Assembly (NCBI GenBank): GCA_025336685.1
Contig: GCA_025336685.1_4717.1
Strand: one strand, 5' to 3'
Source: Escherichia coli
GTDB taxonomy: Bacteria > Pseudomonadota > Gammaproteobacteria > Enterobacterales > Enterobacteriaceae
Length of the DNA stretch: 64,000 bases
Shown: positions 1 to 64,000 of the stretch, one piece after another
How the letters are laid out: every line of letters starts with the position of its first letter
Position numbering within the stretch: the stretch's first letter is position 1
Made by a program: the position numbers and the translations under genes
The notes under the pieces: model-generated
What the model was told of the DNA's origin: nothing
The model's input: only the letters and a program-made list of their open reading frames with translations
Databases searched by the model: none

Positions 1-61
1 TTCCAGTCTTTTACAACAGCAGGAAGTCGGCTATTGTAACCTTCAGGCAATCTCTCAATCA
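1..61 (-). CDS. hypothetical protein, 5' fragment (gene continues beyond window start)
   Basis: ATG at c(59..61) preceded by AGGAG about 9 nt upstream; reads MIERLPEGYNSRLPAVV... to the window edge; ATGA-type overlap with the stop of 55..492. Confidence 0.45.
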
Positions 62-492
62 TCGGTTTCTGCTCCTATATCACGTTTGAGGTCGGCCATC
101 AGTTTTTCATAATGGTCTTTTATCACGTTCGCAATAACGAATTGCACTTTTCTCACTAGCTGCTCATCGGCATCACTGAATGTAAAAAGCTCACACACAT
201 CAATCGGTTGTGATGCACCACCAATACGGTAGGTTTTAGTCGATGCGCGCTCAGCAATGACGGGGAGCGGTTCCACAGCGTTCAGTGCGGTACAGATTTC
301 CGTAACGAGTTCTTGAATGCTGCTTCTGCCTTCGATAATAACAGAACAGCGATAGACATCCACCTCGTTAAGCCGTTCAACGACATCCGCCCTGATTTTG
401 AAATTTCCAATAAGCGAGCTCACCAAAGTGCTATGCCAGTTGTTCACCACCCCGACCAACAGCGGATGATTCTCAAGATCTCTTCTATTCAT
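55..492 (-). CDS. hypothetical protein (145 aa)
   Basis: ORF with ATG start and GGAG RBS 7 nt upstream; no recognisable motif. Confidence 0.6.
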   Translation of the reverse strand: MNRRDLENHPLLVGVVNNWHSTLVSSLIGNFKIRADVVERLNEVDVYRCSVIIEGRSSIQELVTEICTALNAVEPLPVIAERASTKTYRIGGASQPIDVCELFTFSDADEQLVRKVQFVIANVIKDHYEKLMADLKRDIGAETDD

Positions 493-571
493 CAGTTAGC
501 TCCTAAATAGCGCTACAACTAATTTTTAATGGAAGGGAATATGTTTCCCTTCCTTGGGTTAGTTTAATGCG

Positions 572-847
572 TCATGCAGCTTTACAGCTCGCGTAACATA
601 CCAGTGTTCCGTTGTTGATTGCCTCAACAACATCCTGGGTCAGTTTGGTCGCAAGTTTATTATCCGCACTCGGTACGTAATAACCTTCTCCTGTTTCAGT
701 GACTAGGCGATAACGTACTAATCCTACCGCACGCTCGACGCGTAGCACCTTTTCAAGTTTGTGTTTGATGATCTTCGTCAGGCTGACGGCGTCTGATGCG
801 TAGATTGCTTTATAAACCTTGTTCTTTGCTGTCGGTTTCATCAACAT
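572..847 (-). CDS. hypothetical protein (about 91 aa)
   Basis: ORF track gives 572..910; internal ATG (M22) has AAGGAAA RBS and removes the overlap with 870..1703. Confidence 0.5.
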   Translation of the reverse strand: MLMKPTAKNKVYKAIYASDAVSLTKIIKHKLEKVLRVERAVGLVRYRLVTETGEGYYVPSADNKLATKLTQDVVEAINNGTLVCYASCKAA

Positions 848-869
848 GGTTTCTGTTTTCCTTGGTTTA

Positions 870-1703
870 TCACGATGCCAGGTCAGCGATATCCCAATGG
901 GTATAACCAACCTCGCGGATGAGCTCTGCTGTCTCTTCGAACAGTGGGGTAGGGCTAATAACCGGTAACCATTTCCCCTCTCGGGTTATCTTGACTTCGA
1001 CGGTCTGTAAGTTCGTGTTCCAACGAACATCATAAACCAGCGCATAGCCAAGAGGATGAACAAGTCCATCTTGGTTATATGTCTCCAAAAGACCTCGTAC
1101 GTCTTCTTCGTAGGATGTTTTCGACAAGACAGCACGTACTCGTCGCAGCCTCTTCGTGATAACCTTTCCCAGCTCGATGCTCTCCCAGCCTGTCATGACG
1201 CAAGGATTACCATCGCGACGAAGAGACCGAGAAATATAAATAGAATCGTTCGTGGTAAGGTGTACCCACCCAAGATCGCAGTATGCGACAGGTCGTGGTG
1301 ATTCTCCTTCGATAACCGTCGTTTCATCCAACATCGCCACAACACCGCAGTCTGCGAACTCCGGCGATACTTCATCCAGCATCTTAATACGGCTTTCTTG
1401 GCCGGTATGGTCAGGATCGACATGCGCGTAGTAGTAATTAGGCTCTATCGCACGGTATTGCGCAATGCTTCTACGGAAGTCGGTATCCTGCATTCCCAGC
1501 GGGTGGTGATACGCAAGCTGTTGCTTTATACCATCCTTGATTACCAACAGAAGATCTTCGCGATCTGATGCGGGATCCTCCACCACGATGTATTTAACAA
1601 TCGCTTTCAGGTTCTTAACGATGCTATCTGGAAGTTTCTCAATATCCCGCGCATCATAGACACGGTTAACTACAGTGTTTACAAGGTGTTTTGATAAGCT
1701 CAT
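870..1703 (-). CDS. hypothetical protein, paralogue family A (duplicated HPLG motif)
   Basis: 277-aa ORF, ATG start; shares YHHPLGMQD and LVHPLGY...VEVKI...W.P...HWDI.DL blocks with 1781..2638 and 2927..3709. Confidence 0.7.
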   Translation of the reverse strand: MSLSKHLVNTVVNRVYDARDIEKLPDSIVKNLKAIVKYIVVEDPASDREDLLLVIKDGIKQQLAYHHPLGMQDTDFRRSIAQYRAIEPNYYYAHVDPDHTGQESRIKMLDEVSPEFADCGVVAMLDETTVIEGESPRPVAYCDLGWVHLTTNDSIYISRSLRRDGNPCVMTGWESIELGKVITKRLRRVRAVLSKTSYEEDVRGLLETYNQDGLVHPLGYALVYDVRWNTNLQTVEVKITREGKWLPVISPTPLFEETAELIREVGYTHWDIADLAS

Positions 1704-1780
1704 CGATGATCTCTCTTTGTTATTTCTACCGATAACGCGGCATAAGGGGACAATGATGTCCCCGTGTTAGAATCAACTAC

Positions 1781-2638
1781 TTACGGCTTCAAATCCGAAA
1801 TATCCCATCGTACGTAACCTGTACGCTCAATTTCATGAACCAGTTCCTCGGTTTGTTTCTCAACACCGACAACGGGAACCCAATTCAACTGTTGGGTGCG
1901 TTTACCGATGTTAACCTCGACACGCTGCAGATCATCATTCCAACAAACCCCAGCCGGTTTCACAAAACCCAGCGGGTGGATAAAACTAAGATCGTCGCTG
2001 AAATCACGAAGAACGCGCAACGTATCGATGGTTGAAGGGTTATCACAGCGAACAAGGCGTACGCTTTGCAATTTATCGTATACCGCTCGAGCTACACGTT
2101 CATCGCGCCAGTTCGTCATGAATACCGGTTTTATACCACGTTTTAGAAGATGATCGATCTGGATTGCGATGTTATCGTGAACATACATGCAACCCTGTTC
2201 GGTTTCGGTGTTGCAGCCACCGTCCTCTAACCGGTTCGGATACGTCTGATGGTCTACCGTCACAGCAACTCCTTCAGCGAGCGTGGTCAACGGAAGAAGA
2301 CGTTGTAGACTCGTTATTGGATAATCAGGCGACATCCCAGGACGGATATGCGCCATCGTACCCCAACTGTCAGGGAATCCGTGTCGGTATGTGTATTGCC
2401 TGAATACCTCATCCTGCATCCCTAACGGATACCATCGTGCAAGCCGCTGTTGCTCGCCATCCTGAATAACAAAAAGCATTTCTTTGCGATTCGGCCATCG
2501 ATGATGTTCCACGGTCAAGCCATCAACAACCGGTCTTAAGTTGACTTTGATATGCTCGGGAAGTTTATCCACCTCTTCGCGACGGTAAAATCGATCGACG
2601 ACGATGATATCAACCTTCCCGTGATTGAACCAATTCAT
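1781..2638 (-). CDS. hypothetical protein, paralogue family A
   Basis: ORF track 1781..2671; M12 start (MNWFNHGKVDIIVVD) has GAGGGAG RBS, aligns with the paralogue N-terminus and abuts the stop of 2640..2930. Confidence 0.7.
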   Translation of the reverse strand: MNWFNHGKVDIIVVDRFYRREEVDKLPEHIKVNLRPVVDGLTVEHHRWPNRKEMLFVIQDGEQQRLARWYPLGMQDEVFRQYTYRHGFPDSWGTMAHIRPGMSPDYPITSLQRLLPLTTLAEGVAVTVDHQTYPNRLEDGGCNTETEQGCMYVHDNIAIQIDHLLKRGIKPVFMTNWRDERVARAVYDKLQSVRLVRCDNPSTIDTLRVLRDFSDDLSFIHPLGFVKPAGVCWNDDLQRVEVNIGKRTQQLNWVPVVGVEKQTEELVHEIERTGYVRWDISDLKP

Positions 2639-2639
2639 G

Positions 2640-2930
2640 TTAACTCCCTCTGTGGTGCGAAAACAAAACATCTAATTGCTCCCGTTGTTCTTTTAAGTAT
2701 GCGGGAAGCTGGTCTTCCCGTACCGTTCCGATTTCCAACGTGATATACCAGCGTTGTTCGGAAGCCTGCCATTGAAAACTGCTCTGTAACCGCAGGATGC
2801 TAGGATCGTGTACCTTGCTTGCACTGTAACGGTTGAACCAATTCAGGTATCCTGCTTTCCCTTCCTCATCAGCAACGTAACGCTGCACGCTGTTCTTCCC
2901 TTTGTTTTCGTATCCTGTTGCGTGTATCAT
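2640..2930 (-). CDS. hypothetical small protein
   Basis: ORF track 2640..2984; internal ATG (M19) with AGGAGA RBS gives ATGA overlap with the stop of 2927..3709. Confidence 0.5.
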   Translation of the reverse strand: MIHATGYENKGKNSVQRYVADEEGKAGYLNWFNRYSASKVHDPSILRLQSSFQWQASEQRWYITLEIGTVREDQLPAYLKEQREQLDVLFSHHRGS

Positions 2931-3709
2931 GCGAACGTTTCTCCTGTAACGTGTTGTGGGCGTTGTAGCATGGTAGCATCCCATTGTACGATCCGGCTCC
3001 GGCTTACCCGCATCATGACGGATTCATCGTCAAGCCCCGGTTGCGCAACCGGCAACCAACGTTCGTTAAGCACCTTCGCTTCAACCCGTTTCTTGCGTGG
3101 GTTGTAACGCACCTCGCTAACCCAAGCGAATCCAAGCGGATGCACAACCCGTGGATAATACGTGCGAAGCAATTGATGCATCCGATCCAGTACCTCCAAG
3201 CTCGCATCGGCCATGTATGGTTTCACCATGGTAAGCTTTTTGGTGTAATACGTCCCAACGGTATGGTTCGCCCACCCGGGAAGCACGTGATGGAATCCTA
3301 CCTGTAATTGTGTATTGCCGTTCACCTTCAGCCAACCGTATTGTCCAGCCGCACGTCCCTCGTCAGTATCGATCCATGTAAGTATATCGATGAACGCACG
3401 ATCGGTGATCTCGATGCGTTCCACCCGTTCATCCAACGCACCACGTACCACGAATCCGCTCGCGCTCACCCGCGCAGGATGCTGGCTGCGATGCGCGTAC
3501 CAATTCTTGTTGCCGGTAAGCAGGTAAGGGTACGTGTGAGCACCCCGCCAAACAACCGTTCCGTTCGTCCCATCAACACAGTGTACATACATCCCATCTT
3601 GACCGTTGTTGTAGCATGCTACCTTCACGCATTCGTTTTGAACATCGCTCGGTAACGCCAGGTATTCACCTTCGGTAAACATGGTATCAAAAATGATTTC
3701 TTCGTTCAT
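2927..3709 (-). CDS. hypothetical protein, paralogue family A
   Basis: 260-aa ORF, ATG with GAGGA RBS; C-terminal VVHPLGFAWV...VEAKV..RWLPV block shared with family A. Confidence 0.7.
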   Translation of the reverse strand: MNEEIIFDTMFTEGEYLALPSDVQNECVKVACYNNGQDGMYVHCVDGTNGTVVWRGAHTYPYLLTGNKNWYAHRSQHPARVSASGFVVRGALDERVERIEITDRAFIDILTWIDTDEGRAAGQYGWLKVNGNTQLQVGFHHVLPGWANHTVGTYYTKKLTMVKPYMADASLEVLDRMHQLLRTYYPRVVHPLGFAWVSEVRYNPRKKRVEAKVLNERWLPVAQPGLDDESVMMRVSRSRIVQWDATMLQRPQHVTGETFA

Positions 3710-4415
3710 CTAAAAAGATCCTCTGTTTTTCACGTTAATTAAACAACGTATTGATTTCTATTTAACGCAATACGAACATCGTACGTATGCATCATGAAGG
3801 TAATATAGTCGTGAAAGGATTTGCATTAAAGCAAGGGTAATTGTTTTGTTTTAAGAAGGGATGGATGATAGCGGTATCTGAAAGGAGAAGGATTTTAAGG
3901 AAGGTCTTGATTGAAGTAAGTGAAGAGGATGATTATTTCGGTTTAAGTAAGTAGGTAAGTTATCGTGTTATTGTTTTTTGTCTTAATGGTTTTATCGTTT
4001 TATCTGTTGTTTATATAAATCAAATTAAATTATAAAGTCAGTTAAGATGTTGGTTAACAACGTTCAACTCAAAAAACCATTTGTGATACTCTTCTTCACG
4101 TTGTTCATCAGAGTATCTCGTCTATACTCATTGCATTCGTATACGACATAACCGTTATACGCTAACGCTACGCTTATAGCTTGATAACTCTAAGGATAAA
4201 AACATAAACTCGCTTCGCTCGTTTAGTTTTTCTTTTTCTTAGAGTTATCCTGTTGCTCGTCTCTAAAGGACTTCGCTCCTCCCCCGTCCCCCGAAGGGGC
4301 CGAGGTCGTGGAAATTTTACTTTCCAAATACATTTACAACATCTGTAAACTTTTACTCCAGGTACTTAATCTTATCATTAGAAATTATAAAGAGAAGAAT
4401 AAACACAAACATAAA
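3710..4415. promoter_or_regulatory. 700-bp AT-rich non-coding region with short direct repeats
   Basis: No ORF of 60 aa or more; GTAAG/AAGG-type short repeats around 3880..3960; motif GGTAATATAGTCG (about 3798..3812) recurs near 40037; GC-rich inverted repeat around 4273..4312. Confidence 0.4.
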
Positions 4416-4447
4416 CCTTCCTCCAACCCAACAGGGAAGGAGGAAGG
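4416..4447 (-). terminator. conserved hairpin element, copy 1 (variant loop AACA)
   Basis: CCTTCCTCC-AA-CCC-AACA-GGG-AA-GGAGGAAGG immediately 3' of minus gene 4461..5354. Confidence 0.55.
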
Positions 4448-4460
4448 GATACAATGGTTA

Positions 4461-5354
4461 TTATTCGGAAACGTTGTAACCGAACACCGCTTTACCGTAG
4501 GTGTGAGTACCGTCAGCTAATGACAGCACCAGCACGTGGTTGTACGTAGCGTTAACACCCTTGTCGGTAGACTCGGTGGTAGCACCGTTGTAGACGAAAG
4601 TAGCCGTTTGCAGATTGGCTTTCAGCTCGGTGATGATCTCATCACCCACACCCGTCTGCTCTTTGATCAGCGTGGTCAGGTTACCCGCCAGGCTTTCATC
4701 GATCTTGGTTTCATCACTGGTAATAGCTTGTAAACCTGCGGTGTAGGTGCTGAAGTCTAACGGATAGGTTAACAGACGCGCTGAGGTCTTGGTACCATCG
4801 CCTTCATCAACGTAGGTTAACTTACCCAGGTTGGTAACCTTGATGATGTTAGCCAGATCCAGCGTGGTGTTATAAACTTTAACTTCAACGGAACCGTACC
4901 AAGCCAGCGAATCTTCTTTGGCCTGCAGGGTGATCGTCTGGATACCATGATCGTCGAAGGTAACCGGCGTAGCTAACGTATCGGCTTTGATGTCTTTCGT
5001 TTTATCTAAGAACTTCTCACCGGAAGGCGTGATCATACCGTAGCGTTGAGCTACAAGGTCAACCACGTCACCAATAGTGGTGTTAGCATTAACGTTAACG
5101 CGTACGGCGATCTTCTGGAACCACTTAGCCAGATCCAGACGATGATAGGTAACATCGCGGTCATTGAAGTAAGGTGTACCTTCACCAGGGCTAAGCGTTA
5201 AAGTTGCATCTGGAGCAGAATCGCTTTTGGATTTAAGAACGTATTTAAGGTCGGTGGGTTTGAAGTTGGCACCAGTGTCGGCGTTGAGTGTGTTAATCTC
5301 ATCAACGATAAGTTGCCAAGGTGTTTTTAAAGTAAGTGATACTTGAGCTGTCAT
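4461..5354 (-). CDS. hypothetical (probable virion) protein, paralogue family B
   Basis: 297-aa ORF, ATG with GAGGT RBS; shares the (Y/W)YxR(I/V/L)xLxxx aromatic block and overall size with 16415..17320, 18237..19088, 19099..20034. Confidence 0.7.
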   Translation of the reverse strand: MTAQVSLTLKTPWQLIVDEINTLNADTGANFKPTDLKYVLKSKSDSAPDATLTLSPGEGTPYFNDRDVTYHRLDLAKWFQKIAVRVNVNANTTIGDVVDLVAQRYGMITPSGEKFLDKTKDIKADTLATPVTFDDHGIQTITLQAKEDSLAWYGSVEVKVYNTTLDLANIIKVTNLGKLTYVDEGDGTKTSARLLTYPLDFSTYTAGLQAITSDETKIDESLAGNLTTLIKEQTGVGDEIITELKANLQTATFVYNGATTESTDKGVNATYNHVLVLSLADGTHTYGKAVFGYNVSE

Positions 5355-5497
5355 TTTCTACCTCTATGGTTGTTACATCACTCTCAAAAGATGTAAGTGT
5401 TTACAGAAATCAATATATTTTATATTAAATGTGAATATTATGGAGAACGACTCCGACTCTCCTTTTCGACCATCAAAAAATCAGAGGATACATAATC

Positions 5498-6040
5498 ATG
5501 GCCTTAGACTTTAACAAAGCAGCGAAATCCCTTCTGCTTGATCTGATCAACACCAAAGCAACCCGCGCACTGTCCGAAGAAGAACTGCAGTTCGGTACTC
5601 CGGCGGCATCTTCCGAAAATGCTAAGAACACCGTTATCCAGCTGAATGCTGCGGCTGAAGCAGAAAACCTGCAGGGTACTCAGCAGTTCTACTACGATCG
5701 TCTGGCTCTGTCTGACGTTTTCGCTGATGTAACCAGCGATGTTACTTTCGAACTGCCGCACGGTACTGACAGCATTAAGGCTTCTGAGCTGGTAAGCAAG
5801 CTGGTCACCAAGTTCGGTCTGGCTTCCCTGACCGGTGAAATCAATGAAGAAACCTTCCAGCTGTCCGCAGGTACTGTTGGTCAGGTAACCCTGACTGCGA
5901 TCGAGGGTGGTATGGTATATACCGGTACTCTGCAGGTTGCCCTGACCTACGCAGCAGCACCGAAAGACAATCTGGCAACCGTTCTGGCGGATAACGTAGC
6001 TGATGGCTTCGTGAAACCTGAAGTTGCTGTCGTTGGCTAA
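5498..6040 (+). CDS. Ala-rich small protein with strong codon bias (probable abundant structural or decoration protein)
   Basis: 180-aa ORF, ATG with AGAGGA RBS; near-exclusive use of preferred enteric codons (ctg, gaa, ggt, aac, ttc). Confidence 0.75.
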   Translation: MALDFNKAAKSLLLDLINTKATRALSEEELQFGTPAASSENAKNTVIQLNAAAEAENLQGTQQFYYDRLALSDVFADVTSDVTFELPHGTDSIKASELVSKLVTKFGLASLTGEINEETFQLSAGTVGQVTLTAIEGGMVYTGTLQVALTYAAAPKDNLATVLADNVADGFVKPEVAVVG

Positions 6041-6050
6041 TAAACACATA

Positions 6051-6100
6051 GAGCAATAGTATGGGTTTTGTACAGCTCGGCTATTGCTCTTCTACAATTT
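6051..6100 (+). terminator. putative hairpin terminator after 5498..6040
   Basis: 9-bp inverted repeat GAGCAATAG...CTATTGCTC followed by a T-rich stretch, just after the TAATAA stop. Confidence 0.35.
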
Positions 6101-6239
6101 GGTTGTAACAATCTGCGTGGTTGCACGCTTATCTTTCTCATTGAACGCTTCGTATGAAGCGTGGTGTTGAAAGGGTTGTGGATCTCCTCAAGCGGCCAGG
6201 GACCCAGACCAACCTGAATAAACACAAACACATGTTAAG

Positions 6240-6272
6240 CCCCTCCTCAGCCCTTATCGGGTTGGGGAGGGG
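6240..6272. terminator. conserved hairpin element, degenerate copy
   Basis: CCCCTCC-TCAG-CCC-TTATC-GGG-TTGG-GGAGGGG between convergent genes 5498..6040 and 6336..6971. Confidence 0.4.
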
Positions 6273-6335
6273 TCTTATACGTCTTTATACGTTTCGTTCG
6301 TTCTGGTGTGTTTTAGAACGGTTTACAGCAGGGTT

Positions 6336-6971
6336 TTATTCAACACTGAAACCGTTCAAACAGATGGCTTCGTAACGTTTACGTTCACGGCGTTTGCGTG
6401 CCTGCCAACCGTAAATGAACTTCTCGTCTTTCTCACGACGTTCCGCTAATTCGATGTAATAGGTGCTCTGCATGTCCAGCATTGCATCGATGAGATAATC
6501 CTTACCGGTTGCGCCACGCTTAGCGATGTAGGCATCAAGAGCCGCCAGTGTTTTGGGACCCATTGCGCCATCAGCGTCGATATTTTTCCAGTAAGTTTGG
6601 CGGTTGTTCATGACGTTCAGATAACGCTGAAGGTTCTTAACCGGTACGGTTTTGCCTGCGTTGATACCCAGGTCAAAGAGACGATCAGCCAAGAACACGG
6701 AACGTTTCATGACCTCATCAAGCTTCATCTTATCCCAGAAGTGGGTCTTGTAGATGAAGAACGCCATTTCCGTGGTAAGGTTACGCATATTACCGTCCCA
6801 CCCGAATTTCGTTTTCAGCGTGGTTTTGTACTGATCCGCAAGCGCTTTCGTAATGCCGTGGTTCGTGATCCCACCAGAGTCATCGGGATCGTCGACGTAA
6901 CCTGCTTCGATGCTAGTTTTATCACGAATGATAAATTCGCAAGTAAAATCTTTTTCAGTAATCTTGGCCAT
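6336..6971 (-). CDS. endolysin, GH108-type peptidoglycan hydrolase with probable C-terminal PG-binding domain
   Basis: 211-aa ORF, GAGGAG RBS; N-terminal EAGYVDDPDDSGGITNHGIT matches the GH108 EGGYxxDPxDxGGxTxxGIT signature. Confidence 0.75.
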   Translation of the reverse strand: MAKITEKDFTCEFIIRDKTSIEAGYVDDPDDSGGITNHGITKALADQYKTTLKTKFGWDGNMRNLTTEMAFFIYKTHFWDKMKLDEVMKRSVFLADRLFDLGINAGKTVPVKNLQRYLNVMNNRQTYWKNIDADGAMGPKTLAALDAYIAKRGATGKDYLIDAMLDMQSTYYIELAERREKDEKFIYGWQARKRRERKRYEAICLNGFSVE

Positions 6972-7097
6972 TAGAACTCCTCGTTGGAATAACGTTTTAG
7001 AGGAATAGGGAAGCCCTAGAACGCGATAAACGATTTAATCCAGGCAAACACCAGACTAAACTTTTCTAAGCGTTAGAACGCGTTCTAGAGCGCAATA

Positions 7098-9146
7098 TCA
7101 AATACCTTTGGTTCCCTTCACGTGATGTGCAATTTCTTCAACCATTGCACGCAACGCACGAAGCTGCTGGTCGTGTTCGTACCAACCGCCCAACAGAACC
7201 CCGCTATACACCATGGTGTCAAGACTTAACAGTCCTTTATCTGATACGTTGATCATTTCCGGGAACTGTTCTTGAACACGCTGTGCGATGACACCGATCT
7301 TCTCTACATCAGGATCGTAGTTGTGACGGAAACGGGCAAGCCCGCTGCGCGCCATTTCACGTAAACGTTCGCTAAGAGATTCTGGATGGTCTTTCAGGTA
7401 ACGGATGTCATGTTTACTACGCTCATCTGAACGGATGTAAGCGTTAGGAACATCGATGTTACTGTTGAAGTACAGTGCGCTACCACCACCTGCAGAGTTA
7501 CCCCAATAGAAGCGTGTGATCTCCCCACCGCCATTTTCCGTGATGATAACATGTTTACCTAAACGCGTGCCACCATTGCCGTCAACGAAGACCAGTTTGT
7601 TTCCGCTGTAAGAACCCCAGAACAAACGTGTGTCGATGATGTGCGTTGCAGCGAGACGAGCGTTACGCGGTGTAGAATACACGGTGTTAACATCTTGCTG
7701 CGCTTGCGCATCGGAAGCGATACCGTAGTTCTGTACGTTCCCTAAACCTACCTGCGCTTTCGTAACAGCATGTGGGTTATCTCGACGGTTAGCGTGAGCG
7801 TTAACCAGATCGCCCGCCAGTTTTTGAATAGCCCAGTTGGTAGACTGTGGTGTCATGTAACGGTTCGTTGCAGAACCACCTTGCGCCTCAGCTTGGTTAG
7901 CGGTTGGGTAGTTCTCAACGCTTCCTAACCCCACTTGTGCTTTAGACACTTGGTGTGGGTTGTTCTTGTCAGCGATGTGTGCATTAAGCGGAACTAACGC
8001 AAAGGTCTCAATGGACGCTTTGGTTGTGTTCGGTGCCATTAATCGGTTAGCTGCAACACCGGCACGCGCTTCATCCTCAGACGCCATTGGGTAGTCTTGT
8101 ACATTCCCTAACCCAACCTGCGCTTTGGTTACCCTGTGTGGGTTGTTGTAATCGGCTTTATGTGCGTTAAGCGGAATCAATGCGAACTGTTCAATCGCTG
8201 CAACGGTACGCAACGGCGTCATGAAACGGTTGTTCGCGGTTCCGCCCTTCGCCTCGCTATCCGAAGCGGTAGGGAAGTTATCAACGTTCCCAAGGTTAAC
8301 CTGCGCTTTGGTGACGCTATGCGGGTTATCTTTACGGTTAGCGTGAGCATCGACTAGGTCACCAGCCAGTTTAGCGATTGCCCATCCAACCGTTTGTGCG
8401 GTCATGTACCGATCAGGTGCGGTACCGGCTTCTGACTCCGCCTTGTTTGCGGTAGGGTAGTTCTGTACGTTACCTAGTCCAACTTGGGCTTTGGTGGTTT
8501 CGTGTGGGTTATCGGTACGGTTAGCATGCGCGTAATGCAGATCGGTAAGATTTTTATCCGCTGCTTGCATGTCTTTGCGTAACTGATCGATTGCTGCCCA
8601 GAGACGGTTATCGGACGCAGCGTCGCCGATAAGTATCGCGGCTTTCAGTGAATAGATCGCTAAGCAAAGATGTTCGGTACCGTAGATAGCACTAACGTGG
8701 TGGATGTGTGGTTCAGGCGGATAAAGTTCCGGTTTGTTCTTGATGTCGTCCCAGTTGATCGGACGATCGTCAAGTTTGAGTTCTTCGATAGCCTGATATA
8801 ACGCGTCAATAAGACTTACGTAAACACCACCGATGATACGATAGTCGTTAACTAACGTACCCTCGATGTCATCGTTGATGATGGCGATAGCCGCACAGAT
8901 TTCTTTACCGGCGTAAAGCGTAGCGTCCTGATACAAGAAGATGGGTTTGTAGTCCACGCCTCGCACCAGTGTCTTACCGGTAAGCTTTTCAGTGATGACC
9001 AGACTTTCGGTGAAGAACGGTCCGCCGTCGAGGGCGTAACATTTATTCTCGGTTCGTGGAACGGTGTGCTCTTCACCAACGATGTGGTTGCTATCGAGCG
9101 TGCCGGTCCAGTCCTCGGGGTACTTCAGGGTAATTGGTGTTGACAT
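7098..9146 (-). CDS. tail fibre protein with C-terminal intramolecular-chaperone (S74-like) autoprocessing domain
   Basis: 682 aa; at least 4 tandem repeats of about 40 aa (NPHxVTKAQVGLGNVxNY...); C-terminal SDERSKHDIRYL matches the SDxRxK chaperone motif; N-terminus paralogous to 12825..14978. Confidence 0.8.
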   Translation of the reverse strand: MSTPITLKYPEDWTGTLDSNHIVGEEHTVPRTENKCYALDGGPFFTESLVITEKLTGKTLVRGVDYKPIFLYQDATLYAGKEICAAIAIINDDIEGTLVNDYRIIGGVYVSLIDALYQAIEELKLDDRPINWDDIKNKPELYPPEPHIHHVSAIYGTEHLCLAIYSLKAAILIGDAASDNRLWAAIDQLRKDMQAADKNLTDLHYAHANRTDNPHETTKAQVGLGNVQNYPTANKAESEAGTAPDRYMTAQTVGWAIAKLAGDLVDAHANRKDNPHSVTKAQVNLGNVDNFPTASDSEAKGGTANNRFMTPLRTVAAIEQFALIPLNAHKADYNNPHRVTKAQVGLGNVQDYPMASEDEARAGVAANRLMAPNTTKASIETFALVPLNAHIADKNNPHQVSKAQVGLGSVENYPTANQAEAQGGSATNRYMTPQSTNWAIQKLAGDLVNAHANRRDNPHAVTKAQVGLGNVQNYGIASDAQAQQDVNTVYSTPRNARLAATHIIDTRLFWGSYSGNKLVFVDGNGGTRLGKHVIITENGGGEITRFYWGNSAGGGSALYFNSNIDVPNAYIRSDERSKHDIRYLKDHPESLSERLREMARSGLARFRHNYDPDVEKIGVIAQRVQEQFPEMINVSDKGLLSLDTMVYSGVLLGGWYEHDQQLRALRAMVEEIAHHVKGTKGI

Positions 9147-9159
9147 AACCTGGAGGTCC

Positions 9160-11754
9160 TTATAACGTGACTGTACCTAATTTGGTTGTCTTATTGAGAT
9201 TGATGACAGAGATCTGGGTATCGCTGGTCGTAATCGTTCCGATGTTAACGCGCTGCCCTTTATCATCTTCTTGCTTGTGGATGGTTAACTCCAATTCTAA
9301 CTGGTTACCGTTAGGAACAACGGAAACGTACCACGTTTTATTACCTGGCGAACTATTATAGTCTTTTAGGTTATAATGGCCTTTAGGTAAAGTCATGGCC
9401 TTACCAGCAAACAAGCAAGCGATGTCTTCGTTGATGTAGATATCGTAACCGGAAGCAGCAACGACCGTAGAAACCATGTAGACATGTTTGACGGTACCTG
9501 CGAGGTATTCGGCTACGCTTGGCCCATATGCTCTGAATACCTGTCCGCCATTGGATAAACGGTACGCTTCCCCAAGGTCGACGTACCCCAGACCCCATAC
9601 CGGATGGACGTTGTAACGACGTCCGCTGCTGGCCAAATACTCATAAAGGTCATCTACCGATAACCCAACCCACGCACCACTGGCGTTCTTAGCACCACGG
9701 AATTGAAAATCGTTTGCGTTTCCTGGAGTAGCAACGCGCACGGACATCGCCCCGGCGATTAACCAACCATCAGCGCATTTACGATACCCTAATGGTCCCC
9801 ACGCCCCCAGAGTGTTGTCAATGTTATTGATTTGGTCCCGAAGCGTGTAAGTTACCGTTGTGATGACCCCCGTTACGGTAATGTTCCCTTCCCGAGCGCT
9901 GGTCGTCACTTCAGACGTCATGATAGCCGCCTTCCTGGAGACAGGATCGTACACCGATATGAACATCAAGCAGGGGGCCCCTGTGGACGCTGGAGGAACC
10001 ACGATAGAGCCGCGTATAACGGAGTATCTCTCAAGCTTCGGCGACGTGTAGGTATCCCAACAAAGTTTGGCCGCTCTGTCGAGTTCTGCCTGCGTGATGC
10101 TTATCGATGCCCCCTTTAAGGCTAACGTATCAGGGTCGACCTCAACCCTGCTGCTTAATCTCCCTTCCTGTAGCCAGCTGCCAGTCACTATCGTCTGGTC
10201 GTCGCTCATGTGAATTGTCGCGAAACGTTCGCTCACTGAACCGCCTACGTGGACGCGACTGGTTGGCGGGAATCCCATCACATCGACCACGCTGTTCTTA
10301 TAGCGATAACTCAAATCCCAATCAGCGGTTATTAACCGCTTTTCGAAATTGCTCTGACCCCCTGGGATGCGGGATAAGACATAGACCTTGTTCTTCGCCG
10401 TGAAGCCAACGAAGCCGTGTGGACCACAGGACCCAACAACGCGGTCCTTGATGTTAATCCAGTTCCCCGCCTCGTACGCGGATATTGGGGTGAGTTTTGC
10501 AAGTTCGTCGAAGACATTACCAGCGTAGTCACCAATGCGATACGATCGAACCATCGGCGAGGCCAGGTTATCATTCACACAGCTGGTAACCAGACCGTCC
10601 TCGCGAATGACCATGTTCCCGGTAAGGTTGGCCCCACCCCATACCCAGAATCCGTCTTTATAATCACGGTCACGAGTTGACATCGTACAAGGGCCACGAA
10701 AGGACACCGAACCATCGGAGTTCACTTGTAATGACGGTGTTCCAGCATTGGGACTTAATGTCCATTGCTTCGTATCCAGGTTCAAATCGACGTACCAGAT
10801 CGTTGTCCCCTGATCGGCGATATTCACGGTACTGTTAGTGTACCATGCCGTCGTGCAGTAGATTCGCGCAATGTTACCTTTTACAACAGCGTAATTTCTA
10901 ACACCCGCACGAATAGGGACAAGCGTCGTTAATTGACTAGGGTACGCTGTATGGTTTAACACTTCCCAGAAAAGAATATGGTCGAGGTTGGTTTTCGTCG
11001 TTCCCTCAAAAATCTTTCCACTAAACCCGGTTTCTTTGGTGAACTGTACGGCCGCACCATTTTTAATGTCCGATAACATACAGGTATGTACATCGAGCCC
11101 GTTTTTCCCTTCATACGCCCACCAGACTAACAGGTACACTTTGTTTTTGTAGACGAACGTACTACAGCGCGCCATGCTGTCGGTAATACCCTCTACCGAC
11201 CCGGTACACATGGCGGCGACATGCTTCTCTACGTTGAATGTGCCGTTAGTCAGAACGATGTAGGGCTGTGTGTTCTCGTCGTTTGCGTCCATCGCGACAC
11301 CCATCATCACGCCGTGGTTATGACACCAGACTGATTGTGGGATTTTAGGTAGTGCTGTAGGGTTGTACTGGCGACTGGTACCTATGGCGGTATCGAGCAG
11401 CCCTTCACCATTGTTTTTACAGATAGCGTAATACACCCCGTTTTTCATGCTGTTGGATGCAGAGCGAAGGATGGAAACACTCCCGTCTGCTTCCTGACAG
11501 ATTCCGTAGGTACGACGTTCGGTCATGGCTATCGCGCCATCAGCTGACCCTTCGATGGCGAGAGGGAAGTAACTTTGATCGCCAATTTGTTCGATATCGG
11601 TTACGTCAATATCAATGTACTTTTCCATCTCGGTGTTGAACTCTGCGGTGCTGTACGCGCCGAGATCGCCAGCCTTTAACCCTGTTGGATTGCTTCGACT
11701 AGCGATACGTTCGGTAACGCTGGTCACCAGTTCGCTAAATTTTTTCATTGCCAT
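9160..11754 (-). CDS. large tail-associated structural protein (possible tailspike or receptor-binding protein)
   Basis: 864-aa ORF, ATG with GAGGTG RBS, placed between two tail-fibre genes; no catalytic motif recognised. Confidence 0.65.
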   Translation of the reverse strand: MAMKKFSELVTSVTERIASRSNPTGLKAGDLGAYSTAEFNTEMEKYIDIDVTDIEQIGDQSYFPLAIEGSADGAIAMTERRTYGICQEADGSVSILRSASNSMKNGVYYAICKNNGEGLLDTAIGTSRQYNPTALPKIPQSVWCHNHGVMMGVAMDANDENTQPYIVLTNGTFNVEKHVAAMCTGSVEGITDSMARCSTFVYKNKVYLLVWWAYEGKNGLDVHTCMLSDIKNGAAVQFTKETGFSGKIFEGTTKTNLDHILFWEVLNHTAYPSQLTTLVPIRAGVRNYAVVKGNIARIYCTTAWYTNSTVNIADQGTTIWYVDLNLDTKQWTLSPNAGTPSLQVNSDGSVSFRGPCTMSTRDRDYKDGFWVWGGANLTGNMVIREDGLVTSCVNDNLASPMVRSYRIGDYAGNVFDELAKLTPISAYEAGNWINIKDRVVGSCGPHGFVGFTAKNKVYVLSRIPGGQSNFEKRLITADWDLSYRYKNSVVDVMGFPPTSRVHVGGSVSERFATIHMSDDQTIVTGSWLQEGRLSSRVEVDPDTLALKGASISITQAELDRAAKLCWDTYTSPKLERYSVIRGSIVVPPASTGAPCLMFISVYDPVSRKAAIMTSEVTTSAREGNITVTGVITTVTYTLRDQINNIDNTLGAWGPLGYRKCADGWLIAGAMSVRVATPGNANDFQFRGAKNASGAWVGLSVDDLYEYLASSGRRYNVHPVWGLGYVDLGEAYRLSNGGQVFRAYGPSVAEYLAGTVKHVYMVSTVVAASGYDIYINEDIACLFAGKAMTLPKGHYNLKDYNSSPGNKTWYVSVVPNGNQLELELTIHKQEDDKGQRVNIGTITTSDTQISVINLNKTTKLGTVTL

Positions 11755-11766
11755 TATTCACCTCAG

Positions 11767-12252
11767 TTAAATCGGCGAATCAGGTAATTGGCCATCGACA
11801 ATCTCGATAGTGGCCACTTTACATGTCGCAGCGAGATGTGCTGTGCCCTGAACTTTGTTCCAGGTACCGATACGCATCACGTTTTTATAGCTGCTGTTAC
11901 TGTCGCTCAATGTGTAAACAAAACCGTTATCCGTGACAGCAAGATAGATCCAACCGGTTGATGCGCTAACACCAGAAACATCCAACGTGGTCGCGGGAAC
12001 CGTTCCTGTTATCGTGTTGTATTCCGCTTCACCTTGGCCGATGCTGATCCTCCCGTTGTTGTAGCTGGCTGCTGGAATTATTTTATTTCGGCTGAAGAAA
12101 AGGAACGGAAGATAACGTTGTGTAACAAGAGGCGTAAGTTTAGGAGCCACTTCTGTCTTAGCGTACACGTTTGTCTGCGTCGTTGTTACTGAATGAGGAT
12201 TCTTCTTGGCCAGGTAGGCTCCCCATTCAGAAAGCAATGTCGATAACTTCAT
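11767..12252 (-). CDS. hypothetical protein in tail-fibre cluster
   Basis: 161-aa ORF tightly packed between fibre-cluster genes. Confidence 0.6.
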   Translation of the reverse strand: MKLSTLLSEWGAYLAKKNPHSVTTTQTNVYAKTEVAPKLTPLVTQRYLPFLFFSRNKIIPAASYNNGRISIGQGEAEYNTITGTVPATTLDVSGVSASTGWIYLAVTDNGFVYTLSDSNSSYKNVMRIGTWNKVQGTAHLAATCKVATIEIVDGQLPDSPI

Positions 12253-12256
12253 ACGG

Positions 12257-12766
12257 CTACCCCATGTAACGTTTTTGGCCGAGGATAAAGACCTTGTTAA
12301 GGACCACCGAGGTAATGCCTGACGCGTCGCAACTCACCTGCCCAACACGAATCGCTGTTGATGAATCAGCCCCAGCACTACTGTTCCAACTCCACCCGAC
12401 CGACCCACCTTTCTGATGAATAAACAGATAGCCGGTTTTGTTCGCCCAGTCGGAAGTAAGACTTTTGATGTCTAACGTTCCTTTCGCCAGAATATAGTCG
12501 GTACCGGCGATCATGACGGGTATTTCAGGATACGAGATTACCGTACCGCTAGCGGTAACGTTGCTGATGCGATCATTACGGATATCAGTGCAATCACCGA
12601 AATACGCTACGGGGAGTATCCCCTTAGGTAGCTTTTTGTCGATTTTCGTATCGACCGTGCTTTTATCGGGCGCGTCGATTTGCGCTGCAGTGACTTGGTT
12701 AGGGTTATCCTTCCTTGCGTACCATGTCGTCATGCGAGCACCCAATTCACTCATTTTTGTGCCCAT
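12257..12766 (-). CDS. small fibre-related protein
   Basis: ORF track 12257..12772 starts at GTG; ATG two codons in has AGGA RBS; contains NPNQVTAAQI resembling the fibre repeat. Confidence 0.6.
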   Translation of the reverse strand: MGTKMSELGARMTTWYARKDNPNQVTAAQIDAPDKSTVDTKIDKKLPKGILPVAYFGDCTDIRNDRISNVTASGTVISYPEIPVMIAGTDYILAKGTLDIKSLTSDWANKTGYLFIHQKGGSVGWSWNSSAGADSSTAIRVGQVSCDASGITSVVLNKVFILGQKRYMG

Positions 12767-12780
12767 TTTCACGTCCTATC

Positions 12781-12820
12781 GAAAAAATAAAAAGATGGAA
12801 AGGTGGGCAGAACCCACCCA
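12781..12820 (-). terminator. rho-independent-type terminator after tail fibre 12825..14978
   Basis: Minus-strand hairpin GGGTGGG-TTCTG-CCCACC followed by TTTCCATCTTTTTATTTTTT. Confidence 0.5.
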
Positions 12821-12824
12821 TCCG

Positions 12825-14978
12825 TTATAACGTTTCGAAGTCTTTTGCCTTGATGACTGCGTTGAAGTTGGCAAGGAATTCCTTAAGTAATGCTTGGAAA
12901 ACATCGCGGAACGCCGCGTTCGTCTTCAAGCTGGTTAAATAATCGTTCTTAAGGTAATCGCTAAGCTTACCGATCTTCTGCATCGTCACGCCTTCATCGT
13001 TCTCTCCGGGTTCTTGGCTATTGATATTAGCCCACTTGATCCCTTCGAGATCACCATCAGCAAGGAAGTTAGCTGGCGTCTCATCATCGTTCAGGATTTT
13101 GATCGTATCGCTGGATTCAATACCGCCGTAAGCTTCCAGAAGCTGGTTGACGGTCAACTTATTGACGTTGATTGAACCATTAGCACCATCGATACCGAGT
13201 CCGGTACCCGTGATAGACGTTACTGAAAGATCGATTGGTCCGGTTAACTTACCCCCATTGATAGGGAGCGCGCCAACCTGTTCGGCTGTGTGTGTATGAT
13301 CGGCTAACGCGGCGAACGCTGCAATCGACTTGTAAGTCGAGTACGGTGTCATGTACGCTGTCTGGTTAGTCCTGTCGGCAGCTTGCACGTCGGTGGCGAC
13401 AGCAAAGTCCTGTACGTTCCCTAACCCCACTTGTACCTTGGTTACTTCATGCGGGTTACTCTTATCGACAACGTGTGCCGCAAAACCATCACCTGCTAAA
13501 GCGATGATCGCTGCTTTTGTCGCAGCCGGTGTCATATAGCGGTTGGTCGCTACACCGGTTTGTGCTTCCACATCAGAAGCAACAGGGTAGTTCTCAACAC
13601 TCCCCAACCCAACCTGGGTTTTCGTTACCCTGTGTGGGTTCTCGGTATTTGCGATGTGACTACTGAACCCTTGACCAGCCATTTGCTCGATCGCGTAACG
13701 AACAAGTATTGGTGTCATGTACTTGTTGTTAACCTGACCATCGATCGCTTCTTGGGTAGTAGCAACCCCGAAGTTCTGCACGCTTCCCAGCCCAACCTGG
13801 GCTTTGGTAACACCATGTGGGTTATTGGTGTTACCGATATGTTCGGTTACGGTTGGGGTGATTAGCGCTGCGATAGCGGCGGCTGTGGTCGCAGGCGTCA
13901 TGTATTTGTTGTTAGCAACACCCGCACCAGCTTCCCCATTAGACGCTACACCGTAGTTCTGTACGTCCCCCAGCCCTACCTGGGCTTTCGTAACAGCGTG
14001 AGGGTTGTTATTATCCTCGGTATGGGTTGTTAACGTAGCGTTGACATGATCGATGCGTGTACTTAAGCCGTCCGTGATTGCCTTGATTGCTGCTCGTACA
14101 CCCGCTGGAGTCGTGTACAGATTAGTGGCTGTACCGGTAACGGTTGTATTATCATCGGCTACACCATAGTTCTCAACGTCCCCGAGTCCCACCTGGGCTT
14201 TGGTCACCTTGTGTGGGTTGTTGCGGTTACTGATGTGTGCGGCAGCACTATCACCACTAAGGTTAGCGATCATCTTACGTGTCATCGCCAACGTCATGTA
14301 CAGATTTTCACCGACAGTTTCCAGATCGCTCTCGGTCGCTGTTGTGAAGTTCTGTACATTCCCCAACCCAACTTGGGCTTTCGTGACGCCATGGGGATTA
14401 TCACGTCGATTCTCGTGCTGCACTAACGCAGTCATTGCTTTATTGAACCCTTCTTCAAGCGGTCCTTTCAATGACTCGATTGCAGCCACCACATCGTCCC
14501 ACGTCATCGTGTCGGTTTCGACATTATGTTGGTGGTTGATTGGTGGGAATACGGAAGGAACGTCAGCAACCTTTTCCCAGAACGTAACGCGAGGGTCATA
14601 AAGGTTGTTGGCTAAAACGTTAAGAATTTGTTGTTGATCAAGTGTAAACTCACCCCCCAGTGAATAGTAGTTCAGTTGCAACTGTCCACTGAATGCGGTG
14701 TCCAACAGCATGATGGAACCGTATAATTCCAGGCCGGTCAGCGCAGCCATGGCACGGAAGGGGTGAGTGCATAAAAAGTCAACGCCTTCTTCCAGATACG
14801 CGTTTGTTTCAGGGTTGTAGATCTTTAACCCATTACGAAAATAGGGTGCGTATTTAGGAACGAGAAAGTTAAATCCGGTCCCCGTGGAAGGACGGACAGT
14901 GACGAGTTCTTCTGGAACCCATGCGCCATCCAAATTCCCCTGCGGGTTATACGGAAGGCGTTTAATTTCATCTGTCAT
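12825..14978 (-). CDS. tail fibre protein (paralogue of 7098..9146, no chaperone domain)
   Basis: 717 aa; at least 6 tandem NPHxVTKAQVGLG(N/D/S)V(Q/E)N(Y/F) repeats; N-terminal 200 aa alignable with 7098..9146. Confidence 0.8.
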   Translation of the reverse strand: MTDEIKRLPYNPQGNLDGAWVPEELVTVRPSTGTGFNFLVPKYAPYFRNGLKIYNPETNAYLEEGVDFLCTHPFRAMAALTGLELYGSIMLLDTAFSGQLQLNYYSLGGEFTLDQQQILNVLANNLYDPRVTFWEKVADVPSVFPPINHQHNVETDTMTWDDVVAAIESLKGPLEEGFNKAMTALVQHENRRDNPHGVTKAQVGLGNVQNFTTATESDLETVGENLYMTLAMTRKMIANLSGDSAAAHISNRNNPHKVTKAQVGLGDVENYGVADDNTTVTGTATNLYTTPAGVRAAIKAITDGLSTRIDHVNATLTTHTEDNNNPHAVTKAQVGLGDVQNYGVASNGEAGAGVANNKYMTPATTAAAIAALITPTVTEHIGNTNNPHGVTKAQVGLGSVQNFGVATTQEAIDGQVNNKYMTPILVRYAIEQMAGQGFSSHIANTENPHRVTKTQVGLGSVENYPVASDVEAQTGVATNRYMTPAATKAAIIALAGDGFAAHVVDKSNPHEVTKVQVGLGNVQDFAVATDVQAADRTNQTAYMTPYSTYKSIAAFAALADHTHTAEQVGALPINGGKLTGPIDLSVTSITGTGLGIDGANGSINVNKLTVNQLLEAYGGIESSDTIKILNDDETPANFLADGDLEGIKWANINSQEPGENDEGVTMQKIGKLSDYLKNDYLTSLKTNAAFRDVFQALLKEFLANFNAVIKAKDFETL

Positions 14979-15010
14979 GATGCGCCCTTTACAAGTTGTT
15001 AGTAAGTGTG

Positions 15011-15028
15011 GGATACCCTGGGGTATCC
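15011..15028. promoter_or_regulatory. inverted repeat upstream of 15083..16363
   Basis: GGATACC-CTGG-GGTATCC about 55 nt upstream of the start, followed by CTATAAAATAAG (TATAAATA-like). Confidence 0.3.
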
Positions 15029-15082
15029 TGTGTTAACAGCGGTAAAATATTACTGTAACTATAAAATAAGGGGGCCTCTCCC

Positions 15083-16363
15083 ATGTATACATTGGTAAAA
15101 ACTTACGGATTACCCGTAGGTTCTGGCACGGCCTGGACAGCACTTGAGGCGGGTGAAAGTGTCCTGAGTACGTTGTTCTCAGCGTATCAAAAACTCAAGA
15201 TCCAGGTTCATGAAAGCTATGCTGACCAGCAACAAGTTATTGATCTGTACACATTTCAATCCGAGCTTCAAAACAGCAATGACACGCTCAATGCGTGGTT
15301 GAAAGCGAAATCGGATGCACATACCAACCTTCGAGGACAGCCTGGTGAGCTGTCGATTAAAACCCACAAGCTTTATTGCCATGACGTTATTACCGTAGGC
15401 TTTCTCCCTAAAGTCGGTAATAGTGGTTATCATCCGAGCAATGCGATCCCTGAGTCGGAACGTACCGATATCCTGTTGACGAAAGCGAATACGAATTACG
15501 AAAATATCGGCAAACATTGCTTGTTCACCGTAGGCGGTTATATTCATCCTCATGTTTACGGTAAAGACGTTGGCGTCTATATCCAGGGTGGGTTCGAGAC
15601 AGCACAGCGTAGCCAAGAAAACGATATCGGCATGATTGATTTTAGCCGTATCGGGAGTTTGGAAATCCACGCCATCACAGAAGAGATGATTGCTGATTCC
15701 ACGAAGCTCTTGCCGTATAAGGACGAGATGTACTTACGGCTACCACGTAAGGTCGCCGAAGATGAAACCGTTGCGCTGGTGTTCGGGGGATATCTACACC
15801 TTCTTGACGATTGTTACACGATCGTTAGTGACACGACGGCAAAAATAAACTGCAGAAACATGTTTCTGTATGAAAGATACTTCCGCTCCCGCAAATACCT
15901 TGATTTAACGTCTCTTGGTATTCTGTTGAACGAAGAAGACCCGCAGTCCGATATTGTTGCCAATCGTTTACTGTCTGATAAGACTTTAAAAGCATGGGTG
16001 ACGCATCCCTGCAGTTTCTGGGTGTATATCAAAGCAACATCGATTCAGGTTACACAAGAACCTTTACCACGAAGTGGCGTACCAGGACAATATTTCTTAG
16101 GTAAGAAACCGGAAGGACTGATTCGAGCCGATCTCGGTGAGTTACCGGCCTACGTGCAGACCTATGAAAAACCGTTATGGGTACTTCACTCACGCTGGGG
16201 GCTTCGTAAGAACATGTTGTTTGAAAACACATTGTACAAACATACACGCGTTAAGCGGCTTAACGATACGCCTTATCTTCACCAGGTCTGGTTGAAAACG
16301 CATGCGACGTTGCAGACAGTACATAAGCTCGAATTGATCGATTCCAGTCAGAAAAACAAATAA
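15083..16363 (+). CDS. hypothetical protein (426 aa)
   Basis: ORF with ATG and AGGGGG RBS; plus-strand island inside a minus-strand block. Confidence 0.7.
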   Translation: MYTLVKTYGLPVGSGTAWTALEAGESVLSTLFSAYQKLKIQVHESYADQQQVIDLYTFQSELQNSNDTLNAWLKAKSDAHTNLRGQPGELSIKTHKLYCHDVITVGFLPKVGNSGYHPSNAIPESERTDILLTKANTNYENIGKHCLFTVGGYIHPHVYGKDVGVYIQGGFETAQRSQENDIGMIDFSRIGSLEIHAITEEMIADSTKLLPYKDEMYLRLPRKVAEDETVALVFGGYLHLLDDCYTIVSDTTAKINCRNMFLYERYFRSRKYLDLTSLGILLNEEDPQSDIVANRLLSDKTLKAWVTHPCSFWVYIKATSIQVTQEPLPRSGVPGQYFLGKKPEGLIRADLGELPAYVQTYEKPLWVLHSRWGLRKNMLFENTLYKHTRVKRLNDTPYLHQVWLKTHATLQTVHKLELIDSSQKNK

Positions 16364-16373
16364 ACAAACATAA

Positions 16374-16405
16374 CCCTCCTCCTTCCCTTACGGGTTGGAG
16401 GAGGG
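16374..16405. terminator. conserved hairpin element, copy
   Basis: CCCTCCTCC-TT-CCC-TTAC-GGG-TT-GGAGGAGGG between convergent genes 15083..16363 and 16415..17320. Confidence 0.6.
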
Positions 16406-16414
16406 AATATGCTG

Positions 16415-17320
16415 TTATGCCACGTATAACGTTAGATAACCGTCGATGAGCGTATTCATAACACTGAGTTGAAGTACAACAGCTTTACGAGCGTCTGTAC
16501 GTACACCAAATGGTAGTGTTTTGAAATGCTCTGGATCGGCTATTACTCTCGCATTCTGCAAGTTGAGCGGTCCAGGCGTTGCCGACAATACCCAGCGATC
16601 GTTGGCCGTAAGACCATCGATCTCTTCAGAGAGACCCAATTGCAGCATGTTCATTTCTGCAATTAGCGCCTCTGATTGCATATCACCTGAGGTTAACGTA
16701 TACCCATCAGTAAGTGACGCTAGAACATCATCAGACATGAACCAGTTGTACGAAACAATAGCGCCCGGGAGTTTATCACTATCTCGATCGATGAGATAAT
16801 TCAACCCAGCCAACATATTGTTGCGAATGAGGTTGTTGAGGTCGTTATGTCCTGAAGTTAACTCAACAAGTAATTGACCAACCCATACTTGGTTACCAGG
16901 TTTAGGTGTTATCGCAACATGTATCGGTGATTTGGATTTATCCAGATCCGCGTCGACAATCTCGGTTTTATTGAGAAGGATACCGTACGTTGATGCTAAG
17001 ACAGGTAATATCTCAGAGACCTTGGTTAGTGTATCTAAGGTTTCGATCTCGATGGGCCAGCGGTGCTGTCCGCCAGGCCAAATACCCAGTTTACCAAGAT
17101 CGACGCGGTTATAATAGATGTCGACAGAGTTCACCAGCCCTGAACCCGGTTGGGGATGCACGGTTAACTTGCTGTTACGCTTGTACCCTGTGCTTTCAGA
17201 AGCCTCACCGATAACCAGTTTATCCAGCGTTACGCCTCGAGCGTCGAAATCGCTATGCTTTCGAATCAGCCGAAAGAGGATTTCTTTCGATTCTAACCCT
17301 AGGATTTCACTGTACTCCAT
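16415..17320 (-). CDS. hypothetical (probable virion) protein, paralogue family B
   Basis: 301 aa, ATG with AGGGGTG RBS; YYNRVDLGKL block shared with family B. Confidence 0.7.
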   Translation of the reverse strand: MEYSEILGLESKEILFRLIRKHSDFDARGVTLDKLVIGEASESTGYKRNSKLTVHPQPGSGLVNSVDIYYNRVDLGKLGIWPGGQHRWPIEIETLDTLTKVSEILPVLASTYGILLNKTEIVDADLDKSKSPIHVAITPKPGNQVWVGQLLVELTSGHNDLNNLIRNNMLAGLNYLIDRDSDKLPGAIVSYNWFMSDDVLASLTDGYTLTSGDMQSEALIAEMNMLQLGLSEEIDGLTANDRWVLSATPGPLNLQNARVIADPEHFKTLPFGVRTDARKAVVLQLSVMNTLIDGYLTLYVA

Positions 17321-17335
17321 TTAACACCCCTTAGG

Positions 17336-17545
17336 TTACGGTAGGATTTCTGCGCCCGTCGGGCCTGCCTTACGAGCTTCCAACGCACCAAGGTCGTATT
17401 TCAACGTCAGCGTATCGTTGGTGGTAAATAGGTTGTGGTAAGTCGAAATCAGATCGGTAACCTGTGCGCCTACGATCTCGTTCATGTCGAAGGCAGAACC
17501 TTGACCATCATCAGCACGAACGATTTTGTCGCCAGCAGAGACCAT
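17336..17545 (-). CDS. small hypothetical protein
   Basis: 69-aa ORF filling a gap between two genes; weak evidence. Confidence 0.35.
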   Translation of the reverse strand: MVSAGDKIVRADDGQGSAFDMNEIVGAQVTDLISTYHNLFTTNDTLTLKYDLGALEARKAGPTGAEILP

Positions 17546-17614
17546 CCCAATTTCAGAAATAACCGCGCAGTACTCTTCAATTACCCGGAGAGTTTAGCCA
17601 CATTGAGATATTCG

Positions 17615-18220
17615 TTAATATCCTGATGGTGTCCAGACCAAAGAGACTCCAGCTATAATCGTAGTACTTCCGGTCGCTACCAGAATTCCTGTTGTTGGAA
17701 TATCCGGTCGGGGCGGGTTGAGGTTCTTGTCGGTCGGATGCCATTCGATAGTCTGAGCAACACCATCGATGTACTTGGTATATCGCATGGAGCGGACAAC
17801 GTTATCGAAATCGATGCGACGACCGTAATAACAGATGTACTTTTTACCGTTTTCCAGCGTCTCAATACGACGTAACCCAAATCTAGCACGTTCGTCCGTG
17901 GTCAAATCGTTACCAACTTCACGCATCACGAAAGGTTTGATTTTCCATGGTGAAAGATCGCTTGCTTCGTGAGCGATCGGCATCGAGGAAGGGATGCCGT
18001 TAGCGTTGCGGATGAATTCGTGACCTTGGTTGCCGATACAGAAGTAACGTACAGCAGGATTACCCTCGGGGTAAATCTTTGATTGAATCTGAAGCTTTTC
18101 GTTCAAGGTGCTGTGTTCTTCCCACGCATGAGGAAGACCGAGCGTAAGGTTCGTTTGTACTTGACCGCCGATAATCGTACGGACGATACGATCGGTAGCA
18201 CGGATTTGTGTAGAAGCCAT
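17615..18220 (-). CDS. hypothetical protein (201 aa)
   Basis: ORF with ATG and AGGAAAA RBS. Confidence 0.65.
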   Translation of the reverse strand: MASTQIRATDRIVRTIIGGQVQTNLTLGLPHAWEEHSTLNEKLQIQSKIYPEGNPAVRYFCIGNQGHEFIRNANGIPSSMPIAHEASDLSPWKIKPFVMREVGNDLTTDERARFGLRRIETLENGKKYICYYGRRIDFDNVVRSMRYTKYIDGVAQTIEWHPTDKNLNPPRPDIPTTGILVATGSTTIIAGVSLVWTPSGY

Positions 18221-18236
18221 GTCTTTTCCTATTTAA

Positions 18237-19088
18237 TCAGTTATATTGCATCAACAGGATACCGCCGTAGTTCGTGCAGTAATCTTGGCTAAGCGTAACG
18301 ATAACAGCGTTAGCGAACGCAGGGTTAACAGGATAACCCTGTGCGATAAGTTCTGTTGTTTTACCGGTTGCGAGTACGGTAGCCCCGTAAAGGTTGTTTT
18401 CGTCTTCACGACCGTTATAAACCCATGGGGTTGGCGCAACGTTGTTGAATAAGCTAACCATTGCGCTTAGGTTACCACCAACCTTTAACCCGGCAAGATC
18501 GGAACGGATTGCTGTGCAGTCTATAGCGTAACTGTAGACCAACGCTTGGATACGATTTGCGGTGTAGTACGGGAAATTGAGACCGGCCATCACCGTGGTC
18601 TTCATCATCCCCGCAATATCGCGCGCGCTATCGAGGAGGTAGAATGTAACACTTCCCGTCCAAGCCAATCCGGTTGTTTTCAATTCTACGACATGAGGGA
18701 ATGGGTATTCATTCCCTCGAACAATCGGAGAATCGACGCAGCTATCCCGATCGATAACGATTCCGTACGTCGATTGGATCAGAGGGATAAGATCGTGCGT
18801 TGTTTTAACCCCGGCGTCGATAGCAAGCTTCGGTTCCATTCCCAAGAAGAAGTCTTGGATAGGGATACGATCGTACCACACGTAGCTGCTTTCACGGTAT
18901 TGTGCTGGCGTTACTGTTGCCGAAGGCGATACCTTAGCGCGGGTGTTCCGTTTATACGCATGGTTTCCGTTTTCAGCAGCATCCGTGATCTCAAGCGCAT
19001 CGAAGTTAAAGTCGAAGTCAGGATTGGCAGCCTGAATAAGTTCGGCGACCAGTACTTTAGGACTTTTGTTTAACAATTTCTGACTCAT
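18237..19088 (-). CDS. hypothetical (probable virion) protein, paralogue family B
   Basis: 283 aa, ATG with AAGGAA RBS; WYDRIPIQDF block. Confidence 0.7.
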   Translation of the reverse strand: MSQKLLNKSPKVLVAELIQAANPDFDFNFDALEITDAAENGNHAYKRNTRAKVSPSATVTPAQYRESSYVWYDRIPIQDFFLGMEPKLAIDAGVKTTHDLIPLIQSTYGIVIDRDSCVDSPIVRGNEYPFPHVVELKTTGLAWTGSVTFYLLDSARDIAGMMKTTVMAGLNFPYYTANRIQALVYSYAIDCTAIRSDLAGLKVGGNLSAMVSLFNNVAPTPWVYNGREDENNLYGATVLATGKTTELIAQGYPVNPAFANAVIVTLSQDYCTNYGGILLMQYN

Positions 19089-19098
19089 TGTTTATTCC

Positions 19099-20034
19099 TT
19101 AGCCTTGTTCTTCTGGAGAACGACCCTGGAGGCTTGCGGTATGTCCGTCGACGTTGTAATAGAAAATCAATGGACCGCCGACAGCAGTACAGTAGTTTTC
19201 ATCCAGACTGATCTCGATACCGTATTGGTAACCTGCTCGTGCTGGAATACGTCCGCCTAACTCGCCGTTGAAAGCCACTTTAGCGTTATACAGGTTATAC
19301 GGTGCGATGTTGTCGTCTAATACCCAACGATCGGCGGTCATTTCAGCCAGAAGATCGGCGACCACCACATCGCTAATGACCGTACCTGTTACCAGCGAAG
19401 CCAGCAACTCACCGTAATCGGAAGTATCACGACTGTAGCTGTAGATTTCACCGCTAGCGCGTACGCCTTGTCCGAAGAACTTAAGACCATCAAGCTCTTT
19501 GATTGCGATAATATCATCAAGATTCGGTACACGCGATTTCATCAAGATACGAACACTTCCCGTCCAAGCCAGGCAATCAGATACGACACGGAGCAATTGT
19601 CCGTTAACGGTATCCCAGTTAAGTTCGTCGTTGACAATTTCTTCTGCGGTAAGGCCGAGACCGAAACGTTCTTTGATGATAGGCCAGATATCACGCATCT
19701 TGGTGGCATCTGGTGCATCGATAAGAATAGGTGCTACGTTACGTAGATACGCACCGATGTTAATACGATCGTAATACAGCGTCGTCGAACCTTCGTAATC
19801 GTCTAACTCGGTAAGCTTAGCGGTTGCCGTTGCCGTAATCTGGGTATCGCGCTCGTAGGCGCTTTGGTTGGTGGTTGGTGTCCCTAAAACCAATAATTCA
19901 GGGGTTAGAACATGTTCTCCGTTCTGAGGTGGGTTATCGTGGTTGATAAGACCATACACGAGATCGGATGAGGGTAAAGAGACGTCGACCGGGTAAAGTT
20001 CGGTGTCGTCAATAGTTGTTACCGTATCACTCAC
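19099..20034 (-). CDS. hypothetical (probable virion) protein, paralogue family B
   Basis: ORF track 19099..20046 (GTG); second GTG (V5) has GGAGG RBS 5 nt upstream; YYDRINIGAY block. Confidence 0.65.
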   Translation of the reverse strand: MSDTVTTIDDTELYPVDVSLPSSDLVYGLINHDNPPQNGEHVLTPELLVLGTPTTNQSAYERDTQITATATAKLTELDDYEGSTTLYYDRINIGAYLRNVAPILIDAPDATKMRDIWPIIKERFGLGLTAEEIVNDELNWDTVNGQLLRVVSDCLAWTGSVRILMKSRVPNLDDIIAIKELDGLKFFGQGVRASGEIYSYSRDTSDYGELLASLVTGTVISDVVVADLLAEMTADRWVLDDNIAPYNLYNAKVAFNGELGGRIPARAGYQYGIEISLDENYCTAVGGPLIFYYNVDGHTASLQGRSPEEQG

Positions 20035-20093
20035 GGTGACCTCCACGCCAGGAATTAATTAAAAAAGACTTTACGATTTGCTGCGCTATCACG

Positions 20094-22505
20094 TTAAGCG
20101 TCCTCGATAGGCAAAGGTTTAACAATCAAACGATTGAGCGGATTCGATAGACGCATACTGACAGGCTTATACGCAACATGATTCGTCTCACTTAGAACCG
20201 CTGACCTGAAACGACCATTCACCTGTTTGTAGATTGGATCTATCCAAAGACCTTGAAGGTCGCGCTTACGGAAACGTTGTTCGAACGGTTTGATCGGGTT
20301 TATGGTCAGCCCATGCAGCGACTCCGACAGTAAACGCTCACGAAGGTCGCGTGGTGCCCGACCCGGGAACGGTGCAAGCCACAAACCATCGAGTGGGTTT
20401 TTACGGAAACGTAACGAGATGGGATCACTGATGACTTGTGCCCAATATTGCGTACTGAATCGAACCGTTTGGGTATTCTCGTAACCGCTACAGTCACACC
20501 AGGTTGGTTTCGGAGGTGCTTCCAAACTTTCAACCACCGATTCGCGCCAGTTCGTCATCGGGTTGTTATCATGTACGAATTTGATAACTTCCGTAGCCTG
20601 GTTATCCGTATCATGAACGTTTGCCTGTGCCCAGTCTTCCCACAGTTCTTCACTACCACTTACTAAACTCGAACCAAGACGAACGGCGATTTTGTTTAGT
20701 GGTTTGATTGGATCACTGTTGATTGTCTGGATAAAATGGATGGTGTAACTACTCAATGTCTTAAGCAGCTGCAGCATTCCGTATTGAATATCCTTAAGAC
20801 TGGTGACATCTTCCAAATCTTGACCGGTGGCCTTTGTGAAGATATCGAGAGCCAGAATTCCCGCCTCTTCTTGACTGATTGCGTCAAGCTCCCAATCCAT
20901 CGCTAAGAACCATTCCTTGTAAAGCTGCCCAATACCGAAGTCGACACCAACATCCATGTAAAAGTTTTCAACGATGGCTTCAGCCATACCTCGAGCTTGA
21001 TAATGCTCTTGGAGCTGGTACATGAACTGATGACGACGCCAGCCCTGGTAGATCTCGGTAACGACGTTGAGAAACTCTTCAGTACTGACGACCGGACGCA
21101 ATGTTACTTGCTTATCCAAACACCACCAGATCAGTTTATCGGGAATGATAGCGGGATCGGTAATGCTACGGAGATGGTCGAATGTCGGTAGCGTTAACAC
21201 CCTGACATGGTTAGCATGGATCTTAGGTACTTCAATCAGCGTCATGCCCATCGAATAGTTCAGCAAATACAAGAACAGCTTGTATGCATCTTTCATCGAC
21301 ATCGTCATGGTATCACCCGTCACCGGGTTGGTTGTCGTTAACCGTGACTGGTACATGCCTATAGCGCTAAGATGAATCCATTCGTTCAGTAGGAAATCAT
21401 ACTTAGGATACAATTCACTGTCTGTAAGGTCTTCCGCTTCACTTTCCAACACCTTGGTCGTTAAGGTGTTGTTGTCATGCATCGACATTTTCTCTATCGT
21501 GCGGTTAAGCTCGGTATAATACTCCGCTTCGTTATCCCGCGCTAAAGGGAACTGTTGCTGCATCACGGTGGTGACCTTACGCCTTACCGTGCCGTTGCCG
21601 ACGATCTCTTGAAGGTTAAGTGGTTTACGCTCCATGTAAACGGTAGGTTTTAACGTCTGAGGTATCTCGGAAGCGTCTTGTTTGATCGAGAACGCACCGA
21701 TTGGAATTCCACGTTCGGTTAATACCTTTTGAATGAGCTTATCGTAGTTTTCCGTTCTGCCCATGTTTCTTTCAACGTAAGCAATGTTACGATAAAACCA
21801 GAGCATTTGAGATTCGGTCATGTATCGCTCGAATCGATCAAGACCTTGATGGCTTGCCAGATAACTCCAGATATGGAAGCTATGGGCATAATGGGTATGA
21901 CAGTTTTCCCAACGAATACCTTTTATCATCTCAGGTATTTGTGTGAATAGAATGGCGTATAACGCAGGCCAATGAAGCATATCGACGCTTTCATACGCCG
22001 GGTGTTCCCAACGTCTAAAGTAATCATCGATTTCTTGCTGTAAGCGTGGAATAAGATTGGCCTCGCGCGATTCAACCTCTCGTGTATCGTACCAGAGAAT
22101 CTCATGATTGCGTGCCGCAATTGCTTTCTCGATATCGATGGGGTTAAGGATACCCAAGATCAACATACGTTGTTCTGGATACCGCGCAATTAAACGATTG
22201 AAATAATCTCCGCCGTACGCGTATTCCCTTGCTGTCATGCGATGTCGTAACATGTTTTCCTTGGTGAACTCGATCTCTTCGAGCGTATCCAGGGAATTTA
22301 CGGTCATCATTGTCTGACAAGGATGATACTCGCCAGCGAGATTCATGTAGTATAACCACGTGCGTGGGTCGTCCCCGACGGCCATCTGGTAGACTTCGGA
22401 AACCTTGAGGTTTAACCGTTCTGCCGTGATGTCGCTTTTAATAATCAGGGTGTCCGTTAGACGCTGCACGCTTTCCGAATAAAGCTGATAGTCAGTGTTG
22501 GACAC
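20094..22505 (-). CDS. large hypothetical protein (about 803 aa)
   Basis: ORF track 20094..22574 begins at TTG without RBS; in-frame GTG at 22505 has GGAGGA RBS 6 nt upstream and removes the head-on overlap with 22533..25439. Confidence 0.65.
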   Translation of the reverse strand: MSNTDYQLYSESVQRLTDTLIIKSDITAERLNLKVSEVYQMAVGDDPRTWLYYMNLAGEYHPCQTMMTVNSLDTLEEIEFTKENMLRHRMTAREYAYGGDYFNRLIARYPEQRMLILGILNPIDIEKAIAARNHEILWYDTREVESREANLIPRLQQEIDDYFRRWEHPAYESVDMLHWPALYAILFTQIPEMIKGIRWENCHTHYAHSFHIWSYLASHQGLDRFERYMTESQMLWFYRNIAYVERNMGRTENYDKLIQKVLTERGIPIGAFSIKQDASEIPQTLKPTVYMERKPLNLQEIVGNGTVRRKVTTVMQQQFPLARDNEAEYYTELNRTIEKMSMHDNNTLTTKVLESEAEDLTDSELYPKYDFLLNEWIHLSAIGMYQSRLTTTNPVTGDTMTMSMKDAYKLFLYLLNYSMGMTLIEVPKIHANHVRVLTLPTFDHLRSITDPAIIPDKLIWWCLDKQVTLRPVVSTEEFLNVVTEIYQGWRRHQFMYQLQEHYQARGMAEAIVENFYMDVGVDFGIGQLYKEWFLAMDWELDAISQEEAGILALDIFTKATGQDLEDVTSLKDIQYGMLQLLKTLSSYTIHFIQTINSDPIKPLNKIAVRLGSSLVSGSEELWEDWAQANVHDTDNQATEVIKFVHDNNPMTNWRESVVESLEAPPKPTWCDCSGYENTQTVRFSTQYWAQVISDPISLRFRKNPLDGLWLAPFPGRAPRDLRERLLSESLHGLTINPIKPFEQRFRKRDLQGLWIDPIYKQVNGRFRSAVLSETNHVAYKPVSMRLSNPLNRLIVKPLPIEDA

Positions 22506-22532
22506 GATCGGTCCTCCAAGGAGCCAGTGTAA

Positions 22533-25439
22533 ATGAACGATATAAATAAAGGGCGCGTCGCCCTCGAACGTCAAATGAGCAATAATGACGTTGCGAAGGC
22601 ACTCATGAACAAATTTGTCGCTCCTGCTCCGCAGTCACGTCTTTATAATACACGTGATGCGGAAGGAGCGAGCGGTCGTTTCGGGTTAGTTGTTCCCGAC
22701 CAAATGACGATGAACACGGTTACGCGTGCGACCGCGACAAACATCGAGGATAATAAAAACATCCTCGAGTTGTTCCCTGAACTTAAACGCGTGATGCAGA
22801 TCTACGTTGCCGCGTTGACGAACCCTAACGATCTTAAGACGGTCGAGATGTTTATCGATAGCGAAGATTTCCCGGGTAGGGTCGCAGAAATCGTTCAGCC
22901 GATGATCGATACCATCGACACGCATTTTAAGAATATCTATAAAATAAAGACGCTTATCCCTCGTATCATCGAAGACGTCTTCTTTATCAAGGGCAGTTAT
23001 AACTTCGTTGTTCTGCCAGAAAGCACGCTCGACCGCGCTATTAATGGTAACGGTCAACTGAAACTTGAAGAATACGGGTTTAGAGACAACCATTTCGCAA
23101 GTTGGGGGCTTTTAGGTAACGACAGTCGCAAACGTCACGAAAATCAATTACCTTCGACGGTCTCGATGGAAGATTATTTCTCGGGCGTTAATGAAACCAT
23201 ACCGTACGATCCCGTTGTCCGTATAGACAGCATTAAGTTTACCAATACCCTGCTTCGTGATAAGGACGGTAAATTCATTGAAGCGAAGATCGATATTCCG
23301 GATATGGTTACGGTTGTCGATAACCCAGATATTCTCCGCATGCCTATTTTGCATCAACGTCGAGCAGCGACAGCGGTGCAACGCGCGTTACGCACGAACA
23401 CGTTAGGAGGTAGTGGTTTGGTAACACTGTCAGGTGATCCAACCCTAACCGCTAACCGACGTGAGCTGTCGCAAGAACAGGTTAACGAGATTTGGAATAA
23501 ACTCAACATCCAACGTCACACCAAGGTATCTCCCGTTTACGCGCTGGCAACCCCAGATACGCTTGATCGTCAAAGCGTTGGCCATCCTGGTGTGATGCAC
23601 GTACCACCTGAGGCATTAGAACCCGTACATGCACCAGGTGATCCGGAGAACCATATCGGGTATTTAGTTCAGTTGGATGAGTTTGGTTATCCGGTGCGTT
23701 TGGTTGAGGATGCTGCGTATTACAAGCAGTTGGAAGGTCGGTTGTCGAAGATCACCGCGGATATCGCGGGTACGTCAAGCAACGGCATGGCGAGCGAGAT
23801 GATCGGTGCGGCCAAGAACATGATCCAAGGTACGTCGTGTAATCAAGTAGACATGTCGGCCTTCGTGTCATCGTACGAATCATTGATGCAACGCTACATC
23901 GTTGAACGAATCGTCAACGGTTATCTTGGTAGTGCGGTGGAGATCGGTGCGACATCATCGTTTTACCTATCGATGCTTGCTCGCAGTCTCGCCCACAAGC
24001 AGACCCGTGTTTTGTTTATTCCTCGAGAGATGGTGACATACATCGCTTATGAATACAACAAATACGGTATTGGTCGTTCACTGCTTGAAAGTACGAAGAT
24101 GATCTCGTCGCAACGAGCCATGCTCATGGTTCAAGAACTGATGGCGAAAATCAAAAGTTCGTTGAACTATACGACGCTAAGTGTAATGCTTGAAGATACC
24201 GACAGAAACCCGGTCGATACCGTCGAACAGGCACTACATAGTTTCGCTCGCGTCTACCAGTCTGGTTTCCCGTTGGGTGAAACTAACCCAATGGACATCA
24301 TCAACGCATACGAACGAAGCTCGATTCGATTGAAGGTTGAGGGGAATAACCCACGCTTCCCGAAATTGAATACGGACGTCAGCGTTGAGCAGCGTAACTA
24401 TCAGTCTCCTGATAATGAATTGATGGATCGTTACCGTCGTGACCACTTCATGGGTTTGGGAGTTTCTCCAGAGATTATCGATACTTCCTACCAATCTGAA
24501 TTCGCGGCTTCTGTGATTACCGCTAACGCGATGCAAGAGAAGCAGTTCACGGTTTGTCGTGAGGTTATCACGAACGGATTAACTGATCACATCAAGAAGT
24601 ACACGGCTTACAGTCCTGTATTGTTGACGTCGCTACGAAACACGGTTCGTGCGAACATGTCTAAGCTCTCCCAAGCACAATTGAAACAGCTTTTTGGTAG
24701 CGATTTCGAAAACGGCGTTATTCGTAACGTTAATGCTTATCAGGAGATCGACGACCAGTCAGCAACAATGGACCTGGATTATTCTAAACCGGAAGTTCAG
24801 GAAGTTATTGCCGATGCTTATGTATCCATGTTCTTAAACAGTCTGCAGGTGCGTTTACCGAACAGCAATGCTCGCCGCCTTGAAGATCAGGTACGTGAAT
24901 ATAATCAGTACAAGGAAGCGATTACAGCGCAACTTGATGATTATTTAACGCCTGATTACGTCATGGGTCTGGGTGGGGTTGATGAAACAACACTGCAGAT
25001 GATCCGTGCATGCATTATTGGTACCGCGATGCGTACATGGGCAAAAGAGAACAACTTCAATCAGGAGCTGGCTGATCTCTTCAGTCTCGACGATAAGAAG
25101 AATGCCGTGCAAGATTGGAAACGTGCATCCATGGAACATATTGAAATCATGGGTAAATGCATGGGTGATTTTGCATTGTATATTCAGAATCTGACGAAGA
25201 AGATTGAAGAGAAGATGGGAGATCAAGCACAGGACGGCAGCGTTTCATCTGATGGTTCTTGGTCGTCTGATTCAAGTAGTGATACCGGTTCTTCTGATGA
25301 CTTTGGCGGTGATGATTTCGGGGATACCGATTTCGATACCGAAACGATGGAGGAAACCTCAACAGAGGAGACAACCACGTCTGAGGATACGACTACCGAT
25401 ACAACGTCAGAAGACGAGACTTCAGGTGATATTGTCTAA
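22533..25439 (+). CDS. large structural-type protein with S/D/T/E-rich acidic C-terminal tail (portal-like feature, speculative)
   Basis: 968-aa ORF, ATG with AAGGAG RBS 9 nt upstream; last 70 aa are low-complexity acidic (SSDGSWSSDSSSDTGSSDDFGGDDFGDTDFDTE...). Confidence 0.75.
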   Translation: MNDINKGRVALERQMSNNDVAKALMNKFVAPAPQSRLYNTRDAEGASGRFGLVVPDQMTMNTVTRATATNIEDNKNILELFPELKRVMQIYVAALTNPNDLKTVEMFIDSEDFPGRVAEIVQPMIDTIDTHFKNIYKIKTLIPRIIEDVFFIKGSYNFVVLPESTLDRAINGNGQLKLEEYGFRDNHFASWGLLGNDSRKRHENQLPSTVSMEDYFSGVNETIPYDPVVRIDSIKFTNTLLRDKDGKFIEAKIDIPDMVTVVDNPDILRMPILHQRRAATAVQRALRTNTLGGSGLVTLSGDPTLTANRRELSQEQVNEIWNKLNIQRHTKVSPVYALATPDTLDRQSVGHPGVMHVPPEALEPVHAPGDPENHIGYLVQLDEFGYPVRLVEDAAYYKQLEGRLSKITADIAGTSSNGMASEMIGAAKNMIQGTSCNQVDMSAFVSSYESLMQRYIVERIVNGYLGSAVEIGATSSFYLSMLARSLAHKQTRVLFIPREMVTYIAYEYNKYGIGRSLLESTKMISSQRAMLMVQELMAKIKSSLNYTTLSVMLEDTDRNPVDTVEQALHSFARVYQSGFPLGETNPMDIINAYERSSIRLKVEGNNPRFPKLNTDVSVEQRNYQSPDNELMDRYRRDHFMGLGVSPEIIDTSYQSEFAASVITANAMQEKQFTVCREVITNGLTDHIKKYTAYSPVLLTSLRNTVRANMSKLSQAQLKQLFGSDFENGVIRNVNAYQEIDDQSATMDLDYSKPEVQEVIADAYVSMFLNSLQVRLPNSNARRLEDQVREYNQYKEAITAQLDDYLTPDYVMGLGGVDETTLQMIRACIIGTAMRTWAKENNFNQELADLFSLDDKKNAVQDWKRASMEHIEIMGKCMGDFALYIQNLTKKIEEKMGDQAQDGSVSSDGSWSSDSSSDTGSSDDFGGDDFGDTDFDTETMEETSTEETTTSEDTTTDTTSEDETSGDIV

Positions 25440-25468
25440 ACGGACGTAAAAAAATAACACATAGTTAA

Positions 25469-25503
25469 CCTTCTCCCCAACCCGATGAGGGAAGGGGAGA
25501 AGG
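25469..25503. terminator. conserved hairpin element, variant copy (loop GATGA)
   Basis: CCTTCTCCCC-AA-CCC-GATGA-GGG-AA-GGGGAGAAGG between convergent genes 22533..25439 and 25516..25797. Confidence 0.55.
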
Positions 25504-25515
25504 GCTATGCGCTAT

Positions 25516-25797
25516 TTAATTATTTCGAGAGGTTAACCACGATTCAATTGCGGTGAGGTTGCATTTCAGTTCACGCCAACTAGGGTGTGGTGGGATCACA
25601 GCACCTTTGTCAATTACGGTTAGCTGAACCTGGTATTTCTGTTGCATACGTGCTACCGTATCGCTTACCGAGAGGAAAAGCTGGTAACGTTCGTACGCTG
25701 TCAGTTCGCGGTCCTGATAAACCGCGTAGGTGGCTAACGTAACTTCGCGTAAGTCCTTTGCGTCCACAGAGACGGTGATGAGTTTATATTGACTCAT
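25516..25797 (-). CDS. small hypothetical protein (93 aa)
   Basis: ATG with AAGGAA RBS. Confidence 0.55.
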   Translation of the reverse strand: MSQYKLITVSVDAKDLREVTLATYAVYQDRELTAYERYQLFLSVSDTVARMQQKYQVQLTVIDKGAVIPPHPSWRELKCNLTAIESWLTSRNN

Positions 25798-25859
25798 ACG
25801 GTTTCCTTATCGACTAGGGTATTGCAAACTACAATACCCGTCATCGGATGATAACTTAA

Positions 25860-28418
25860 TTACTGCTCTTCACGTTCCAACAGATACTCGGAAGCGGTAA
25901 TACCGTTTACCGTACGTACCGCTTTCAGACGAGTATCGTCACTCAGAATCACGGTAACAGACTGCAGACCTTTTACTTTGGTCTCGAAGGTCTTGAATAC
26001 CTGATCCAGCATACGAGCAATGCTTGGGTTGGTTGCAGCCGATGCGTGAGTGTAACCGTTCTGGTTCAGCTTCAGAATCTTGGCGTTGGTTGGTACACGA
26101 AGAACAACATGCGGACGCATTGCGAACACACTGTGGTTAAACCAGTAAGCATCGTTACTATCTTCGTCAGTGACGATGTCTGGATTAACACGCATGTCTT
26201 CGGTAGCCGCACCCGCCAAACGACGTTCGATTTCGTCAGCATCCAGAGAGCCGTCCTTCTCCAGTTCTGCACGATACTCACTCATGGCAACCAGATGACG
26301 TTCACGATTCGCTGCAGATTTTTCGTGAGCGGCTTTCAGGTAGTCATGCATGTTGTACAGTTCTGCCATGGAAAGACGAATGTTCCACTGACCTTCGCCG
26401 TCACGATTGCAGTAGAGACACTTCAGCATGTTGACCCAGGTGTAGTAGCAATTGGAGAACTCATCTTCAATGAACTTCTGATCCATTTTAAGATCGTGAA
26501 TCAGCCAACCGGACAGTTCTCCGATATCATCAACGAAGCTAGAAATGGTGGTTTCAGAGAAGTTCTTCGGTACGATACGTTTGATCAGCTTGTTAACGTC
26601 TTTGGTCATGCTATCATTCAGGAAATGCCAGATACGCAGAGGAATGACATCACGATACTGTTGCATGATCTGACGATAAGCTTTGATATCGTCGCTACGA
26701 CCTTTATCAATAGACAACGCGTCCAGGAATTCATGGATAGCATCCAGCTCTTTGTCGGTATAGGTTCCCAGATAGGAATTGACCGTGGCAAGGAATGCTA
26801 ATGCGTCGTTTTGGTTGACGTCGGTGTTGGTCTGCTGAATGATCGCTACTGCAGCTTTGGTTTCAGCATCCTCAACGCTTGACGCTGCGATTGCGTCGGT
26901 AACAGTAAACAGTTTCATTTCGCGCTGTTCGCCGACAACGATCGGTTCGCGTTGAACCGGTTTGTTAAGACTAACGCGAACAACTTCTGCTTGCGCGATA
27001 CGATCCAGTTTTACCATTTCCTGCTCCGCCATACGACGAGCGGTCGGATCTGATTCAAGTTCGATGTATTCCACTTCTTCCTCCGTGAGGGATGTAATGT
27101 CAACAATGGTTTCATGAAGAATTCCGTTTTCGTCGATACGTGCTCGACGAGCGAAGTGTCTGAAGTCATACAACGTTGGCCAGCGACAATTAGGCGCATA
27201 GTCTTTGGCCTTCAGACGCATCTGCATAAATTCTTCATGTTGAACAACACGACCGTAACGCTTAGCATCTTCGGTCGCATCAATTGGATTAACGGTCTTT
27301 GTTACCGTAGCAGAACGAGCCGTACGAATGGGTTCCGGTTTAGTCTGCACTGGTTCAGGTTGAACGGATTTCTGTTGTCCAGCCTTAACATGCCATTCGG
27401 GTTCTTCGTACCGTTCAGCAAATTGCTCGGCTGCTGCAAAGATATCATTGATACCACCAATATCTCCTTCTGGATTCGTCGAATATATCCGTGGTTGCGG
27501 TGCCTCGTAACGCGGCGCTGAGGTAGCAGATGCGTCGTTAACGACAGGATCGTCATCGCCAACATCATACAAACGGTTGAACGCACAATCCTTCGAATCG
27601 ATGTACGATGGAGTTTGTGGTTGGATAACCGTCGGTCGAGGCTGTGCGCCGTATCCCGGCATTGTTGGAGCCATACCACGCATAACTGCTGGGTTAGGTT
27701 GGTATTGTGGTTGTGGGTAGGTTCCGCCATACGTGGGATATGCAGGCTGTTGCGGTTGACCGTACCCACCACCAACCATCGCATTTGCTTGCGGTCCACG
27801 GTAAGTCATCCCCAGTTGCATCACCTGTTGCTTCAGACCGCGGGACTTCTGCGCTATTTGTGCTAGACTCCCACTTTTATTTAGCTGCGTGTACTTATTC
27901 GCGGCTTCCGGGTTAATGCGCGATAATTCAATCGCACGATAATACTCCGGGTATTGATTGGCTTCAAAGAGCCACGTTACAAGGTGATACAGCGCAACTG
28001 TGCTCACAGCAGCAGAGACGATCTGGTCGTTGGACGCATTCTGCGGCATCGGGTTGATGTAAGAGAATACGTTCCAGCAACAGTCTTCAACAAGCGATTC
28101 CATCATCATGTCGTTATTGGTGTAACGTGAGACGAACTCGGTTTGTATTTTATCCTGTTGGGCGAAGTCTTTCAGGACATTGAAGACAGCTTGACGGATT
28201 TTGACGATCGTCGCTTCTTGGGTGATGAAGTTATAGTTCTGCTGATATGATGGTTGCTGGTACTGTGGTGGTTGATAGGTGTTATTCGGGTATGCGCTGT
28301 ACTGCGGTTGCTGGTACTGTTGTTGGCGAACCTGTTCAGCCGCATAATTAATCGTACTCGCATAAGGGTTTTCGTTGTAGCCCATTTGCTGATACATGTT
28401 GTTACTGCCATTATACAT
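25860..28418 (-). CDS. hypothetical protein with two Q/Y/P-rich low-complexity (prion-like) regions
   Basis: 852 aa, ATG with AAGGA RBS; residues 1-65 (QQQYQQPQYSAYPNNTYQPPQYQQPSYQQNY) and about 205-270 (GGGYGQPQQPAYPTYGGTYPQPQYQPNP...). Confidence 0.75.
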   Translation of the reverse strand: MYNGSNNMYQQMGYNENPYASTINYAAEQVRQQQYQQPQYSAYPNNTYQPPQYQQPSYQQNYNFITQEATIVKIRQAVFNVLKDFAQQDKIQTEFVSRYTNNDMMMESLVEDCCWNVFSYINPMPQNASNDQIVSAAVSTVALYHLVTWLFEANQYPEYYRAIELSRINPEAANKYTQLNKSGSLAQIAQKSRGLKQQVMQLGMTYRGPQANAMVGGGYGQPQQPAYPTYGGTYPQPQYQPNPAVMRGMAPTMPGYGAQPRPTVIQPQTPSYIDSKDCAFNRLYDVGDDDPVVNDASATSAPRYEAPQPRIYSTNPEGDIGGINDIFAAAEQFAERYEEPEWHVKAGQQKSVQPEPVQTKPEPIRTARSATVTKTVNPIDATEDAKRYGRVVQHEEFMQMRLKAKDYAPNCRWPTLYDFRHFARRARIDENGILHETIVDITSLTEEEVEYIELESDPTARRMAEQEMVKLDRIAQAEVVRVSLNKPVQREPIVVGEQREMKLFTVTDAIAASSVEDAETKAAVAIIQQTNTDVNQNDALAFLATVNSYLGTYTDKELDAIHEFLDALSIDKGRSDDIKAYRQIMQQYRDVIPLRIWHFLNDSMTKDVNKLIKRIVPKNFSETTISSFVDDIGELSGWLIHDLKMDQKFIEDEFSNCYYTWVNMLKCLYCNRDGEGQWNIRLSMAELYNMHDYLKAAHEKSAANRERHLVAMSEYRAELEKDGSLDADEIERRLAGAATEDMRVNPDIVTDEDSNDAYWFNHSVFAMRPHVVLRVPTNAKILKLNQNGYTHASAATNPSIARMLDQVFKTFETKVKGLQSVTVILSDDTRLKAVRTVNGITASEYLLEREEQ

Positions 28419-28453
28419 TTCTTACGATCCTTTTTATTTTATTCGGTTATGTG

Positions 28454-30250
28454 TCAATCGATTATGTCACGATCGTTAATTTCTACAATTTCTTCATCGA
28501 ATCGACCGACGTCTTTCTTCAAGCCTGCATTTGTTGCTGCAACGTCATTTGCGATTTGTGGGGTAACGATTAACCGACCACGCTCATCGATAGGTGCGTA
28601 CATACTGAACTTCTGACGTCCGGTTGGTTCGGAGTGTGGAAGATTCAGATAGCTTGCACAGAACGGGATGGAACCACTAACCAAACGACTCTCGTCAGCC
28701 AATGCAGCACCGCCTGCGTTTTGGCTCTGGAGAACAACATGCGTGCTCACTTTGAACAGCATGCAATCACCAGGTGACTGAATCGATGTTGCCACTTTCT
28801 CACGTTTATCACGATTGCTCTGGATATTGAGAATCGCTTCCGTTGCAACTTGATTTCGCAACGCCTTCTGTACATCGCGATTGGTCATCTCTTTACGGTT
28901 GTTCTGTCGTTTACCACGTTCCGTGGTTTTAAGATGGAACCCCAGTTTAAAGATGCTTTTACGCACATCCTCCATGACATATTCCAACACCATCAATTCC
29001 TTACCGAACATCGTCGTGGTATCAACACGACTCATTTCGATAGTAACATTGTCAATCAGATACGCCATAAATTCGTAGAAGTCGTCGCAAGGAATATTTT
29101 CCTGTTTGAACTTCTTCTGTTGAATTTCGTCAACGTAAAGATCGAGACTGTCGATGTGGTGGTTTACATCACGCAACAAACGCGCATCCGCATTGTTGTT
29201 ATTAAAGATAATCAAACCGAGTAATGTACGCCAATGGTCTGGCGCATTCGCGAACTCTTCAACCGGATAGTCTTCCGGGAAACGATCGTAATAACGGTCG
29301 ATGAGATATAAGAACGCACCGACAAGGCCAAGAACAATACGTTCCGTACCTCCACGTCTTACAGCGATTTGAATATCAGGATGTTTATAACGTACAGCGT
29401 TAGCGCTACGGCTTTTACCGCTTTTGCTGATACTAAAGCCTTTAGGAATAACCCCCATGGTGCGATAGATTACCCATTGGTCGCGCGGAAAATCACGTTC
29501 AGCAAGGTTCCGTCCGGTTACGGCTTCGACACCTGCAAAACGTCGGAAACATTCACCCACCCCATACTTCGCAAAGAGATAATGACCCAGTGTGGTTACG
29601 CTGGTGTGGTTGATGTTGTCACCGTTCACTTTACTTTGTTTGGTAAGATGATAGATTTGCGACCAGGGTAACGACAGATAATGACGATAATCGATACCCG
29701 TTGGTGTATCATTGCTCAGGAACTGATACGGTGTACGTTTAACCGTGATTTTGTCACGCGGAAGCATGATGAACGCCATGTCTTTCGTGTAACTGATTAC
29801 AGGGTCAGCGAGCACCGCACTGAGAATGAAGTTCGCACCACGTAGACGCATTTTACCACCCTGACCTACTGCGGGCAATAGGAGAGGATGTCGGATAATG
29901 CAGTAGTCCTTTCCCGGCTCACGGCGGTCACCTGATTCCATCGCACCGTACCAGCGGAATTCTAGCATCACCATAAACACGTCGGAAGGTGCAAGGTCGA
30001 AGGTCAGCTTACCGCTATCCTTCCCTTTGGTTTTCTTTCCTCCGCTTAAGTAGTGGAACTGTTCGCGGGCCATACAACGACGTAGGCCATGATACACCAG
30101 ATCCTTAGGTAAACTATCTTTGCTGTTCCGCCAAAGACGATCAACATAGGACTCAACATCTTGCATCTTATCGACGACGATGTTGCGTGCTATCTTCTCG
30201 TTCATCTTCGGTGCAAGCTCAGCGACAGCTTTGCAGAATCTAGGATCCAT
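28454..30250 (-). CDS. hypothetical protein (598 aa)
   Basis: ATG with AGGAG RBS; no motif recognised. Confidence 0.75.
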   Translation of the reverse strand: MDPRFCKAVAELAPKMNEKIARNIVVDKMQDVESYVDRLWRNSKDSLPKDLVYHGLRRCMAREQFHYLSGGKKTKGKDSGKLTFDLAPSDVFMVMLEFRWYGAMESGDRREPGKDYCIIRHPLLLPAVGQGGKMRLRGANFILSAVLADPVISYTKDMAFIMLPRDKITVKRTPYQFLSNDTPTGIDYRHYLSLPWSQIYHLTKQSKVNGDNINHTSVTTLGHYLFAKYGVGECFRRFAGVEAVTGRNLAERDFPRDQWVIYRTMGVIPKGFSISKSGKSRSANAVRYKHPDIQIAVRRGGTERIVLGLVGAFLYLIDRYYDRFPEDYPVEEFANAPDHWRTLLGLIIFNNNNADARLLRDVNHHIDSLDLYVDEIQQKKFKQENIPCDDFYEFMAYLIDNVTIEMSRVDTTTMFGKELMVLEYVMEDVRKSIFKLGFHLKTTERGKRQNNRKEMTNRDVQKALRNQVATEAILNIQSNRDKREKVATSIQSPGDCMLFKVSTHVVLQSQNAGGAALADESRLVSGSIPFCASYLNLPHSEPTGRQKFSMYAPIDERGRLIVTPQIANDVAATNAGLKKDVGRFDEEIVEINDRDIID

Positions 30251-30289
30251 TACTCACTCCTTTCAGAAAGTTGCTTAAGCAGATTAAAG

Positions 30290-31723
30290 TTACTTTTTCG
30301 ATGACGCCTTCTCAAGAATCTTGAAAAAGGTCATACCTATACCGACAACAGCCGCGGTTATACTCGCAGCGGCTTTCCAAACATCGACGTTACGTTGACG
30401 TCGTGCTTCTTCCGCTTCACGTTGTCTTTTTGCCTCTTCATCACGTCGACGTATCTCAGCAGCAAACTCGTCATGCTTACGTTTGGCTTCTTCGTCTCGA
30501 CGACGAAGTTCAGCGACGAATTCTTCATGTTTGCGTTTAGCCTCATCATCACGACGTTTTAAATCAGCTTGATAATCTTCGTGTATTTGTCTACGTAGAT
30601 CATCTTGACGTTTCATTTCGGCTTGGTGTTGTTCCATCCTACGTTTTTGTTCGTCTTTAAGCTGATCGAGTTCGGCTTTATGTTGTTCGTCGCGCAGCTT
30701 TGCGTCGGCGCGATGCGCTTCATGCATCTGTGCGATAACTGCCTTGTGTTCATCCGCCATACGTCGCATTTCAGCCATCACCCCTTTAAGGGTTTCTTCT
30801 GACGACTTACGTTCGTAGCTGCGTTGGTCGAAATCATTTTTGTAGGCTTCTTTTTGGATGGGATCGCGCCAATGCAATGCCGATTCACGCGTCGGAAAAA
30901 CATTGTACTTCCACATCTCTTTTTCCAAATCTTCGACCGGTACGAAGATGGAGTCATTATTCCCGAAGGTAACCAACATACCTGGCGCGCCTGCTCCATT
31001 CGTTGGTTTTATTTCGAACGCTTTCCCCAGCACGTTAACCCATAGGCTATACGGATTATGAAAGTCGGGTGGCGTCCAGTGGATAGTGAGTTGCGTTCCG
31101 AGAATCCGGAAACCCTCTGTCTTTCCTGTTAAACTACGCGCACATGTTGCGATGTAGGGGTGATCAATCCCTTTCGTAACATGGTCTGCGCTTTTGTATT
31201 CTCCTTTAACTTTTACGATTGCCACGTTGATTTGCGCGACATAAATAGGTTGATTAAAGTTCAACGTGTTGAGGTCAATTTGACATATCTCGTCCAGCGT
31301 ATCGTACCAGTCTTGCTGGTCTAATAGACGCGGTATTTTCTCTGTGTTAACGATGCGACGGATATGCGGTTTCCTTATCGCGTAACCTGTACCATTTTTA
31401 ACACGGAGTATATCCCGACGTCTACCCGCGTAGACGAAGTTTCTGAATGCACCATTCGCATTAGATACGTCATGGCTGTCAACTATTACAGGACTACGAA
31501 ATTTTGAACGTCGTACGATCCTGAATGTATTACTGTCCTCAACTCTACCAGGAATGTACTGGAACATATTGTCGGAGGTGATAACCAACACGGTATGGCC
31601 GGATTCATTAATACATGCCCACCCTAATTCCAGGTCATACAACGGTTCAGCATAACCGTCAATGCGATATGCGTACCATCCCCACGGTTCGAACGCGGTA
31701 TCACATATTGGCATGGAGGGCAT
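30290..31723 (-). CDS. tail-anchored membrane protein: N-terminal globular domain, ER/K-rich helix, C-terminal TM segment
   Basis: 477 aa, ATG with GGAGGTG RBS; residues about 330-450 are E/R/K/D/Q/H repeats (EEAKRKHEEF..RRRDEEAKRKHDEF..); C-terminal AAASITAAVVGIGMTFFKIL then KASSKK. Confidence 0.75.
   Translation of the reverse strand: MPSMPICDTAFEPWGWYAYRIDGYAEPLYDLELGWACINESGHTVLVITSDNMFQYIPGRVEDSNTFRIVRRSKFRSPVIVDSHDVSNANGAFRNFVYAGRRRDILRVKNGTGYAIRKPHIRRIVNTEKIPRLLDQQDWYDTLDEICQIDLNTLNFNQPIYVAQINVAIVKVKGEYKSADHVTKGIDHPYIATCARSLTGKTEGFRILGTQLTIHWTPPDFHNPYSLWVNVLGKAFEIKPTNGAGAPGMLVTFGNNDSIFVPVEDLEKEMWKYNVFPTRESALHWRDPIQKEAYKNDFDQRSYERKSSEETLKGVMAEMRRMADEHKAVIAQMHEAHRADAKLRDEQHKAELDQLKDEQKRRMEQHQAEMKRQDDLRRQIHEDYQADLKRRDDEAKRKHEEFVAELRRRDEEAKRKHDEFAAEIRRRDEEAKRQREAEEARRQRNVDVWKAAASITAAVVGIGMTFFKILEKASSKK
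30380..30560 (-). repeat. imperfect tandem repeat of about 54 nt inside 30290..31723
   Basis: Repeated cttacgtttggcttcttcgtctcgacgacgaagttcagcgacgaattcttcatg-type units encoding the RRRDEEAKRKH(E/D)EF(V/A)AE(L/I) repeats. Confidence 0.5.
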
Positions 31724-31931
31724 CGCTCACCTCCATCAGATTGAAAATTATCATGCATAACGCATTTCCCTTTTCTTGTTCTTATCAAACTGACAGCCGA
31801 CGGTTTCCAGTATCGCCCCCAGCGCGAGAACGACCTTACGTGTTGTCTATGCCTTATTAATCGCAGGCTTCTGTCACCTAGGTAATGTAAGCGTCAAATT
31901 TTTTCTATTCGCAACGATAAACGGCATAAAT

Positions 31932-31960
31932 CTCCCCCAACCCTTACGGGCTGAGGGAGG
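31932..31960 (-). terminator. conserved hairpin element, degenerate copy, 3' of major structural gene
   Basis: CTCCCCC-AA-CCC-TTAC-GGG-CTGA-GGGAGG about 95 nt downstream of the stop of 32057..34279. Confidence 0.4.
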
Positions 31961-32056
31961 CTGACTTATGTATCACGGTGCCGGATGAATGTCCGCAATG
32001 AAACCATCCGCAACGTTGTCGTCAAGAATATCATCCAACGAAGCAGCTACGGTAGT

Positions 32057-34279
32057 TCAGTTAGTCTGAACAGGCAGCTTGATGTTTTCGGTGTAGACCT
32101 TACGCAGGTTCACAACGTTAATCAGACCCAGCAGCGGGCAGTTGTTAACGAAGCGGCAGCGAGGCTGAACCATGGTTTCTTTAGAAACCTGACCGTTACG
32201 GGTAACCTGAGCAACAGATACCAGTTCCGGTACGTACAGGAACATACCGAAGGTCAGCGGATCCGGAGAACCCTGGATACCACGAGACAGGGTCACGAAG
32301 ATCTTATCACGCAGCAGAACGTTCGGGTTATCTACAACCACGAAGTTGAAGCTTACACCAACGGTACGGAAATCACCATCGGTCTGCAGGAACTGCGGGA
32401 TGTAGTTGTCAGTTGCTACCACGCAACGCGGTTTCTCATCAGCGTTGGAAGACAGCAGCTGCAGAGCTGGCTGATAACCAGACTCGGAGTACATGCGATA
32501 TGCCATCTCACGAATCACGTTCATGATCGCAGCGGACACTTCAGCACGACGTTCTGCAGTGGTGGTGCCCTGAACAGATTTCGCCAGGTCCAGATTGATT
32601 TCTTCGAACCACGGACGGATCAGGTAACGACCGAAACCTTCGATCTGGATGTCACCGAACTGACGGAAGCGAGAGGTCGCAACCGCTTTCAGTGCATCTT
32701 TGTAGCTGAACAGTTTCTCAACCATCAGGTTGTCGAAACGTGCGTTAGCAGCTTGGATCAGAACGTCCAGGTCAGCAGCGTTTTCTTCCCAATCCAGCGG
32801 ACGAGGAATGGAGAACGGAGCCAGCAGGCCGATTGCATAACGCTCTTGCTTCATGTTGAAGTCAAGGTGTTTACCACGTTCACGACGGTTGCTGTTGTTA
32901 CGGCGAATACGCAGTTCGTAACCAACCAGTTTGAAGCTCAGGTCGTCAGCCAGGTCTTTAAATTCTTGGCTCTTACGCGGCTGTTCGATGTTGTCCTGAT
33001 CAACCAGGCGATACAGTTCAGCGTTAGCACCGTTAACACGCAGACCTGCTTTCTCTACGTTGGAAGAACCGTAAACTTCGATAGCCAGCTGAGCAGCAGA
33101 TTTCGCATCGATGATGTCCTGCAGCGCTTCGGCTTTCGCACCTTTAACGTCAACGGTGTTCTCATCAACGAAGATGGAGTGGGTGTCGAACGCCAGGGTC
33201 ATTTTGCGGAAGTCGCCTTCCAGGGATTTCTGGAAACCGTTGGTAATCAGACCGGATACGTCGAACGGAACGTAAGAGGTCTTGCTGTGCTTGGCTGATT
33301 TGATTTCCACCAGGATTTTGGTCAGCGTGATCTGAGCATCCAGCGCATCGGTGTTGTCGCTGTAACCGTTAGCCAGAATGCTATCGTCTTCAGCGATACC
33401 GATCATGTCGATCAGTTTATCAACAGCCAGGTAAGACGTTTTGTAAGTTACGCCTTTAATCTCGATGTCGCGCGGAGCAACGATAGTTTTGTCAACGAAG
33501 TACTGCGCGTTAGCATCGTCGGCACGATAGATCGGATGCAGATCGGTCACGTCGTTGGACAGAACGTCGTTGTACATGAACGCATCCAGCAGCGGACGAC
33601 GTACCCAATCAGCCGGAGTACCGTCAGCGTTACGACGCAGGTGGTTGAACACCAGCGGACGACGGAAAGATACGTCGTAACCGATCTGGTTCGGAGCCAG
33701 AACGATGGTGTTGTACAGTTCGTTACCCATGCGGCTCAGACGAGAAGCCTTCACGTTGAACACAACGGAGTACGGCATCATGTCACGCAGTTCTTTCTGG
33801 TCGTAGGACAGCTGAACCAGTTCTTCAGATTCGCAACCGCAGGAATCAGCAGCCATCATGACGAAGTTAGAGCTGTCAACTTCACGGCCAGACGGAGTGG
33901 TGCTGATGTTCATGGAACGTGCTTGTTTAGCATATTCTACCGGGTTGCCATGAGCCAGCATGATCAGTGCTGCTGCACGAGCCTGCTGTGCGTTCATGGT
34001 GAACAGCTGTTCTTCAATACGCTGCTTCTCTTCCGGAGTGGTGGTTTCGAAGCCCAGCATGGACAGAACCGGTTCTTCTGCTTTACGGATGTCGCTGCTG
34101 AAGCTCTTAACATCCATATCGTTAACCAGTTTGTCCATGGATTTGAAATCAACCTTAGAAGCAGATTCCATAGACAGGAAGGTGTTCTCCAGACCTTTGT
34201 CTGCTGGTTTGCTACCATTAGCGGTCAGGAACTGGCGAGTGGCCGCGACCTGTTGGCTAAGAAGGGTTTTATCATTCAT
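32057..34279 (-). CDS. major virion structural protein (major capsid protein or tail sheath; capsid favoured)
   Basis: 740 aa, ATG with AAAGGA RBS; strongest codon bias in the window; size typical of jumbo-phage capsid or sheath proteins; identity not verifiable without a search. Confidence 0.8.
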   Translation of the reverse strand: MNDKTLLSQQVAATRQFLTANGSKPADKGLENTFLSMESASKVDFKSMDKLVNDMDVKSFSSDIRKAEEPVLSMLGFETTTPEEKQRIEEQLFTMNAQQARAAALIMLAHGNPVEYAKQARSMNISTTPSGREVDSSNFVMMAADSCGCESEELVQLSYDQKELRDMMPYSVVFNVKASRLSRMGNELYNTIVLAPNQIGYDVSFRRPLVFNHLRRNADGTPADWVRRPLLDAFMYNDVLSNDVTDLHPIYRADDANAQYFVDKTIVAPRDIEIKGVTYKTSYLAVDKLIDMIGIAEDDSILANGYSDNTDALDAQITLTKILVEIKSAKHSKTSYVPFDVSGLITNGFQKSLEGDFRKMTLAFDTHSIFVDENTVDVKGAKAEALQDIIDAKSAAQLAIEVYGSSNVEKAGLRVNGANAELYRLVDQDNIEQPRKSQEFKDLADDLSFKLVGYELRIRRNNSNRRERGKHLDFNMKQERYAIGLLAPFSIPRPLDWEENAADLDVLIQAANARFDNLMVEKLFSYKDALKAVATSRFRQFGDIQIEGFGRYLIRPWFEEINLDLAKSVQGTTTAERRAEVSAAIMNVIREMAYRMYSESGYQPALQLLSSNADEKPRCVVATDNYIPQFLQTDGDFRTVGVSFNFVVVDNPNVLLRDKIFVTLSRGIQGSPDPLTFGMFLYVPELVSVAQVTRNGQVSKETMVQPRCRFVNNCPLLGLINVVNLRKVYTENIKLPVQTN

Positions 34280-34428
34280 TGAAAGTATCCTTTACAGAAT
34301 TAACTTATATAAGTCGGTCGATAGACCATAGCGTACACGCGTGCATGCGCCACTATAGTATCAGTAAACACTTACCGTTATTGAGGTCGTGATACAACAC
34401 TAAAAATGCCGCATAACTTTTCCCTACG

Positions 34429-34833
34429 TCACAAACGACGCAGGCGATAATGGATGGAACGATTGGTGCAATATGAACGGAACAGCGGCAATTGCGCAAC
34501 TTCCGCAAGACTCATATTAATTCGCAGGTGTTCAATAACGGCGCTGTAGTTATCAGCAATACGATCGCTCAATAACTCTTCTGCCAATAAAGGAAGACAA
34601 TCGACAACAATCGCGATCACATCCTCATTAACATAACGCACCCGAACACTCAACGGACGTTTGTCTGGGTTGTAAGTTGGATCCGCCAAACGACGTTCAA
34701 TATCACGCGGATAGCTCGTCAGTAAATGGTAATAACCATTGTCATAACGATTGATGTACTCACACAGCACACCAACGTTCTTCTCTGGCGGTAAACCTGT
34801 TTCGTCATAGTGGATACGCAAACATACCACCAA
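34429..34833 (-). CDS. hypothetical protein (start uncertain)
   Basis: 134-aa ORF without ATG near the 5' end (TTG/GTG only); protein-like composition. Confidence 0.4.
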   Translation of the reverse strand: MVVCLRIHYDETGLPPEKNVGVLCEYINRYDNGYYHLLTSYPRDIERRLADPTYNPDKRPLSVRVRYVNEDVIAIVVDCLPLLAEELLSDRIADNYSAVIEHLRINMSLAEVAQLPLFRSYCTNRSIHYRLRRL

Positions 34834-35050
34834 GCAGGTTGTTAAGATGGACCGCAGGGTTCGCTTGTTCGTGTTCTTTCGTGATGAAGAAAGGCACGTT
34901 CTGGGCCGCGAAATAAAAACCTACATCATTGGGCGATAGTATGCCGAAAAGACTTTTAGGATCCAATAACACCTGTAAGTCATCACGCGCATTTCGAATA
35001 ATCGCGTGTTCTACCCAATTCGGAACGACGAGATATCGGAGTTCCTTCAT
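34805..35050 (-). CDS. small hypothetical protein (81 aa)
   Basis: ATG with GAGG RBS 8 nt upstream. Confidence 0.5.
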   Translation of the reverse strand: MKELRYLVVPNWVEHAIIRNARDDLQVLLDPKSLFGILSPNDVGFYFAAQNVPFFITKEHEQANPAVHLNNLLGGMFAYPL

Positions 35051-35089
35051 TATGATTACCTCTTTGCAAGTATCGAAAGGATTGAGTCG

Positions 35090-36700
35090 ATGGACCCAAA
35101 ACAGATAGCCATTAAGATTATTACGTTACTGTTTCGTAACGCACAATTGAACCATCCCGATCCCAGTACGATCGACCATGTTAAATCCGTCTTAGATAAA
35201 GTCGAACCCCCGAAAAACCATCTCGCTACGGACATAGATAGAGAGGTTTTCAACAACCTGATGAATACCATTCATTGGATGTTGGAACAACCGTTATCGG
35301 AACCTTTCGACAAACAACAGTTGTTACAAAGGATACGTTTAGATTGCCTTGAGCAAAGCAATCTTTACGAGATTCTTGCCGACGGACTGTACGATATCGA
35401 AGACGATGCTCATATCAGTAAGGTCTGTTCGCTTTATTACAACGAATTGCGTAACCTGATTACCCGCCGTCGTGTTTTCGAAACCTTTAGAAACACGTAC
35501 ATGGATATCAGTAACGGGCGACTTGGGGATAAAGAATTTTTCGACGCGATGGCGAATTTGAAATTATCGCTTGACAGTATCGAAATGGATACCGAAAATC
35601 CCGAAGAGATGTCGTGTATGGTTGATGGCTTTATTGCTGACAGCGAAGACGATATCGAGAAAGTCGAACGTATGTTCGTTAAAGCGATGGAACGTAACAG
35701 TCCTGAAGGTGGGTTTGTAACCGGCTGGCAAGGTTTTAATAAAATGTTGGGGTCGGTCGGCGTTTTACGTCGCGGTACCTTAGGACTGATTGGTGCGATG
35801 CAGCACCGAAATAAATCGGGTGTGTTGTTAAAACTGTTCACGCATCTGGCATTGTACAACAAACCTCATTTCTTTTTTCCGGAGCGAGCAAAGAAAGCGT
35901 TACTGATTCATTTGTCAACAGAAAACGAAGTAGAAGAAAACACGCTTCAGATATACAAGAACATGCGAGAACAGGAAACAGGCGAATATGTCGATATTCG
36001 TAAGATTGACCCTCGCGAGGCATCACGTTATGTGTTGAAGGTGTTCAACGATGCGGGTTTCTCTGTTTGTATGCGTCGTGTTGACGGGATGAGTTACAAA
36101 CAACTCGCTAATCTCATCGACCATTTCGAACGCATGGGTTATGAGGTCATGGCGTTGTTCATTGACTATCTGAAAATGTTCTCATCGGAAGGGCTGGATA
36201 GAAATGGACCGACCGGCGCATGGCTCCAAGAACTCTTCAACAAAGTTCGTAACCTCTGCAGTGTTAAACGTATTTTAGGTATGACCGTACACCAGCTGTC
36301 ATCCGACGCGAAGATGCGTGCACGTGACGGTAACGATGAAGAGTTTGTTGACCAAGTCGCAGGCTTAAGTTACTGGGATGGTTGTAAAGGGATTGACCGT
36401 GAGATCGATCTTGAAGTGATTGTTGATATCGTTAAGGAGCCAGGTAAACGTCAAAGCTGGCAGGTCTTTGCGTTAGGGAAAGACCGTCAACCGGATAACG
36501 GTTCAACGAAACCTGAGGATAAACATTTCACAATGCCATTCCAAACCATCGGGATGCTTCCTGATGATTACGGTAAGAAAGCAGTATACTGTCGTAAGGT
36601 TGGTGGACAACCAGTCTCCGAGGGAGGTAAAGGTCCGTGGAACAAGTTCGATGAAAACGCAGCACCAAGTAATGAATTACAATTTGATTTAGAATTTTAA
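35090..36700 (+). CDS. hypothetical protein (about 536 aa)
   Basis: ORF track 35006..36700 starts at GTG; ATG at M29 has AAAGGA RBS and avoids overlap with divergent 34805..35050. Confidence 0.7.
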   Translation: MDPKQIAIKIITLLFRNAQLNHPDPSTIDHVKSVLDKVEPPKNHLATDIDREVFNNLMNTIHWMLEQPLSEPFDKQQLLQRIRLDCLEQSNLYEILADGLYDIEDDAHISKVCSLYYNELRNLITRRRVFETFRNTYMDISNGRLGDKEFFDAMANLKLSLDSIEMDTENPEEMSCMVDGFIADSEDDIEKVERMFVKAMERNSPEGGFVTGWQGFNKMLGSVGVLRRGTLGLIGAMQHRNKSGVLLKLFTHLALYNKPHFFFPERAKKALLIHLSTENEVEENTLQIYKNMREQETGEYVDIRKIDPREASRYVLKVFNDAGFSVCMRRVDGMSYKQLANLIDHFERMGYEVMALFIDYLKMFSSEGLDRNGPTGAWLQELFNKVRNLCSVKRILGMTVHQLSSDAKMRARDGNDEEFVDQVAGLSYWDGCKGIDREIDLEVIVDIVKEPGKRQSWQVFALGKDRQPDNGSTKPEDKHFTMPFQTIGMLPDDYGKKAVYCRKVGGQPVSEGGKGPWNKFDENAAPSNELQFDLEF

Positions 36701-36725
36701 ACGCAAAAAAAAAGATTGTACGGTT

Positions 36726-36757
36726 CCCTCCTCCAACCCGTAAGGGAAGGAGGAGGG
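36726..36757. terminator. conserved hairpin element, canonical copy
   Basis: CCCTCCTCC-AA-CCC-GTAA-GGG-AA-GGAGGAGGG between convergent genes 35090..36700 and 36773..37099; A9 tract just upstream. Confidence 0.6.
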
Positions 36758-36772
36758 TTATGACCGCGGTGG

Positions 36773-37099
36773 TTAACTTATTGTCATAAATTCGCTTGGT
36801 GAGAATTTCCAACCATTCTCATTGAGAAGTGTGTTGAGTTTCGCTGCGACAATAAGCCATGCATGCATAGCCGTTATGTCGTATTGGCGATTCACTCGAC
36901 GTTGGTTTTCGATATTGATTTGCTCCTGTTCAGTGATGTTTGGATAGAGTGAGATAGCGCTGGGCTTACCCAGCGCGCTAGCCATCACCGCAGTACATTC
37001 ACTGATAATGTTGTTTAAGTGGTAGTTGTATACCGTTCCGCGCATGACGCGATGACGGCATTCGATAATAGCGTCGTAAATGATTTCTCGAGTAATCAT
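36773..37099 (-). CDS. hypothetical protein (108 aa)
   Basis: ORF with ATG; weak RBS. Confidence 0.5.
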   Translation of the reverse strand: MITREIIYDAIIECRHRVMRGTVYNYHLNNIISECTAVMASALGKPSAISLYPNITEQEQINIENQRRVNRQYDITAMHAWLIVAAKLNTLLNENGWKFSPSEFMTIS

Positions 37100-37105
37100 G
37101 ATAAC

Positions 37106-37507
37106 TTAAAACATGCGTTCGTTTTTAGCACGGGCAGCCATTACCAGATCGTAGATACCTGCGGTTCGTAAACATTCGTCGTAGTAACGATGTGCGCCTT
37201 CCTCAGCCATCCATGATAACCCACGGCTATCCGCAACGATAACCAATTTGTTATTGTTGAATGCACACACCACACGGTAAGTCGCGTTGTTATTCGGATC
37301 GCGAGTGATCAGCTCATAGACACCGTTAACAGGTTTACTGAATTCGCCATTTAACGGGACGAGTTCGGTAGTACCTTCAGCAAACGTTACGTTGATCGGA
37401 GACGGATCTTTAGCGATAACAGTATATTCCACATTGTGTTCTTTACTGGTCATAATGCCGAAGTAAGAACTGATAGGGGAACGTGGTACACTAAGAATAT
37501 TAAACAT
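37106..37507 (-). CDS. hypothetical protein (133 aa)
   Basis: ATG with AGAGGA RBS. Confidence 0.6.
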   Translation of the reverse strand: MFNILSVPRSPISSYFGIMTSKEHNVEYTVIAKDPSPINVTFAEGTTELVPLNGEFSKPVNGVYELITRDPNNNATYRVVCAFNNNKLVIVADSRGLSWMAEEGAHRYYDECLRTAGIYDLVMAARAKNERMF

Positions 37508-37577
37508 GAGAGTTGTCCTCTTAATTGGATTTAGATTGTTGGATATGTAATCGGGAAATGAAAACGCTGTTTCGGTT

Positions 37578-38147
37578 TTAGACGATATGTGACCAGGTGG
37601 TAAGCACGCCGCTTGCGAATTCGAGCTTAAGACGTTTACCGATAAGTTGTTGTTGAATCATCTTTTCAGTGATACGTCGATCATGCTGAACAGCTTTATC
37701 AAACGCTTCTTTCGCTTCGGCTTGGTAGAAGTTCGTTTCTTCGTTGTCGTCGATATCTTCGAGAGCGTCATCGTCAACATCAGCAAGCTTTACTCGACCG
37801 TTTTCATCAGGTTGTTCTGCAGGTTCGTTGTCATAAGGCGTGTCTTTTGTTGGTGCGACACGATGATGCAACTCGACCTGTGTTAACATGATCTCCATCT
37901 CACCATCGATAGGGATGATTTCATCGGCGCAGCCGTTTTCGGTCAGCTCTCGACTTTCTAGCAATGTCGTGGTAACAGAGAACACCTCTTCAACAGGAAC
38001 CTCATCATCGTCGATAGTGTTAACCGTATTGCTGGTAACTTCGGCAACGACCATCAAATCAAATGCGTGAGGATCGCCTGGCATTTTGATTCCTGGGAGT
38101 TTGTTGAGATACCAAGGATCGAGAATCATGATTTCTGGATTAAACAT
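37578..38147 (-). CDS. acidic hypothetical protein (189 aa)
   Basis: ATG with AAAGGT RBS; D/E-rich central region. Confidence 0.6.
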   Translation of the reverse strand: MFNPEIMILDPWYLNKLPGIKMPGDPHAFDLMVVAEVTSNTVNTIDDDEVPVEEVFSVTTTLLESRELTENGCADEIIPIDGEMEIMLTQVELHHRVAPTKDTPYDNEPAEQPDENGRVKLADVDDDALEDIDDNEETNFYQAEAKEAFDKAVQHDRRITEKMIQQQLIGKRLKLEFASGVLTTWSHIV

Positions 38148-38214
38148 CGTTTTACCTTTCTATGTTAGGTGGATTGCGGATAGAAGAATCAATGCATAGA
38201 TTGATCGTTCTTTG

Positions 38215-39117
38215 TTAGAAATTATTGCCGAACCGGTTATGGTTGTATGGTTGGTAGTGTCCGTAATTGCCTGGGAAGCCACCATACGTCGTAGGCTCCG
38301 GTTTAGGGACTTCCATAATCGGATTTTTAGAATTGATCGCCATCACGTAAAGGGTTACGGGTGATGCTGCGTGGCCCATTTCGACGACCACACGGCGGAT
38401 ATAATCAATGTATGCTGTTATTGCAGGCGTCAGTTTGTCTCCTTCGGTAGTTATAACGGTGCCGTCGGAAAGAATCTCACGAACCGCGCACCATTTACCA
38501 AGATGAACTCCTTGCTGCGGCTTTACTCCAGCAGAGATAGAGAGATAGGTATCGTACGTCGTTTGATGATACGGATGACTATAAATAGATTCCGCTTTGT
38601 TTTCGTCTTTCCCTAAGTACTCGCCTTGCTTAGGAGTATGAGTTGATATCATATCGGTATTTTCCACGAATGTCTTTCCTTCGAGTTGTTTGATTAATCG
38701 TTTAACCGATTCAGTTATGTTGTTGTGTCTAGGGATCAGCTTTAAGTAAACAGTCGGTAACTGGATTGTTGACCCATCACTACTGCGCGGATAAGATAAT
38801 TTGTAAAACTGTTCAAAAATCCGCCGTAACGCTTCGTTGTCTGAAGTTGCCAATTTAACATAGGAGCATCGTCCTTTAGCATTGGGATTGTAGAGAAGGA
38901 GAATAACGTCTTCGTCAGTACGTGTATCCTGAGGATGACAAGCGATGTAGTGAATGGGAATAGCCGTATCTTTTTCGTCTCCCGGTTTGATAGACAATGA
39001 AAAATCATGAGTTTCTTTTAACGTTCGTAACGTGCAGGATGCGTCGTCACTATTAAGTAAGAACACACCGAAACGCACGCTTTCGTATGCTGACGGGTCG
39101 CGTATTAATAAGGTCAT
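38215..39117 (-). CDS. hypothetical protein, paralogue family C
   Basis: ORF track 38215..39195 (TTG); ATG at M27 has AAGGAG RBS; shares HxTTYDxYL(S/T)I(S/T)(A/G)GV...G(K/E)W..(V/I)REI..DG block with 39203..39976. Confidence 0.65.
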   Translation of the reverse strand: MTLLIRDPSAYESVRFGVFLLNSDDASCTLRTLKETHDFSLSIKPGDEKDTAIPIHYIACHPQDTRTDEDVILLLYNPNAKGRCSYVKLATSDNEALRRIFEQFYKLSYPRSSDGSTIQLPTVYLKLIPRHNNITESVKRLIKQLEGKTFVENTDMISTHTPKQGEYLGKDENKAESIYSHPYHQTTYDTYLSISAGVKPQQGVHLGKWCAVREILSDGTVITTEGDKLTPAITAYIDYIRRVVVEMGHAASPVTLYVMAINSKNPIMEVPKPEPTTYGGFPGNYGHYQPYNHNRFGNNF

Positions 39118-39202
39118 GTTCGGCTCCTTGATTACGATAAGGATGATTGCGGTTTTGTGGTGCTGGTAGGGCCCTAAACAAAGGAACCCTACCAATATTA
39201 GG

Positions 39203-39976
39203 TTATTCAGGATCGGCGTAGAAATGGTGAGGATAGCCGGAGTACGATCCTGCGTTACCGGCTATGGATTCTTTCTGGGAATCGACGACGAGCGCATAGA
39301 ACTGTCGGGAATTTGTTAGCGTTGAGAAATAAGCGGAAAGGACTTTTTCATTCAACGCATCGCAAGGTAGACAGGTGCGACCGCAAAACGTAACGATACG
39401 GCCGTCAGGATAGATCTCACGAATCATTCTCCACTCACCGATATCCACTGGTGATGGTGCTGCTACACCACCTGTTATCGTTAAGTAACGATCGTACGTG
39501 GTATGGCATTCAGGATGAATATAGATCGGCTTGTTCGTTTCGACAGGTTCCGAAGTGTCTCGACGACTAAGGAGTTCAACGACTTCAAGATAAATCGTTG
39601 GTAGATCGCGGAGAATACCGGTGTTACGACGTTTCTTTGTGATTCGCGGACGAATCTCGTTAAGAGCGTATTCGAGCTTACGTTCAGCTTCGTACGCATC
39701 GAGTTTTATTAGGTGGCCCGGTTCATCGGAATGATCCTGAGTTATGTAAACGAAATACGTGTTGTCTTTTGCAGCGCGAAAGATTCGAGCGACCTTAAAT
39801 GTTTCTACAGTGCGATAACCAAGGCGCGATTGATTTTCCACAGGAGAAAATATCCAATGTCGTCCTTCGTCCGCCCCAACAATTTCGTTGAAACTATCCG
39901 TTTGTTCTGGGACCTGGTAGTCAGCCATTAATGTATCAAGAGCGTCATCGGCCAGTTTGGTGTAAATATCTGTCAT
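39203..39976 (-). CDS. hypothetical protein, paralogue family C
   Basis: 257 aa, ATG with GAGGA RBS. Confidence 0.65.
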   Translation of the reverse strand: MTDIYTKLADDALDTLMADYQVPEQTDSFNEIVGADEGRHWIFSPVENQSRLGYRTVETFKVARIFRAAKDNTYFVYITQDHSDEPGHLIKLDAYEAERKLEYALNEIRPRITKKRRNTGILRDLPTIYLEVVELLSRRDTSEPVETNKPIYIHPECHTTYDRYLTITGGVAAPSPVDIGEWRMIREIYPDGRIVTFCGRTCLPCDALNEKVLSAYFSTLTNSRQFYALVVDSQKESIAGNAGSYSGYPHHFYADPE

Positions 39977-40090
39977 GTTTGTATCCTCGGTTGTTAAGAG
40001 AAATTTACAATGATAACAGTAACCGTTGCTATCACCTAGGTAATATAGTCGCGAAATAAACTGGAGTAATACGCTTAAGACAGTATAGAA

Positions 40091-40122
40091 CCCTCTCCCT
40101 TCCCTTACGGGTTGGGAGAGGG
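40091..40122 (-). terminator. conserved hairpin element, copy
   Basis: CCCTCTCCC-TT-CCC-TTAC-GGG-TT-GGGAGAGGG immediately 3' of minus gene 40127..41494 (GUAA loop in the minus-strand RNA). Confidence 0.6.
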
Positions 40123-40126
40123 AATA

Positions 40127-41494
40127 TTAAACGGTTGGGCGAACGGTATTGTCTTTTTCTGGTGCGATCCATAACGTGACCGTACCATGACATGTCCATT
40201 GTGGTTCACGTACAGAAGAACCTGCCATCGTCACAGCGCAATCGGTACGCATAATGACCCCGTATGCTTCGCAGAGATTGTTATCCTGCATCCACACAAC
40301 TTTAGCAGGCATGCCGGGATACAACAAGTCCATGTTTGCGTATTCCCACACCAACTGCATCGTTCTACCACGTAATCCGGCAGTATTGCTTAATTCACGC
40401 CATCGGTTATCGGTTACGCGTCCCATCCCTTTCGCCACCTTCACGTTATCGCTACGCTCTTCAGTTACGTACTCGCTAACGTTTACAGTACGGCTGATTA
40501 TTGTATCGCCCCCTTTTGATAATGTCATCCCCTGACTCATCTGACTTGCCGAAACAAAACGCCCACCCGCATTACCTAACAACGAAGCCGCGTTATTGAC
40601 GTCGCTTACCGACGCCCCTCTCGTACATGCAATTTCCACGTATTTGTCACGATTGATCCAGGTCTTGTCCATGCCTGGAAACATATCGGCAGGATAGTTG
40701 TAAAAGATCGCCGTGCGTCGACCGTCAGAGAAACGGGTTTCGTCGTAGAGAGGATAAATATACAGATACGGGGATTGATAATAACAACCGACATCTGCTG
40801 AATAAATACCGACCTGGTTCTGGATTTTATCTACAAGATCCATTGCGTTGGTACCGTGCGGAAGAATAAGCAACTTGAATGGGTTGTCGTTATTCGGTGC
40901 AACAATATCCACACCCTGCATTTTGAATCCGGTGTCAGCTTCAACCGCAGAAAGTATCTTGCTGAATTCAAGGCGCAACACATCCAGCACTTTCGATCCG
41001 GTATAGTTCTCACCGGTTTCCGATTGCATGAAGCTTTCAAGAACAGGATCGAACAGTTGAAATTGAAGGTCGACCATTTGTTCGTAGTCTTTCTTCGAAG
41101 AATCGGTTGCGGTACGTTCGTCGGTAGCAGACATACGACTGTCTACGGTTGTTAAACAGACCGCCCGGTAGACATAAGCCTGTGCGGCATCGTCTACGGT
41201 TTGGCGTTGTCCGCGCATCAGGCTGTACGCCTGCACGATGATGCGCATTTTAAGTTGTTGTTGGTACGGTAGAATGTATTTTCCGTAACTGCCTGGTGGG
41301 AACTTTACAGAGATATAAAGTTCATCCCCTGCGTTACGTTCATAGTCTCGATACGTGTGGACTTGAGTCACTAAAGGAACAGACACCGTCATTGACGGCG
41401 TGATTAGTTCCGCGGTGACTTTATACGCAACAGCAACAGCTTCCTGCGCAAACGTACCGATATACCGTCCTAACGGCGTCTGTTTGTAATCCAT
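40127..41494 (-). CDS. hypothetical protein (455 aa)
   Basis: ATG with GGGGT RBS. Confidence 0.7.
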   Translation of the reverse strand: MDYKQTPLGRYIGTFAQEAVAVAYKVTAELITPSMTVSVPLVTQVHTYRDYERNAGDELYISVKFPPGSYGKYILPYQQQLKMRIIVQAYSLMRGQRQTVDDAAQAYVYRAVCLTTVDSRMSATDERTATDSSKKDYEQMVDLQFQLFDPVLESFMQSETGENYTGSKVLDVLRLEFSKILSAVEADTGFKMQGVDIVAPNNDNPFKLLILPHGTNAMDLVDKIQNQVGIYSADVGCYYQSPYLYIYPLYDETRFSDGRRTAIFYNYPADMFPGMDKTWINRDKYVEIACTRGASVSDVNNAASLLGNAGGRFVSASQMSQGMTLSKGGDTIISRTVNVSEYVTEERSDNVKVAKGMGRVTDNRWRELSNTAGLRGRTMQLVWEYANMDLLYPGMPAKVVWMQDNNLCEAYGVIMRTDCAVTMAGSSVREPQWTCHGTVTLWIAPEKDNTVRPTV

Positions 41495-41496
41495 GT

Positions 41497-42102
41497 TTAA
41501 CGACCCCGTTGCTGTTGTTGAATGATGAATTCTTCGATCTTCGTGCCACGGAATTCGCTGTGACGAACTGCTTGCAGCTGTTCTTCAACGGTTGGACCAG
41601 CGTGGAGACCACCACGACGTGCGCGATTGATGCCAATACGACGACGTTGACCGATTTCACGCAAACGTGAAGATAATCCGCTCATTTCGGTTGGGTCTTT
41701 AATACGACCGCGTGCAACGTTCCACAGACCACCCATGAACTCTTCGAGAATACGGCTGGCTTCGAGAGACGGTACGCGTGCGTTAGGGTCGTTTTCGAGA
41801 TTGTATTTAACGTATTCCGTGTGTTCCAGAAGTAACATGAACATCTTCATGGCGTTCACGTCGGGATTTGCAATACGCATAGGGACACCACGAGAATGTT
41901 TTTCAGCAGCCTGCGGTACCGTGAGTTGTGCGGGCACCTCTTCGTTCATGGTCATATCGTCGATTTCTGCAACCCCTGAAGAGTAGACACCGCTGACCTC
42001 ATTGGTGTAGTTATCCACCATGAATTTACGGGGAATCCAGAATTCGAATTTACGTTCAAATAGACGTTTGGTTGGAGTATCTTTAACGTGTTGTAGACTC
42101 AT
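41497..42102 (-). CDS. hypothetical protein (201 aa)
   Basis: ATG with AGGAG RBS; start overlaps the stop of 42099..43415. Confidence 0.65.
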   Translation of the reverse strand: MSLQHVKDTPTKRLFERKFEFWIPRKFMVDNYTNEVSGVYSSGVAEIDDMTMNEEVPAQLTVPQAAEKHSRGVPMRIANPDVNAMKMFMLLLEHTEYVKYNLENDPNARVPSLEASRILEEFMGGLWNVARGRIKDPTEMSGLSSRLREIGQRRRIGINRARRGGLHAGPTVEEQLQAVRHSEFRGTKIEEFIIQQQQRGR

Positions 42103-43415
42103 GGTTCAATAGCTCCTGCTCGTAACAGCATAATAACGAACGGTGTGAAATAATAACGATCTAGCGGAGAAAGCAACGGTAACGCGTCAACCATCTGTTT
42201 CAATGCTGGATGACTGATCGCTTTCTCGTCGACCATATCACGCACCATACTCTCAATGATTGTCATTGGGGCTTGGTTGCGATAGAAAGCCTCTGTGAAA
42301 ACGTAGTACGGATCGTCTGCTACCGATGGAAATAGCGGAACGTCATCGTATTCCATCGATGTATGATTGGTCACCAACGGGTTCGTCGGTGGTGTGTTTT
42401 CAGGCACAGCCAACTCTTTACCTACGTCTTCACCGAGCGATGTGGCCGCAGGCCACATACAGAATCGCGCCCCGCTAAAACGAATCCCACCTGCAGCCGG
42501 GTACTGATAGAAACGCTTTGTTGACAACAGTGTGAATTTCACCGTCAGTCGCGCCTCGTCTTCCCGACGTCCGTCCATGACCCATTCAAAGACAGAAATC
42601 GCATTCGCTTCCTGGCTATCATCTACATTAAGACGTCCGAAGTTCCATGAGGGCTTTCCTTCAAGCGACGACCATAATTTCGTAAACGCGTTAACACACC
42701 AGGGATCGTAGGTTGCAGCATCCTGACCAGGAACAAGCAGTGTGTTTAATTCACGGCTGTAAAATTCGTGGTAATACGCATGACAAAGTCCCAGCGCACG
42801 ACGGAGATAATCATACTTGCGATTGTATTTCTCCGTTGCCATTACGGGGTGTTTTCCGTGCTTTAACTGGTCTTGGTCGTATAGTGTATCCTCAACGATT
42901 TTCGCTTCCAGTTCGATAAGCTGTTTTTCGTCAAGAATACGCTGGAAGGAAATGTCGCATTCGTAAGCCGGTGCTAAGCTGATGTTCTTCGGCGTGATTC
43001 TGGTGATAGTGTACACTGCGATACGATGATCGAGACCGGAGATTAACAGCATGTTACCTAAAAGCGGAACGGATACTGCCGGAAGTATACACGTACCCTC
43101 GGATTGAAAACGTGCGGTGCCGCTGTCGTACGAGGGTGTCAATGACGACATTAACTTGATAGGGTAATGTCTGATACGACGATACTGTTGTTCGGCAATA
43201 TCACGGTTAGCTTGAAAACTACTTTGTTCATCATCACGACCGAGAATCTGTTCGTAATAATCACATTCTACGGAATAACCGGATGCGTAATTCACCAGTC
43301 CGATTTGACTATTATATTGCTCATCCACCACCGCAGAACGATAAACATCGTCGCGAGCCTTCGCGGGCTGTTGGGGGTTGATGATGGGTTTCGCGGGCTT
43401 CTTAGCGAGCGCCAT
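42099..43415 (-). CDS. hypothetical protein (438 aa)
   Basis: ATG with AGGAGTG RBS. Confidence 0.7.
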   Translation of the reverse strand: MALAKKPAKPIINPQQPAKARDDVYRSAVVDEQYNSQIGLVNYASGYSVECDYYEQILGRDDEQSSFQANRDIAEQQYRRIRHYPIKLMSSLTPSYDSGTARFQSEGTCILPAVSVPLLGNMLLISGLDHRIAVYTITRITPKNISLAPAYECDISFQRILDEKQLIELEAKIVEDTLYDQDQLKHGKHPVMATEKYNRKYDYLRRALGLCHAYYHEFYSRELNTLLVPGQDAATYDPWCVNAFTKLWSSLEGKPSWNFGRLNVDDSQEANAISVFEWVMDGRREDEARLTVKFTLLSTKRFYQYPAAGGIRFSGARFCMWPAATSLGEDVGKELAVPENTPPTNPLVTNHTSMEYDDVPLFPSVADDPYYVFTEAFYRNQAPMTIIESMVRDMVDEKAISHPALKQMVDALPLLSPLDRYYFTPFVIMLLRAGAIEP

Positions 43416-44967
43416 AGCGTTTCACTCCTACGATGGTACCGACAAGAATTCTCGGTACGAATAAACTACGATGTTTGAACCATGAAGCGGTTGTTGGGAT
43501 ACGTTTGATGGCTTCGATAAGCCCGATTAGCGTATAACATCCCCGGCTGTTCTTCTTAGGCCAGTACTTTTTATCTAAACCTAATACTGCAAACAGTTCA
43601 TCCACCAGATTGGGATAACAACACAACGCTTCAAGCGTCTCAACCTGTAACTGACTTAAATCTAACAGTATCGCCAGACGAACGTGGTAATCACTCCGTA
43701 AGTCTAACGGATCTTTCGCTTCAAGATCACCAACATCGGTTAATGTCCATGCGTCTCTTGCGTAGCGGTATTTACCCTTCCAAACCTCAAGGAAAAAAGG
43801 AGATTGGTAATGACATTTTGACCATTCTGGGTACTCGCGGAACCACCGAACAAGATCGGGATGGAATTCACCTTCTTCAGCTAACGCGTCCAACGTCACC
43901 AACAGGTTAGGTTGTTCAGGATCGATAGCGAGCAGCGCGGTGAAAAGCGTGCTTGATGGAAGCTCGGTCTCCACGCTCGATGGAGGCAGCCATTCATCCA
44001 AATCGGGATACCGATACGCTTGAATCGATGCACCCTGTTCCGGCAAGAACGAATCACGAAGAATGTCCTGATACTGCACCACCATACCACCACGACGTGC
44101 ACGGGATTTATCGCGCACCGAGAGGCTCGGTTTGTAAAGGTACTCTTCGGGGAGTATCTGCTGGTGTACTTGAACCGGATACCGCGCTACGATGTGTGTT
44201 GGTGTGTCGTACGTGTAACGGTAAGAGAATGTAGCGTTGTACGAAGAACTGTTCTCATTCTTCTCTGGCTTCGGAGCGTCAGTGAAATCAAATTGACCAG
44301 AGATCTCTTCTTGCATTTCCCTGATAACCAATTTAACGCTCTTACCGTCACCTGCGACTGTCGTCATGGTGGTTGCACGGTTGTCGAACCCGTCTCTAAG
44401 GTATTCGCTGAACTTATCCTTGTAACCCGCTATTGCTTCTCGGTGTGTGTGAATAACTTTTAACAACATGAGAAACTGTGTTGGGATCGCATAGCTGTAT
44501 TCGGCGCTAAGAAAGGCGGCAACATGCTGACTTGTGAGCAACCGTTTCATGTCGTACCACCAACGTTCGGCGGTGACCTGATCCTCGAACCGTTTGGTGA
44601 TCTGCATGGTCGCAACCATCGTACTGTAGACAGGTACTAACGATACGCCAAGGTTACGGTCTTCAAATACTGGAAGACTGTTTCGTTTGTAAACGGTATC
44701 GTACATGGACGCCTGTTCTTCAGGAACAACGTTAAGCTCAATTTGGATAAACCCGTCAGCAGGCCCCTTTACATCCTGATCAACAACTTGCGGTGGTTGC
44801 TCGTTCGCAGCACTCATTTTAGCGTGAAGAGCTTCCCCTCGAAAAAGAATGTTCTCCCGATTATAATCCCACCCGCAAAGCTCGCTGATCTGCCGTAACA
44901 CCGCGATTGCAACTGGACGTGTTACCGTCGCGTATACGTCATTGATTTTTCGATCAAGTTTAGGCAT
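43402..44967 (-). CDS. hypothetical protein (about 521 aa)
   Basis: ORF track 43402..44994; ATG at M10 has GAGGA RBS 8 nt upstream. Confidence 0.7.
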   Translation of the reverse strand: MPKLDRKINDVYATVTRPVAIAVLRQISELCGWDYNRENILFRGEALHAKMSAANEQPPQVVDQDVKGPADGFIQIELNVVPEEQASMYDTVYKRNSLPVFEDRNLGVSLVPVYSTMVATMQITKRFEDQVTAERWWYDMKRLLTSQHVAAFLSAEYSYAIPTQFLMLLKVIHTHREAIAGYKDKFSEYLRDGFDNRATTMTTVAGDGKSVKLVIREMQEEISGQFDFTDAPKPEKNENSSSYNATFSYRYTYDTPTHIVARYPVQVHQQILPEEYLYKPSLSVRDKSRARRGGMVVQYQDILRDSFLPEQGASIQAYRYPDLDEWLPPSSVETELPSSTLFTALLAIDPEQPNLLVTLDALAEEGEFHPDLVRWFREYPEWSKCHYQSPFFLEVWKGKYRYARDAWTLTDVGDLEAKDPLDLRSDYHVRLAILLDLSQLQVETLEALCCYPNLVDELFAVLGLDKKYWPKKNSRGCYTLIGLIEAIKRIPTTASWFKHRSLFVPRILVGTIVGVKRYGAR

Positions 44968-45343
44968 CGGTGTCGTCCTCGCTAATTTCACCATATCCTT
45001 GTTGTCGATATCCGGTATAATGAATCAGACTGCTCTGTAGAAGCTCTTTAACGAGCCCTAGACGCGTTTTATCTGCTTCATTGGACGTTTCCATTAATGT
45101 TTCTATTTCGTTGTTTAAAACAGCGTATAGCGCTTCTAACGGCAATCCTTGGATGATTGGTTTGCTGGTGCCTTCTGGCAATGCCGCAACAGGAATCTGC
45201 ACGACGGTTTCACGCGCGGTATGCGGGTTAATACGACAAATGTACATACCTGGTACTGAATGTCGCGGACATACCGCTACCAAGCATGTCTGTTGTTGCG
45301 CACCGTTAAGTGCGAGGGGTAGAAATTTTGCTTCACGTGTCAT
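44960..45343 (-). CDS. hypothetical protein (127 aa)
   Basis: ATG with AGGAA RBS. Confidence 0.55.
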   Translation of the reverse strand: MTREAKFLPLALNGAQQQTCLVAVCPRHSVPGMYICRINPHTARETVVQIPVAALPEGTSKPIIQGLPLEALYAVLNNEIETLMETSNEADKTRLGLVKELLQSSLIHYTGYRQQGYGEISEDDTDA

Positions 45344-45431
45344 CGCAGATTCCTGTTTGAAAGATAAGATATCACATGATGGTCGACAGCATAAAGCCCA
45401 CCCCGAAGGGCGGGCTGTTTATGCGTACGGG

Positions 45432-48400
45432 TTACTTGTAGGCACCACAATGTGCTTTGATGAGGAAAAGCACCGCTTGCATCGGTTTATTGAACTGTTG
45501 CCATAACGTCAATGCCGGATGGAACAACCAATCTTCCAGGCCAAGAACAATACCGTAGTTAACGACATTATTAACATCGTTCTCAACGTTGAGTTCGCTA
45601 TCCAGGAATTTATCGATTGAACGCAGGGCCTGCATGGCGTTGTCGGCAATAAGCCACGCTTCATGCGCTTCACGAGCCGCACGCAGCAATGCTTCCAGTT
45701 CGCCGGTGCTGGCTACCGGTAACTCCTCACTGGTGAGGTCGTCAGAAACCGTAAACTGACGGTTGATACCAGTGTAGATCCACTGCATCAGTTTCGCTGC
45801 TTCCTCGTTCGGGTTGTTACGCGTTGTCGCATAGGTCGCGCTCATTTTCACGATATGCGTTTCACCAAGATACGCTTTGGACCCAACGCCTTTACGATCG
45901 CTGTCTTTCCACGGTTGTACGGTAGCGACCATGAGCTTATCCCATTTCTGAATAGGAATACGCTTCAGACCAACAACCGATCCGGCGGATGTTTCGGACT
46001 GGTTGCTCTTCCGCACTTCGCTGAGCTCACGATCGATAGCAACGATTAATTCACGCGTCATGTTACCAAGCATTTTGATTTCACCCAACGCAGCGATGAG
46101 CTTCTTCACATCGGTAATAGGTTCACCACCGATGGTAAGATGACGGATGAAACGTTTCAGAATAATCCGTTCTGCTGCTGGGTTACCACGACGCGCTTTA
46201 GCCAACGCTTGCTGTGTTTCGGCGAACAGCTTATCCCATGGAGCCGTAGCGGCGGTATAGTAACGGTGGTTGGTTTCAATCCAGTTACCGATACGGTTGA
46301 CCGCACTCTTAACGGTATCCATGAACCCTTCCATCGCAATTTCGGTGGCTTCGACGTTACCCTGGAAGTTATCAGGACCGATCTCGCGTGCCGCTACCAG
46401 AATACCTTCCACTGCACTCACCGCGTGACGACCGATAGCCAGATTTCGCTGCGCTTCTTCAGCACGCTCAACGAATTCCACTACCGCAGGATCGTCAACG
46501 ATTTCCGCCTCGGCAACAACACGTGTACCTGCATCGCCTTCCAGTGTCTCGATAGTGACAACCGGATCGTTTTCACCAGCAACATCCTGGTACTCTTCCT
46601 GTTTGAGTTCGCCGTTATCGGCCGCTGCGACAGCGGTGAGTATACGGACGGTAACATCACCGAGTTCTTTCGCAGCGAATCCGTAGACGGTACATGCTGT
46701 TGTCGCAAAGTTCATCAGTGTGCGTGTGCGTTTAACGATGTAGCCAACGCCGTAGTCACTACCGTTCTTATCGATGTCGCGGATTAACCGTTCAGCTGTC
46801 TCCTGAAGTTGTGTAGCTGCTTTCAGAAGGTCTTCGTCAAACAGTTTCGTTGACGCATCGATCAGCATATCGACGCTAACGTTAGACGGTACGGCATCAT
46901 CCTGCTGTTTCATGGCGCTAAGTTCATCACGGAACTTACGAATACCGTCTAAAGCGGCGTCGGCGCTATGTCCGAACGCGGCCACGCCAGACATTGTTGT
47001 TGCTGTCAGCATGTCCGTATCAGCGTTTGGACTTTCGCCTTCTTTAAGATCCTTCAGCTGGTCGAAGAACTTACGGGATGCTTCAGCGATACGTTTGCTG
47101 TCTTTTACCGCGTTTACGATTTTATCAACCGATTTAGCGTCGTTCGCAAGCAGCGTGTCGAGTTTGTTCCATTCGATGTCGACTTTCTTTTCATCCGAAG
47201 TATTACTCGGTGGAGGAAGCAGTTTCATCACTGGTGCTGTGCGTTGTTCTTTGGTGAGCTTACCAGCCTTCTCTTCGATTTTCTTTTTATTAACACCGAA
47301 AAGTTTTCTTAGGCGTGCCACGATTGCTTTTAAGAACTTCACAACCGCTTCGTAAACCGATTTCAGAATCTGTTTAAAGCGACCTGGCTGCTTTTCCCCG
47401 TCTTCCAGATTGAGATCGCTATTTAGTGCGATATCAAGCTGTTTGTACGATTCCATGATGTATTCGTCTTTGATTTCAGGACGAATCTCGAAGCTTTCCA
47501 TCGGACCCTCAGCCGGACGGAATTCCATTTTCAGTTCGCCTTGCAGAGTAGGGTCGACAATGGCGATAGCTTCACCCTGACCATCAGCGTTAAAGCGCTC
47601 AGCGTAACGAGTACGACGAACAATAACACTCTTATCCCCATCAAGACGACGTACCACCATGGTGCCAGGAATGTACGGTTGTTCTGTTTCAATGACGGTT
47701 ACATCTGTTTCACCTTCACCGAGAATAACAGAAGTGCGCTGTTCAACAACAGGAACATCTAATACACCGCGGGCTTCCAGCTCTTGATGAATTTCGAACG
47801 ACTCTTGTTTCAGATCTTCATCTTCTTCGTTTTCGTCGTCTTCATCGTCACCTTTGGTGGTTTTGGTGTCGGTAGCATCAGCATCCGTGTCTGCGTTGGT
47901 AGCTTCTTCGGACGCAGGTTCGGTGGTGCCGTCCTCGGTAGGCGTTTCATCAGCGTTATCGACGTCAACATCACCTTGCAGTTCTGTTTCCTGAGCAACT
48001 GCTTCGGCTTTCTGCTCACCGGTGTTACCGTCATTAGCGTCGACAGCAGGTTGTTCGTCAGCGACGGTATCTTCAACCTTTTCTACTTTCTCCACGACAC
48101 GTTTAATCACGGTGACTTTGATGGGTTCTTCCGTTGTTTTGGTTTCTGGTGTTGCGTCGGCTACCGCAGGTGCTGTTTCAACAACAGGTTCTGCTTTTTC
48201 CGGTTCGACGACACTACCTTTAACACCTTCGGTGGTTTCTGCAGGTTGCGCTGCCTGTTCGATTTGTGCCGGATTGGTCGGATCGATGGCATTAGCCGCA
48301 TCCTGAATCTTGTTCTTCAGGTTGTCACGGTCAGCGCTAACGGTCGGGTCATTGGTCACTTTCGGTGCCGGTGTTTCGGTCGGCGCGTTTGCCGGATACG

Positions 48401-48797
48401 GGTTCTTCGGCTCTTCACCAGGTGCGGTTGGTACCGCGATCAGAACGAACGGTTGAACATCGTTACCGTCTTCCATGGTCACGCCACCGTTGCTCGGCGT
48501 GAAACGGATTCGCAAGCTACCATCAATAGGACGGGTAACAATAACAGCACGTACGACATCCTCACCGTTTTCATCCGTGCTACGAATCACACGAACGGCG
48601 TCATCAACAGTAGCCCCTTCCTCGAGCGTATCTGATTCGATCGTCGCTTCGATGCTGTCTGGTCGTGCCGCTGTAGGTAATGCGATCACTTGCTCTTCTT
48701 TATCGGTAGAAAGCGTTGCTTTGACTTCGATAGGTGTATCGCCGCTTTCCAGGTTAAGATGCGACTTACGCATCAGATCAGCTAACGATTTTTTCAT
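45432..48797 (-). CDS. very large virion-type protein with acidic T/P/E/A-rich low-complexity N-terminal third
   Basis: 1121 aa, ATG with AGAGGA RBS; residues about 120-330 low complexity (PTETPAPKVTNDPTV..., ...GDDEDDENEEDEDL...). Confidence 0.8.
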   Translation of the reverse strand: MKKSLADLMRKSHLNLESGDTPIEVKATLSTDKEEQVIALPTAARPDSIEATIESDTLEEGATVDDAVRVIRSTDENGEDVVRAVIVTRPIDGSLRIRFTPSNGGVTMEDGNDVQPFVLIAVPTAPGEEPKNPYPANAPTETPAPKVTNDPTVSADRDNLKNKIQDAANAIDPTNPAQIEQAAQPAETTEGVKGSVVEPEKAEPVVETAPAVADATPETKTTEEPIKVTVIKRVVEKVEKVEDTVADEQPAVDANDGNTGEQKAEAVAQETELQGDVDVDNADETPTEDGTTEPASEEATNADTDADATDTKTTKGDDEDDENEEDEDLKQESFEIHQELEARGVLDVPVVEQRTSVILGEGETDVTVIETEQPYIPGTMVVRRLDGDKSVIVRRTRYAERFNADGQGEAIAIVDPTLQGELKMEFRPAEGPMESFEIRPEIKDEYIMESYKQLDIALNSDLNLEDGEKQPGRFKQILKSVYEAVVKFLKAIVARLRKLFGVNKKKIEEKAGKLTKEQRTAPVMKLLPPPSNTSDEKKVDIEWNKLDTLLANDAKSVDKIVNAVKDSKRIAEASRKFFDQLKDLKEGESPNADTDMLTATTMSGVAAFGHSADAALDGIRKFRDELSAMKQQDDAVPSNVSVDMLIDASTKLFDEDLLKAATQLQETAERLIRDIDKNGSDYGVGYIVKRTRTLMNFATTACTVYGFAAKELGDVTVRILTAVAAADNGELKQEEYQDVAGENDPVVTIETLEGDAGTRVVAEAEIVDDPAVVEFVERAEEAQRNLAIGRHAVSAVEGILVAAREIGPDNFQGNVEATEIAMEGFMDTVKSAVNRIGNWIETNHRYYTAATAPWDKLFAETQQALAKARRGNPAAERIILKRFIRHLTIGGEPITDVKKLIAALGEIKMLGNMTRELIVAIDRELSEVRKSNQSETSAGSVVGLKRIPIQKWDKLMVATVQPWKDSDRKGVGSKAYLGETHIVKMSATYATTRNNPNEEAAKLMQWIYTGINRQFTVSDDLTSEELPVASTGELEALLRAAREAHEAWLIADNAMQALRSIDKFLDSELNVENDVNNVVNYGIVLGLEDWLFHPALTLWQQFNKPMQAVLFLIKAHCGAYK

Positions 48798-48812
48798 AAA
48801 GCGTTATTCCTC

Positions 48813-49919
48813 TTAAAAGTAATATTTCAGCGCCTCGCGAGAGACATCAAGCATAGCCGCCGTTGAATTCGTAAAGAACTCGGCATAGCCCACAAGCGGC
48901 ACCTTGATCCACGCGGTATACGCTGTAAGGTATCGAGAAAGGGCTACCATAGCATCATCAGAAGCAGTAGTAACTGACAACTGACCTTGTTGACGATAAA
49001 CGTCGTTAAGTTTCGCTTGTAGATTCCCTGCAATTTCGAGTAACTCGTTGGCGTACTTTTTACGATGGTAACTAACCAGCAAATCAACGCCCGTATTCAC
49101 AGACTCGAGCAACACACCAACTTGTTCTAATGTTGGCATTGTAACCACCATATCCCGTTCAATGGACGGCACATCCTGGACTTCAAACCGTGCGGATTGA
49201 ATAGCGAGGGATTGTTGAATTGAACCAGAACCTGAGGTGGTAACCTGATCGAGTCGTAGCGTACGGTTGCCCAGTAACGTTACGTTGACAAGTCTCGATT
49301 CGTTCAGCGTACTGTAGACTTTATGCAATAACGTATACGCATCACGATTAATCACATCGATTAATGCGGTATCCGTCTGTTTTAAGATAATGTCGAGTGC
49401 TCTATCTAACGTATTAGCGAACTGCTTGAAATCATCACGGAATGACGAAGACAAGAGATATTCGGCGATTGCCAAATTCTGTTTGTATAGCGTATTCCCG
49501 GTTGTGAAATCGAACCCAAAACTGTTCCCATACCGTAGGTGCGGAGCCAACGTCGACGTAGCTTCGAAGCTTTGCGCGATAGGTTTACGACCAACGGCTT
49601 TTGTGTAGTGACGGCGGATGTTACTGAGTTCGAGTTGTAGTGCGCGACTACGATCGATAAACCGTGCGATAAACGCAGTAATGTTCCGCAACGTTGTCCA
49701 GATTGCATCGATGATAGCTTTGATGATTTTCATCGCAAGCTGATTGTACGATTCCATCGTGAGGAGATCAGCACTTTCTGTGGTATAACCGGTCGTCGGA
49801 ATACCGCCCGCTTGCTGATAAATAAGCTGATGAATTTGTCGTTGCGTTGCTGTCTCTGGCACAGGTAATGTCTTTAACAAGCTTAACGCTTGAATCTGTC
49901 CGTCATAGGTCTGCGGCAT
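48813..49919 (-). CDS. head internal (inner-body-like) protein candidate, paralogue family D
   Basis: ORF track 48813..49970; ATG at M18 has GAGGAA RBS; shares central helix-rich block with 49903..55396 paralogues. Confidence 0.65.
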   Translation of the reverse strand: MPQTYDGQIQALSLLKTLPVPETATQRQIHQLIYQQAGGIPTTGYTTESADLLTMESYNQLAMKIIKAIIDAIWTTLRNITAFIARFIDRSRALQLELSNIRRHYTKAVGRKPIAQSFEATSTLAPHLRYGNSFGFDFTTGNTLYKQNLAIAEYLLSSSFRDDFKQFANTLDRALDIILKQTDTALIDVINRDAYTLLHKVYSTLNESRLVNVTLLGNRTLRLDQVTTSGSGSIQQSLAIQSARFEVQDVPSIERDMVVTMPTLEQVGVLLESVNTGVDLLVSYHRKKYANELLEIAGNLQAKLNDVYRQQGQLSVTTASDDAMVALSRYLTAYTAWIKVPLVGYAEFFTNSTAAMLDVSREALKYYF

Positions 49920-51204
49920 TGCTGGTTTCCTCAAGTTCGAGATGCGCATCAAGATAATCATTAAGACCATCGATGACGTCGCAGACAGTTAACAGGAATC
50001 GGGCAAAAGCGACCGCCTGGAAGCCGACGACGTTACGCGCGATACCTACACGTTGAACGATAGCGGATGATGCGGTATCGTTGTTATCCATCTGTTGTAG
50101 TAAACGCTCGTAAGGTTGAATCCATTCGTCCTGGTCGGCAAGGCTTGCTTCAAGACAACGTTTAAATTCCAACTGTCGTAGCGTAGACCATAATGTACTT
50201 AATGCGTTGATGATCGCGTTGGTTCCGTCGATAACATCGTTTAACGGTAAGAAACGGAATCCGTCTTTTGCTGATTGGAAAGGTACAGCTTCCCACACAA
50301 CGCTGAACTGCGTTCCTGATGTGTCTTCGATGTTGTGTAATTTAAGGTAGGAAGCACCAACAGGAACGTCAACGACCAGATCGTCTGTTCCGGTAGGTGT
50401 TAACGGCTTCTCGCATAACGCATCGTTGATGACCTCGAGAATATTCTCCCAACAGGCTTCGTTTTCTGCAGCGATACCTTCTTTGTTATCCACTGATGGT
50501 GCTTTTAGTAGCTGCATTAATAACGGATCGAGTTGACGATGCCATGTTGCGAGTATCCCTGTGTTCGTTACGATGTTTTCTGCGGTTTGTTGTAAATCAG
50601 CAATACTGCTTACCGCACCGCCTTTCGGATGAAGATATCGCCAATTGTAAGGAAAGTTCTCCCAGAATGCGTTATCTTCATTAACATCGTATTCAGAAAT
50701 AGTTTTCAACGCAGCCGCTTTCTTTAATAACGGCTTCACCTGACGAACGAATCGACGATAACAGCGATTGCAGATATCGATCGCGTAGCGGTATAACTCG
50801 TTCATGTAAAGCCATAATGCACGGGTTGCTTCTTTTGCGGTCTTGTCAAAACTTTCCATGTTCAAGCTCATCCCGCTGGAAGTTTCCTCTTCCATACCTT
50901 CGATGATGTGGTTTGGATCCATCCCCATCCCGGCTGCTGCGGTCGATGCGATATGTTTGATCGTGCTGATATCGCGTTCTTCAGCCTCAGTCATATCTGG
51001 GATAATATCCAACCTGAGTTTATTTAATGTTTGAAGGTGTTGTTCACCTTCTTTCATCACCATGTTTGTTTCGTCGATTGAGTGAAACTGGTTCTCAATA
51101 TTACTGGCATCGAGAATATTGCCAGCGATACCGAACGATTCTACAGGTTCATCATCAATCCCTTGAAACAACGATGTCATGGGTTGTTGCAACACGTTTT
51201 CCAT
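49903..51204 (-). CDS. head internal (inner-body-like) protein candidate, paralogue family D
   Basis: 433 aa, ATG with AGGAG RBS; DISTIKHIASTAAAGMGMDP block. Confidence 0.7.
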   Translation of the reverse strand: MENVLQQPMTSLFQGIDDEPVESFGIAGNILDASNIENQFHSIDETNMVMKEGEQHLQTLNKLRLDIIPDMTEAEERDISTIKHIASTAAAGMGMDPNHIIEGMEEETSSGMSLNMESFDKTAKEATRALWLYMNELYRYAIDICNRCYRRFVRQVKPLLKKAAALKTISEYDVNEDNAFWENFPYNWRYLHPKGGAVSSIADLQQTAENIVTNTGILATWHRQLDPLLMQLLKAPSVDNKEGIAAENEACWENILEVINDALCEKPLTPTGTDDLVVDVPVGASYLKLHNIEDTSGTQFSVVWEAVPFQSAKDGFRFLPLNDVIDGTNAIINALSTLWSTLRQLEFKRCLEASLADQDEWIQPYERLLQQMDNNDTASSAIVQRVGIARNVVGFQAVAFARFLLTVCDVIDGLNDYLDAHLELEETSNAADL

Positions 51205-51310
51205 TTGGGACTCCTACGTAGGGAAATCTTGGCGGGTGATCATGTCCGCCATTTACCTTCTGAACCGTTGATTCAGAAGTCAAAAGATAACCGGATACCG
51301 GCGTCATAAA

Positions 51311-51342
51311 CCTTCCTCCTTCCCTTACGGGTTGGAGGAAGG
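51311..51342 (-). terminator. conserved hairpin element, copy
   Basis: CCTTCCTCC-TT-CCC-TTAC-GGG-TT-GGAGGAAGG 3' of minus gene 51353..52642. Confidence 0.6.
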
Positions 51343-51352
51343 GATAGGGTGA

Positions 51353-52642
51353 TTATGCTTTTTCGGTCGCTGCGTTGAAGTATTTCGCAGCAGCAAATAC
51401 AGCATCCGCATACTGACGTACAGAGGCACGGAGGATCTTAGTTCCTAATACAGAGCTTAAACGAGCCATTTCTGTTACAGCTGTGATATAAGGACGTACG
51501 GTTTCACGATCAGCCTCAGGTAACTTGTCGAGCATTTCGCCCCACTTCGTTTTGATCTGCATTCCGTTGAGTTTAGCGTCTCGTCCTACAGAGCGCGCCA
51601 AACTTTCAACTTTATGCAAATACGTCGGTTCCACCATACGGAATGCCTTCAGATATGCAGTCAATGCGCTTTTCAGCTCATTCCCATCGTGGAAAATATT
51701 CGCATTTTCGATTTTATCTGTTACGGTGTCAACAACTTCAATATGAACATCCTTCACCAAAGCACATGCTTTAACGACATCCTTCTCTTTTTCTAGCGCA
51801 TCCAACCCTTTAACGACATATTGTTTTCCACCACTTTCTGGAAGTCTGAACGCCCTCAGTGCGGCTTTAGTGGCCTGAAGATACTCGTCTAGGACACGAT
51901 CAAGCGTTGTTAAATCAGTTAGGACATTAATGTCGTAGTTGATATCGCCGATCTTAGTAAATAAGAAATCTGATATCGTCGCACTTGCAGCCAGTTGTTC
52001 GATATGTTTGCTAACGGATGCCGCATCAACAGATTTTGCGTTCGGGAACATATTAACCATATTCCCGGTAGGCTTCTCTAGTTGTTTGATCTGACGTTCC
52101 CCTTTATTGACTTCGGATGCAATTTTGGTGATCTCAGCATAAGCCAGAACGAGATTCTTGAACAACATCTGGAACAGTTTGAACAGTTGCTCAGCAATAT
52201 TTGCAATGATTACCCAAACTGCGTATAACGCTTGTGCTGCGCGTTCTTTAAAGCCTTCCAGTACGATAGCCTGTCCTTCCACTAATTTATCATTAGCCTG
52301 GAACATGTCTTCATCAGACATCCCCAGGTTTGCTGCTGATGTCGAAGCGATCTGACGGATAAGTGCGACGTCGCTCACACGTGCTTCCGAGATCGTTGGT
52401 GCGATCATGTACGCTGTATCTTCCAGCGTTGCTGAGGTACGCACTGCAATTTCAGCCAGTTCGCTGGATTCATCGATTGTCTCGTCGGTATGTCGAATCA
52501 CCAACTCAACTTCACCCTCTTCAATTTCTGCGTTAGGATCGTGTTGCTCCGTCGGAATCGTCGCGAGAAGATCTTCGGCGCTGAGCAATGCGAGTTCGAA
52601 TGCGTTTTTATTGACGTTGTCAAAAAGAGAAATACGTGCCAT
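51353..52642 (-). CDS. head internal (inner-body-like) protein candidate, paralogue family D
   Basis: 429 aa, ATG with AAGGAA RBS; SDVALIRQIASTSAANLGMSDEDMF block; acidic N-terminus with repeated (A/L)xE. Confidence 0.75.
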   Translation of the reverse strand: MARISLFDNVNKNAFELALLSAEDLLATIPTEQHDPNAEIEEGEVELVIRHTDETIDESSELAEIAVRTSATLEDTAYMIAPTISEARVSDVALIRQIASTSAANLGMSDEDMFQANDKLVEGQAIVLEGFKERAAQALYAVWVIIANIAEQLFKLFQMLFKNLVLAYAEITKIASEVNKGERQIKQLEKPTGNMVNMFPNAKSVDAASVSKHIEQLAASATISDFLFTKIGDINYDINVLTDLTTLDRVLDEYLQATKAALRAFRLPESGGKQYVVKGLDALEKEKDVVKACALVKDVHIEVVDTVTDKIENANIFHDGNELKSALTAYLKAFRMVEPTYLHKVESLARSVGRDAKLNGMQIKTKWGEMLDKLPEADRETVRPYITAVTEMARLSSVLGTKILRASVRQYADAVFAAAKYFNAATEKA

Positions 52643-52651
52643 GTTAGTTCC

Positions 52652-53968
52652 TTAACCTTTGGTATAGGCTTTAACGAGAGTGTTGATAAATGAAGTCAGT
52701 GCGCGAAGATACTGGTACGCGAACTGGTTTTCAATACGGTTCTCTTTACCGCAAAGCAGAATCGCGCGCTTAACGAGCTTAGGATAGATCTCGATGTACG
52801 GTTGGTAGCTTGCATCAAAATTCTGCTCGTTGAAGCGTTTCATGGTGATTTCCTGGATACGCTCCATGGTGCGAATTTTATTGCGAGAGAATATCTCAGA
52901 GAAAGCACGTCCGCGTTTTGTTACCATCAACAGATCTTTCGCGAACGTCAGTTGTCGAACGCTACGCAAATCGTCAGGTGTTGGTAGGACGTACGTTTCT
53001 GGATCGTTATCCCATTCAACATCTTCAACGACAATATCCAAGTCGAGGTAACGTTTAACAGCATCGATGATATTGTCTTTTGACGCATCGAATTCTTTCA
53101 AGAAGACTGCGCCGTTGATGTAGCGGATACGTTTTCCGGAAACCGTTGGGGTGATAACGTCAGCACCTTCCACAGAACCACGATTTTCCAGCGTCGATTT
53201 GACAGCGTTCAAGAAAGTCAGATAATCAACGGGAAGTTTTTCAACCTTATCTAAATGGAAGTCGATGATGTTTAATCCTAACCCATCAATAACTGAATAA
53301 CCGTCCGATTTAAGGAACATCTGATTGAAGGTATCGATGTTGCTTTTCAGCGTGTCTACACCACCAACGTTGTTACGGTTAGGGAAAAGTGTTCGCCACT
53401 CTGCTTTAAACGCGACCTCTTTATTTTCCGTGTATTTGCCTTTGGGCATTTGTTCGAGGGCTGCAATAGCTTTCTGAAAATTGCGTGTCTCGTCATAAAC
53501 AAGATGGGTAAGCTTCTCGAAGGCTGCTGCCAGAGTCAGGGCAATATCAACGATGATATCCCAGATCTTTTTCATGGCTTTTACAACGGTGTCTTTAAAC
53601 CCTTCAACAACCAAAGCTTCTCCAATCTCAACACGGTCGGTTGGAGTCAGCAATGCTTCGGAGGGCAAGCCCAAAGCAATCGATGCGGATTCTTGAATGT
53701 TACGAACCAACGCAACATCACTGTAGTTAGCCGATTCGATAGTCGGGGCAACATCAAAACTGATTTCCCGCAGTGCTTCAACAGCAGGGAAAGCACGATC
53801 AAGTGCATCTTCATGTTCGTCGATTGTCGCCAAACGTAACTCAACACCATCAGCATCGATGACTTCAGCGGTAGGCTCCACAGCAAGCGCTTCAGCAACA
53901 ATAGGATCTTTTTCAAACGCTTCGAGGCTGATATCGCCTTGGGTCGCAAATAGCGGTATGTGTACCAT
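52652..53968 (-). CDS. head internal (inner-body-like) protein candidate, paralogue family D
   Basis: ORF track 52652..53992 (TTG); ATG at M9 has GGAGA RBS; SDVALVRNIQESASIALGLPSEALL block. Confidence 0.7.
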   Translation of the reverse strand: MVHIPLFATQGDISLEAFEKDPIVAEALAVEPTAEVIDADGVELRLATIDEHEDALDRAFPAVEALREISFDVAPTIESANYSDVALVRNIQESASIALGLPSEALLTPTDRVEIGEALVVEGFKDTVVKAMKKIWDIIVDIALTLAAAFEKLTHLVYDETRNFQKAIAALEQMPKGKYTENKEVAFKAEWRTLFPNRNNVGGVDTLKSNIDTFNQMFLKSDGYSVIDGLGLNIIDFHLDKVEKLPVDYLTFLNAVKSTLENRGSVEGADVITPTVSGKRIRYINGAVFLKEFDASKDNIIDAVKRYLDLDIVVEDVEWDNDPETYVLPTPDDLRSVRQLTFAKDLLMVTKRGRAFSEIFSRNKIRTMERIQEITMKRFNEQNFDASYQPYIEIYPKLVKRAILLCGKENRIENQFAYQYLRALTSFINTLVKAYTKG

Positions 53969-54016
53969 GTGTTGTCTCCAGTAATGATTCAAAAGATAAA
54001 CCTGAGCGGCATAGAA

Positions 54017-54048
54017 CCCTCTCCCAACCCGTAAGGGAAGGGAGAGGG
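54017..54048 (-). terminator. conserved hairpin element, copy
   Basis: CCCTCTCCC-AA-CCC-GTAA-GGG-AA-GGGAGAGGG 3' of minus gene 54071..55396. Confidence 0.6.
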
Positions 54049-54070
54049 AATATGTCAGTTTATTAACTGA

Positions 54071-55396
54071 TTACTGCTGTGCTGCGTCAGCCGGTTTCTC
54101 GGCCGCCTGGCCGCCGTACTCTTTCAGCATTTTAGCAGCGCCATCCAGGACAGCGTTACCTGCCTGAACACCGTATTTCATCAGACCAGTCTGTGGGTTC
54201 ACGTAGCAGGAACGTGCGTCTTTCAGTGCAGACAGTACAGCTTGAACACGCTGTTTTTCCTGAGCGGAAACTTCGCCTTTCTTAGACAGATCAGCTTCCA
54301 TTGCGTCGCCGAATTTAACAGCGTCTTTGAAGCCCTGGGATTTCTTACCGATGTTGCCTTTCAGCGCCAGCAGTTTGTCAGCCAGTACTTCAACACCGCT
54401 AACCGCAGCGGCCAGCTGATTCAGGGACAGGACGGTAGCTTCAACTTCTTTTGCTTCACCGGAGCGTTCCCAGGTTACTTTACCATCGTTGGCTTTGAAA
54501 CCCCAGCCCGCAGGACCAGCAACGTCAGCAATCGCCGGAGCGTTCAGTTTATCGGCGTACTCGGTGTGAGATTTAGCAACAACAGTGTTGACGAATTTAT
54601 CAGCACGATCGTCAGCAGCCTTCATTGCTTTCTCGAAGGTGTCGGCGATTTTGGTCGCACCGGTAACCAGATCGTCGCCACCGATGTAACCTGAAATGCC
54701 ACTACCCAGGGTAACTTTGGCATTTTTAGCAGCGCCTTTACGCTTGGCGATCATTTCTTTCAGTTTAGCAGCGCGTGCTTTCAGTTTGGTCGCGCCGTCG
54801 AAGATGCGATCCATGAACTTCACGAAGGTTTCCCAGGAAGTTTTCAGGAAGTTCTTGATGGTTGCCCACAGTTTCTGCCACCATTTTTGTTCTTCCAGGA
54901 AGATCATGTTGGTTGCATCGTAACGGGAAGCAGAACCACCGAAGCTTTCGAAGGACGGCATGGTTTCCGGCAGTTTGAAACCGATAGTACCACACAGGCG
55001 TTTCAGGTTACGCATGTGTTCCTGAGCGGTTTGTGCAGACATACCACCGTCTTTCAGGTAGCTTTCGGTTGCAACAACGGTTTCCGTCAGTTCATCCATG
55101 GCTTCATCCATGGCTTCTGCGGTTTCGTCGTCTTTTGCAATTTCGATAACAACAGCGTCAACCTGCTCGATATCGCCACGAACTTCGATAGCCAGTTCGG
55201 TTTCAGCTGCAGTATCTTCAGCGATTTCAGCGCGTTCGGTCAGTTCAGCTACAACGGTTTCATCTGCTGCTGCTGCGGCATCAGCTGCCGGTTCTGCTTC
55301 AACGGTTGCCGCTGCATCCGGATCGATCTCAGCAGCCAGTTGAACCAGCTGTGCGTTAGATGGATTTGCGACAAGACGATCAAAAATAGAAGGCAT
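54071..55396 (-). CDS. abundant Ala/Glu-rich head protein candidate (family D-like; scaffold or internal protein)
   Basis: 441 aa, ATG with AAAGGAA RBS; strong codon bias; N-terminal 100 aa acidic with many AxE motifs. Confidence 0.75.
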   Translation of the reverse strand: MPSIFDRLVANPSNAQLVQLAAEIDPDAAATVEAEPAADAAAAADETVVAELTERAEIAEDTAAETELAIEVRGDIEQVDAVVIEIAKDDETAEAMDEAMDELTETVVATESYLKDGGMSAQTAQEHMRNLKRLCGTIGFKLPETMPSFESFGGSASRYDATNMIFLEEQKWWQKLWATIKNFLKTSWETFVKFMDRIFDGATKLKARAAKLKEMIAKRKGAAKNAKVTLGSGISGYIGGDDLVTGATKIADTFEKAMKAADDRADKFVNTVVAKSHTEYADKLNAPAIADVAGPAGWGFKANDGKVTWERSGEAKEVEATVLSLNQLAAAVSGVEVLADKLLALKGNIGKKSQGFKDAVKFGDAMEADLSKKGEVSAQEKQRVQAVLSALKDARSCYVNPQTGLMKYGVQAGNAVLDGAAKMLKEYGGQAAEKPADAAQQ

Positions 55397-55420
55397 AATT
55401 TGTTTCCTTTACAATAAATT

Positions 55421-55436
55421 GCACATTAGCTAATGT
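55421..55436. promoter_or_regulatory. perfect 16-bp palindrome upstream of 54071..55396
   Basis: CACATTAGCTAATGTG about 25 nt upstream of the start codon, adjacent to a second imperfect hairpin (GCTTAAGTG...CACTTAAAAGC). Confidence 0.35.
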
Positions 55437-55460
55437 GGCTTAAGTGAGCCATTAGCCCAC

Positions 55461-55991
55461 TTAAAAGCCCTTAAAACCCGGTGCCATAGGTTGCCCAAAC
55501 ACCGCATTCAAAGTACATATGATGTCCTGGATGCCATTGTCCCAATGGAGCCAAGTACGCACCATCTCTTCGTCTGACAACGTGATATAACTCATAAGTT
55601 TACCGCTGCTTTCCAGACGTTGGTGCGAACTTAGCGACTGACGATCTGACCAGTTATCAATCAGTTGACCAGCGATCTGAACGTTCGTGTCTCGTCTACC
55701 TGTGTGAATGAACCGCAGTGTATCACGGATAAACTCCAGACTGGTGAAGTTCAGATTTGGGTTATGGCTGTTCATTTCCACCCAGTCGGTAATGGGGTAC
55801 ATCAAACGATAAAGGGTAGAAAGAACCTGACGCTCGTATTTCCAGTCATCGAGAGGAGTACCGTCGACCAGACGCTGATACAAACTAACAACGTCGCGAT
55901 CGTAGTTCTCCTGACGTTTTACGCCGTTAACCGGAAATCCGAAGAATCCGGTACCGTATAACGTTAAAGGGACGTCACGAAGTGCACTCAT
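55461..55991 (-). CDS. hypothetical protein (about 176 aa)
   Basis: ORF track 55461..56123; ATG at M45 forms ATGA overlap with the stop of the upstream ORF; sequence before it overlaps 55988..56464 out of frame. Confidence 0.6.
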   Translation of the reverse strand: MSALRDVPLTLYGTGFFGFPVNGVKRQENYDRDVVSLYQRLVDGTPLDDWKYERQVLSTLYRLMYPITDWVEMNSHNPNLNFTSLEFIRDTLRFIHTGRRDTNVQIAGQLIDNWSDRQSLSSHQRLESSGKLMSYITLSDEEMVRTWLHWDNGIQDIICTLNAVFGQPMAPGFKGF

Positions 55992-56464
55992 ACAGCCGCC
56001 TCTTCTTTTCGTTTGATGTCGTAACGAAGTTTCTTCAGTCGCTCTTCGTGATATTCGATCTGCTGCTGGATTTTTGGATCGTTGCCCGCATTCTGTTGCT
56101 TTTGCTTCAGTGACAAAATCCAATACTCCAACGCTTGGGCTTCTTCTTTGGCTGCTTGTAACGACGCTTCTTCACGTTCGCTGCGCCAGATGCGATAACG
56201 GTAAATAAGCGTGTTGGTCATTTGAGTGTCGGACCATGAACCCATGCGCATCGGGTCAGTATTACCCGCGTTGTACAACCCATTACCAACACCGTCTTCA
56301 TCAGAAACCACAACATCCGGGATTTTATCCAACCCAGCAAGGATCTGTTGTTTCTGTCCACACAGCACCTCGGTGGCAATGGCGAAACCGTACATGTTGG
56401 CGGTCAGGTAAGCAATCTCGTTTTTGGTGAAGAACTCACCAAGTGCTTTATCACCACCTGGCAT
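55988..56464 (-). CDS. hypothetical protein, 3' segment of a possibly interrupted gene
   Basis: 158 aa from the first ATG; the same frame stays open and strongly codon-optimised for 66 more codons upstream (to in-frame TAG at about 56663) with no canonical start. Confidence 0.5.
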   Translation of the reverse strand: MPGGDKALGEFFTKNEIAYLTANMYGFAIATEVLCGQKQQILAGLDKIPDVVVSDEDGVGNGLYNAGNTDPMRMGSWSDTQMTNTLIYRYRIWRSEREEASLQAAKEEAQALEYWILSLKQKQQNAGNDPKIQQQIEYHEERLKKLRYDIKRKEEAAV

Positions 56465-56662
56465 GCTTTCGCAGATGACTGTCGCACGAAGCAGCGTACG
56501 AGCGTAGCTAACGTAGAAGCCCAGGGACTCAACAAGACGTACCAGAGCGGCTTCTTTGAAACTCAGACCGTCGGCAGCAACATCGATTTCCAGGTTTTTG
56601 TTAACACGTTTAACAATTTCTGGAATCAGATCAACAGCATTACGTAGCGCTATGAACGTTTT

Positions 56663-57132
56663 CTACCCAGCTTCCAGAGCGAACGCGGGTTAAACGCTGA
56701 TGCAGATCCTTGTCAGCGAGTTTCCATAAGGCGCTTTCCCTTTTGGAGAAGCGGAGCGGATGTCTCGTAGGCGGAATCGCGGTGTTGTTGATTTCGTCAC
56801 GGATCGATTCAAGTGCGTCAGCAACACCGGCAGGTTTAAAAGCGGCTTCAAACTGCGAATGAATTCTTTAAAATCAATTGCCATGAGTGAGCAATTCCGC
56901 GCTATTTCGAACAGGTTACGTGTGTTAACGAATCTGTGGGACGTTTCCGGTACGGAGGCCTGGAGGATCGTCAGAAGATCAACCCGAGGTTGACGAACTG
57001 TTGATTTTTCCAGCTGTTTGAAGCTTACTGTGGTCCCTTGATCCAAGCTGTGGAAATAGAAGGTCACCATCTCTTCAGCTTGTCGATGATGATCAACTGC
57101 ATTGCAAGGGCTTCAGCCATGACTTTCACGTG
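56663..57132 (-). other. 470-bp interval interrupting coding sequence (frame-disrupted gene, intervening sequence, or recoding region)
   Basis: Lies between the TAA stop of 57133..58020 and the in-frame TAG preceding the optimised 55988..56662 frame; contains a 126-aa ORF (56690..57070) with poor codons and a second open frame entered by -1 shift at T_TTA_AAC (about 56834..56840). Confidence 0.4.
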
Positions 57133-58020
57133 TTATAGCCGACAAACGACGTCCGATTCATGCCTGATGGCTTCCTGGTTAGCCTTAGAGATGATATAGG
57201 TGGAGGCGATTGCTCCAGAAGAAGGGATCTTTGTGCTCGCTGCAGCTTTTGCGGCATTGATGCGCGCAGCATTAACAGCCTTGCGGATACCCTCTTTATC
57301 CATACGTGAGATTCGTTTGTGTTCACGAACCAGGTCACTAAGCAGGATCATGTCGCTCCAGAAAGACAGCTCACCCGCCATCATGCGATGCCAACGTGCT
57401 CGCCAGGTGTTCTGTGGGCCGCCGATCGCTAAAATCGACGCAAGCACTTCCGCTGGTGAACTTGCAATACGCATGCTGATGTTCAATGGCATTTTCATCG
57501 TTGCCTGACCATCGGTCAGCGTCACGGTTAAGAACTTGCCGGTGACCGCGTTTGCATCTTTGTTCAGCAATTCGATCGCTGCGTCGCTGGCCCCAACATC
57601 GAGGCTATTTTTTTGTTTCCCCAGCAGGTTGAATCCTTTGTCATCAAGGAAAACAAGGCTTTTGCTATCCGCACTTTCCAGTGCTAATTTAACAGCCTTA
57701 TCCATCATGTTAGCGTTACGGTTTGGATTCACACGACCCAGCGTTTTATCGACACTGATATTACCCACCTGCATGATGGTGTTCAACGCCAGTAAATAGA
57801 ACCCGGTATACATATTTTCAGCGGTGCGCATGCAGTTGCCTAACGCATTGCGTGCGTCGCTATAATACAACTCACGTTCAAAGATCAACGGCGCGATAAC
57901 GCGTGAAGGTTGTGAGAGTTCAACCAGCGAACCTGGCTGGATAAGTTTATTAACTTCGTAGACTTTAGCGATACCGGACGCAACAACGTTAACAGCGTCG
58001 GCAATTTCTGATGCTACCAT
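57133..58020 (-). CDS. hypothetical protein (295 aa), possible 5' part of an interrupted gene
   Basis: ATG with AAGGA RBS; good codon usage. Confidence 0.7.
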   Translation of the reverse strand: MVASEIADAVNVVASGIAKVYEVNKLIQPGSLVELSQPSRVIAPLIFERELYYSDARNALGNCMRTAENMYTGFYLLALNTIMQVGNISVDKTLGRVNPNRNANMMDKAVKLALESADSKSLVFLDDKGFNLLGKQKNSLDVGASDAAIELLNKDANAVTGKFLTVTLTDGQATMKMPLNISMRIASSPAEVLASILAIGGPQNTWRARWHRMMAGELSFWSDMILLSDLVREHKRISRMDKEGIRKAVNAARINAAKAAASTKIPSSGAIASTYIISKANQEAIRHESDVVCRL

Positions 58021-58054
58021 ATTGAAATCCTTATTTACAAATAAAGGAAAGAAA

Positions 58055-58264
58055 ATGTCTAATTACTACGACCAAGCTATTCAAACCATTCAGGAAGATA
58101 ATGCGTCGTTAACACCCGAAGCTGTGGAGGCAGCGGGCAATGCGGTGTTATTCACTGATTCAGATTGGGCAATGGCGCGGAAGAATATTCGTACCAGTGT
58201 CGGTCAAGGGACATACGGACAGTATCGCCAGACGGTATCGGAATGTGTCACCTATTCCGGGTAA
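58055..58264 (+). CDS. small ORF (about 69 aa), possible N-terminal part of a frameshift fusion with 58140..59258
   Basis: ORF track 58022..58264; ATG at M12 has AAAGGAAAG RBS; good codon usage; ends GGG TAA. Confidence 0.5.
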   Translation: MSNYYDQAIQTIQEDNASLTPEAVEAAGNAVLFTDSDWAMARKNIRTSVGQGTYGQYRQTVSECVTYSG

Positions 58265-59258
58265 CAGTCCGATTCCGATTAACCGCGATCATGCCGGTAT
58301 TACCTTCTTCACACGACCTAATTTACATCTTACCGACGCGAACTTAAAACGAGATCGACGTTTGTGGTCGTTACGTACGGATAACCCTAACAGTATTCAG
58401 GCTGTTGTCCGTGACTACTTGGACCCTGTGGGTGCCAGAAAGCGGAACCATCGAGGACGTGCCATCGTCGATGAGCGCAATCCATTCATAAGTATACTGA
58501 CGGACAACCTGACGGATATCAGCGGTTTCAATGACATGGAAATGCAGGTCTATCAGGGTAAACCGGGATTACGCCAAGAAACCGTTGTGATGGCTGACGG
58601 TTCAGTGGATATGTTTCAACCCTATAACCTGAACGCGACGTTCAAGAACATCATGGGTAACCCCATCATGTTCCTTCATTATATTTGGTTGATTTACATC
58701 GCTGGTGTGCATAATGGTGAACTGACGCCAAGCCCTCAGGCCATCATCGACAATGAAATGGATTACTGGACAAGATGTTATCGTATCATCCTGGATCCGA
58801 CTGGGATGTATGTTCGTTATATCTTCGCACCGACCGCGATGTTTCCTGTCGGGTTACCGACTGGTAATATGGCTAACTACAGCATCGATAAACCCTTCAC
58901 GCAAGATAACGAACGTATCACTATTCCATACCAAGCGGTTGGTAACAACGCATTCGATGAAATTCTGAAGGATGAATTCAATCGACTTGTCCTGATGTTC
59001 TATTACGGTGAGAACGATACCCGTACGTTCCTTGAAGATGAGGAGTTGGTACCTATTTCACCCTACGAGCGTCGAATCATGTCGTATCGTGTCGATATGT
59101 ATCCATTTATTCATCCGTTGACCTCAGAGCTTCTTTGGTTCGTACCCGCTGATGCTTACAACGAATTCTATCTGGATCTTGAGCCATCGGCGTTACCACC
59201 GGATACGTTCAGTCGCGATCTTGTCCGTACCACCATTCCGCAAAATTACGAGGGATAA
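58140..59258 (+). CDS. hypothetical protein (start ambiguous)
   Basis: 372-aa ORF; ATG at 58140 has GGAGG RBS, but codons 1-35 are rare-codon-rich and overlap 58055..58264; clearly coding only from about 58265 onward. Confidence 0.65.
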   Translation: MRCYSLIQIGQWRGRIFVPVSVKGHTDSIARRYRNVSPIPGNSPIPINRDHAGITFFTRPNLHLTDANLKRDRRLWSLRTDNPNSIQAVVRDYLDPVGARKRNHRGRAIVDERNPFISILTDNLTDISGFNDMEMQVYQGKPGLRQETVVMADGSVDMFQPYNLNATFKNIMGNPIMFLHYIWLIYIAGVHNGELTPSPQAIIDNEMDYWTRCYRIILDPTGMYVRYIFAPTAMFPVGLPTGNMANYSIDKPFTQDNERITIPYQAVGNNAFDEILKDEFNRLVLMFYYGENDTRTFLEDEELVPISPYERRIMSYRVDMYPFIHPLTSELLWFVPADAYNEFYLDLEPSALPPDTFSRDLVRTTIPQNYEG

Positions 59259-59261
59259 TAA

Positions 59262-60377
59262 ATGAGCGTAACCAACAAAGATCTTGCTGAACAGCTCAAT
59301 CGCTATATGCTTTCACCCATTGAAATGCAGGCTGTTGCAAGCGATATGATCCGTTTGGCTTCCGATGGTGAGTTAACCCTGGTTGACCCCAGCTGTCCGT
59401 TTGTTTATCTGCTGGAGGTTGCAACGGCGACGGCTGCGAACCAGAACGCGCGGGATGAATCCCGTGTTCGCGAACTGTATCCGAAACTTGCAACCAACTG
59501 GAGCCAGCTCTATCGTTGGATGTATGACGAGTCGTACGTCGGACGTTTCGCAATGCCGGGTAAAACGGAAATCATTTATTCGTTAGGGTATCAGGAAATC
59601 CTCGATCGTGCTGTAGAGATTCCAAACACCGCCGCATCCGATGATTTAAGCCGTTCTTACAGCCGTAAGTTAGTGATACCACGTACGACGGTGTTTACGG
59701 TAGCCGGAATGGATTTCGGGCTGCATTATCCCATCGAAATCCAAGTGCAGGCGCACGACCAGATACGCGTTGTTTATAACACTGATAACATCAGCCCGCT
59801 GCAAACCTTGGAGAGTAACCAAGTTGAGTATGGTGTTGTTCGTGTAAAAGCGGGTAAAGTGTTGGTGATGCGTATCCCACTGTTCCAGTTTAAAACGCTG
59901 GTAAAAGATGTGCCGTTTAACAGCGTTCACGGGATGAACAGCAGCATTACCTTCGAAGATCAGTTTTACCATTGTCGTGCGTACATGTCGTCGGATAACG
60001 ATACCTGGACGGAGATAGCGACAACCCACAGCCAGCAGATCTACGATCCGTTAACACCGACCATCGCGTTACAAGTAGAAGGGAACAAACTTAACTGGCG
60101 TGTTCCTGAAATTTATTTGTCTCAAGGTACGATGGATAAAAGCACCATTCGACTCGAGGTGTTGACGACGAAAGGGAAAATCAGCGTCGACCCGTCTGAT
60201 TACGACGTGACTGATTGGAAAGATAATTACATCGATCTGTCACCAAAAGCCGAACAGAAATACAGTGCGCCGCTAAGTGCGTTCAACATTAAAGGGATTT
60301 ATAGTGAAGGGGCGTTGTCGGGTGGACGATCTGCGTTAACATTCGAGGAACAACGTGAACGCGTTATGGCGAAGTGA
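59262..60377 (+). CDS. hypothetical protein (371 aa)
   Basis: ATG with GAGGGA RBS. Confidence 0.75.
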   Translation: MSVTNKDLAEQLNRYMLSPIEMQAVASDMIRLASDGELTLVDPSCPFVYLLEVATATAANQNARDESRVRELYPKLATNWSQLYRWMYDESYVGRFAMPGKTEIIYSLGYQEILDRAVEIPNTAASDDLSRSYSRKLVIPRTTVFTVAGMDFGLHYPIEIQVQAHDQIRVVYNTDNISPLQTLESNQVEYGVVRVKAGKVLVMRIPLFQFKTLVKDVPFNSVHGMNSSITFEDQFYHCRAYMSSDNDTWTEIATTHSQQIYDPLTPTIALQVEGNKLNWRVPEIYLSQGTMDKSTIRLEVLTTKGKISVDPSDYDVTDWKDNYIDLSPKAEQKYSAPLSAFNIKGIYSEGALSGGRSALTFEEQRERVMAK

Positions 60378-61711
60378 ACAAAACCGGAGTACCGATCACG
60401 GGAACACAGGTAGAGCTGGTGCTTCAAGATGCGGGTTATGGGATGGTAACCACTATCGACAACGTAACCAATCGTTCGTTCCTGGCAACCCGAGATTTAC
60501 CGCAATTGAGCGACAGCGTGCCGCAAGCCGGTTCGTTGATGGGGTCTTTCTATACTTCAGCCGCAGCGTTGGTGAAAAGTAAGTTTGTCGCCGATAACGG
60601 CGATCGTATCACGATTAAACCGGACTGTCTGTATCGCGACAGTAACGGAAGTATCGCACTGTTGTCGGACGATGAAATTGACCGTATTAATGCAGGTAAC
60701 TCTGATGCGAAGTTGAACGCGGTAAACAACGCCATGTTGTTTTACAGCCCGTTTCATTACGTGTTGGATGCGACAAGCGATTTCGACATTCATGCTTATT
60801 ACCTGGATGCTCCTAAGATCGGCACACAAGCATTCCTCGACGCGAACGAGACAATCCCGTTAACCGCTATGGTGACCGGATACCGTCTGGATCGTATCGC
60901 TGAAGGATATCGTCTAAGCCTCATTGTAGAAGGTAACGACGCATGGAAGGCGCTCGACGATAAAAACGTGCACGTGCAGCTGGGGTTCAATCCGCGGGGT
61001 GAGGGTGATTATGCGACGATGTTAGCATCACCGACAACCGATGAACAAGGTCGTCGTTTGTTCACCTTCGATATCACCACGAATTATGATTTCACGCGAA
61101 TCCTGGCCGATGATTCCACGGCGTATGAACCATATATCGCATTGACCTCTTTCTCGATGTATGAATCGACACCGCGGGATTACTGGGCATCACTGCAGCA
61201 GTATTTGGAAATCTTCCATGTGGTGACGGATTATGCGCCGGAAGATGTCGACGGTATTTTACACAGTGCTTCCGATAATTACCTGGTTAAGAAACTTACG
61301 CTTCAAAATGGGTATTGTTTCTACCGTGAACGTCTCACCGCAACCTTTGGTTATGATCTGGATGGTCTTTGGATGCGCTCTCGTACGGTAGCCTCGGAGA
61401 TTACGTATAAACGTTACACCGAGAACATTCCGTGGGTGTATGAAGAAGATATTCCAGCGACGGATGAGACCGGTTCGGTTATCATTGAACAAGGTGATGA
61501 CGGTACGCTGTCAGTTAAATACCTGCATCGTAAAGGTGACCCGAAATTAAACAGTGATGGAAGCCAAGCCTATCGTTATCTGAAAGGCGACATCATGAAA
61601 GATAATTACGGTAATCCGATCCTGTCGATGAACGTGAAGTTCTGCGTAGCCTGGACATGTTCTTTATTGATGCGTCGTATCTGCTTTAGCGAACGATACG
61701 GACGTGATTGA
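60374..61711 (+). CDS. hypothetical protein (445 aa)
   Basis: GTG start overlapping the upstream TGA stop (GTGA). Confidence 0.65.
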   Translation: MNKTGVPITGTQVELVLQDAGYGMVTTIDNVTNRSFLATRDLPQLSDSVPQAGSLMGSFYTSAAALVKSKFVADNGDRITIKPDCLYRDSNGSIALLSDDEIDRINAGNSDAKLNAVNNAMLFYSPFHYVLDATSDFDIHAYYLDAPKIGTQAFLDANETIPLTAMVTGYRLDRIAEGYRLSLIVEGNDAWKALDDKNVHVQLGFNPRGEGDYATMLASPTTDEQGRRLFTFDITTNYDFTRILADDSTAYEPYIALTSFSMYESTPRDYWASLQQYLEIFHVVTDYAPEDVDGILHSASDNYLVKKLTLQNGYCFYRERLTATFGYDLDGLWMRSRTVASEITYKRYTENIPWVYEEDIPATDETGSVIIEQGDDGTLSVKYLHRKGDPKLNSDGSQAYRYLKGDIMKDNYGNPILSMNVKFCVAWTCSLLMRRICFSERYGRD

Positions 61712-62256
61712 GTATCGTAACACGATTCCTACGCAGCTTATCGGAGTGGATCAAGAACGATATCATCACATTCAGGAATTTCTGTTATGAGGAAACAGAG
61801 ATTTCACTGTATCCTAAACAATCGTTGGGGTATGTGGATGTTATTGTCGAAAACGGATTGGAAACAACGCTTCCTGCCGCTCTATCGTTCAACGTGACGC
61901 TTTACTTACCAGCTAAGCAATACGCGGATTTGGATCTCCGTCAAGTCCTTCAAGCGATGGTATCGAAAGTCATCAACGAATGCTTAACGTCCCGTACGGT
62001 GGCTAAAGCAGAAATGATCGCGATGATTCGTGAGGAGGGTGGTGACGACATCCTTAACGTTGAAATCGATGATTTTGGACCAGGTAAGAACCTCAGTGTT
62101 TATACTGCGAAGAACGATGGTGTTCGCTGCGCGGTGAAGAAAGAGCTTTATGTGAAAGCGGATGGTATCTTGTCCGTACGTGAAGCGATCGATGTAAGTT
62201 TTGTGAAACATGCACAAAGCAACAGTTCGGCATTAGCGCAAGGCCTTCGTGTCTAA
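61708..62256 (+). CDS. hypothetical protein (start uncertain)
   Basis: 182-aa ORF starting at TTG overlapping the upstream stop; first 40 codons rare-codon-rich; an RBS-preceded ATG exists in the +1 frame near 61787. Confidence 0.5.
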   Translation: MSIVTRFLRSLSEWIKNDIITFRNFCYEETEISLYPKQSLGYVDVIVENGLETTLPAALSFNVTLYLPAKQYADLDLRQVLQAMVSKVINECLTSRTVAKAEMIAMIREEGGDDILNVEIDDFGPGKNLSVYTAKNDGVRCAVKKELYVKADGILSVREAIDVSFVKHAQSNSSALAQGLRV

Positions 62257-62277
62257 AACAAAATAGCATGAGCATAA

Positions 62278-62309
62278 CCCTCCTCCAACCCGTAAGGGAA
62301 GGAGGAGGG
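62278..62309. terminator. conserved hairpin element, canonical copy
   Basis: CCCTCCTCC-AA-CCC-GTAA-GGG-AA-GGAGGAGGG between convergent genes 61708..62256 and 62319..63980. Confidence 0.6.
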
Positions 62310-62318
62310 AATATGTTG

Positions 62319-63980
62319 TTATCTTACGTTGCTGCTATTCTGCTGTTCGCTGAACCAACAGTACACCTTGAGATCGGTACCGTATTTCAATGCGATATAC
62401 GCATTCAGTGCGGCACAGAACAAAGACGCGAATGCCCATATCAGTGAAGGATCAACATCTTCCGTTACCACCCGGGGAGTATTATCCGGTTCCCATGATG
62501 GAGAACTGTCCATGAACGTCGTGTACCATTCCCGCCGTTGTTCTTCAGTGGTAAAGTCACTATGAGGCTCCAGCGCTTCTTTTGCCAGACGTCGATATTC
62601 GAACACATACGTTGCGAAAGCCGATGAGTTACCAGATTCGCCTTCATAGTTCGGATCCACCGCACAACAGAGTTCTGTGGAATTTAACAAAGCAATCGCT
62701 TGTATGATGCTGTCGGCAGTGCCTGCACTATAGAGCTCGATAGACCGCGAAAGCTTTTCACAGAACGTATTTAACGCGGTAGGATTGGACACCTGAAGGT
62801 CGAGGCCTAATGTCCACGGATAGTTACTGAACACACCCGTAAACCGCGGCATAACACCCAACAGATGTTGTCCGATTACGGCACGGTTATAAACAGCCCG
62901 GTTATAGACTTGAAACGCAGCCTCCAAGGCTTGGTTATAATGACGACGAAGTTCATCACGCGAGTTGCGGAATCTGTTTGCCGCAAGACTTGTGGCTGCG
63001 ACGCTACAAACATCGTAATCGGTGGACGAGAGCACGGTTTCGTTAAGATCGAACGCTTCCTGTTTCAATGTTCCGCTAACCGCTGTCGCTTCGCTGTTTG
63101 CTTTATCGACAACAGTACTCAAAGCGTTGATGTAACGTTTAGCTCGGACCTCCAACCATTGTGCGATGCCGAGAATATCCACCGCAGCTTTAGCAAGATC
63201 GCGGGCGTTCACGATTTCGTTCTTCAACGCACCTAAACCTTTATTCTCAGGCGAAGAGGCTTGTTGACGAATCATGCTGTTCAACATGGTAAGCAGATTA
63301 TCCAACTCATGCCCACTGACCTTGTTACGCGCATCGGTAACTGGTCCTTGCAGGAATTTACGGCAACCGTCGTTGTATCGAATCAGTTTATCCACATCGA
63401 TAGATTCGTTCGTGGATTCCTTGAACTGATCCTTCAATTCTTCACGGTAGTCATGGATTTCACTTGCGAGATTATCGATAGTGATGCCGTTATGTCCAAG
63501 AAGAACTTTATTGAAGTTACCTTTCTCGAATGCAAGAGCAAGACCTTCACGAATCTTAGCGAGTTTATCCTGATCGAGTTCGCGACCGTTCGATAGCTCT
63601 TTCACTTCCGAGCTGATTAGTGCCGCAACGTTACCCAGATTGTCGGTAACCCCTTTGAACGCTCCCGACCAGATCGTTCCTGCTCCAGCGTATTTCGCAA
63701 TGGTCTGAATACCGACGGTGTGCAACGACGCTAAACGTTTCTTTGTGCCTTCGGTAAGCAGAGCGTCTTTAGCTCGCGTAAGTTGACTGTTATTCGCTTC
63801 CGCCTGCTGAATCGCTGCTTTCGCACTTCCATTACGCCAGCTCTTAACCAGCCAATCAACCAAACGTTTTAGGATATTGACGGTGTATTCCATTGTCCGC
63901 CGTAACGTTTCCCACGCGCTTTCTGCGGTATAGATGCCGTACCCTTCCATCTTCGTTGGGTCAAAGAAACCTTCCTGCAC
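62319..63980 (-). CDS. hypothetical protein (at least 553 aa; may extend past window end)
   Basis: ORF begins at GTG without RBS; the frame stays open to the window edge, so the true start may lie beyond 64000. Confidence 0.6.
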   Translation of the reverse strand: MQEGFFDPTKMEGYGIYTAESAWETLRRTMEYTVNILKRLVDWLVKSWRNGSAKAAIQQAEANNSQLTRAKDALLTEGTKKRLASLHTVGIQTIAKYAGAGTIWSGAFKGVTDNLGNVAALISSEVKELSNGRELDQDKLAKIREGLALAFEKGNFNKVLLGHNGITIDNLASEIHDYREELKDQFKESTNESIDVDKLIRYNDGCRKFLQGPVTDARNKVSGHELDNLLTMLNSMIRQQASSPENKGLGALKNEIVNARDLAKAAVDILGIAQWLEVRAKRYINALSTVVDKANSEATAVSGTLKQEAFDLNETVLSSTDYDVCSVAATSLAANRFRNSRDELRRHYNQALEAAFQVYNRAVYNRAVIGQHLLGVMPRFTGVFSNYPWTLGLDLQVSNPTALNTFCEKLSRSIELYSAGTADSIIQAIALLNSTELCCAVDPNYEGESGNSSAFATYVFEYRRLAKEALEPHSDFTTEEQRREWYTTFMDSSPSWEPDNTPRVVTEDVDPSLIWAFASLFCAALNAYIALKYGTDLKVYCWFSEQQNSSNVR

Positions 63981-64000
63981 GAGATCAGTACGTGTGTAGC

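What the first reader, a model, noticed from the sequence alone, without database searches (positions are those of the whole stretch)
870..3709. Tandem triplet of paralogues with an internally duplicated HPLG motif
Three adjacent genes (277, 286 and 260 aa) share two blocks, an N-proximal (Y/W)(H/Y)PLGMQD and a C-terminal (V/I)HPLG(Y/F)...W....LQ.VEV.I.....W.PV..........(H/R)WDI.DL, suggesting an ancient internal duplication followed by gene triplication. Conserved His/Asp-containing motifs hint at an enzymatic fold I cannot place.
Basis: seen in the sequence. Interest (0 to 1): 0.5.

Follow-up and report, generated by a model that had tools for sequence, protein, structure and literature searches.

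The report
Early-gene paralogue family in Goslar-like phage
Three related genes of unknown function lie at the head of an early-expressed operon in a Goslar-like jumbo phage of E. coli; they belong to a fast-evolving, variable-copy family found only in that phage group, and the proposed internal duplication is not supported.

Summary
The window comes from a relative of the nucleus-forming E. coli jumbo phage Goslar. The three minus-strand genes are real paralogues: G1 870-1703 (277 aa), G2 1781-2638 (285 aa) and G3 2927-3709 (260 aa). BLASTP gives 5e-38, 1e-14 and 2e-6.

Two details of the observation are wrong. A 96-aa gene separates G3 from G2, and the N-proximal PLGMQD block occurs only in G1 and G2.

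The "internal duplication" fails: N-half against C-half gives an HHalign probability of 1.3%, repeated 3- and 4-mers are expected by chance, and the two motifs sit in different secondary-structure contexts.

A phiKZ-type early promoter (3798-3816) precedes G3. Published Goslar RNA-seq shows the orthologous block gp021-gp014 is early.

Copy number is 1-4 per phage. Goslar carries a clean deletion of G1 and G2. G2 is a chimera. dN/dS is 0.28-0.44, against 0.03-0.07 for neighbouring genes.

Best reading: dispensable early accessory proteins that act on the host. Their biochemistry is unknown, and an enzyme role is neither supported nor excluded.

The parts
3798..3816 (-). Early (virion RNA polymerase type) promoter motif TTTCACGACTATATTACCT. 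It lies 89 nt upstream of the G3 start codon and heads the leftward operon.
   Evidence: It contains the phiKZ/201phi2-1 early-promoter core TATATTAC (PMC7058600 Table 2; PMC7598289). The extended 19-nt motif occurs exactly 3 times in the window, against 0.29 expected even with 3 mismatches allowed. Each copy sits at the head of a block whose Goslar counterpart is early in RNA-seq. The motif is conserved upstream of Goslar gp21 and in L005 and L008.
2927..3709 (-). G3, 260 aa. It is the most divergent paralogue and the ortholog of Goslar gp021 (89% aa identity). HPLG is at 3131-3142, WLPV at 3047-3058 and WD at 2978-2983.
   Evidence: AlphaFold model: pLDDT 71, confident at both ends.
2640..2930 (-). 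A 96-aa gene (Goslar gp020 homologue), not a family member. Its start overlaps the G3 stop codon (ATGA), which suggests translational coupling. It is much better conserved than G3.
   Evidence: Identity to relatives is 82-94% and dN/dS is 0.15. It has no hit to the family HMM.
1781..2638 (-). G2, 285 aa. It is a chimera: the N-terminal ~2/3 is of the 283-285-aa subtype (G2a) and the C-terminal third is of the 280-aa subtype (G2b). YPLGMQD is at 2411-2431, HPLG at 1967-1978, WVPV at 1871-1882 and WD at 1802-1807.
   Evidence: Segment identities: 94-95% to P0039 over alignment columns 1-200 but 52% over the C-terminus, where it is 74% identical to P0054.
1746..1763 (-). GC-rich hairpin GGGGACAUCAUUGUCCCC in the 77-nt spacer between G2 and G1. 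It has no U-tract, so it could be an RNA stability or processing element or a weak attenuator.
   Evidence: z = -2.05 for the spacer. The terminator scan did not call it.
870..1703 (-). G1, 277 aa. HPLGMQD is at 1485-1505, HPLG at 1047-1058, WLPV at 960-971 and WD at 891-896. It lacks the 20-aa acidic C-terminal tail found in the 297-aa orthologues.
   Evidence: AlphaFold model: pLDDT 88.2, pTM 0.87.
864..2676 (.). Segment holding G1 and G2 that has no counterpart in Goslar, which has ~70 nt here.
   Evidence: blastn of the window against Goslar. The Goslar junction equals the sequence that precedes G2b in L009/L007, fused to the last nucleotides before the gp019-like start. This is a deletion signature, and L005 shares it at 99% identity.
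572..847 (-). A 91-aa gene (Goslar gp019 homologue), the next gene of the same operon.
55..492 (-). A 145-aa gene, a further downstream member of the same leftward early block. The 145-aa homologue is present at this position in L002, L003 and L006-L009 but gave no tblastn match in Goslar. The operon runs off the left end of the window.
   Evidence: The Goslar block gp014-gp021 is uniformly early.

Best explanation
G1, G2 and G3 belong to a lineage-restricted paralogue family with four subfamilies: G1, G2a, G2b and G3. The family is found only in Goslar-like nucleus-forming jumbo phages of Escherichia, Shigella and Salmonella.

Shown:
- The genes head a leftward operon. It starts at a virion-RNA-polymerase early promoter (3798-3816) and runs G3, the 96-aa gene, G2, G1, the 91-aa gene, the 145-aa gene and onward.
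- In Goslar, the orthologous block gp021-gp014 is transcribed at full level when infection is arrested at the early-infection vesicle stage, where only the early programme runs.
- The proteins are soluble, about 30 kDa and mildly acidic. They have a small beta-rich N-terminal module, a poorly conserved middle, and a conserved C-terminal alpha/beta module carrying invariant H-P-x-G, W and W-D.
- The fold has no detectable relative.
- The locus varies between phages: 1 to 4 copies, a clean two-gene deletion in Goslar, a G2a/G2b chimera in this window, and alleles that assort independently between phages.
- Amino-acid evolution is 4-10 times faster, relative to synonymous change, than in neighbouring structural and lysis genes.

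Inferred:
- These are dispensable early accessory proteins that act in the host cytoplasm on host components (host takeover or counter-defence).
- The conserved C-terminal module would supply a common binding or catalytic site built from the His/Asp/Trp cluster.
- The divergent N-terminal and middle parts would set target specificity.
- Multiple diverged copies would broaden the range of host variants handled.
For: - Paralogy.
- Restriction to Goslar-like contigs: and the exhaustive profile search (7 family representatives out of 1.84e9 proteins, plus one short family fragment; one further hit is spurious).
- Early promoter. All three motif sites coincide with the three early blocks of the Goslar span covered by the window.
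- Early expression of the ortholog: Supplementary Table 2 of bioRxiv 10.1101/2023.09.20.558163 gives gp014-gp021 a log2 fold change of +0.8 to +1.4, against -3 to -7 for both flanks.
- Probably not a virion component: gp019-gp021 are absent from the held part of the Goslar virion mass-spectrometry table, while gp022 is present at ~580 copies.
- Dispensability: Goslar, a viable laboratory phage, lacks G1 and G2.
- Copy number of 1-4 and independently assorting alleles.
- Chimera.
- Selective regime: dN/dS is 0.28 (G1), 0.30 (G2) and 0.44 (G3), against 0.07 for the endolysin and 0.03 for the fibre.
- No signal in defence, Pfam, NCBIfam or PHROG libraries.
Against: - There is no direct functional evidence of any kind. 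The host-interaction role rests on timing, variability and dispensability, and these also fit relaxed constraint on a marginal gene.
- Overall dN/dS is below 1, so positive selection has not been demonstrated.
- Early expression was measured only for the Goslar G3 ortholog. For G1 and G2 it is inferred from their position inside the same operon.
- The virion mass-spectrometry table was truncated in the copy I could read.
- The spatial clustering of H216, D271 and the tryptophans is inferred from secondary-structure topology, not measured on coordinates.
Confidence: 0.5

Rival explanations
1. The proteins are a new enzyme family. The invariant His (HPLG) and Asp (WD), with H94 in most members, would form a catalytic or metal-binding site that modifies a host or phage substrate early in infection.
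For: H216 and D271 are invariant in 49 of 49 sequences, down to ~18% identity. H94 is present in 43 of 49 and E/D256 in 45 of 49. The conserved residues lie at strand ends of the C-terminal sheet, so they plausibly lie on one edge of it.
Confidence: 0.2
2. They are single-stranded nucleic-acid-binding proteins built from small OB-like beta-barrels, serving early replication, recombination or RNA handling.
Confidence: 0.1
3. They are structural or compartment-associated proteins of the virion, the early-infection vesicle or the nuclear shell, like the other multi-copy families of Goslar (PF12699, DUF7941).
For: They lie next to the DUF7941 virion genes (the gp22- and gp23-like genes), and Goslar has other multi-copy paralogue families that are structural. 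The neighbouring proteins gp017 and gp018 are detected at trace level in virions.
Against: gp021 shows early-class rather than late-class transcription, unlike every structural gene around it. gp019-gp021 are not found in the held virion mass-spectrometry table. There is no Pfam DUF7941 or PF12699 signal.
Confidence: 0.07
4. One reading: each protein arose by an ancient internal duplication of an HPLG-containing unit, followed by gene triplication.
For: PLG occurs twice in G1 and G2, and both copies are conserved among their orthologues. HHalign aligns the two motifs with a single-comparison E-value of 0.04.
Against: The HHalign probability is 1.3% over 25 columns. Repeated 3- and 4-mers occur at chance frequency. 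G3 lacks the N-proximal motif. The two motifs occupy non-equivalent positions relative to the flanking strands and helices.
Confidence: 0.04

Closest known systems
Goslar gp021 (QBO63814 / HOV27_gp021), hypothetical protein
   Same: It is the direct ortholog of G3: 89% aa identity, the same length (260 aa), the same position downstream of the gp22 DUF7941 gene, and the same upstream promoter motif.
   Different: Goslar has only this one family member. The window has two more (G1, G2), which Goslar lost by a ~1.77-kb deletion. No paper in the searched library discusses gp21.
phiKZ-type early operons transcribed by the virion RNA polymerase
   Same: The TATATTAC core lies within a longer conserved motif at the head of a block of small, unannotated genes. 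The Goslar counterpart is expressed when only the early programme runs.
   Different: The extended consensus here (TTTSRCGMYTAYATTACCT) is specific to the Goslar group. The transcription start site itself was not mapped here.
Other multi-copy paralogue families of Goslar (DUF7941 'fibre cloud' proteins, PF12699 injected proteins)
   Same: They are lineage-specific families with several diverged copies per genome and no clear structural relatives (bioRxiv 10.64898/2026.04.21.720040).
   Different: Those families are late-expressed, abundant virion proteins. The present family is early-class and was not found in the virion table. There is no sequence relationship.
OB-fold ssDNA-binding proteins (PRD1 P12, baculovirus LEF-3)
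   Same: They are the best, but non-significant, structural neighbours of a ~55-65-residue sub-domain in both models.

Membership tests
Chimallivirus early (virion-RNAP) transcription unit | AT-rich conserved promoter motif (phiKZ/201phi2-1 core TATATTAC) upstream of the first gene, on the coding strand | tested here: met
   TTTCACGACTATATTACCT lies at 3798-3816 (-). There are three sites in the window, against 0.29 expected, and all are intergenic and at the heads of early blocks.
Chimallivirus early (virion-RNAP) transcription unit | Transcription independent of phage-nucleus formation (expressed from the early-infection vesicle) | tested here: met
   This holds for the Goslar ortholog only. 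gp021 has a log2 fold change of +1.2 to +1.4 under ChmA knockdown, and the whole block gp014-021 is unchanged while both flanks fall 16- to 100-fold. It was not measured for G1 or G2.
Internally duplicated (repeat) protein | Significant profile-profile or structural similarity between the two halves | tested here: not met
   HHalign of the N-half against the C-half gives a probability of 1.3%. K-mer repeats are at chance level. The motifs are in non-equivalent secondary-structure contexts.
Pfam DUF7458 / PHROG 1783 | Score above the curated threshold, reproduced across family members | tested here: not met
   G1 scores 16.1 bits against a cut-off of 27. Only 1-2 of 49 members hit.
His/Asp-dependent hydrolase or metalloenzyme | A spatially clustered, invariant catalytic or metal-binding set of residues in a recognisable catalytic fold | tested here: inconclusive
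   H216 and D271 are invariant, but H94 is lost in G2b. No catalytic fold was found.
Known anti-defence / host-takeover proteins | Homology to a characterised inhibitor, or a demonstrated host target | not testable with these tools
   No anti-defence library was available. PADLOC (defence systems) gave nothing.

The most novel reading that the evidence does not exclude
The family is a previously unseen protein fold specific to Goslar-like chimalliviruses. Its invariant His/Asp/Trp cluster would form a new catalytic or ligand-binding site through which the phage neutralises variable host factors (for example defence systems that act before the phage nucleus exists). The 1-4 diverged, recombining copies would be an arms-race array that helps set host range.
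Probability: 0.15. Interest if true: 0.6.

Novelty: new member of a known kind. Interest (0 to 1): 0.3.

Why it matters
Chimalliviruses protect their DNA inside a vesicle and then a protein nucleus. Their mRNAs and early proteins, however, are exposed in the cytoplasm. What the many unannotated early genes do is a large gap in the biology of these phages.

This locus is a compact natural experiment. A single early promoter drives one to four diverged copies of one protein family, with natural deletion and chimera variants already available in sequenced relatives. If the family acts on host factors, comparing Goslar (one copy) with three- and four-copy relatives on panels of E. coli, Shigella and Salmonella strains would be a direct test.

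As it stands, this is one more lineage-specific family of unknown function. It is useful for annotating Goslar-like phages and for defining their early promoter, but it is not surprising in kind.

Tried and rejected
- Pfam, PHROGs, NCBIfam and PADLOC scans of the three proteins, their operon neighbours and all 49 aligned members gave only inconsistent sub-threshold noise: DUF7458, LPD16 and phrog_1783 in 1-3 members.
- A profile search of PDB sequences found nothing (best E 0.72).
- The afdb50 and afdb_sample libraries were not available.
- The exhaustive HMM search hit P0065 (798 aa, 6 stretches), which proved to be a low-complexity repeat protein and therefore spurious.
- The bare octamer TATATTAC is not enriched in the window (2 observed, 1.7 expected). 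Only the extended motif and its positions carry weight.
- Rfam found nothing in 1-6500.
- The sigma-70 promoter and intrinsic-terminator scans of 1-4600 were at or below shuffle expectation.
- The family HMM found no further copies among all six-frame ORFs of the window.
- A literature search for Goslar gp21 found no paper.
Full report
**What the window is**

Megablast of 500-4400 finds only Escherichia phage vB_EcoM_Goslar, at ~90% identity. Goslar is a 237-kb nucleus-forming jumbo phage (Chimalliviridae). Other parts of the window match Goslar at 95-97%. The window spans Goslar gp018 to gp064. Base composition is uniform at 0.44-0.52 GC, so the region of interest is not compositionally foreign.

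**Checking the observation**

The three ORFs exist on the minus strand:
- G1: 870-1703, 277 aa.
- G2: 1781-2638, 285 aa. It starts at ATG 2638, preceded by GAGGGAG. The longer 296-aa ORF from 2671 would overlap the upstream gene, and homologues start at MNWFNHG.
- G3: 2927-3709, 260 aa.

They are clearly homologous:
- G1-G2: 5e-38, full length, 31% identity.
- G1-G3: 1e-14 over the C-terminal ~130 residues.
- G2-G3: 2e-6 over the C-terminal ~130 residues.

The C-terminal signature (V/I)HPLG(Y/F)...W(L/V)PV...WD is in all three. In an alignment of 49 family members, the invariant positions (G1 numbering) are L24, G70, A93, W173, L186, V189, L206, H216, P217, G219, W245, W270 and D271.

Three details in the finding are wrong:
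- The genes are not all adjacent. A 96-aa gene (2640-2930, the Goslar gp020 homologue) sits between G3 and G2, and its ATG overlaps the G3 stop codon.
- The N-proximal PLGMQD block is present only in G1 and G2.
- HPLG as such is duplicated only in G1.

**Is there an internal duplication?**

No evidence supports it.
- A profile of the N-terminal half of the G1/G2 group against a profile of the C-terminal half gives an HHalign probability of 1.3%. It aligns only 25 columns around the PLG.
- Shuffled versions of each protein contain about 6-8 repeated tripeptides, and 27-35% of G2/G3 shuffles contain a repeated tetrapeptide. A shared PLG or HPLG is therefore unremarkable.
- In the confident AlphaFold model of G1, residues 67-70 come after a three-strand unit (E32-43, E48-57, E60-66) and before helix 74-81. 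Residues 216-219 come after helix 197-208 and before the strands E220-229, E234-238 and E246-249.
- The motifs are therefore not at equivalent positions of a repeated unit. Each is conserved in its own right.

**Extent of the paralogy**

I built separate alignments of the G3 group and the G1/G2 group and compared them:
- C-terminal domain: HHalign 99.2%, E 1e-19.
- First ~35 residues ((I/V)xDxxYxxxExxxLPxxIK): 61.5%, E 8e-5.
- Middle region: no similarity.

**Distribution**

- Word-indexed searches with each paralogue found 14, 23 and 26 proteins. None has a Pfam domain. Wherever the contig is long it is 235-250 kb, from E. coli, Shigella or Salmonella samples.
- tblastn of G1 against 50,697 phage records hits only Goslar gp21.
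- An exhaustive HMMER search with the 49-sequence profile against 1.84 billion representative proteins returned seven family representatives and one short family fragment. One further hit is a spurious low-complexity protein.
- The family clusters into four subfamilies: G1 (277-298 aa), G2a (283-298 aa), G2b (279-300 aa) and G3 (235-264 aa).
- No further copy exists elsewhere in the window.

**Fold**

**Expression context: promoter**

The 750-nt non-coding stretch upstream of G3 contains TATATTAC, whose 3' end is 91 nt from the start codon. This is the early-promoter core reported for phiKZ and 201phi2-1 (PMC7058600 Table 2). In RNAP-encoding jumbo phages, such AT-rich motifs centred near -10 define virion-RNAP early promoters (PMC7598289).

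The octamer alone is not enriched in the window. Its two exact copies and one single-mismatch copy, however, share a 19-nt motif, TTTSRCGMYTAYATTACCT. That motif occurs exactly three times in the window, against 0.29 expected even with three mismatches allowed. All three copies are intergenic, on the coding strand, and 64-159 nt upstream of a gene start.

**Expression context: published RNA-seq**

The Goslar data come from bioRxiv 10.1101/2023.09.20.558163, Supplementary Table 2. They compare a control with a ChmA knockdown at 30 min after infection. The knockdown arrests infection at the early-infection vesicle, where only the virion RNAP programme runs.

Within gp018-gp064 there are exactly three blocks unaffected by the arrest: gp014-021, gp037-040 and gp044-047, all with log2 fold changes of +0.7 to +1.4. 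Everything else falls by 3 to 8 log2 units.

The three motif sites map to the heads of exactly these three blocks:
- upstream of gp021;
- between the late major head gene gp041 and early gp040;
- between late gp048 and the gp047 position.

Goslar carries the motif at the same three places, and so do L005 and L008 upstream of their G3 genes.

I conclude that G3 is the first gene of an early operon. G2 and G1 lie on the same strand inside it, are tightly packed, and have no intrinsic terminator before them. They are therefore inferred to be early too. A GC-rich hairpin without a U-tract sits between G2 and G1 (1746-1763).

In the Goslar virion mass-spectrometry table (bioRxiv 10.64898/2026.04.21.720040), gp019-gp021 do not appear in the part I could read. 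The neighbour gp022 is present at ~580 copies, and gp017 and gp018 at trace levels. The stored table is truncated, so this is supportive but not conclusive.

**Evolutionary behaviour**

- Copy number varies at the same locus. There is one family gene in Goslar and L005. There are three in the window, L002, L003, L006, L007 and L009. There are four in L008 (G3, the 96-aa gene, G2a, G2b, G1).
- Goslar has lost two genes. Its gp020-gp019 junction is the sequence that precedes G2b in L009 and L007 (92-99% identity), fused directly to the nucleotides just before the gp019-like start. In those phages that sequence lies inside the 3' end of G1. L005 has the same junction at 99% identity. With the deep divergence of the paralogues, this points to a ~1.77-kb deletion in the Goslar lineage rather than a gain elsewhere. 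It also shows that G1 and G2 are dispensable for a phage that grows well in the laboratory.
- The family is far more divergent than its neighbours. Protein identity between the window and relatives is 60-64% (G1), 41-94% (G2) and 42-90% (G3). It is 96-99% for the tail-fibre-like protein, 90-100% for the endolysin and 82-94% for the 96-aa gene.
- Alleles assort independently. L006 has a 94% G2 but a 43% G3, while L003 has a 90% G3 but a 51% G2.
- The window's G2 is itself a chimera. It is 94-95% identical to a G2a protein over the first 200 alignment columns but 52% over the C-terminus, where it is 74% identical to a G2b protein.
- Pairwise dN/dS (Nei-Gojobori, my script) has medians of 0.28, 0.30 and 0.44 for G1, G2 and G3. 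The endolysin is 0.07, the fibre 0.03 and the 96-aa gene 0.15. The genes are real and under purifying selection overall, but they evolve much faster than their surroundings.

**Mechanism**

The following points are shown:
- the genes form a paralogue family;
- the family is restricted to Goslar-like phages;
- it is an early-class transcription unit;
- G1 and G2 are dispensable;
- the locus is highly plastic.

The following points are inferred:
- The proteins act in the host cytoplasm early in infection, on host components that vary between strains (host takeover or counter-defence).
- The conserved C-terminal module provides the shared activity.
- The variable N-terminal and middle parts provide specificity.

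The conserved residues HPLG, WLPV and WD lie at the ends of the strands of the C-terminal sheet. They could form one surface patch or pocket, but I could not measure this because model coordinates are not exposed.

The enzyme reading remains possible at about 0.2. H216 and D271 are invariant, but only two invariant polar residues exist, H94 is lost in the whole G2b subfamily, and no catalytic fold was found. A nucleic-acid-binding reading rests only on sub-threshold OB-like hits. A structural role conflicts with the expression class.

**Comparison with what is known, and novelty**

G3 is the ortholog of Goslar gp021, an unstudied hypothetical protein. No paper in the searchable library mentions it. 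The transcription unit meets the tested criteria for a phiKZ-type early operon. The protein family belongs to no described family.

In kind, it is another lineage-specific, multi-copy, fast-evolving early gene family of a jumbo phage. That is a known phenomenon, so I rate it a new member of a known kind with modest interest (0.3).

The most novel reading still open is a new fold with a new His/Asp/Trp active site, serving as an arms-race array. I give that about 0.15.

Noticed in passing
window 31880-31898 (-) and 40038-40056 (-): There are two further copies of the 19-nt early-promoter motif TTTSRCGMYTAYATTACCT. One lies between the major head gene (gp041 homologue, late) and the gp040 homologue (early). 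The other lies between the gp048 homologue (late) and a variable early block. With the copy at 3798-3816, they mark all three early blocks in the window and give a usable early-promoter consensus for Goslar-like phages.
   Followed up: yes
window 4183-4249 (-), inside the 750-nt non-coding stretch 3710-4460: A long, stable hairpin lies downstream of the gp22-like gene: a 12-bp perfect stem GGAUAACUCUAAG/CUUAGAGUUAUC plus an inner helix, at -25.8 kcal/mol and z = -4.9 against shuffles. There is no Rfam match. A GC-rich stem at ~4280-4300 looks like the gp22 terminator. Window 3867-4065 has no counterpart in Goslar.
   Followed up: partly
window 4461-5354 (-) and 5498-6040 (+): These are homologues of Goslar gp22 and gp23, the DUF7941 proteins recently proposed to form a head-to-tail 'fibre cloud' on the baseplate. 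The gp23-like gene exists in two very different allele types among relatives: ~90% identity to the window in most, but 48% in L002 and L005.
   Followed up: partly
window 7098-9146 (-): A 682-aa tail-fibre-like protein has about six tandem ~55-aa repeats (DNPH.VTKAQVGLGNV.NYP.A...A..G....R.MTP) and a C-terminal Peptidase_S74 (intramolecular chaperone) signal. It is 96-99% identical across all relatives, in sharp contrast with the family studied here.
   Followed up: no
window 39203-39976 (-): The first gene after the 40038-40056 early promoter is a 257-aa ORF with no megablast match in Goslar, which has the short genes gp047 and gp046 at this position. This looks like another variable early-block cassette.
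   Followed up: no
window 2640-2930 (-) and loci L002, L007-L009: The 96/99-aa gp020-like gene overlaps the G3 stop codon by 4 nt (ATGA) in the window, Goslar and L002, L007-L009; in L006, where G3 is shorter, the two genes do not overlap. It is far better conserved than G3. The 99-aa version is followed by G2b or, in Goslar, by nothing; the 96-aa version precedes G2a. It may be a partner protein of G3.
   Followed up: partly
L002, L006-L009 (G1 orthologues), compared with window 870-1703: Most G1 orthologues are 297 aa, with a 20-residue acidic, probably disordered tail (PQQTEENRNHVDETNSEEQSL) whose coding sequence overlaps the start of the next gene. The window's G1 (277 aa) lacks this tail.
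   Followed up: no

What the first reader, a model, noticed from the sequence alone, without database searches (positions are those of the whole stretch)
3710..4415. 700-bp AT-rich gene-free region with short direct repeats
This is the only long non-coding stretch in a genome region otherwise packed at over 90 percent coding. It contains GTAAG/AAGGA-type short direct repeats (about 3880..3960), the motif GGTAATATAGTCG that recurs in the intergenic region at about 40037, a GC-rich inverted repeat (about 4273..4312) and a hairpin-element copy at its end. It could be a promoter cluster, a replication origin or iteron region, or encode a small non-coding RNA.
Basis: seen in the sequence. Interest (0 to 1): 0.5.

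Follow-up and report, generated by a model that had tools for sequence, protein, structure and literature searches.

The report
Conserved structured RNA element in Goslar-like phage
The only long gene-free gap in this Goslar-like jumbo-phage window holds a terminator, an early promoter and a fast-evolving AT-rich spacer, plus a ~290-base element that is almost invariant among relatives and looks like an undescribed structured non-coding RNA.

Summary
The window is a ~92% relative of Escherichia phage Goslar, a nucleus-forming jumbo phage. The gap 3710-4460 is real, AT-rich, and the only long non-coding stretch. Both flanking genes are on the minus strand.

In gene direction the gap contains:
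1. A terminator hairpin (4416-4447) that belongs to a repeated intergenic family.
2. A ~290-nt core (4071-4362) ending in a hairpin plus T6.
4. A promoter motif, TTTCACGACTATATTACCT (3792-3816), then a 5'UTR.

The promoter motif also sits upstream of the early gene chmA in Goslar.

The core is the interesting part. It is 95-100% identical in 17 haplotypes whose neighbouring genes are 70-93% identical; four-fold-degenerate sites next door are only 54-84% identical. It folds well (z = -5.3). It shows four compensatory pairs and many G·U-compatible changes that fit only the minus strand. It has no Rfam match and is single-copy. It is confined to Goslar-like phages and missing from a more distant relative.

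My best reading is an undescribed structured non-coding RNA. A transcript-primed replication origin or a recombination linker remain possible. No transcription evidence could be obtained.

The parts
4461..5354 (-). Upstream flanking gene: gp022-like virion structural protein (DUF7941). Its stop codon bounds the gap.
   Evidence: ORF. Pfam DUF7941 at E=2e-51 and PHROG virion structural protein. 91% identical to Goslar gp022.
4416..4447 (-). T1: terminator-type hairpin CCTTCCTCC-TTCCC-TGTT-GGGTT-GGAGGAAGG. A U-rich tail (TTTATGTTTGTGTTTATT) follows at 4398-4415.
   Evidence: It belongs to an intergenic hairpin family with 7 exact cores against 0.94 expected. One compensatory U-A to C-G change occurs in 5 of 14 sequences. 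Equivalent hairpins are annotated as putative terminators in Goslar. Logan contigs carrying exact Goslar gp022 stop at its base.
4363..4415 (-). Variable U-rich linker with one conserved block, ATAAGATTARGTA (4363-4377), just upstream of the core. It is a possible but unproven promoter for the core.
   Evidence: The linker is 78-99% identical among haplotypes, and this block is invariant apart from the single A/G position written as R. It does not match the early-promoter motif.
4071..4362 (-). Core: a ~290-nt near-invariant structured element and candidate ncRNA.
- Long-range helix P1 (4359-4362 with 4249-4252) closes a junction.
- The junction holds hairpins H2 (4332-4350), H3 (4309-4326), H4 with a cUUCGg loop (4282-4305) and H5 (4266-4281).
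- Then come the long hairpin H6 (4184-4248), H7 (4167-4180), H8 (4149-4164), H9 (4120-4147) and H10 (4085-4117).
- It ends in T6 (4071-4076).
   Evidence: It is 95-100% identical in 17 haplotypes against 70-93% for flanking CDS, and it is the top-identity 290-nt window in every comparison. Four-fold sites next door are 54-84% identical. MFE is -86 kcal/mol with z=-5.3. RNAalifold gives 13 helices; 99.7% of cells pair on the minus strand against 92.3% on the plus strand; 4 pairs are compensated against 0-1 in slid controls. There is no Rfam hit. It is single-copy.
3830..4070 (-). Fast-evolving AT-rich spacer (GC 0.305). In relatives it holds a one-directional cluster of AAGATAA boxes and an extra ~81-nt hairpin module that this window lacks.
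   Evidence: Alignments show indels and 254-429 nt length variation. AGATAA occurs 6 times against 0.3 expected in most relatives, but the window has only 1 AGATAA and 3 GATAA. In Goslar 5 of the 12 minus-strand AAGATAA sites in the 76 kb scanned (9,000-85,000) lie in this spacer. No tandem repeat was found.
3792..3816 (-). Early-promoter-type motif TTTCACGACTATATTACCTTCATGA.
   Evidence: Further copies lie at 31889(-) and 40047(-) in the window and at five sense-strand intergenic sites in Goslar. One of these is 66-85 nt upstream of the chmA ATG. It also occurs at the syntenic site of the distant relative L012. The chmA TSS is reported within 91 nt of its ATG, and chmA is expressed at 5 mpi (PMC10541120). 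The general form of jumbo-phage early promoters is described in PMC7598289 and PMC8244752.
3710..3791 (-). Putative 5'UTR of the gp021-like gene, with Shine-Dalgarno AGAGGA 9 nt before the ATG.
   Evidence: Read from the sequence. It is 75-96% identical among relatives.
2927..3709 (-). Downstream flanking gene: gp021-like hypothetical protein. It is the first gene of a variable accessory block.
   Evidence: ORF. No Pfam or PHROG family. It is replaced or diverged in group-B relatives, and the window is not colinear with Goslar beyond it.

Best explanation
The gap is a composite regulatory region at the border between a conserved late structural operon and a variable accessory-gene block. Its core is a gene for an undescribed structured RNA.

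Read in gene direction (minus strand):
1. The gp022-like mRNA ends at the T1 hairpin and its U-rich tail.
2. A ~290-nt RNA (4362 to 4071) is made in the same direction. It comes either from a promoter in the 50-nt linker or from T1 read-through followed by processing. It stops at hairpin H10 plus U6.
3. A neutral-looking AT-rich spacer follows.
4. A virion-RNA-polymerase-type early promoter (3792-3816) starts the gp021-like operon.

The RNA folds into a junction closed by a long-range helix with four hairpins inside, followed by five further hairpins.

Nearly every base is conserved, including loops, linkers and the primary sequence of the stems. I therefore infer that the RNA works by being recognised along its length by a partner, meaning a phage or host protein or another nucleic acid. 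A simple stability or termination element would not need this.

Shown: the conservation, the fold potential, the compensatory and strand-specific substitutions, the clade restriction, and the promoter and terminator families.

Inferred: that the core is transcribed, its ends, and its mode of action.
For: **Conservation**
- The core is 100% identical to Goslar over 291 nt, where flanks are 89-91% identical and four-fold sites are 84% identical.
- It is 95% identical to group-B relatives, where gp022 is 75-80% identical and four-fold sites are 54-60% identical.
- It is the best-conserved 290-nt window in ~9 kb in all five divergent comparisons.
- It is present in all 18 Goslar-like loci examined.

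**Structure**
- z = -5.3 to -5.8.
- The consensus fold has 96 pairs, and 99.7% of cells are paired.
- Four pairs are kept through double changes. One is the long-range pair 97-209. Two adjacent pairs at the H9 tip show four different pair states.
- Slid controls give 0-1 such pairs, and 0 of 500 shuffles reach the observed covariation score.
- Of the 21 variable columns in the core, 10 are unpaired and 10 of the 11 paired ones keep pairing in nearly all sequences.

**Strand**
- There are 103 G·U cells, and about 6-8 independent substitutions are tolerated only if the minus strand is the folded one (99.7% against 92.3% paired).
- The fold contains a cUUCGg tetraloop, which is stable in RNA (own knowledge).

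**Not protein-coding**
- Two 1-nt deletions 25 nt apart occur in group B.
- The only ORF that is always open is 36 aa, has no SD and covers a third of the core.

**Context**
- The T1 family and the promoter motif account for the two ends of the gap.
- The distant relative L012 has the terminator followed directly by the promoter, so the core plus spacer looks like a clade-specific insertion.
Against: - There is no transcript evidence of any kind.
- No promoter was recognised upstream of the core.
- H10 is separated from the U6 run by 8 nt, so it is not a canonical intrinsic terminator.
- Covariation rests on only about 3 independent lineages. 74 of 96 pairs never vary and are therefore uninformative.
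- The consensus structure was derived from these same sequences.
- Stems are conserved in primary sequence far more than pairing alone requires. That pattern fits a DNA-level role or recombinational homogenisation equally well.
- Other intergenic regions of this phage are also hairpin-rich, for example 6041-6335 with z=-5.4.
- Logan contigs that look transcript-bounded stop at T1. This hints that the core is not co-transcribed with gp022 at similar abundance.
Confidence: 0.55

Rival explanations
1. The region is a replication origin. The structured transcript, or its minus-sense single-stranded DNA hairpins, primes or loads the replisome. The AT-rich, repeat-bearing spacer just downstream is the unwinding and initiator-binding zone. 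This would resemble transcript-primed origins (ColE1 RNA II, T4 oriF/oriG, T7 primary origin) or hairpin ssi sites next to iterons (RSF1010).
For: - The layout fits: a structured, G-cluster-rich RNA (GGGGGACGGGGGAGGAG) lies directly upstream of an AT-rich tract with GC 0.305.
- In relatives that tract carries 5-9 one-directional AAGATAA boxes, often ~33 or 9 bp apart.
- Those boxes are clustered only here in the ~76 kb of Goslar scanned for them.
- The element is single-copy.
- Conservation of primary sequence beyond pairing needs would suit a dual DNA/RNA role.
- GCGAAGC-type mini-hairpins recur, and these are known from ssDNA origins (own knowledge).
- An RNase H-clamp protein is essential for Goslar replication (PMC13648698).
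Against: - This window has lost most boxes and an 81-nt module, so the array is dispensable or at least not strict.
- There is no tandem iteron.
- There is no GC-skew inflection or gene-strand switch.
- No initiator or replication gene is adjacent.
- The distant relative L012 lacks the whole insertion.
- The long-range closing helix with covariation suits a free folded RNA.
Confidence: 0.15
2. The core has no function as a discrete RNA. It is a conserved linker at a module boundary: a terminator or insulator hairpin stack kept uniform by frequent homologous recombination or gene conversion among co-infecting Goslar-like phages. This would resemble the promoter/stem-loop cassettes that mediate module shuffling in T4-type phages (own knowledge).
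For: - The gap separates a conserved structural block from a variable accessory block. Window 1-2676 is not colinear with Goslar, and gp021 is replaced in group B.
- L020 is a recombinant whose crossover lies inside the core.
- Long perfectly identical tracts also occur in coding DNA.
- Other intergenic regions are hairpin-rich and well conserved.
Against: - Recombination spreads a sequence but does not explain why 290 nt of non-coding DNA is retained in every genome while the adjacent spacer decays.
- The substitutions that do occur are non-random: they fall in loops, or are compensatory or wobble changes, and they are strand-specific.
- The core is the most conserved window against every divergent relative, not only against recent recombinants.
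Confidence: 0.15
3. The region is a promoter cluster. Several promoters in the AT-rich part drive the downstream block.
For: One good early-promoter motif is present. TAAGAT(A/T)A-like boxes occur on both sides of the core.
Against: - Only one copy of the validated motif lies in the gap.
- The AAGATAA boxes are not found upstream of other genes.
- The sigma-70 scan shows no enrichment.
- None of this explains the core.
Confidence: 0.05
4. The core encodes a 36-aa protein (4223..4333, minus strand: MYLESKISTTSAPSGDGGGAKSFRDEQQDNSKKKKN).
For: The ORF is open in all 17 haplotypes. It was called as a gene on one Logan contig.
Against: - It has no Shine-Dalgarno sequence, and its start codon lies inside a predicted stem.
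- It covers only 111 of ~290 conserved nt.
- Two of its three variable sites are non-synonymous, while third codon positions are invariant.
- The sequence is low-complexity.
Confidence: 0.03

Closest known systems
Transcript-primed phage and plasmid origins (ColE1 RNA II, T4 oriF/oriG, T7 primary origin) (own knowledge)
   Same: A several-hundred-nt multi-hairpin RNA with G-rich segments is encoded directly upstream of an AT-rich tract. It is single-copy and strongly conserved. RNase H activity is essential in the Goslar replisome (PMC13648698).
   Different: No sequence or Rfam similarity. No promoter was identified. No evidence of R-loop formation or origin activity. The AT-rich part is poorly conserved and partly deleted in this window.
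Large structured non-coding RNAs of phages (e.g. GOLLD, ROOL in Rfam; non-coding RNAs reported for phiKZ, PMC8244752)
   Same: An intergenic, highly structured, phage-borne element with conservation of loops and junctions that suggests tertiary or partner contacts. Function unknown.
   Different: No match to any of 4227 Rfam models, even at E<=10. It is shorter (~290 nt), confined to one genus-level clade, and not next to tRNAs.
Promoter/stem-loop cassettes at module borders of T4-type phages (own knowledge)
   Same: A terminator hairpin plus early promoter pairing recurs at gene-block borders (window 40047-40124; L012). It coincides with gene replacement downstream.
   Different: In this gap the pair is split by a ~600-bp insertion, the core plus the spacer. 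That insertion is single-copy, and its core half is far more conserved than such cassettes need to be.
Jumbo-phage virion-RNAP early promoters (PMC7598289, PMC8244752)
   Same: A conserved AT-rich ~10-nt box (TAYATTACCT) with a T-rich upstream part, found upstream of operons including the early gene chmA. 5'UTRs are ~60-90 nt.
   Different: The sequence is specific to Goslar-like phages. The TSS was not mapped here. This accounts only for 3792-3816 and not for the core.
Single-strand initiation (ssi) hairpins next to iterons, e.g. RSF1010 ssiA/ssiB and the phage G4 complementary-strand origin with d(GCGAAGC) mini-hairpins (own knowledge)
   Same: Strand-specific conserved hairpins, GCGAAGC-type loops (2 in the window, 3 in group B), and a nearby AT-rich, repeat-bearing tract.
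   Different: ssi sites are 40-150 nt, not ~290 nt with a long-range closing helix. No cognate primase or initiator link is known. This could not be tested here.

Membership tests
Any described RNA family (Rfam 15) | Covariance-model match at or near the gathering score | tested here: not met
   No match at E<=1 in window 3000-5500. None at gathering score in the whole window. The only hit in the Goslar version at E<=10 was a chance snoRNA match at 17 bits. No tRNA or tmRNA.
Structured non-coding RNA (generic) | Conservation well above neighbouring neutral sites | tested here: met
   The core is 95-100% identical, against 54-84% at four-fold sites of gp022. It is the top window in 9 kb.
Structured non-coding RNA (generic) | Base pairs maintained by compensatory or wobble changes, specific to one strand | tested here: met
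   4 compensated pairs against 0-1 in slid controls. 99.7% paired on minus against 92.3% on plus. Power is limited: about 3 lineages, and 74 of 96 pairs are invariant.
Structured non-coding RNA (generic) | A discrete transcript with defined 5' and 3' ends | not testable with these tools
   Goslar RNA-seq exists (PMC10541120) but could not be accessed. Logan contig ends gave only an ambiguous hint.
Intrinsic (hairpin + U-tract) terminator: T1 | GC-rich stem-loop followed by a U-rich tail at the 3' end of a gene | tested here: met
   A 9+3-bp stem and a tail of UUUAUGUUUGUGUUUAUU lie 14 nt after the stop codon. It belongs to a family of 7 intergenic copies and shows a compensatory change. The simple scanner missed it because its loop exceeds 8 nt.
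Jumbo-phage virion-RNAP early promoter | Conserved AT-rich motif upstream of early operons, centred near -10 of the TSS | tested here: inconclusive
   The motif recurs only on the sense strand in intergenic DNA, including upstream of the early gene chmA. It lies within the 91 nt that contain the reported chmA TSS (PMC10541120). The exact TSS-to-motif distance was not available.
Iteron-type replication origin | Array of several 17-22-bp direct repeats with regular spacing | tested here: not met
   No tandem repeats by TRF. The window has only 5-8-nt repeats. Relatives have 5-9 AAGATAA boxes with irregular spacing of 9 or 25-40 bp.
Iteron-type replication origin | AT-rich unwinding element | tested here: met
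   GC is 0.305 in 3830-4065 against 0.475 for the window.
Iteron-type replication origin | Adjacent initiator gene, GC-skew or gene-orientation switch | tested here: not met
   Neighbouring proteins have no family, or are virion or lysis proteins. Cumulative skew is flat and genes are on the minus strand on both sides.
Iteron-type or transcript-primed origin | Origin activity (copy-number peak, R-loop, primer 3' ends) | not testable with these tools
   This requires marker-frequency sequencing or DRIP-seq.

The most novel reading that the evidence does not exclude
The core and its AT-rich, box-bearing spacer are the replication origin of Goslar-like nucleus-forming phages, which has not yet been identified. 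A structured, G-rich transcript would form an R-loop at the spacer. It would then be processed by the phage RNase H-clamp (Rhc) replisome subunit to prime DNA synthesis inside the phage nucleus.
Probability: 0.12. Interest if true: 0.85.

Novelty: new member of a known kind. Interest (0 to 1): 0.55.

Why it matters
Goslar is the E. coli model for nucleus-forming jumbo phages. Their non-coding elements, promoters and replication origins are largely uncharted.

A ~290-nt element evolves at least ten times more slowly than neighbouring synonymous sites. It is present in every Goslar-like genome sampled and absent from Rfam and from the Goslar annotation. That makes it a concrete, cheap-to-test candidate for a new functional RNA or cis element.

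Published RNA-seq time courses and RNA-targeting knock-down tools (CRISPRi-ART, antisense oligomers) already exist for this phage. The work also yields a usable consensus for the Goslar early promoter and for its terminator family.

Tried and rejected
- **Known RNA families.** Rfam and tRNA scans found nothing.
- **Host or plasmid origin of the element.** No match in 5,426 complete E. coli genomes or in PLSDB. The four GTDB hits to a 20-mer were chance matches in high-GC MAGs.
- **Extra copies.** The core is single-copy in the window and in Goslar 9-85 kb. Three different core 20-24-mers find only the same three IMG/VR contigs.
- **Sigma-70 promoters and simple terminator scan.** No enrichment. 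One 10/12 sigma-70-like site at 4057-4029(-) lies in window-specific spacer and was not pursued, because host RNAP is not thought to reach this genome.
- **Tandem repeats.** None found.
- **GC skew.** No inflection.
- **Synteny in distant chimalliviruses (EarlPhillipIV, SPN3US, PCH45).** The gp022 homologues sit in tightly packed arrays with no gap, so no older version of the element could be sought there.
- **Small ORFs.** Rejected as the main explanation.
- **Generic motif discovery across all intergenic gaps.** Only the terminator family emerged.
- **Transcript evidence through assemblies of public runs.** Contigs with exact Goslar gp022 stop at T1. This line was inconclusive.
- **Literature.** No paper in the held library mentions this intergenic element, a Goslar ncRNA or a chimallivirus origin.
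- **Covariance model.** Not built. With near-invariant input it would act as a sequence profile and add nothing over BLAST.
Full report
**1. What the window is**

The region 3500-4700 matches only Escherichia phage vB_EcoM_Goslar, a 237 kb nucleus-forming jumbo phage of genus Goslarvirus, at ~92% identity. The first 50 kb of the window, searched in two 25-kb pieces, matches Goslar at 92-95%. The finding lies between two minus-strand genes. One is a gp021-like hypothetical protein (2927..3709). The other is a gp022-like DUF7941 virion structural protein (4461..5354). Goslar has the same gap (14,972-15,825; 854 bp), and nothing is annotated in it.

**2. Checking the observation**

- The gap is 3710-4460 (751 bp) and holds no ORF longer than 37 aa that lies within it.
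- It is the longest gap in a ~92% coding window. A second apparent gap was an artefact of my ORF selection.
- GC is 0.35 in the gap and 0.305 in 3830-4065, against 0.475 for the window.
- GTAAG, AAGGA and TAAGT repeats in 3860-3965 exceed shuffles (P = 0.006 to 0.0002). They do not form a tandem array.
- GGTAATATAGTCG recurs exactly at 40039.
- The GC-rich inverted repeat and the terminal hairpin are real.

**3. Anatomy, read on the gene (minus) strand**

*(a) T1 hairpin, 4416-4447.* The sequence is CCTTCCTCC-TTCCC-TGTT-GGGTT-GGAGGAAGG, followed by a U-rich tail, and it starts 14 nt after the gp022-like stop codon. Its core TTCCCTNNNGGGTTGG has 7 exact copies in the window against 0.94 expected, all in intergenic gaps. 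Goslar annotates several such hairpins as putative terminators. One stem pair changes U-A to C-G in five relatives.

*(b) Linker, 4363-4415.* It is variable except for the block ATAAGATTARGTA.

*(c) Core, 4071-4362.* Described in section 4.

*(d) AT-rich spacer, 3830-4070.* It aligns poorly between relatives and varies from 254 to 429 nt. Most relatives carry an ~81-nt hairpin module here that this window lacks. They also carry 5-9 AAGATAA boxes, nearly all in one orientation: 6 against 0.3 expected, with spacings often 9 or ~33 bp. In Goslar, 5 of the 12 minus-strand AAGATAA sites in the 76 kb scanned (9,000-85,000) lie in this spacer. The window retains only 1 AGATAA and 3 GATAA.

*(e) Promoter motif, 3792-3816.* The sequence is TTTCACGACTATATTACCTTCATGA.

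*(f) 5'UTR.* An ~80-nt 5'UTR with an AGAGGA Shine-Dalgarno sequence follows.

**4. The core**

*Conservation.*
- Against Goslar, window 4066-4376 is a 311-nt perfect match, with two further differences up to 4446. The 1 kb of flanks is 89% identical.
- I collected 18 Goslar-like loci from IMG/VR, ENA, NCBI, JGI and Logan assemblies. Together with the window they give 17 distinct haplotypes.
- The core is 95-100% identical to the window in all of them. By contrast gp022 is 75-93% identical, gp023-like 69-92%, endolysin 85-89%, and the T1-plus-linker segment 78-99%.
- In sliding 290-nt windows over ~9 kb, the core ranks first in all five divergent comparisons: 95-99% against a median of 85-92%.
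- Four-fold-degenerate sites of the adjacent gp022 are 84% identical to Goslar and 54-60% identical to group-B relatives. The core therefore changes at least ten times more slowly than nearby neutral sites.

*Fold.*
- The core alone has an MFE of -86 kcal/mol and z = -5.3.
- The 401-nt stretch gives z = -5.8 on the minus strand and -6.25 on the plus strand. Thermodynamics therefore does not choose a strand.
- RNAalifold on 14 sequences (alignment A3) gives 13 helices.
- Helix P1 (4359-4362 with 4249-4252) closes a junction that contains H2, H3, H4 and H5.
- H2 to H5 are then followed by the long hairpin H6 and by H7 to H10, ending in U6.

*Covariation.*
- 99.7% of 1344 cells are paired.
- Four pairs are kept through changes on both sides: T1 12-39; P1 97-209, C-G to G·U; and the H9 tip pairs 323-329 and 324-328, which show A-U/U-A, G-C/C-G, G·U/C-G and A-U/C-G.
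- Slid-partner controls give 0-1 such pairs, and the covariation score is 0.067 against 0.009-0.027. None of 500 shuffles reaches the observed score.
- Of the 21 variable columns in the core, 10 are unpaired and 10 of the 11 paired ones keep pairing in nearly all sequences.

*Strand.* Read as the plus strand, the same helices are only 92.3% paired. The structure contains 103 G·U cells, and about 6-8 independent substitutions are wobble-compatible only on the minus strand. Only one substitution favours the plus strand.

*Other loop features.* H4 carries a cUUCGg tetraloop. GCGAAGC-type loops occur in H5 and H6, and in H9 of group B. The significance of both loop types rests on my own knowledge.

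*Not coding.* Group B has two separate 1-nt deletions 25 nt apart. The only ORF that is always open is 36 aa. It lacks an SD and covers about a third of the core, and two of its three variable sites are non-synonymous.

*Not a known family.* No Rfam model matches, even at E<=10.

*Distribution.*
- The core is single-copy.
- It is absent from E. coli genomes, PLSDB and GTDB representatives.
- It is present in every Goslar-like locus with gp022 at >=76% aa identity.
- It is absent from the next relative, L012 (gp022 52%), where the terminator is followed within ~40 nt by the promoter motif. The core plus spacer therefore looks like a clade-specific insertion between a terminator and a promoter.
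- More distant chimalliviruses have no gap at all at this position.

**5. The promoter motif**

- Copies within 3 mismatches of TATATTACCTAGGTGA occur only on the sense strand in intergenic DNA. They lie at window 3807, 31889 and 40047, and at Goslar 43266, 49732, 160791, 166069 and 172978.
- The Goslar 172978 copy lies 66-85 nt upstream of the ATG of chmA.
- chmA is expressed at 5 mpi, and its TSS was reported within 91 nt of the start codon (PMC10541120).
- Jumbo phages with virion RNA polymerases are described as having a phage-specific, AT-rich ~10-nt early-promoter box near -10 (PMC7598289), with a T-rich upstream part in phiKZ (PMC8244752).
- I therefore read TTTCACG-N2-3-TAYATTACCT as the Goslar-type early promoter. 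This is an inference, because no TSS was mapped here.

**6. Interpretation**

The two ends of the gap are ordinary: a late-operon terminator and an early promoter.

The spacer behaves like weakly constrained DNA that keeps generating short repeats. Its AAGATAA boxes in relatives may be protein-binding sites. This window shows that most of them can be lost.

The core is under strong, position-by-position constraint. Its few substitutions follow the rules of a folded minus-strand nucleic acid. The most economical reading is an undescribed structured RNA (confidence 0.55).

One feature remains unexplained. The stems are conserved in sequence far beyond what pairing requires, since 74 of 96 pairs are invariant while neighbouring synonymous sites approach saturation. 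There are two possible explanations.
- The whole sequence may be read by a partner or used at both the DNA and RNA levels.
- The core may have been homogenised by recombination. L020 is a recombinant whose crossover lies inside the core, and the gap sits at a module border where downstream genes are swapped.

For these reasons I keep two rivals at 0.15 each.
- *Transcript-primed or ssi-type origin.* The RNA-then-AT-rich layout, the G-cluster, the boxes and the essential RNase H-clamp (PMC13648698) speak for it. The lack of skew, strand switch, initiator gene and array conservation speak against it.
- *Recombination-maintained linker or insulator.* Section 6 above gives the evidence on both sides.

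**7. A weak hint on transcription**

Two Logan assemblies (SRR32224759, SRR32224762) carry the exact Goslar gp022. Both end 0-2 nt into T1. Metagenomic Logan contigs instead break 31 nt into T1, as repeat-induced breaks should. The exact Goslar gp021 protein is not in Logan. This pattern would fit RNA-seq assemblies bounded by transcripts. If so, T1 terminates gp022 mRNA, and any core RNA has its own promoter or is a minor read-through product. I could not verify the sample type, so I draw no conclusion from it.

**8. Novelty and value**

The element is not annotated in Goslar and is not in Rfam. It is not mentioned in the papers I could search. It is a new candidate member of the broad class of phage structured non-coding elements, not a new kind of system.

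It is worth a moderate score for three reasons. Goslar is an active model phage. The data and tools to test the element already exist. The less likely origin reading would address an open question for nucleus-forming phages.

Noticed in passing
window 6041-6335: A second conserved, hairpin-rich intergenic region lies between the convergent gp023-like (5498..6040 +) and endolysin (6336..6971 -) genes. It is the second-best conserved 290-nt window against divergent relatives (~94% against a median of ~86%). It folds with z=-5.4 and contains one T1-type hairpin plus at least five further hairpins.
   Followed up: partly
window 4423, 16383, 36733, 40100, 51320, 54024, 62285 (plus weaker copies at 10616, 43780, 56329): A family of intergenic hairpins shares the core TTCCCT-NNN-GGGTTGG inside a purine/pyrimidine stem. 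They occur in both orientations relative to the genes and are probably bidirectional terminators. They also cause de Bruijn assembly breaks in public contigs.
   Followed up: partly
window 31865-31895(-) and 40030-40060(-); Goslar 43266, 49732, 160791, 166069, 172978: Further copies of the early-promoter-type motif TTTCRCG-N2-3-YTAYATTACCTAGGTGA occur, each upstream of a minus-strand gene. One precedes chmA in Goslar.
   Followed up: yes
window 1-2676: This stretch is not colinear with Goslar. Only 543-863 matches, at 79%. The accessory genes downstream of gp021 are replaced and have no Pfam or PHROG family. In group-B relatives the gp021 position holds a different 250-aa gene that shares only the first ~115 nt.
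   Followed up: partly
window about 4040-4065 (deletion point); Goslar 15,3xx: The window and L006 lack an ~81-nt hairpin module (ACATGTGTTAC...GTAAACACATGT) that Goslar and most relatives carry just downstream of the core. L022 and L023 carry an extra palindrome inserted in its loop.
   Followed up: partly
window 7699-8550 and 13527-14009: Internal and paralogous repeats at 64-85% identity link the two YomR-like, Peptidase_S74-type virion protein genes (gp025-like and gp029-like). They appear as off-diagonal BLAST hits to Goslar.
   Followed up: no
window 14599-14834, 20752-21063, 22246-22648, 28581-28921, 34119-34669: Perfectly identical tracts of 236-403 nt against Goslar occur inside coding regions. 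They point to mosaic recombination or very strong constraint in parts of the structural module.
   Followed up: no
window 4461-5354(-) and 5498-6040(+): The two divergently transcribed neighbours are paralogues; both are DUF7941 virion proteins. In distant chimalliviruses the homologues form tandem arrays of virion protein genes.
   Followed up: no

What the first reader, a model, noticed from the sequence alone, without database searches (positions are those of the whole stretch)
4416..62309. Ten-copy conserved 32-nt hairpin element with GNRA tetraloop at gene 3' ends
A near-identical element CCCTCCTCC-AA-CCC-GUAA-GGG-AA-GGAGGAGGG (or its reverse complement with UUAC loop) recurs at about 4416, 6240, 16374, 25469, 31932, 36726, 40091, 51311, 54017 and 62278. 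Every copy is intergenic and immediately 3' of a stop codon, often at convergent gene junctions. Stem variants (CCCTCTCCC/GGGAGAGGG, CCTTCCTCC/GGAGGAAGG) are compensatory, so the structure is under selection. Flanks are also conserved (CATAA upstream, AATATG/GATAC downstream), making the unit a palindrome of about 45 nt. Most copies lack a canonical U-tract, so this is not a simple intrinsic terminator. Candidate roles are bidirectional terminator, RNA processing or stability site, binding site for a phage protein, or recombination hotspot.
Basis: seen in the sequence. Interest (0 to 1): 0.8.

Follow-up and report, generated by a model that had tools for sequence, protein, structure and literature searches.

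The report
Jumbo-phage bidirectional terminator hairpin family
The ten repeated hairpins are real and are most likely this phage lineage's version of the sequence-conserved transcription terminators already mapped in phiKZ-like jumbo phages, so they are largely ordinary, apart from some unexplained evolutionary quirks.

Summary
All ten copies exist at the stated coordinates, where chance predicts none. Each folds into a two-tier hairpin (-23 to -35 kcal/mol): a 9-bp C/U-rich:G/A-rich outer stem, a 2x2 A.A (or U.U) internal loop, an inner CCC/GGG stem and a tetraloop.

The window is about 93% identical to E. coli jumbo phage Goslar (Chimalliviridae). The element occupies 5 of 5 convergent gene junctions. 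It also follows five minus-strand genes, including the major capsid gene.

On 11 of 15 sides where a gene ends, TATG-YYGT follows the hairpin, with the G at +5 to +7 (+10 at one site). Published ONT-cappable-seq mapped the same layout at 61 phiKZ terminators (CCYCCCC-loop-GGGRRGG-BY-TTATKYYGT) and in 201phi2-1. I found it again in phiKZ and in Erwinia phage Ea35-70. Goslar's GenBank record already labels some copies "putative terminator".

This is therefore a lineage-specific, mostly bidirectional variant of a known terminator type, not a new class. The GNRA loop is not conserved: loops drift, and the 32-nt core flips orientation between close relatives.

Three things remain unexplained:
- the invariant internal loop;
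- a genome-strand bias in core orientation;
- the match between the TATG box and the tetranucleotide that phiKZ's non-virion RNA polymerase reads at late promoters.

The parts
4406..4447 (-). Copy 1. Hairpin 4416-4447 (arms CCTTCCTCC/GGAGGAAGG, loop AACA on +). TATG box on the - strand at 4410-4413. Lies 13 nt after the stop of gene 4461..5354(-).
   Evidence: -25.7 kcal/mol, z -6.0. Same sequence in 8 of the 9 orthologous copies recovered.
6241..6271 (.). Copy 2, atypical. A 13-bp stem (CCCTCCTCAGCCC / GGGTTGGGGAGGG) with a TTATC loop. Convergent junction between 5498..6040(+) and 6336..6971(-). Flanks carry TTATA, not TATG.
   Evidence: -34.9 on +, -27.4 on -. Annotated 'putative transcriptional terminator' in Goslar at 17603-17637.
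16369..16411 (.). Copy 3. CATA 16369-16372, hairpin 16374-16405 (TT-TTAC-TT on +), TATG 16408-16411. Convergent junction 15083..16363(+) / 16415..17320(-).
   Evidence: The Goslar orthologue 27746-27777 is annotated as a terminator. The core is inverted relative to Goslar and 7 other genomes.
25460..25509 (.). Copy 4. CATA 25460-25463, hairpin 25470-25502 (arms CTTCTCCCC/GGGGAGAAG, pentaloop GATGA), TATG 25506-25509. Convergent junction 22533..25439(+) / 25516..25797(-).
   Evidence: -31.5 / -32.9 kcal/mol.
31925..31960 (-). Copy 5, variant with 1-nt bulges. Hairpin 31931-31960; on the - strand it is followed by TTTATGCCGTTTAT. Lies 96 nt after the stop of the major capsid gene 32057..34279(-).
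   Evidence: (PhiKZ_MCP, E 1.6e-217). The phiKZ capsid gene is likewise followed by a motif terminator.
36726..36762 (.). Copy 6. Hairpin 36726-36757 (AA-GTAA-AA on +), TATG 36759-36762. The - side has AACCGTACAATC + T9 instead of TATG. Convergent junction 35090..36700(+) / 36773..37099(-).
   Evidence: Flipped in UViG_3300045988.
40091..40122 (-). Copy 7. Hairpin (arms CCCTCTCCC/GGGAGAGGG, TT-TTAC-TT on +), 4 nt after the stop of 40127..41494(-). The - side box is TATA here but TATG in Goslar and other relatives.
51305..51342 (-). Copy 8. Hairpin 51311-51342 (arms CCTTCCTCC/GGAGGAAGG). The - strand has TTTATGACG. Lies 10 nt after the stop of 51353..52642(-).
   Evidence: core flipped relative to Goslar.
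54010..54054 (.). Copy 9. CATA 54010-54013, hairpin 54017-54048, TATG 54051-54054. Tandem (-) junction, 22 nt after the stop of 54071..55396(-). Symmetric although only one gene ends here.
62273..62315 (.). Copy 10. CATA 62273-62276, hairpin 62278-62309, TATG 62312-62315. Convergent junction 61708..62256(+) / 62319..63980(-).
   Evidence: -29.5 / -28.6 kcal/mol.
45386..45415 (-). Terminator outside the family but with the same layout: GCCCGCCC-TTCG-GGGTGGGC + TTTATGCTGT, after the 1121-aa gene 45432..48797(-). It is the only window match to the published phiKZ 30-nt motif.
   Evidence: The Goslar orthologue is annotated as a terminator at 55080-55101.
1737..1763 (-). Terminator outside the family: GGGGACA-TCAT-TGTCCCC + TTATGCCGCG, after gene 1781..2671(-).

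Best explanation
The elements are factor-independent transcription terminators read by the phage's own multisubunit RNA polymerases. Most of them work in both directions.

Mechanism. The nascent RNA folds into a very stable two-tier hairpin just past the stop codon. The hairpin is followed within 2-3 nt by a short A/U-only stretch ending in G (UAUG) and then YYGU. This stretch takes the place of a bacterial U-tract. The polymerase pauses there with only a weak 5-6-bp A:U hybrid left, and releases the transcript.

Because the outer arms are an exact palindrome and CATA/TATG boxes lie on both sides, one 45-nt module stops both converging transcripts.

Shown here: anatomy, folding, position relative to genes, the direction-dependent TATG box, and identity of layout with phiKZ and Ea35-70. 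Shown by others: RNA 3' ends map to this motif in phiKZ and 201phi2-1. Inferred: that the Goslar-clade copies terminate, where exactly the 3' end lies, and which polymerase is involved.
For: - The window is a Goslar relative carrying a phiKZ-type capsid gene.
- Copies sit at 5/5 convergent junctions, 5/23 tandem gaps and 0/4 divergent gaps. In Goslar, 13 of 20 convergent junctions carry a family or variant copy.
- TATG follows the hairpin on 11/15 sides where a gene ends and on 2/5 sides where none does.
- Unrelated hairpins that Goslar's record calls terminators are also followed by T(T)TATGYYGT. Seven of the 8 intergenic TATGYYG sites in the window lie directly after a stable hairpin, against none of the 22 in-gene sites.
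- Published data: 61 mapped phiKZ terminators share BCCYCCCCHWWDGGGRRGGBYTTATKYYGT. The 201phi2-1 motif A (n=59) resembles it, 15 of its terminators are bidirectional, and 8 were validated in vivo.
- My scans: phiKZ 19/49 strong hairpins are followed by TATG (1.4 expected); Ea35-70 12/61 (1.1 expected). The phiKZ convergent junction PHIKZ129/130 has the same CATAA-hairpin-TTATG layout, and the capsid gene is followed by a terminator in both phages.
- Goslar's GenBank record already annotates several copies as putative terminators.
Against: - No 3'-end data exist for Goslar or this phage; the published Goslar RNA-seq is gene-level only.
- There is no canonical U-tract, and the stem-plus-T-run scan misses the copies.
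- Four of the 15 gene-ending sides lack TATG (6241 on both sides, 36726-, 40091-).
- Plain hairpin stability does not explain the invariant 2x2 internal loop and inner CCC/GGG stem.
- The core's orientation is biased to one genome strand (59 of 67 orthologues) whatever the strand of the gene, which hints at a DNA-level constraint or at concerted evolution.
- A SPN3US segment shows hairpin + TTAT followed by a T-run rather than G, so the TATG box is not universal in the family.
Confidence: 0.8

Rival explanations
1. Promoter-mimic termination, a refinement of the main explanation rather than a replacement. [quoted passage not shown] This pauses the elongating enzyme with its active site at the G, just as the hairpin closes 5-7 nt behind.
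For: - The phiKZ late-promoter consensus is TATG with the start at the G, and every single substitution strongly reduces transcription.
- Cryo-EM places non-template TATG in a pocket of the beta-like subunit GP123.
- The box sits at a tight spacing, G at +5 to +7, in the window, Goslar and phiKZ.
- TATG/CATA is the 2nd-3rd most depleted tetranucleotide in the window (0.67) and is depleted in phiKZ (0.76), against 0.89 in a T4 control.
- I found no paper linking the two motifs.
Against: - SPN3US terminators use TTAT plus a T-run, yet TATG is depleted there too.
- Two divergent intergenic regions of the window contain no TATG at all, so TATG may not be this phage's general promoter.
- Terminators carry an extra conserved YYGT that late promoters lack.
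- UUAUG may simply be a degenerate U-tract.
- Eight 201phi2-1 terminators work with host polymerase in vivo.
Confidence: 0.2
2. Terminator-promoter cassette. The TATG after the hairpin is a working late promoter that restarts transcription for the next gene. At convergent junctions it would fire antisense RNAs.
For: The tetranucleotide is the same as the late promoter. In tandem contexts a gene follows 24-207 nt downstream. Antisense RNAs are reported in phiKZ (text quoted).
Against: - At 5 convergent junctions both boxes point into the 3' end of the opposing gene.
- The model late promoter P119L has an AT-rich upstream region and no hairpin, and a GC-rich stem should hinder melting.
- A separate promoter-like motif (ATTACCTAGGTGA) lies 40-60 nt downstream of copies 5 and 7.
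Confidence: 0.1
3. RNA 3' stem-loop acting as a stability or recognition tag. It would protect late mRNAs from 3' exonucleases, or be bound by a phage protein, for example for export from the phage nucleus. This could act in addition to, or instead of, termination.
For: Sequence is unusually well conserved across more than 60 copies in about 10 genomes, including an invariant internal loop. mRNA export from the phage nucleus is unexplained.
Against: - The core flips between close relatives, which changes the RNA from AA/GUAA/AA to UU/UUAC/UU at the same gene.
- Loops drift.
- eCLIP of the RNA-binding protein ChmC in PhiPA3 found binding near start codons and no motif.
- Any stable terminator hairpin also stabilises 3' ends, so this is not a separate origin.
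Confidence: 0.08
4. DNA-level palindrome: a REP- or MITE-like mobile repeat, a recombination hotspot, or an orientation-dependent genome signal. Any terminator activity would be incidental.
For: - Arms co-vary with flanks in sub-families, so units of at least 45 nt appear to have been copied.
- The same loop variant recurs at several sites within one genome, which suggests gene conversion.
- The core inverts.
- Orientation is biased to one genome strand.
Against: - Copies sit at orthologous sites in all genomes, with few presence/absence differences.
- Homology breakpoints between the window and Goslar are not at the hairpins.
- There is no match in 5,426 complete E. coli genomes.
- Outside Goslar-like genomes the pattern occurs only as an unrelated perfect palindrome.
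- The direction-dependent TATG box and the 5/5 convergent placement are features of transcription.
Confidence: 0.05

Closest known systems
Conserved intrinsic terminator motif of phiKZ (Putzeys et al. 2024, PMC10914365) and motif A or A/B of 201phi2-1 (PMC11512511)
   Same: - C/T-rich 5' arm and G/A-rich 3' arm.
- Hairpin followed after 1-3 nt by TTATG-YYGT.
- Intergenic, after gene ends; bidirectional at convergent pairs.
- Follows the capsid gene in both phages.
- The host phage belongs to the same family and has its own polymerases.
   Different: - The hairpin is two-tiered: 9 bp, a 2x2 mismatch, 3 bp and a tetraloop, against a 7-8-bp stem with a 4-5-nt loop.
- Copies are near-identical over 32-45 nt.
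- Family copies do not match the published 30-nt pattern; the only window match is a non-family terminator.
- No 3'-end mapping exists for this lineage.
Canonical bacterial Rho-independent (intrinsic) terminators, including bidirectional ones
   Same: A GC-rich hairpin just past the stop codon. An A-rich upstream and T-containing downstream flank give two-way symmetry. Similar free energy or stronger.
   Different: No run of 4 or more U; AAUAUG or UUAUG stands in its place. There is a fixed sequence rather than only a fixed shape. The polymerase is presumed to be the phage's, acting inside the phage nucleus without host factors.
PeSL (promoter-early stem-loop) cassettes of T4-type phages
   Same: A repeated, sequence-conserved intergenic stem-loop terminator module within a large lytic phage genome, with signs of copy-to-copy homogenisation.
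   Different: No sigma-70 early promoter is attached; sigma-70-like matches fall below shuffle expectation. There is no association with cassette boundaries. This comparison rests on my own knowledge of PeSLs and was not tested here.
REP / BIME extragenic palindromes of enterobacteria
   Same: Short imperfect palindromes, repeated, extragenic, often between convergent genes, found in either orientation.
   Different: Absent from E. coli genomes. Confined to one phage clade. Carries a direction-dependent TATG-YYGT box shared with unrelated terminator hairpins.

Membership tests
phiKZ-type conserved terminator (Chimalliviridae) | Pyrimidine(C)-rich 5' arm and purine(G)-rich 3' arm forming a stable hairpin | tested here: met
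   All 10 copies: CCCTCCTCC/GGAGGAGGG and variants; -23 to -35 kcal/mol.
phiKZ-type conserved terminator (Chimalliviridae) | Hairpin followed within a few nt by TTAT-K-YYGT | tested here: met
   TATG on 13/20 sides (P about 5e-19) and on 11/15 gene-ending sides. Typical tails are TTATGTTTGT, AATATGCTGTT and TTTATGCCGTT.
phiKZ-type conserved terminator (Chimalliviridae) | Literal match to the published 30-nt motif BCCYCCCCHWWDGGGRRGGBYTTATKYYGT | tested here: not met
   With up to 3 mismatches there is one hit, 45386-45415(-), which is not a family copy. Family hairpins are longer and two-tiered.
phiKZ-type conserved terminator (Chimalliviridae) | Located after gene ends; bidirectional at convergent gene pairs | tested here: met
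   5/5 convergent junctions, 4-96 nt from stop codons. Same layout at phiKZ PHIKZ129/130.
phiKZ-type conserved terminator (Chimalliviridae) | RNA 3' ends map to the element during infection | not testable with these tools
   No 3'-end data for Goslar-like phages were found. The supplementary tables of the phiKZ and 201phi2-1 studies are not held.
phiKZ-type conserved terminator (Chimalliviridae) | Host genome is a phiKZ-like phage encoding its own multisubunit RNA polymerases | tested here: met
   PhiKZ_MCP in the window. About 93-94% nt identity to Goslar, whose record lists several RNA polymerase beta/beta'-like genes. The polymerase genes themselves lie outside the window.
Canonical bacterial intrinsic terminator | U-tract (at least 5 T in 8 nt) starting 0-2 nt after the stem | tested here: not met
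   None of copies 8-10 is reported by the stem-plus-T-run scan of 44001-64000; total matches are at chance, 22 against 21.6.
GNRA-tetraloop RNA motif | Loop conserved as G-N-R-A on the transcribed strand | tested here: not met
   Loops include GTCA, ATCA, AACA, AGCA and ATTA. Orientation flips, so minus-strand genes often carry UUAC.
REP/MITE-like mobile palindrome | Many copies in host or unrelated genomes; presence/absence polymorphism; no fixed relation to gene ends | tested here: not met
   No match in E. coli genomes. In 2.9 million viral contigs only 3 Goslar-like genomes carry it. Metagenome hits are Goslar-like genomes or an unrelated perfect palindrome. Sites are orthologous.
Rfam families | Match to any curated RNA family at gathering score | tested here: not met
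   0 matches in the whole window.

The most novel reading that the evidence does not exclude
The TATG box 5-7 nt after the hairpin may be read during elongation by the same non-template-strand pocket of the phage's non-virion RNA polymerase that recognises TATG at late promoters. Termination would then be a promoter-mimic pause coupled to a hairpin. One tetranucleotide would mark both the starts and the ends of late transcripts, and would be purged elsewhere in the genome.
Probability: 0.2. Interest if true: 0.7.

Novelty: new variant of a known kind. Interest (0 to 1): 0.4.

Why it matters
For annotation, this gives Goslar-like phages a simple and specific rule for transcription-unit ends: a stable hairpin followed by TATG-YYGT. 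It recovers terminators that standard U-tract predictors miss. About half of the copies are unannotated in the Goslar record.

For mechanism, the same layout occurs in Phikzvirus, Agricanvirus and Goslarvirus (tested here) and, according to the literature, in Serwervirus. That points to a termination signal tuned to the phage-encoded polymerases, which work inside the phage nucleus without host factors. The match between the TATG box and the late-promoter tetranucleotide gives a concrete in vitro experiment, using the recombinant non-virion polymerase that already exists.

The frequent inversion of the core between genomes that are 80-98% identical is a clean natural example of small-palindrome flipping and concerted evolution in a phage.

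Tried and rejected
- **Shine-Dalgarno plus start codon reading** (GGAGGAGGG-AAT-ATG, and CAT as a minus-strand start). Rejected: at convergent junctions both flanks lie 3' of genes, and the ATG is out of frame with, or far from, the next gene.
- **Host REP element.** No match in 5,426 E. coli genomes.
- **Known RNA family.** No Rfam hit.
- **Recombination or cassette boundary.** The blastn blocks between the window and Goslar break at 3866/4066, 9480/11415 and 38247/39972, not at hairpins.
- **GNRA as a selected feature.** Rejected.
- **Canonical terminator scan.** It does not detect the copies.
- **TATG as the general promoter of this phage.** Not supported: non-hairpin intergenic TATGs are few, and two divergent regions have none.
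- **TATG depletion as a family-specific signal.** Only weakly informative: it is also seen in SPN3US, which lacks the TATG box, and I used only one control genome, T4.
- **3'-end positions in phiKZ and 201phi2-1.** Supplements are not held, and Ceyssens et al. 2014 could not be retrieved under the PMC id I tried, which I recalled from memory and did not verify.
- **Wetland and peat metagenome hits to my degenerate pattern.** These are a different object, a perfect 14-bp palindrome with no TATG and no similarity to Goslar.
- **My first sliding-window fold scan** used too lax a threshold and was not used beyond spotting a few other intergenic hairpins.

Full report
**Observation.** The 32-mer with up to three mismatches hits four times, against 0.00 expected. 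A structure-based scan looked for an outer 9-bp stem, a short internal loop, an inner CCC/GGG stem and a loop of 4-6 nt. It returns exactly the ten copies plus one unrelated in-gene hairpin.

Folded as RNA on either strand, each copy adopts the same two-tier hairpin. Free energies run from -22.8 to -34.9 kcal/mol and z-scores from -3.8 to -6.8, and none of 200 shuffles does as well. I aligned 17 distinct copies from four related genomes. Seven of the 12 stem pairs change on both sides, 96.6% of cells pair, and no shuffle of 500 reaches the observed covariation score.

**What the window is.** A 10-kb piece is 92.6% identical to Escherichia phage vB_EcoM_Goslar, and the long collinear blocks are 93-94% identical. 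ORF 32057..34279(-) is a phiKZ-type major capsid protein (E 1.6e-217). The sequence is therefore a Goslar-like, nucleus-forming jumbo phage (Chimalliviridae). It is not identical to Goslar or to either of the two Goslar-like IMG/VR genomes.

**Gene context.** With a hand-curated gene list, the element occupies 5 of 5 convergent junctions, 5 of 23 tandem minus-strand gaps of at least 15 nt, and 0 of 4 divergent gaps. Distances to the nearest stop codon are 4-96 nt. One copy follows the capsid gene. In Goslar, a family or variant copy lies at 13 of 20 convergent junctions, by my reading of the annotation.

**The flanks.** Its G lies 5-7 nt after the stem, occasionally up to 10 nt.
- It is present on 13 of 20 sides in the window, against a 1.7% background (P about 5e-19), and on 31 of 42 sides in Goslar.
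- It is present on 11 of 15 sides where a gene ends and on 2 of 5 sides where none does.
- The tail continues as YYGTT(T)AT.
- Goslar hairpins of unrelated sequence that the GenBank record calls terminators carry the same tail, for example GCCTGTCC-TTCG-GGGCAGGC-tttttatgctgtt.
- Of the 8 intergenic TATGYYG sites in the window, 7 lie directly after a stable hairpin. None of the 22 in-gene sites does. Two of the 7 are extra terminators outside the family, at 45386-45415(-) and about 1737-1763(-).

The TATG-YYGT tail is therefore a general 3' module of this phage's terminators, not part of a mobile repeat.

**Comparison with what is known.** Putzeys et al. 2024 mapped 133 termination sites in phiKZ by ONT-cappable-seq. 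They found that 61 predicted intrinsic terminators share 5'-BCCYCCCCHWWDGGGRRGGBYTTATKYYGT-3', a stem-loop followed by a TTAT region, and that 6 are bidirectional between convergent genes. The 201phi2-1 study found 132 termination sites, 15 of them bidirectional. Its motif A (n=59) resembles the phiKZ motif, an A/B combination gives an elongated hairpin, and eight terminators worked in vivo.

I fetched 50 kb of phiKZ and found eight matches to the motif. One follows the capsid gene. One sits at the convergent PHIKZ129/130 junction with the layout CATAAt-GCCCTCCC..GGGAGGGC-TTATG, the same architecture as here.

A generic scan for strong hairpins followed by TATG within 0-5 nt gave:

| Phage segment | Hairpins with TATG | Expected by chance |
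|---|---|---|
| phiKZ | 19 of 49 | 1.4 |
| Erwinia phage Ea35-70 | 12 of 61 | 1.1 |
| Salmonella phage SPN3US | 1 of 74 | 0.9 |

In SPN3US the hairpins are followed by TTAT and a T-run instead.

Goslar's own record annotates several of the orthologous copies as "putative transcriptional terminator", for example 27746-27777, 17603-17637 and 93445-93476. It leaves others unannotated. The Goslar genome paper used ARNold and does not describe the repeat family.

**Best explanation.** These are the Goslar clade's version of the phiKZ-type terminator, mostly acting in both directions. The evidence that this motif marks RNA 3' ends comes from other phages. For this lineage, termination is inferred. 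I put confidence at about 0.8.

The copies do not fit the canonical bacterial definition. A stem-plus-T-run scan of 44-64 kb reports none of the three copies there and finds such sites only at chance frequency. They also do not match the literal phiKZ 30-mer, because the hairpin is longer and two-tiered; the only window match is a terminator outside the family. I therefore classify the family as a new variant of a known kind.

**What is different or unexplained.**

*1. The internal loop is fixed but the tetraloop is not.* The 2x2 A.A (or U.U) internal loop and the inner CCC/GGG stem are invariant in essentially all copies. The tetraloop drifts: GTAA, GTGA, GTCA, GGAA, ATCA, AACA, AGCA, ATTA. 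The GNRA idea is therefore not supported.

*2. The core flips.* Because the outer arms are an exact palindrome, the 32-nt core can invert without touching the flanks, and it does. The window differs from Goslar at 16374, 40091 and 51311. Other Goslar-like genomes from viral and metagenome collections differ at 36726, 40091, 51311 and 54017.

*3. Orientation is biased to one genome strand.* The AA-RNNA-AA form is on the window's plus strand in 59 of 67 orthologues, whatever the strand of the gene being ended.

*4. There are signs of copying between sites.* Arms and flanks co-vary in sub-families. The same loop variant recurs at several sites within one genome. Both suggest gene conversion among copies.

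The flips argue against sequence-specific recognition of the RNA loop. They also weaken "compensatory change" as proof of selection on RNA, since arm-to-arm correction in DNA would give the same pattern.

*5. TATG is also the phiKZ late-promoter consensus.* Transcription starts at its G, and the beta-like subunit GP123 holds non-template TATG in a pocket. TATG/CATA is the second or third most depleted tetranucleotide in the window (0.67 of a second-order Markov expectation) and in Goslar (0.63). Values elsewhere are 0.76 in phiKZ, 0.62 in SPN3US, 0.82 in Ea35-70 and 0.89 in a T4 control.

This suggests, but does not show, that the elongating phage polymerase is paused at the box by its own promoter-recognition pocket while the hairpin closes behind it.

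Several observations argue against it:
- SPN3US lacks the G.
- Two divergent intergenic regions of the window contain no TATG.
- Terminators have an extra YYGT that promoters lack.
- The model late promoter P119L has an AT-rich upstream region and no hairpin.

I found no paper connecting the two motifs. I give this reading about 0.2.

**Rivals.**
- A restart-promoter role for the box is unlikely, because at convergent junctions both boxes point into the opposing gene. A separate promoter-like motif (AYATTACCTWSRTGA) lies 40-60 nt downstream of copies 5 and 7.
- An RNA stability or recognition tag cannot be excluded, but it is weakened by the flips.
- A mobile or recombination element is not supported. 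Sites are orthologous and homology breakpoints are elsewhere. The element is absent from E. coli genomes. In 2.9 million viral contigs only three Goslar-like genomes carry it. Metagenome hits outside Goslar-like genomes are an unrelated perfect palindrome.
- No Rfam family matches anywhere in the window.

**Verdict.** The element is a lineage-specific variant of a published terminator type. It comes with a useful annotation rule and three small open questions: the invariant internal loop, the strand-biased but flipping orientation, and the TATG coincidence.

Noticed in passing
window 3792-3806(-), 31874-31888(-), 40032-40046(-): A promoter-like motif, AYATTACCTWSRTGA (ATATTACCTAGGTGA and similar), occurs three times exactly, always intergenic on the minus strand upstream of genes. 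Two occurrences lie 40-60 nt downstream of hairpin copies 5 and 7. It resembles the phiKZ middle-promoter element AAanTTACc. With up to 2 mismatches the count is not above chance (3 against 1.45).
   Followed up: partly
window 3710-4460: A 751-nt AT-rich stretch has no convincing ORF; Goslar also leaves it unannotated. Its middle (3866-4066) is not homologous to Goslar. It contains a C/G-rich hairpin near 4275-4300(-). One relative carries an extra hairpin-family copy next to the homologue of about 3840.
   Followed up: partly
window 38247-39972: A window-specific 1.7 kb segment with two minus-strand genes (38215..39195 and 39203..39976) is replaced by about 40 nt in Goslar. It lies just downstream of copy 7, whose minus-strand TATG box reads TATA in the window only.
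   Followed up: no
window 59262-62256; 17336-18220; 34429-35050: Three single Goslar ORFs (Goslar_00063, _00032, _00042) appear as two or three ORFs in the window. The three pieces of _00063 abut by 4-nt overlaps and the two of _00042 overlap by 29 nt, while the two pieces of _00032 are separated by a 69-nt gap. These could be real splits, pseudogenes or assembly frameshifts.
   Followed up: no
whole window; Goslar genome: TATG/CATA is the second or third most under-represented tetranucleotide after CTAG (observed/expected 0.63-0.67 under a second-order Markov model). It is also depleted in phiKZ and SPN3US segments, and less so in a T4 control (0.89).
   Followed up: partly
loci L048, L051, L054, L056, L058, L060-L064, L088, L099, L102-L104, L106-L108 (wetland/peat metagenome contigs): An unrelated repeated perfect palindrome, CCYTCCCCCTTCCC-TTAA-GGGAAGGGGGARGG, has G-rich flanks, no TATG box and no similarity to Goslar. 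It matched my degenerate pattern only because TT pairs with AA in it.
   Followed up: no
window 44001-64000: Sigma-70-like promoter matches are fewer than in shuffles (15 against 25.2 +/- 5.5), and canonical hairpin-plus-T-run terminators occur at chance. Both fit a phage that does not use the host polymerase.
   Followed up: no
window 518-563: An intergenic hairpin, GGAAGGGAA-TATGT-TTCCCTTCC (-19.1 kcal/mol), carries TATG inside its loop rather than after the stem.
   Followed up: no
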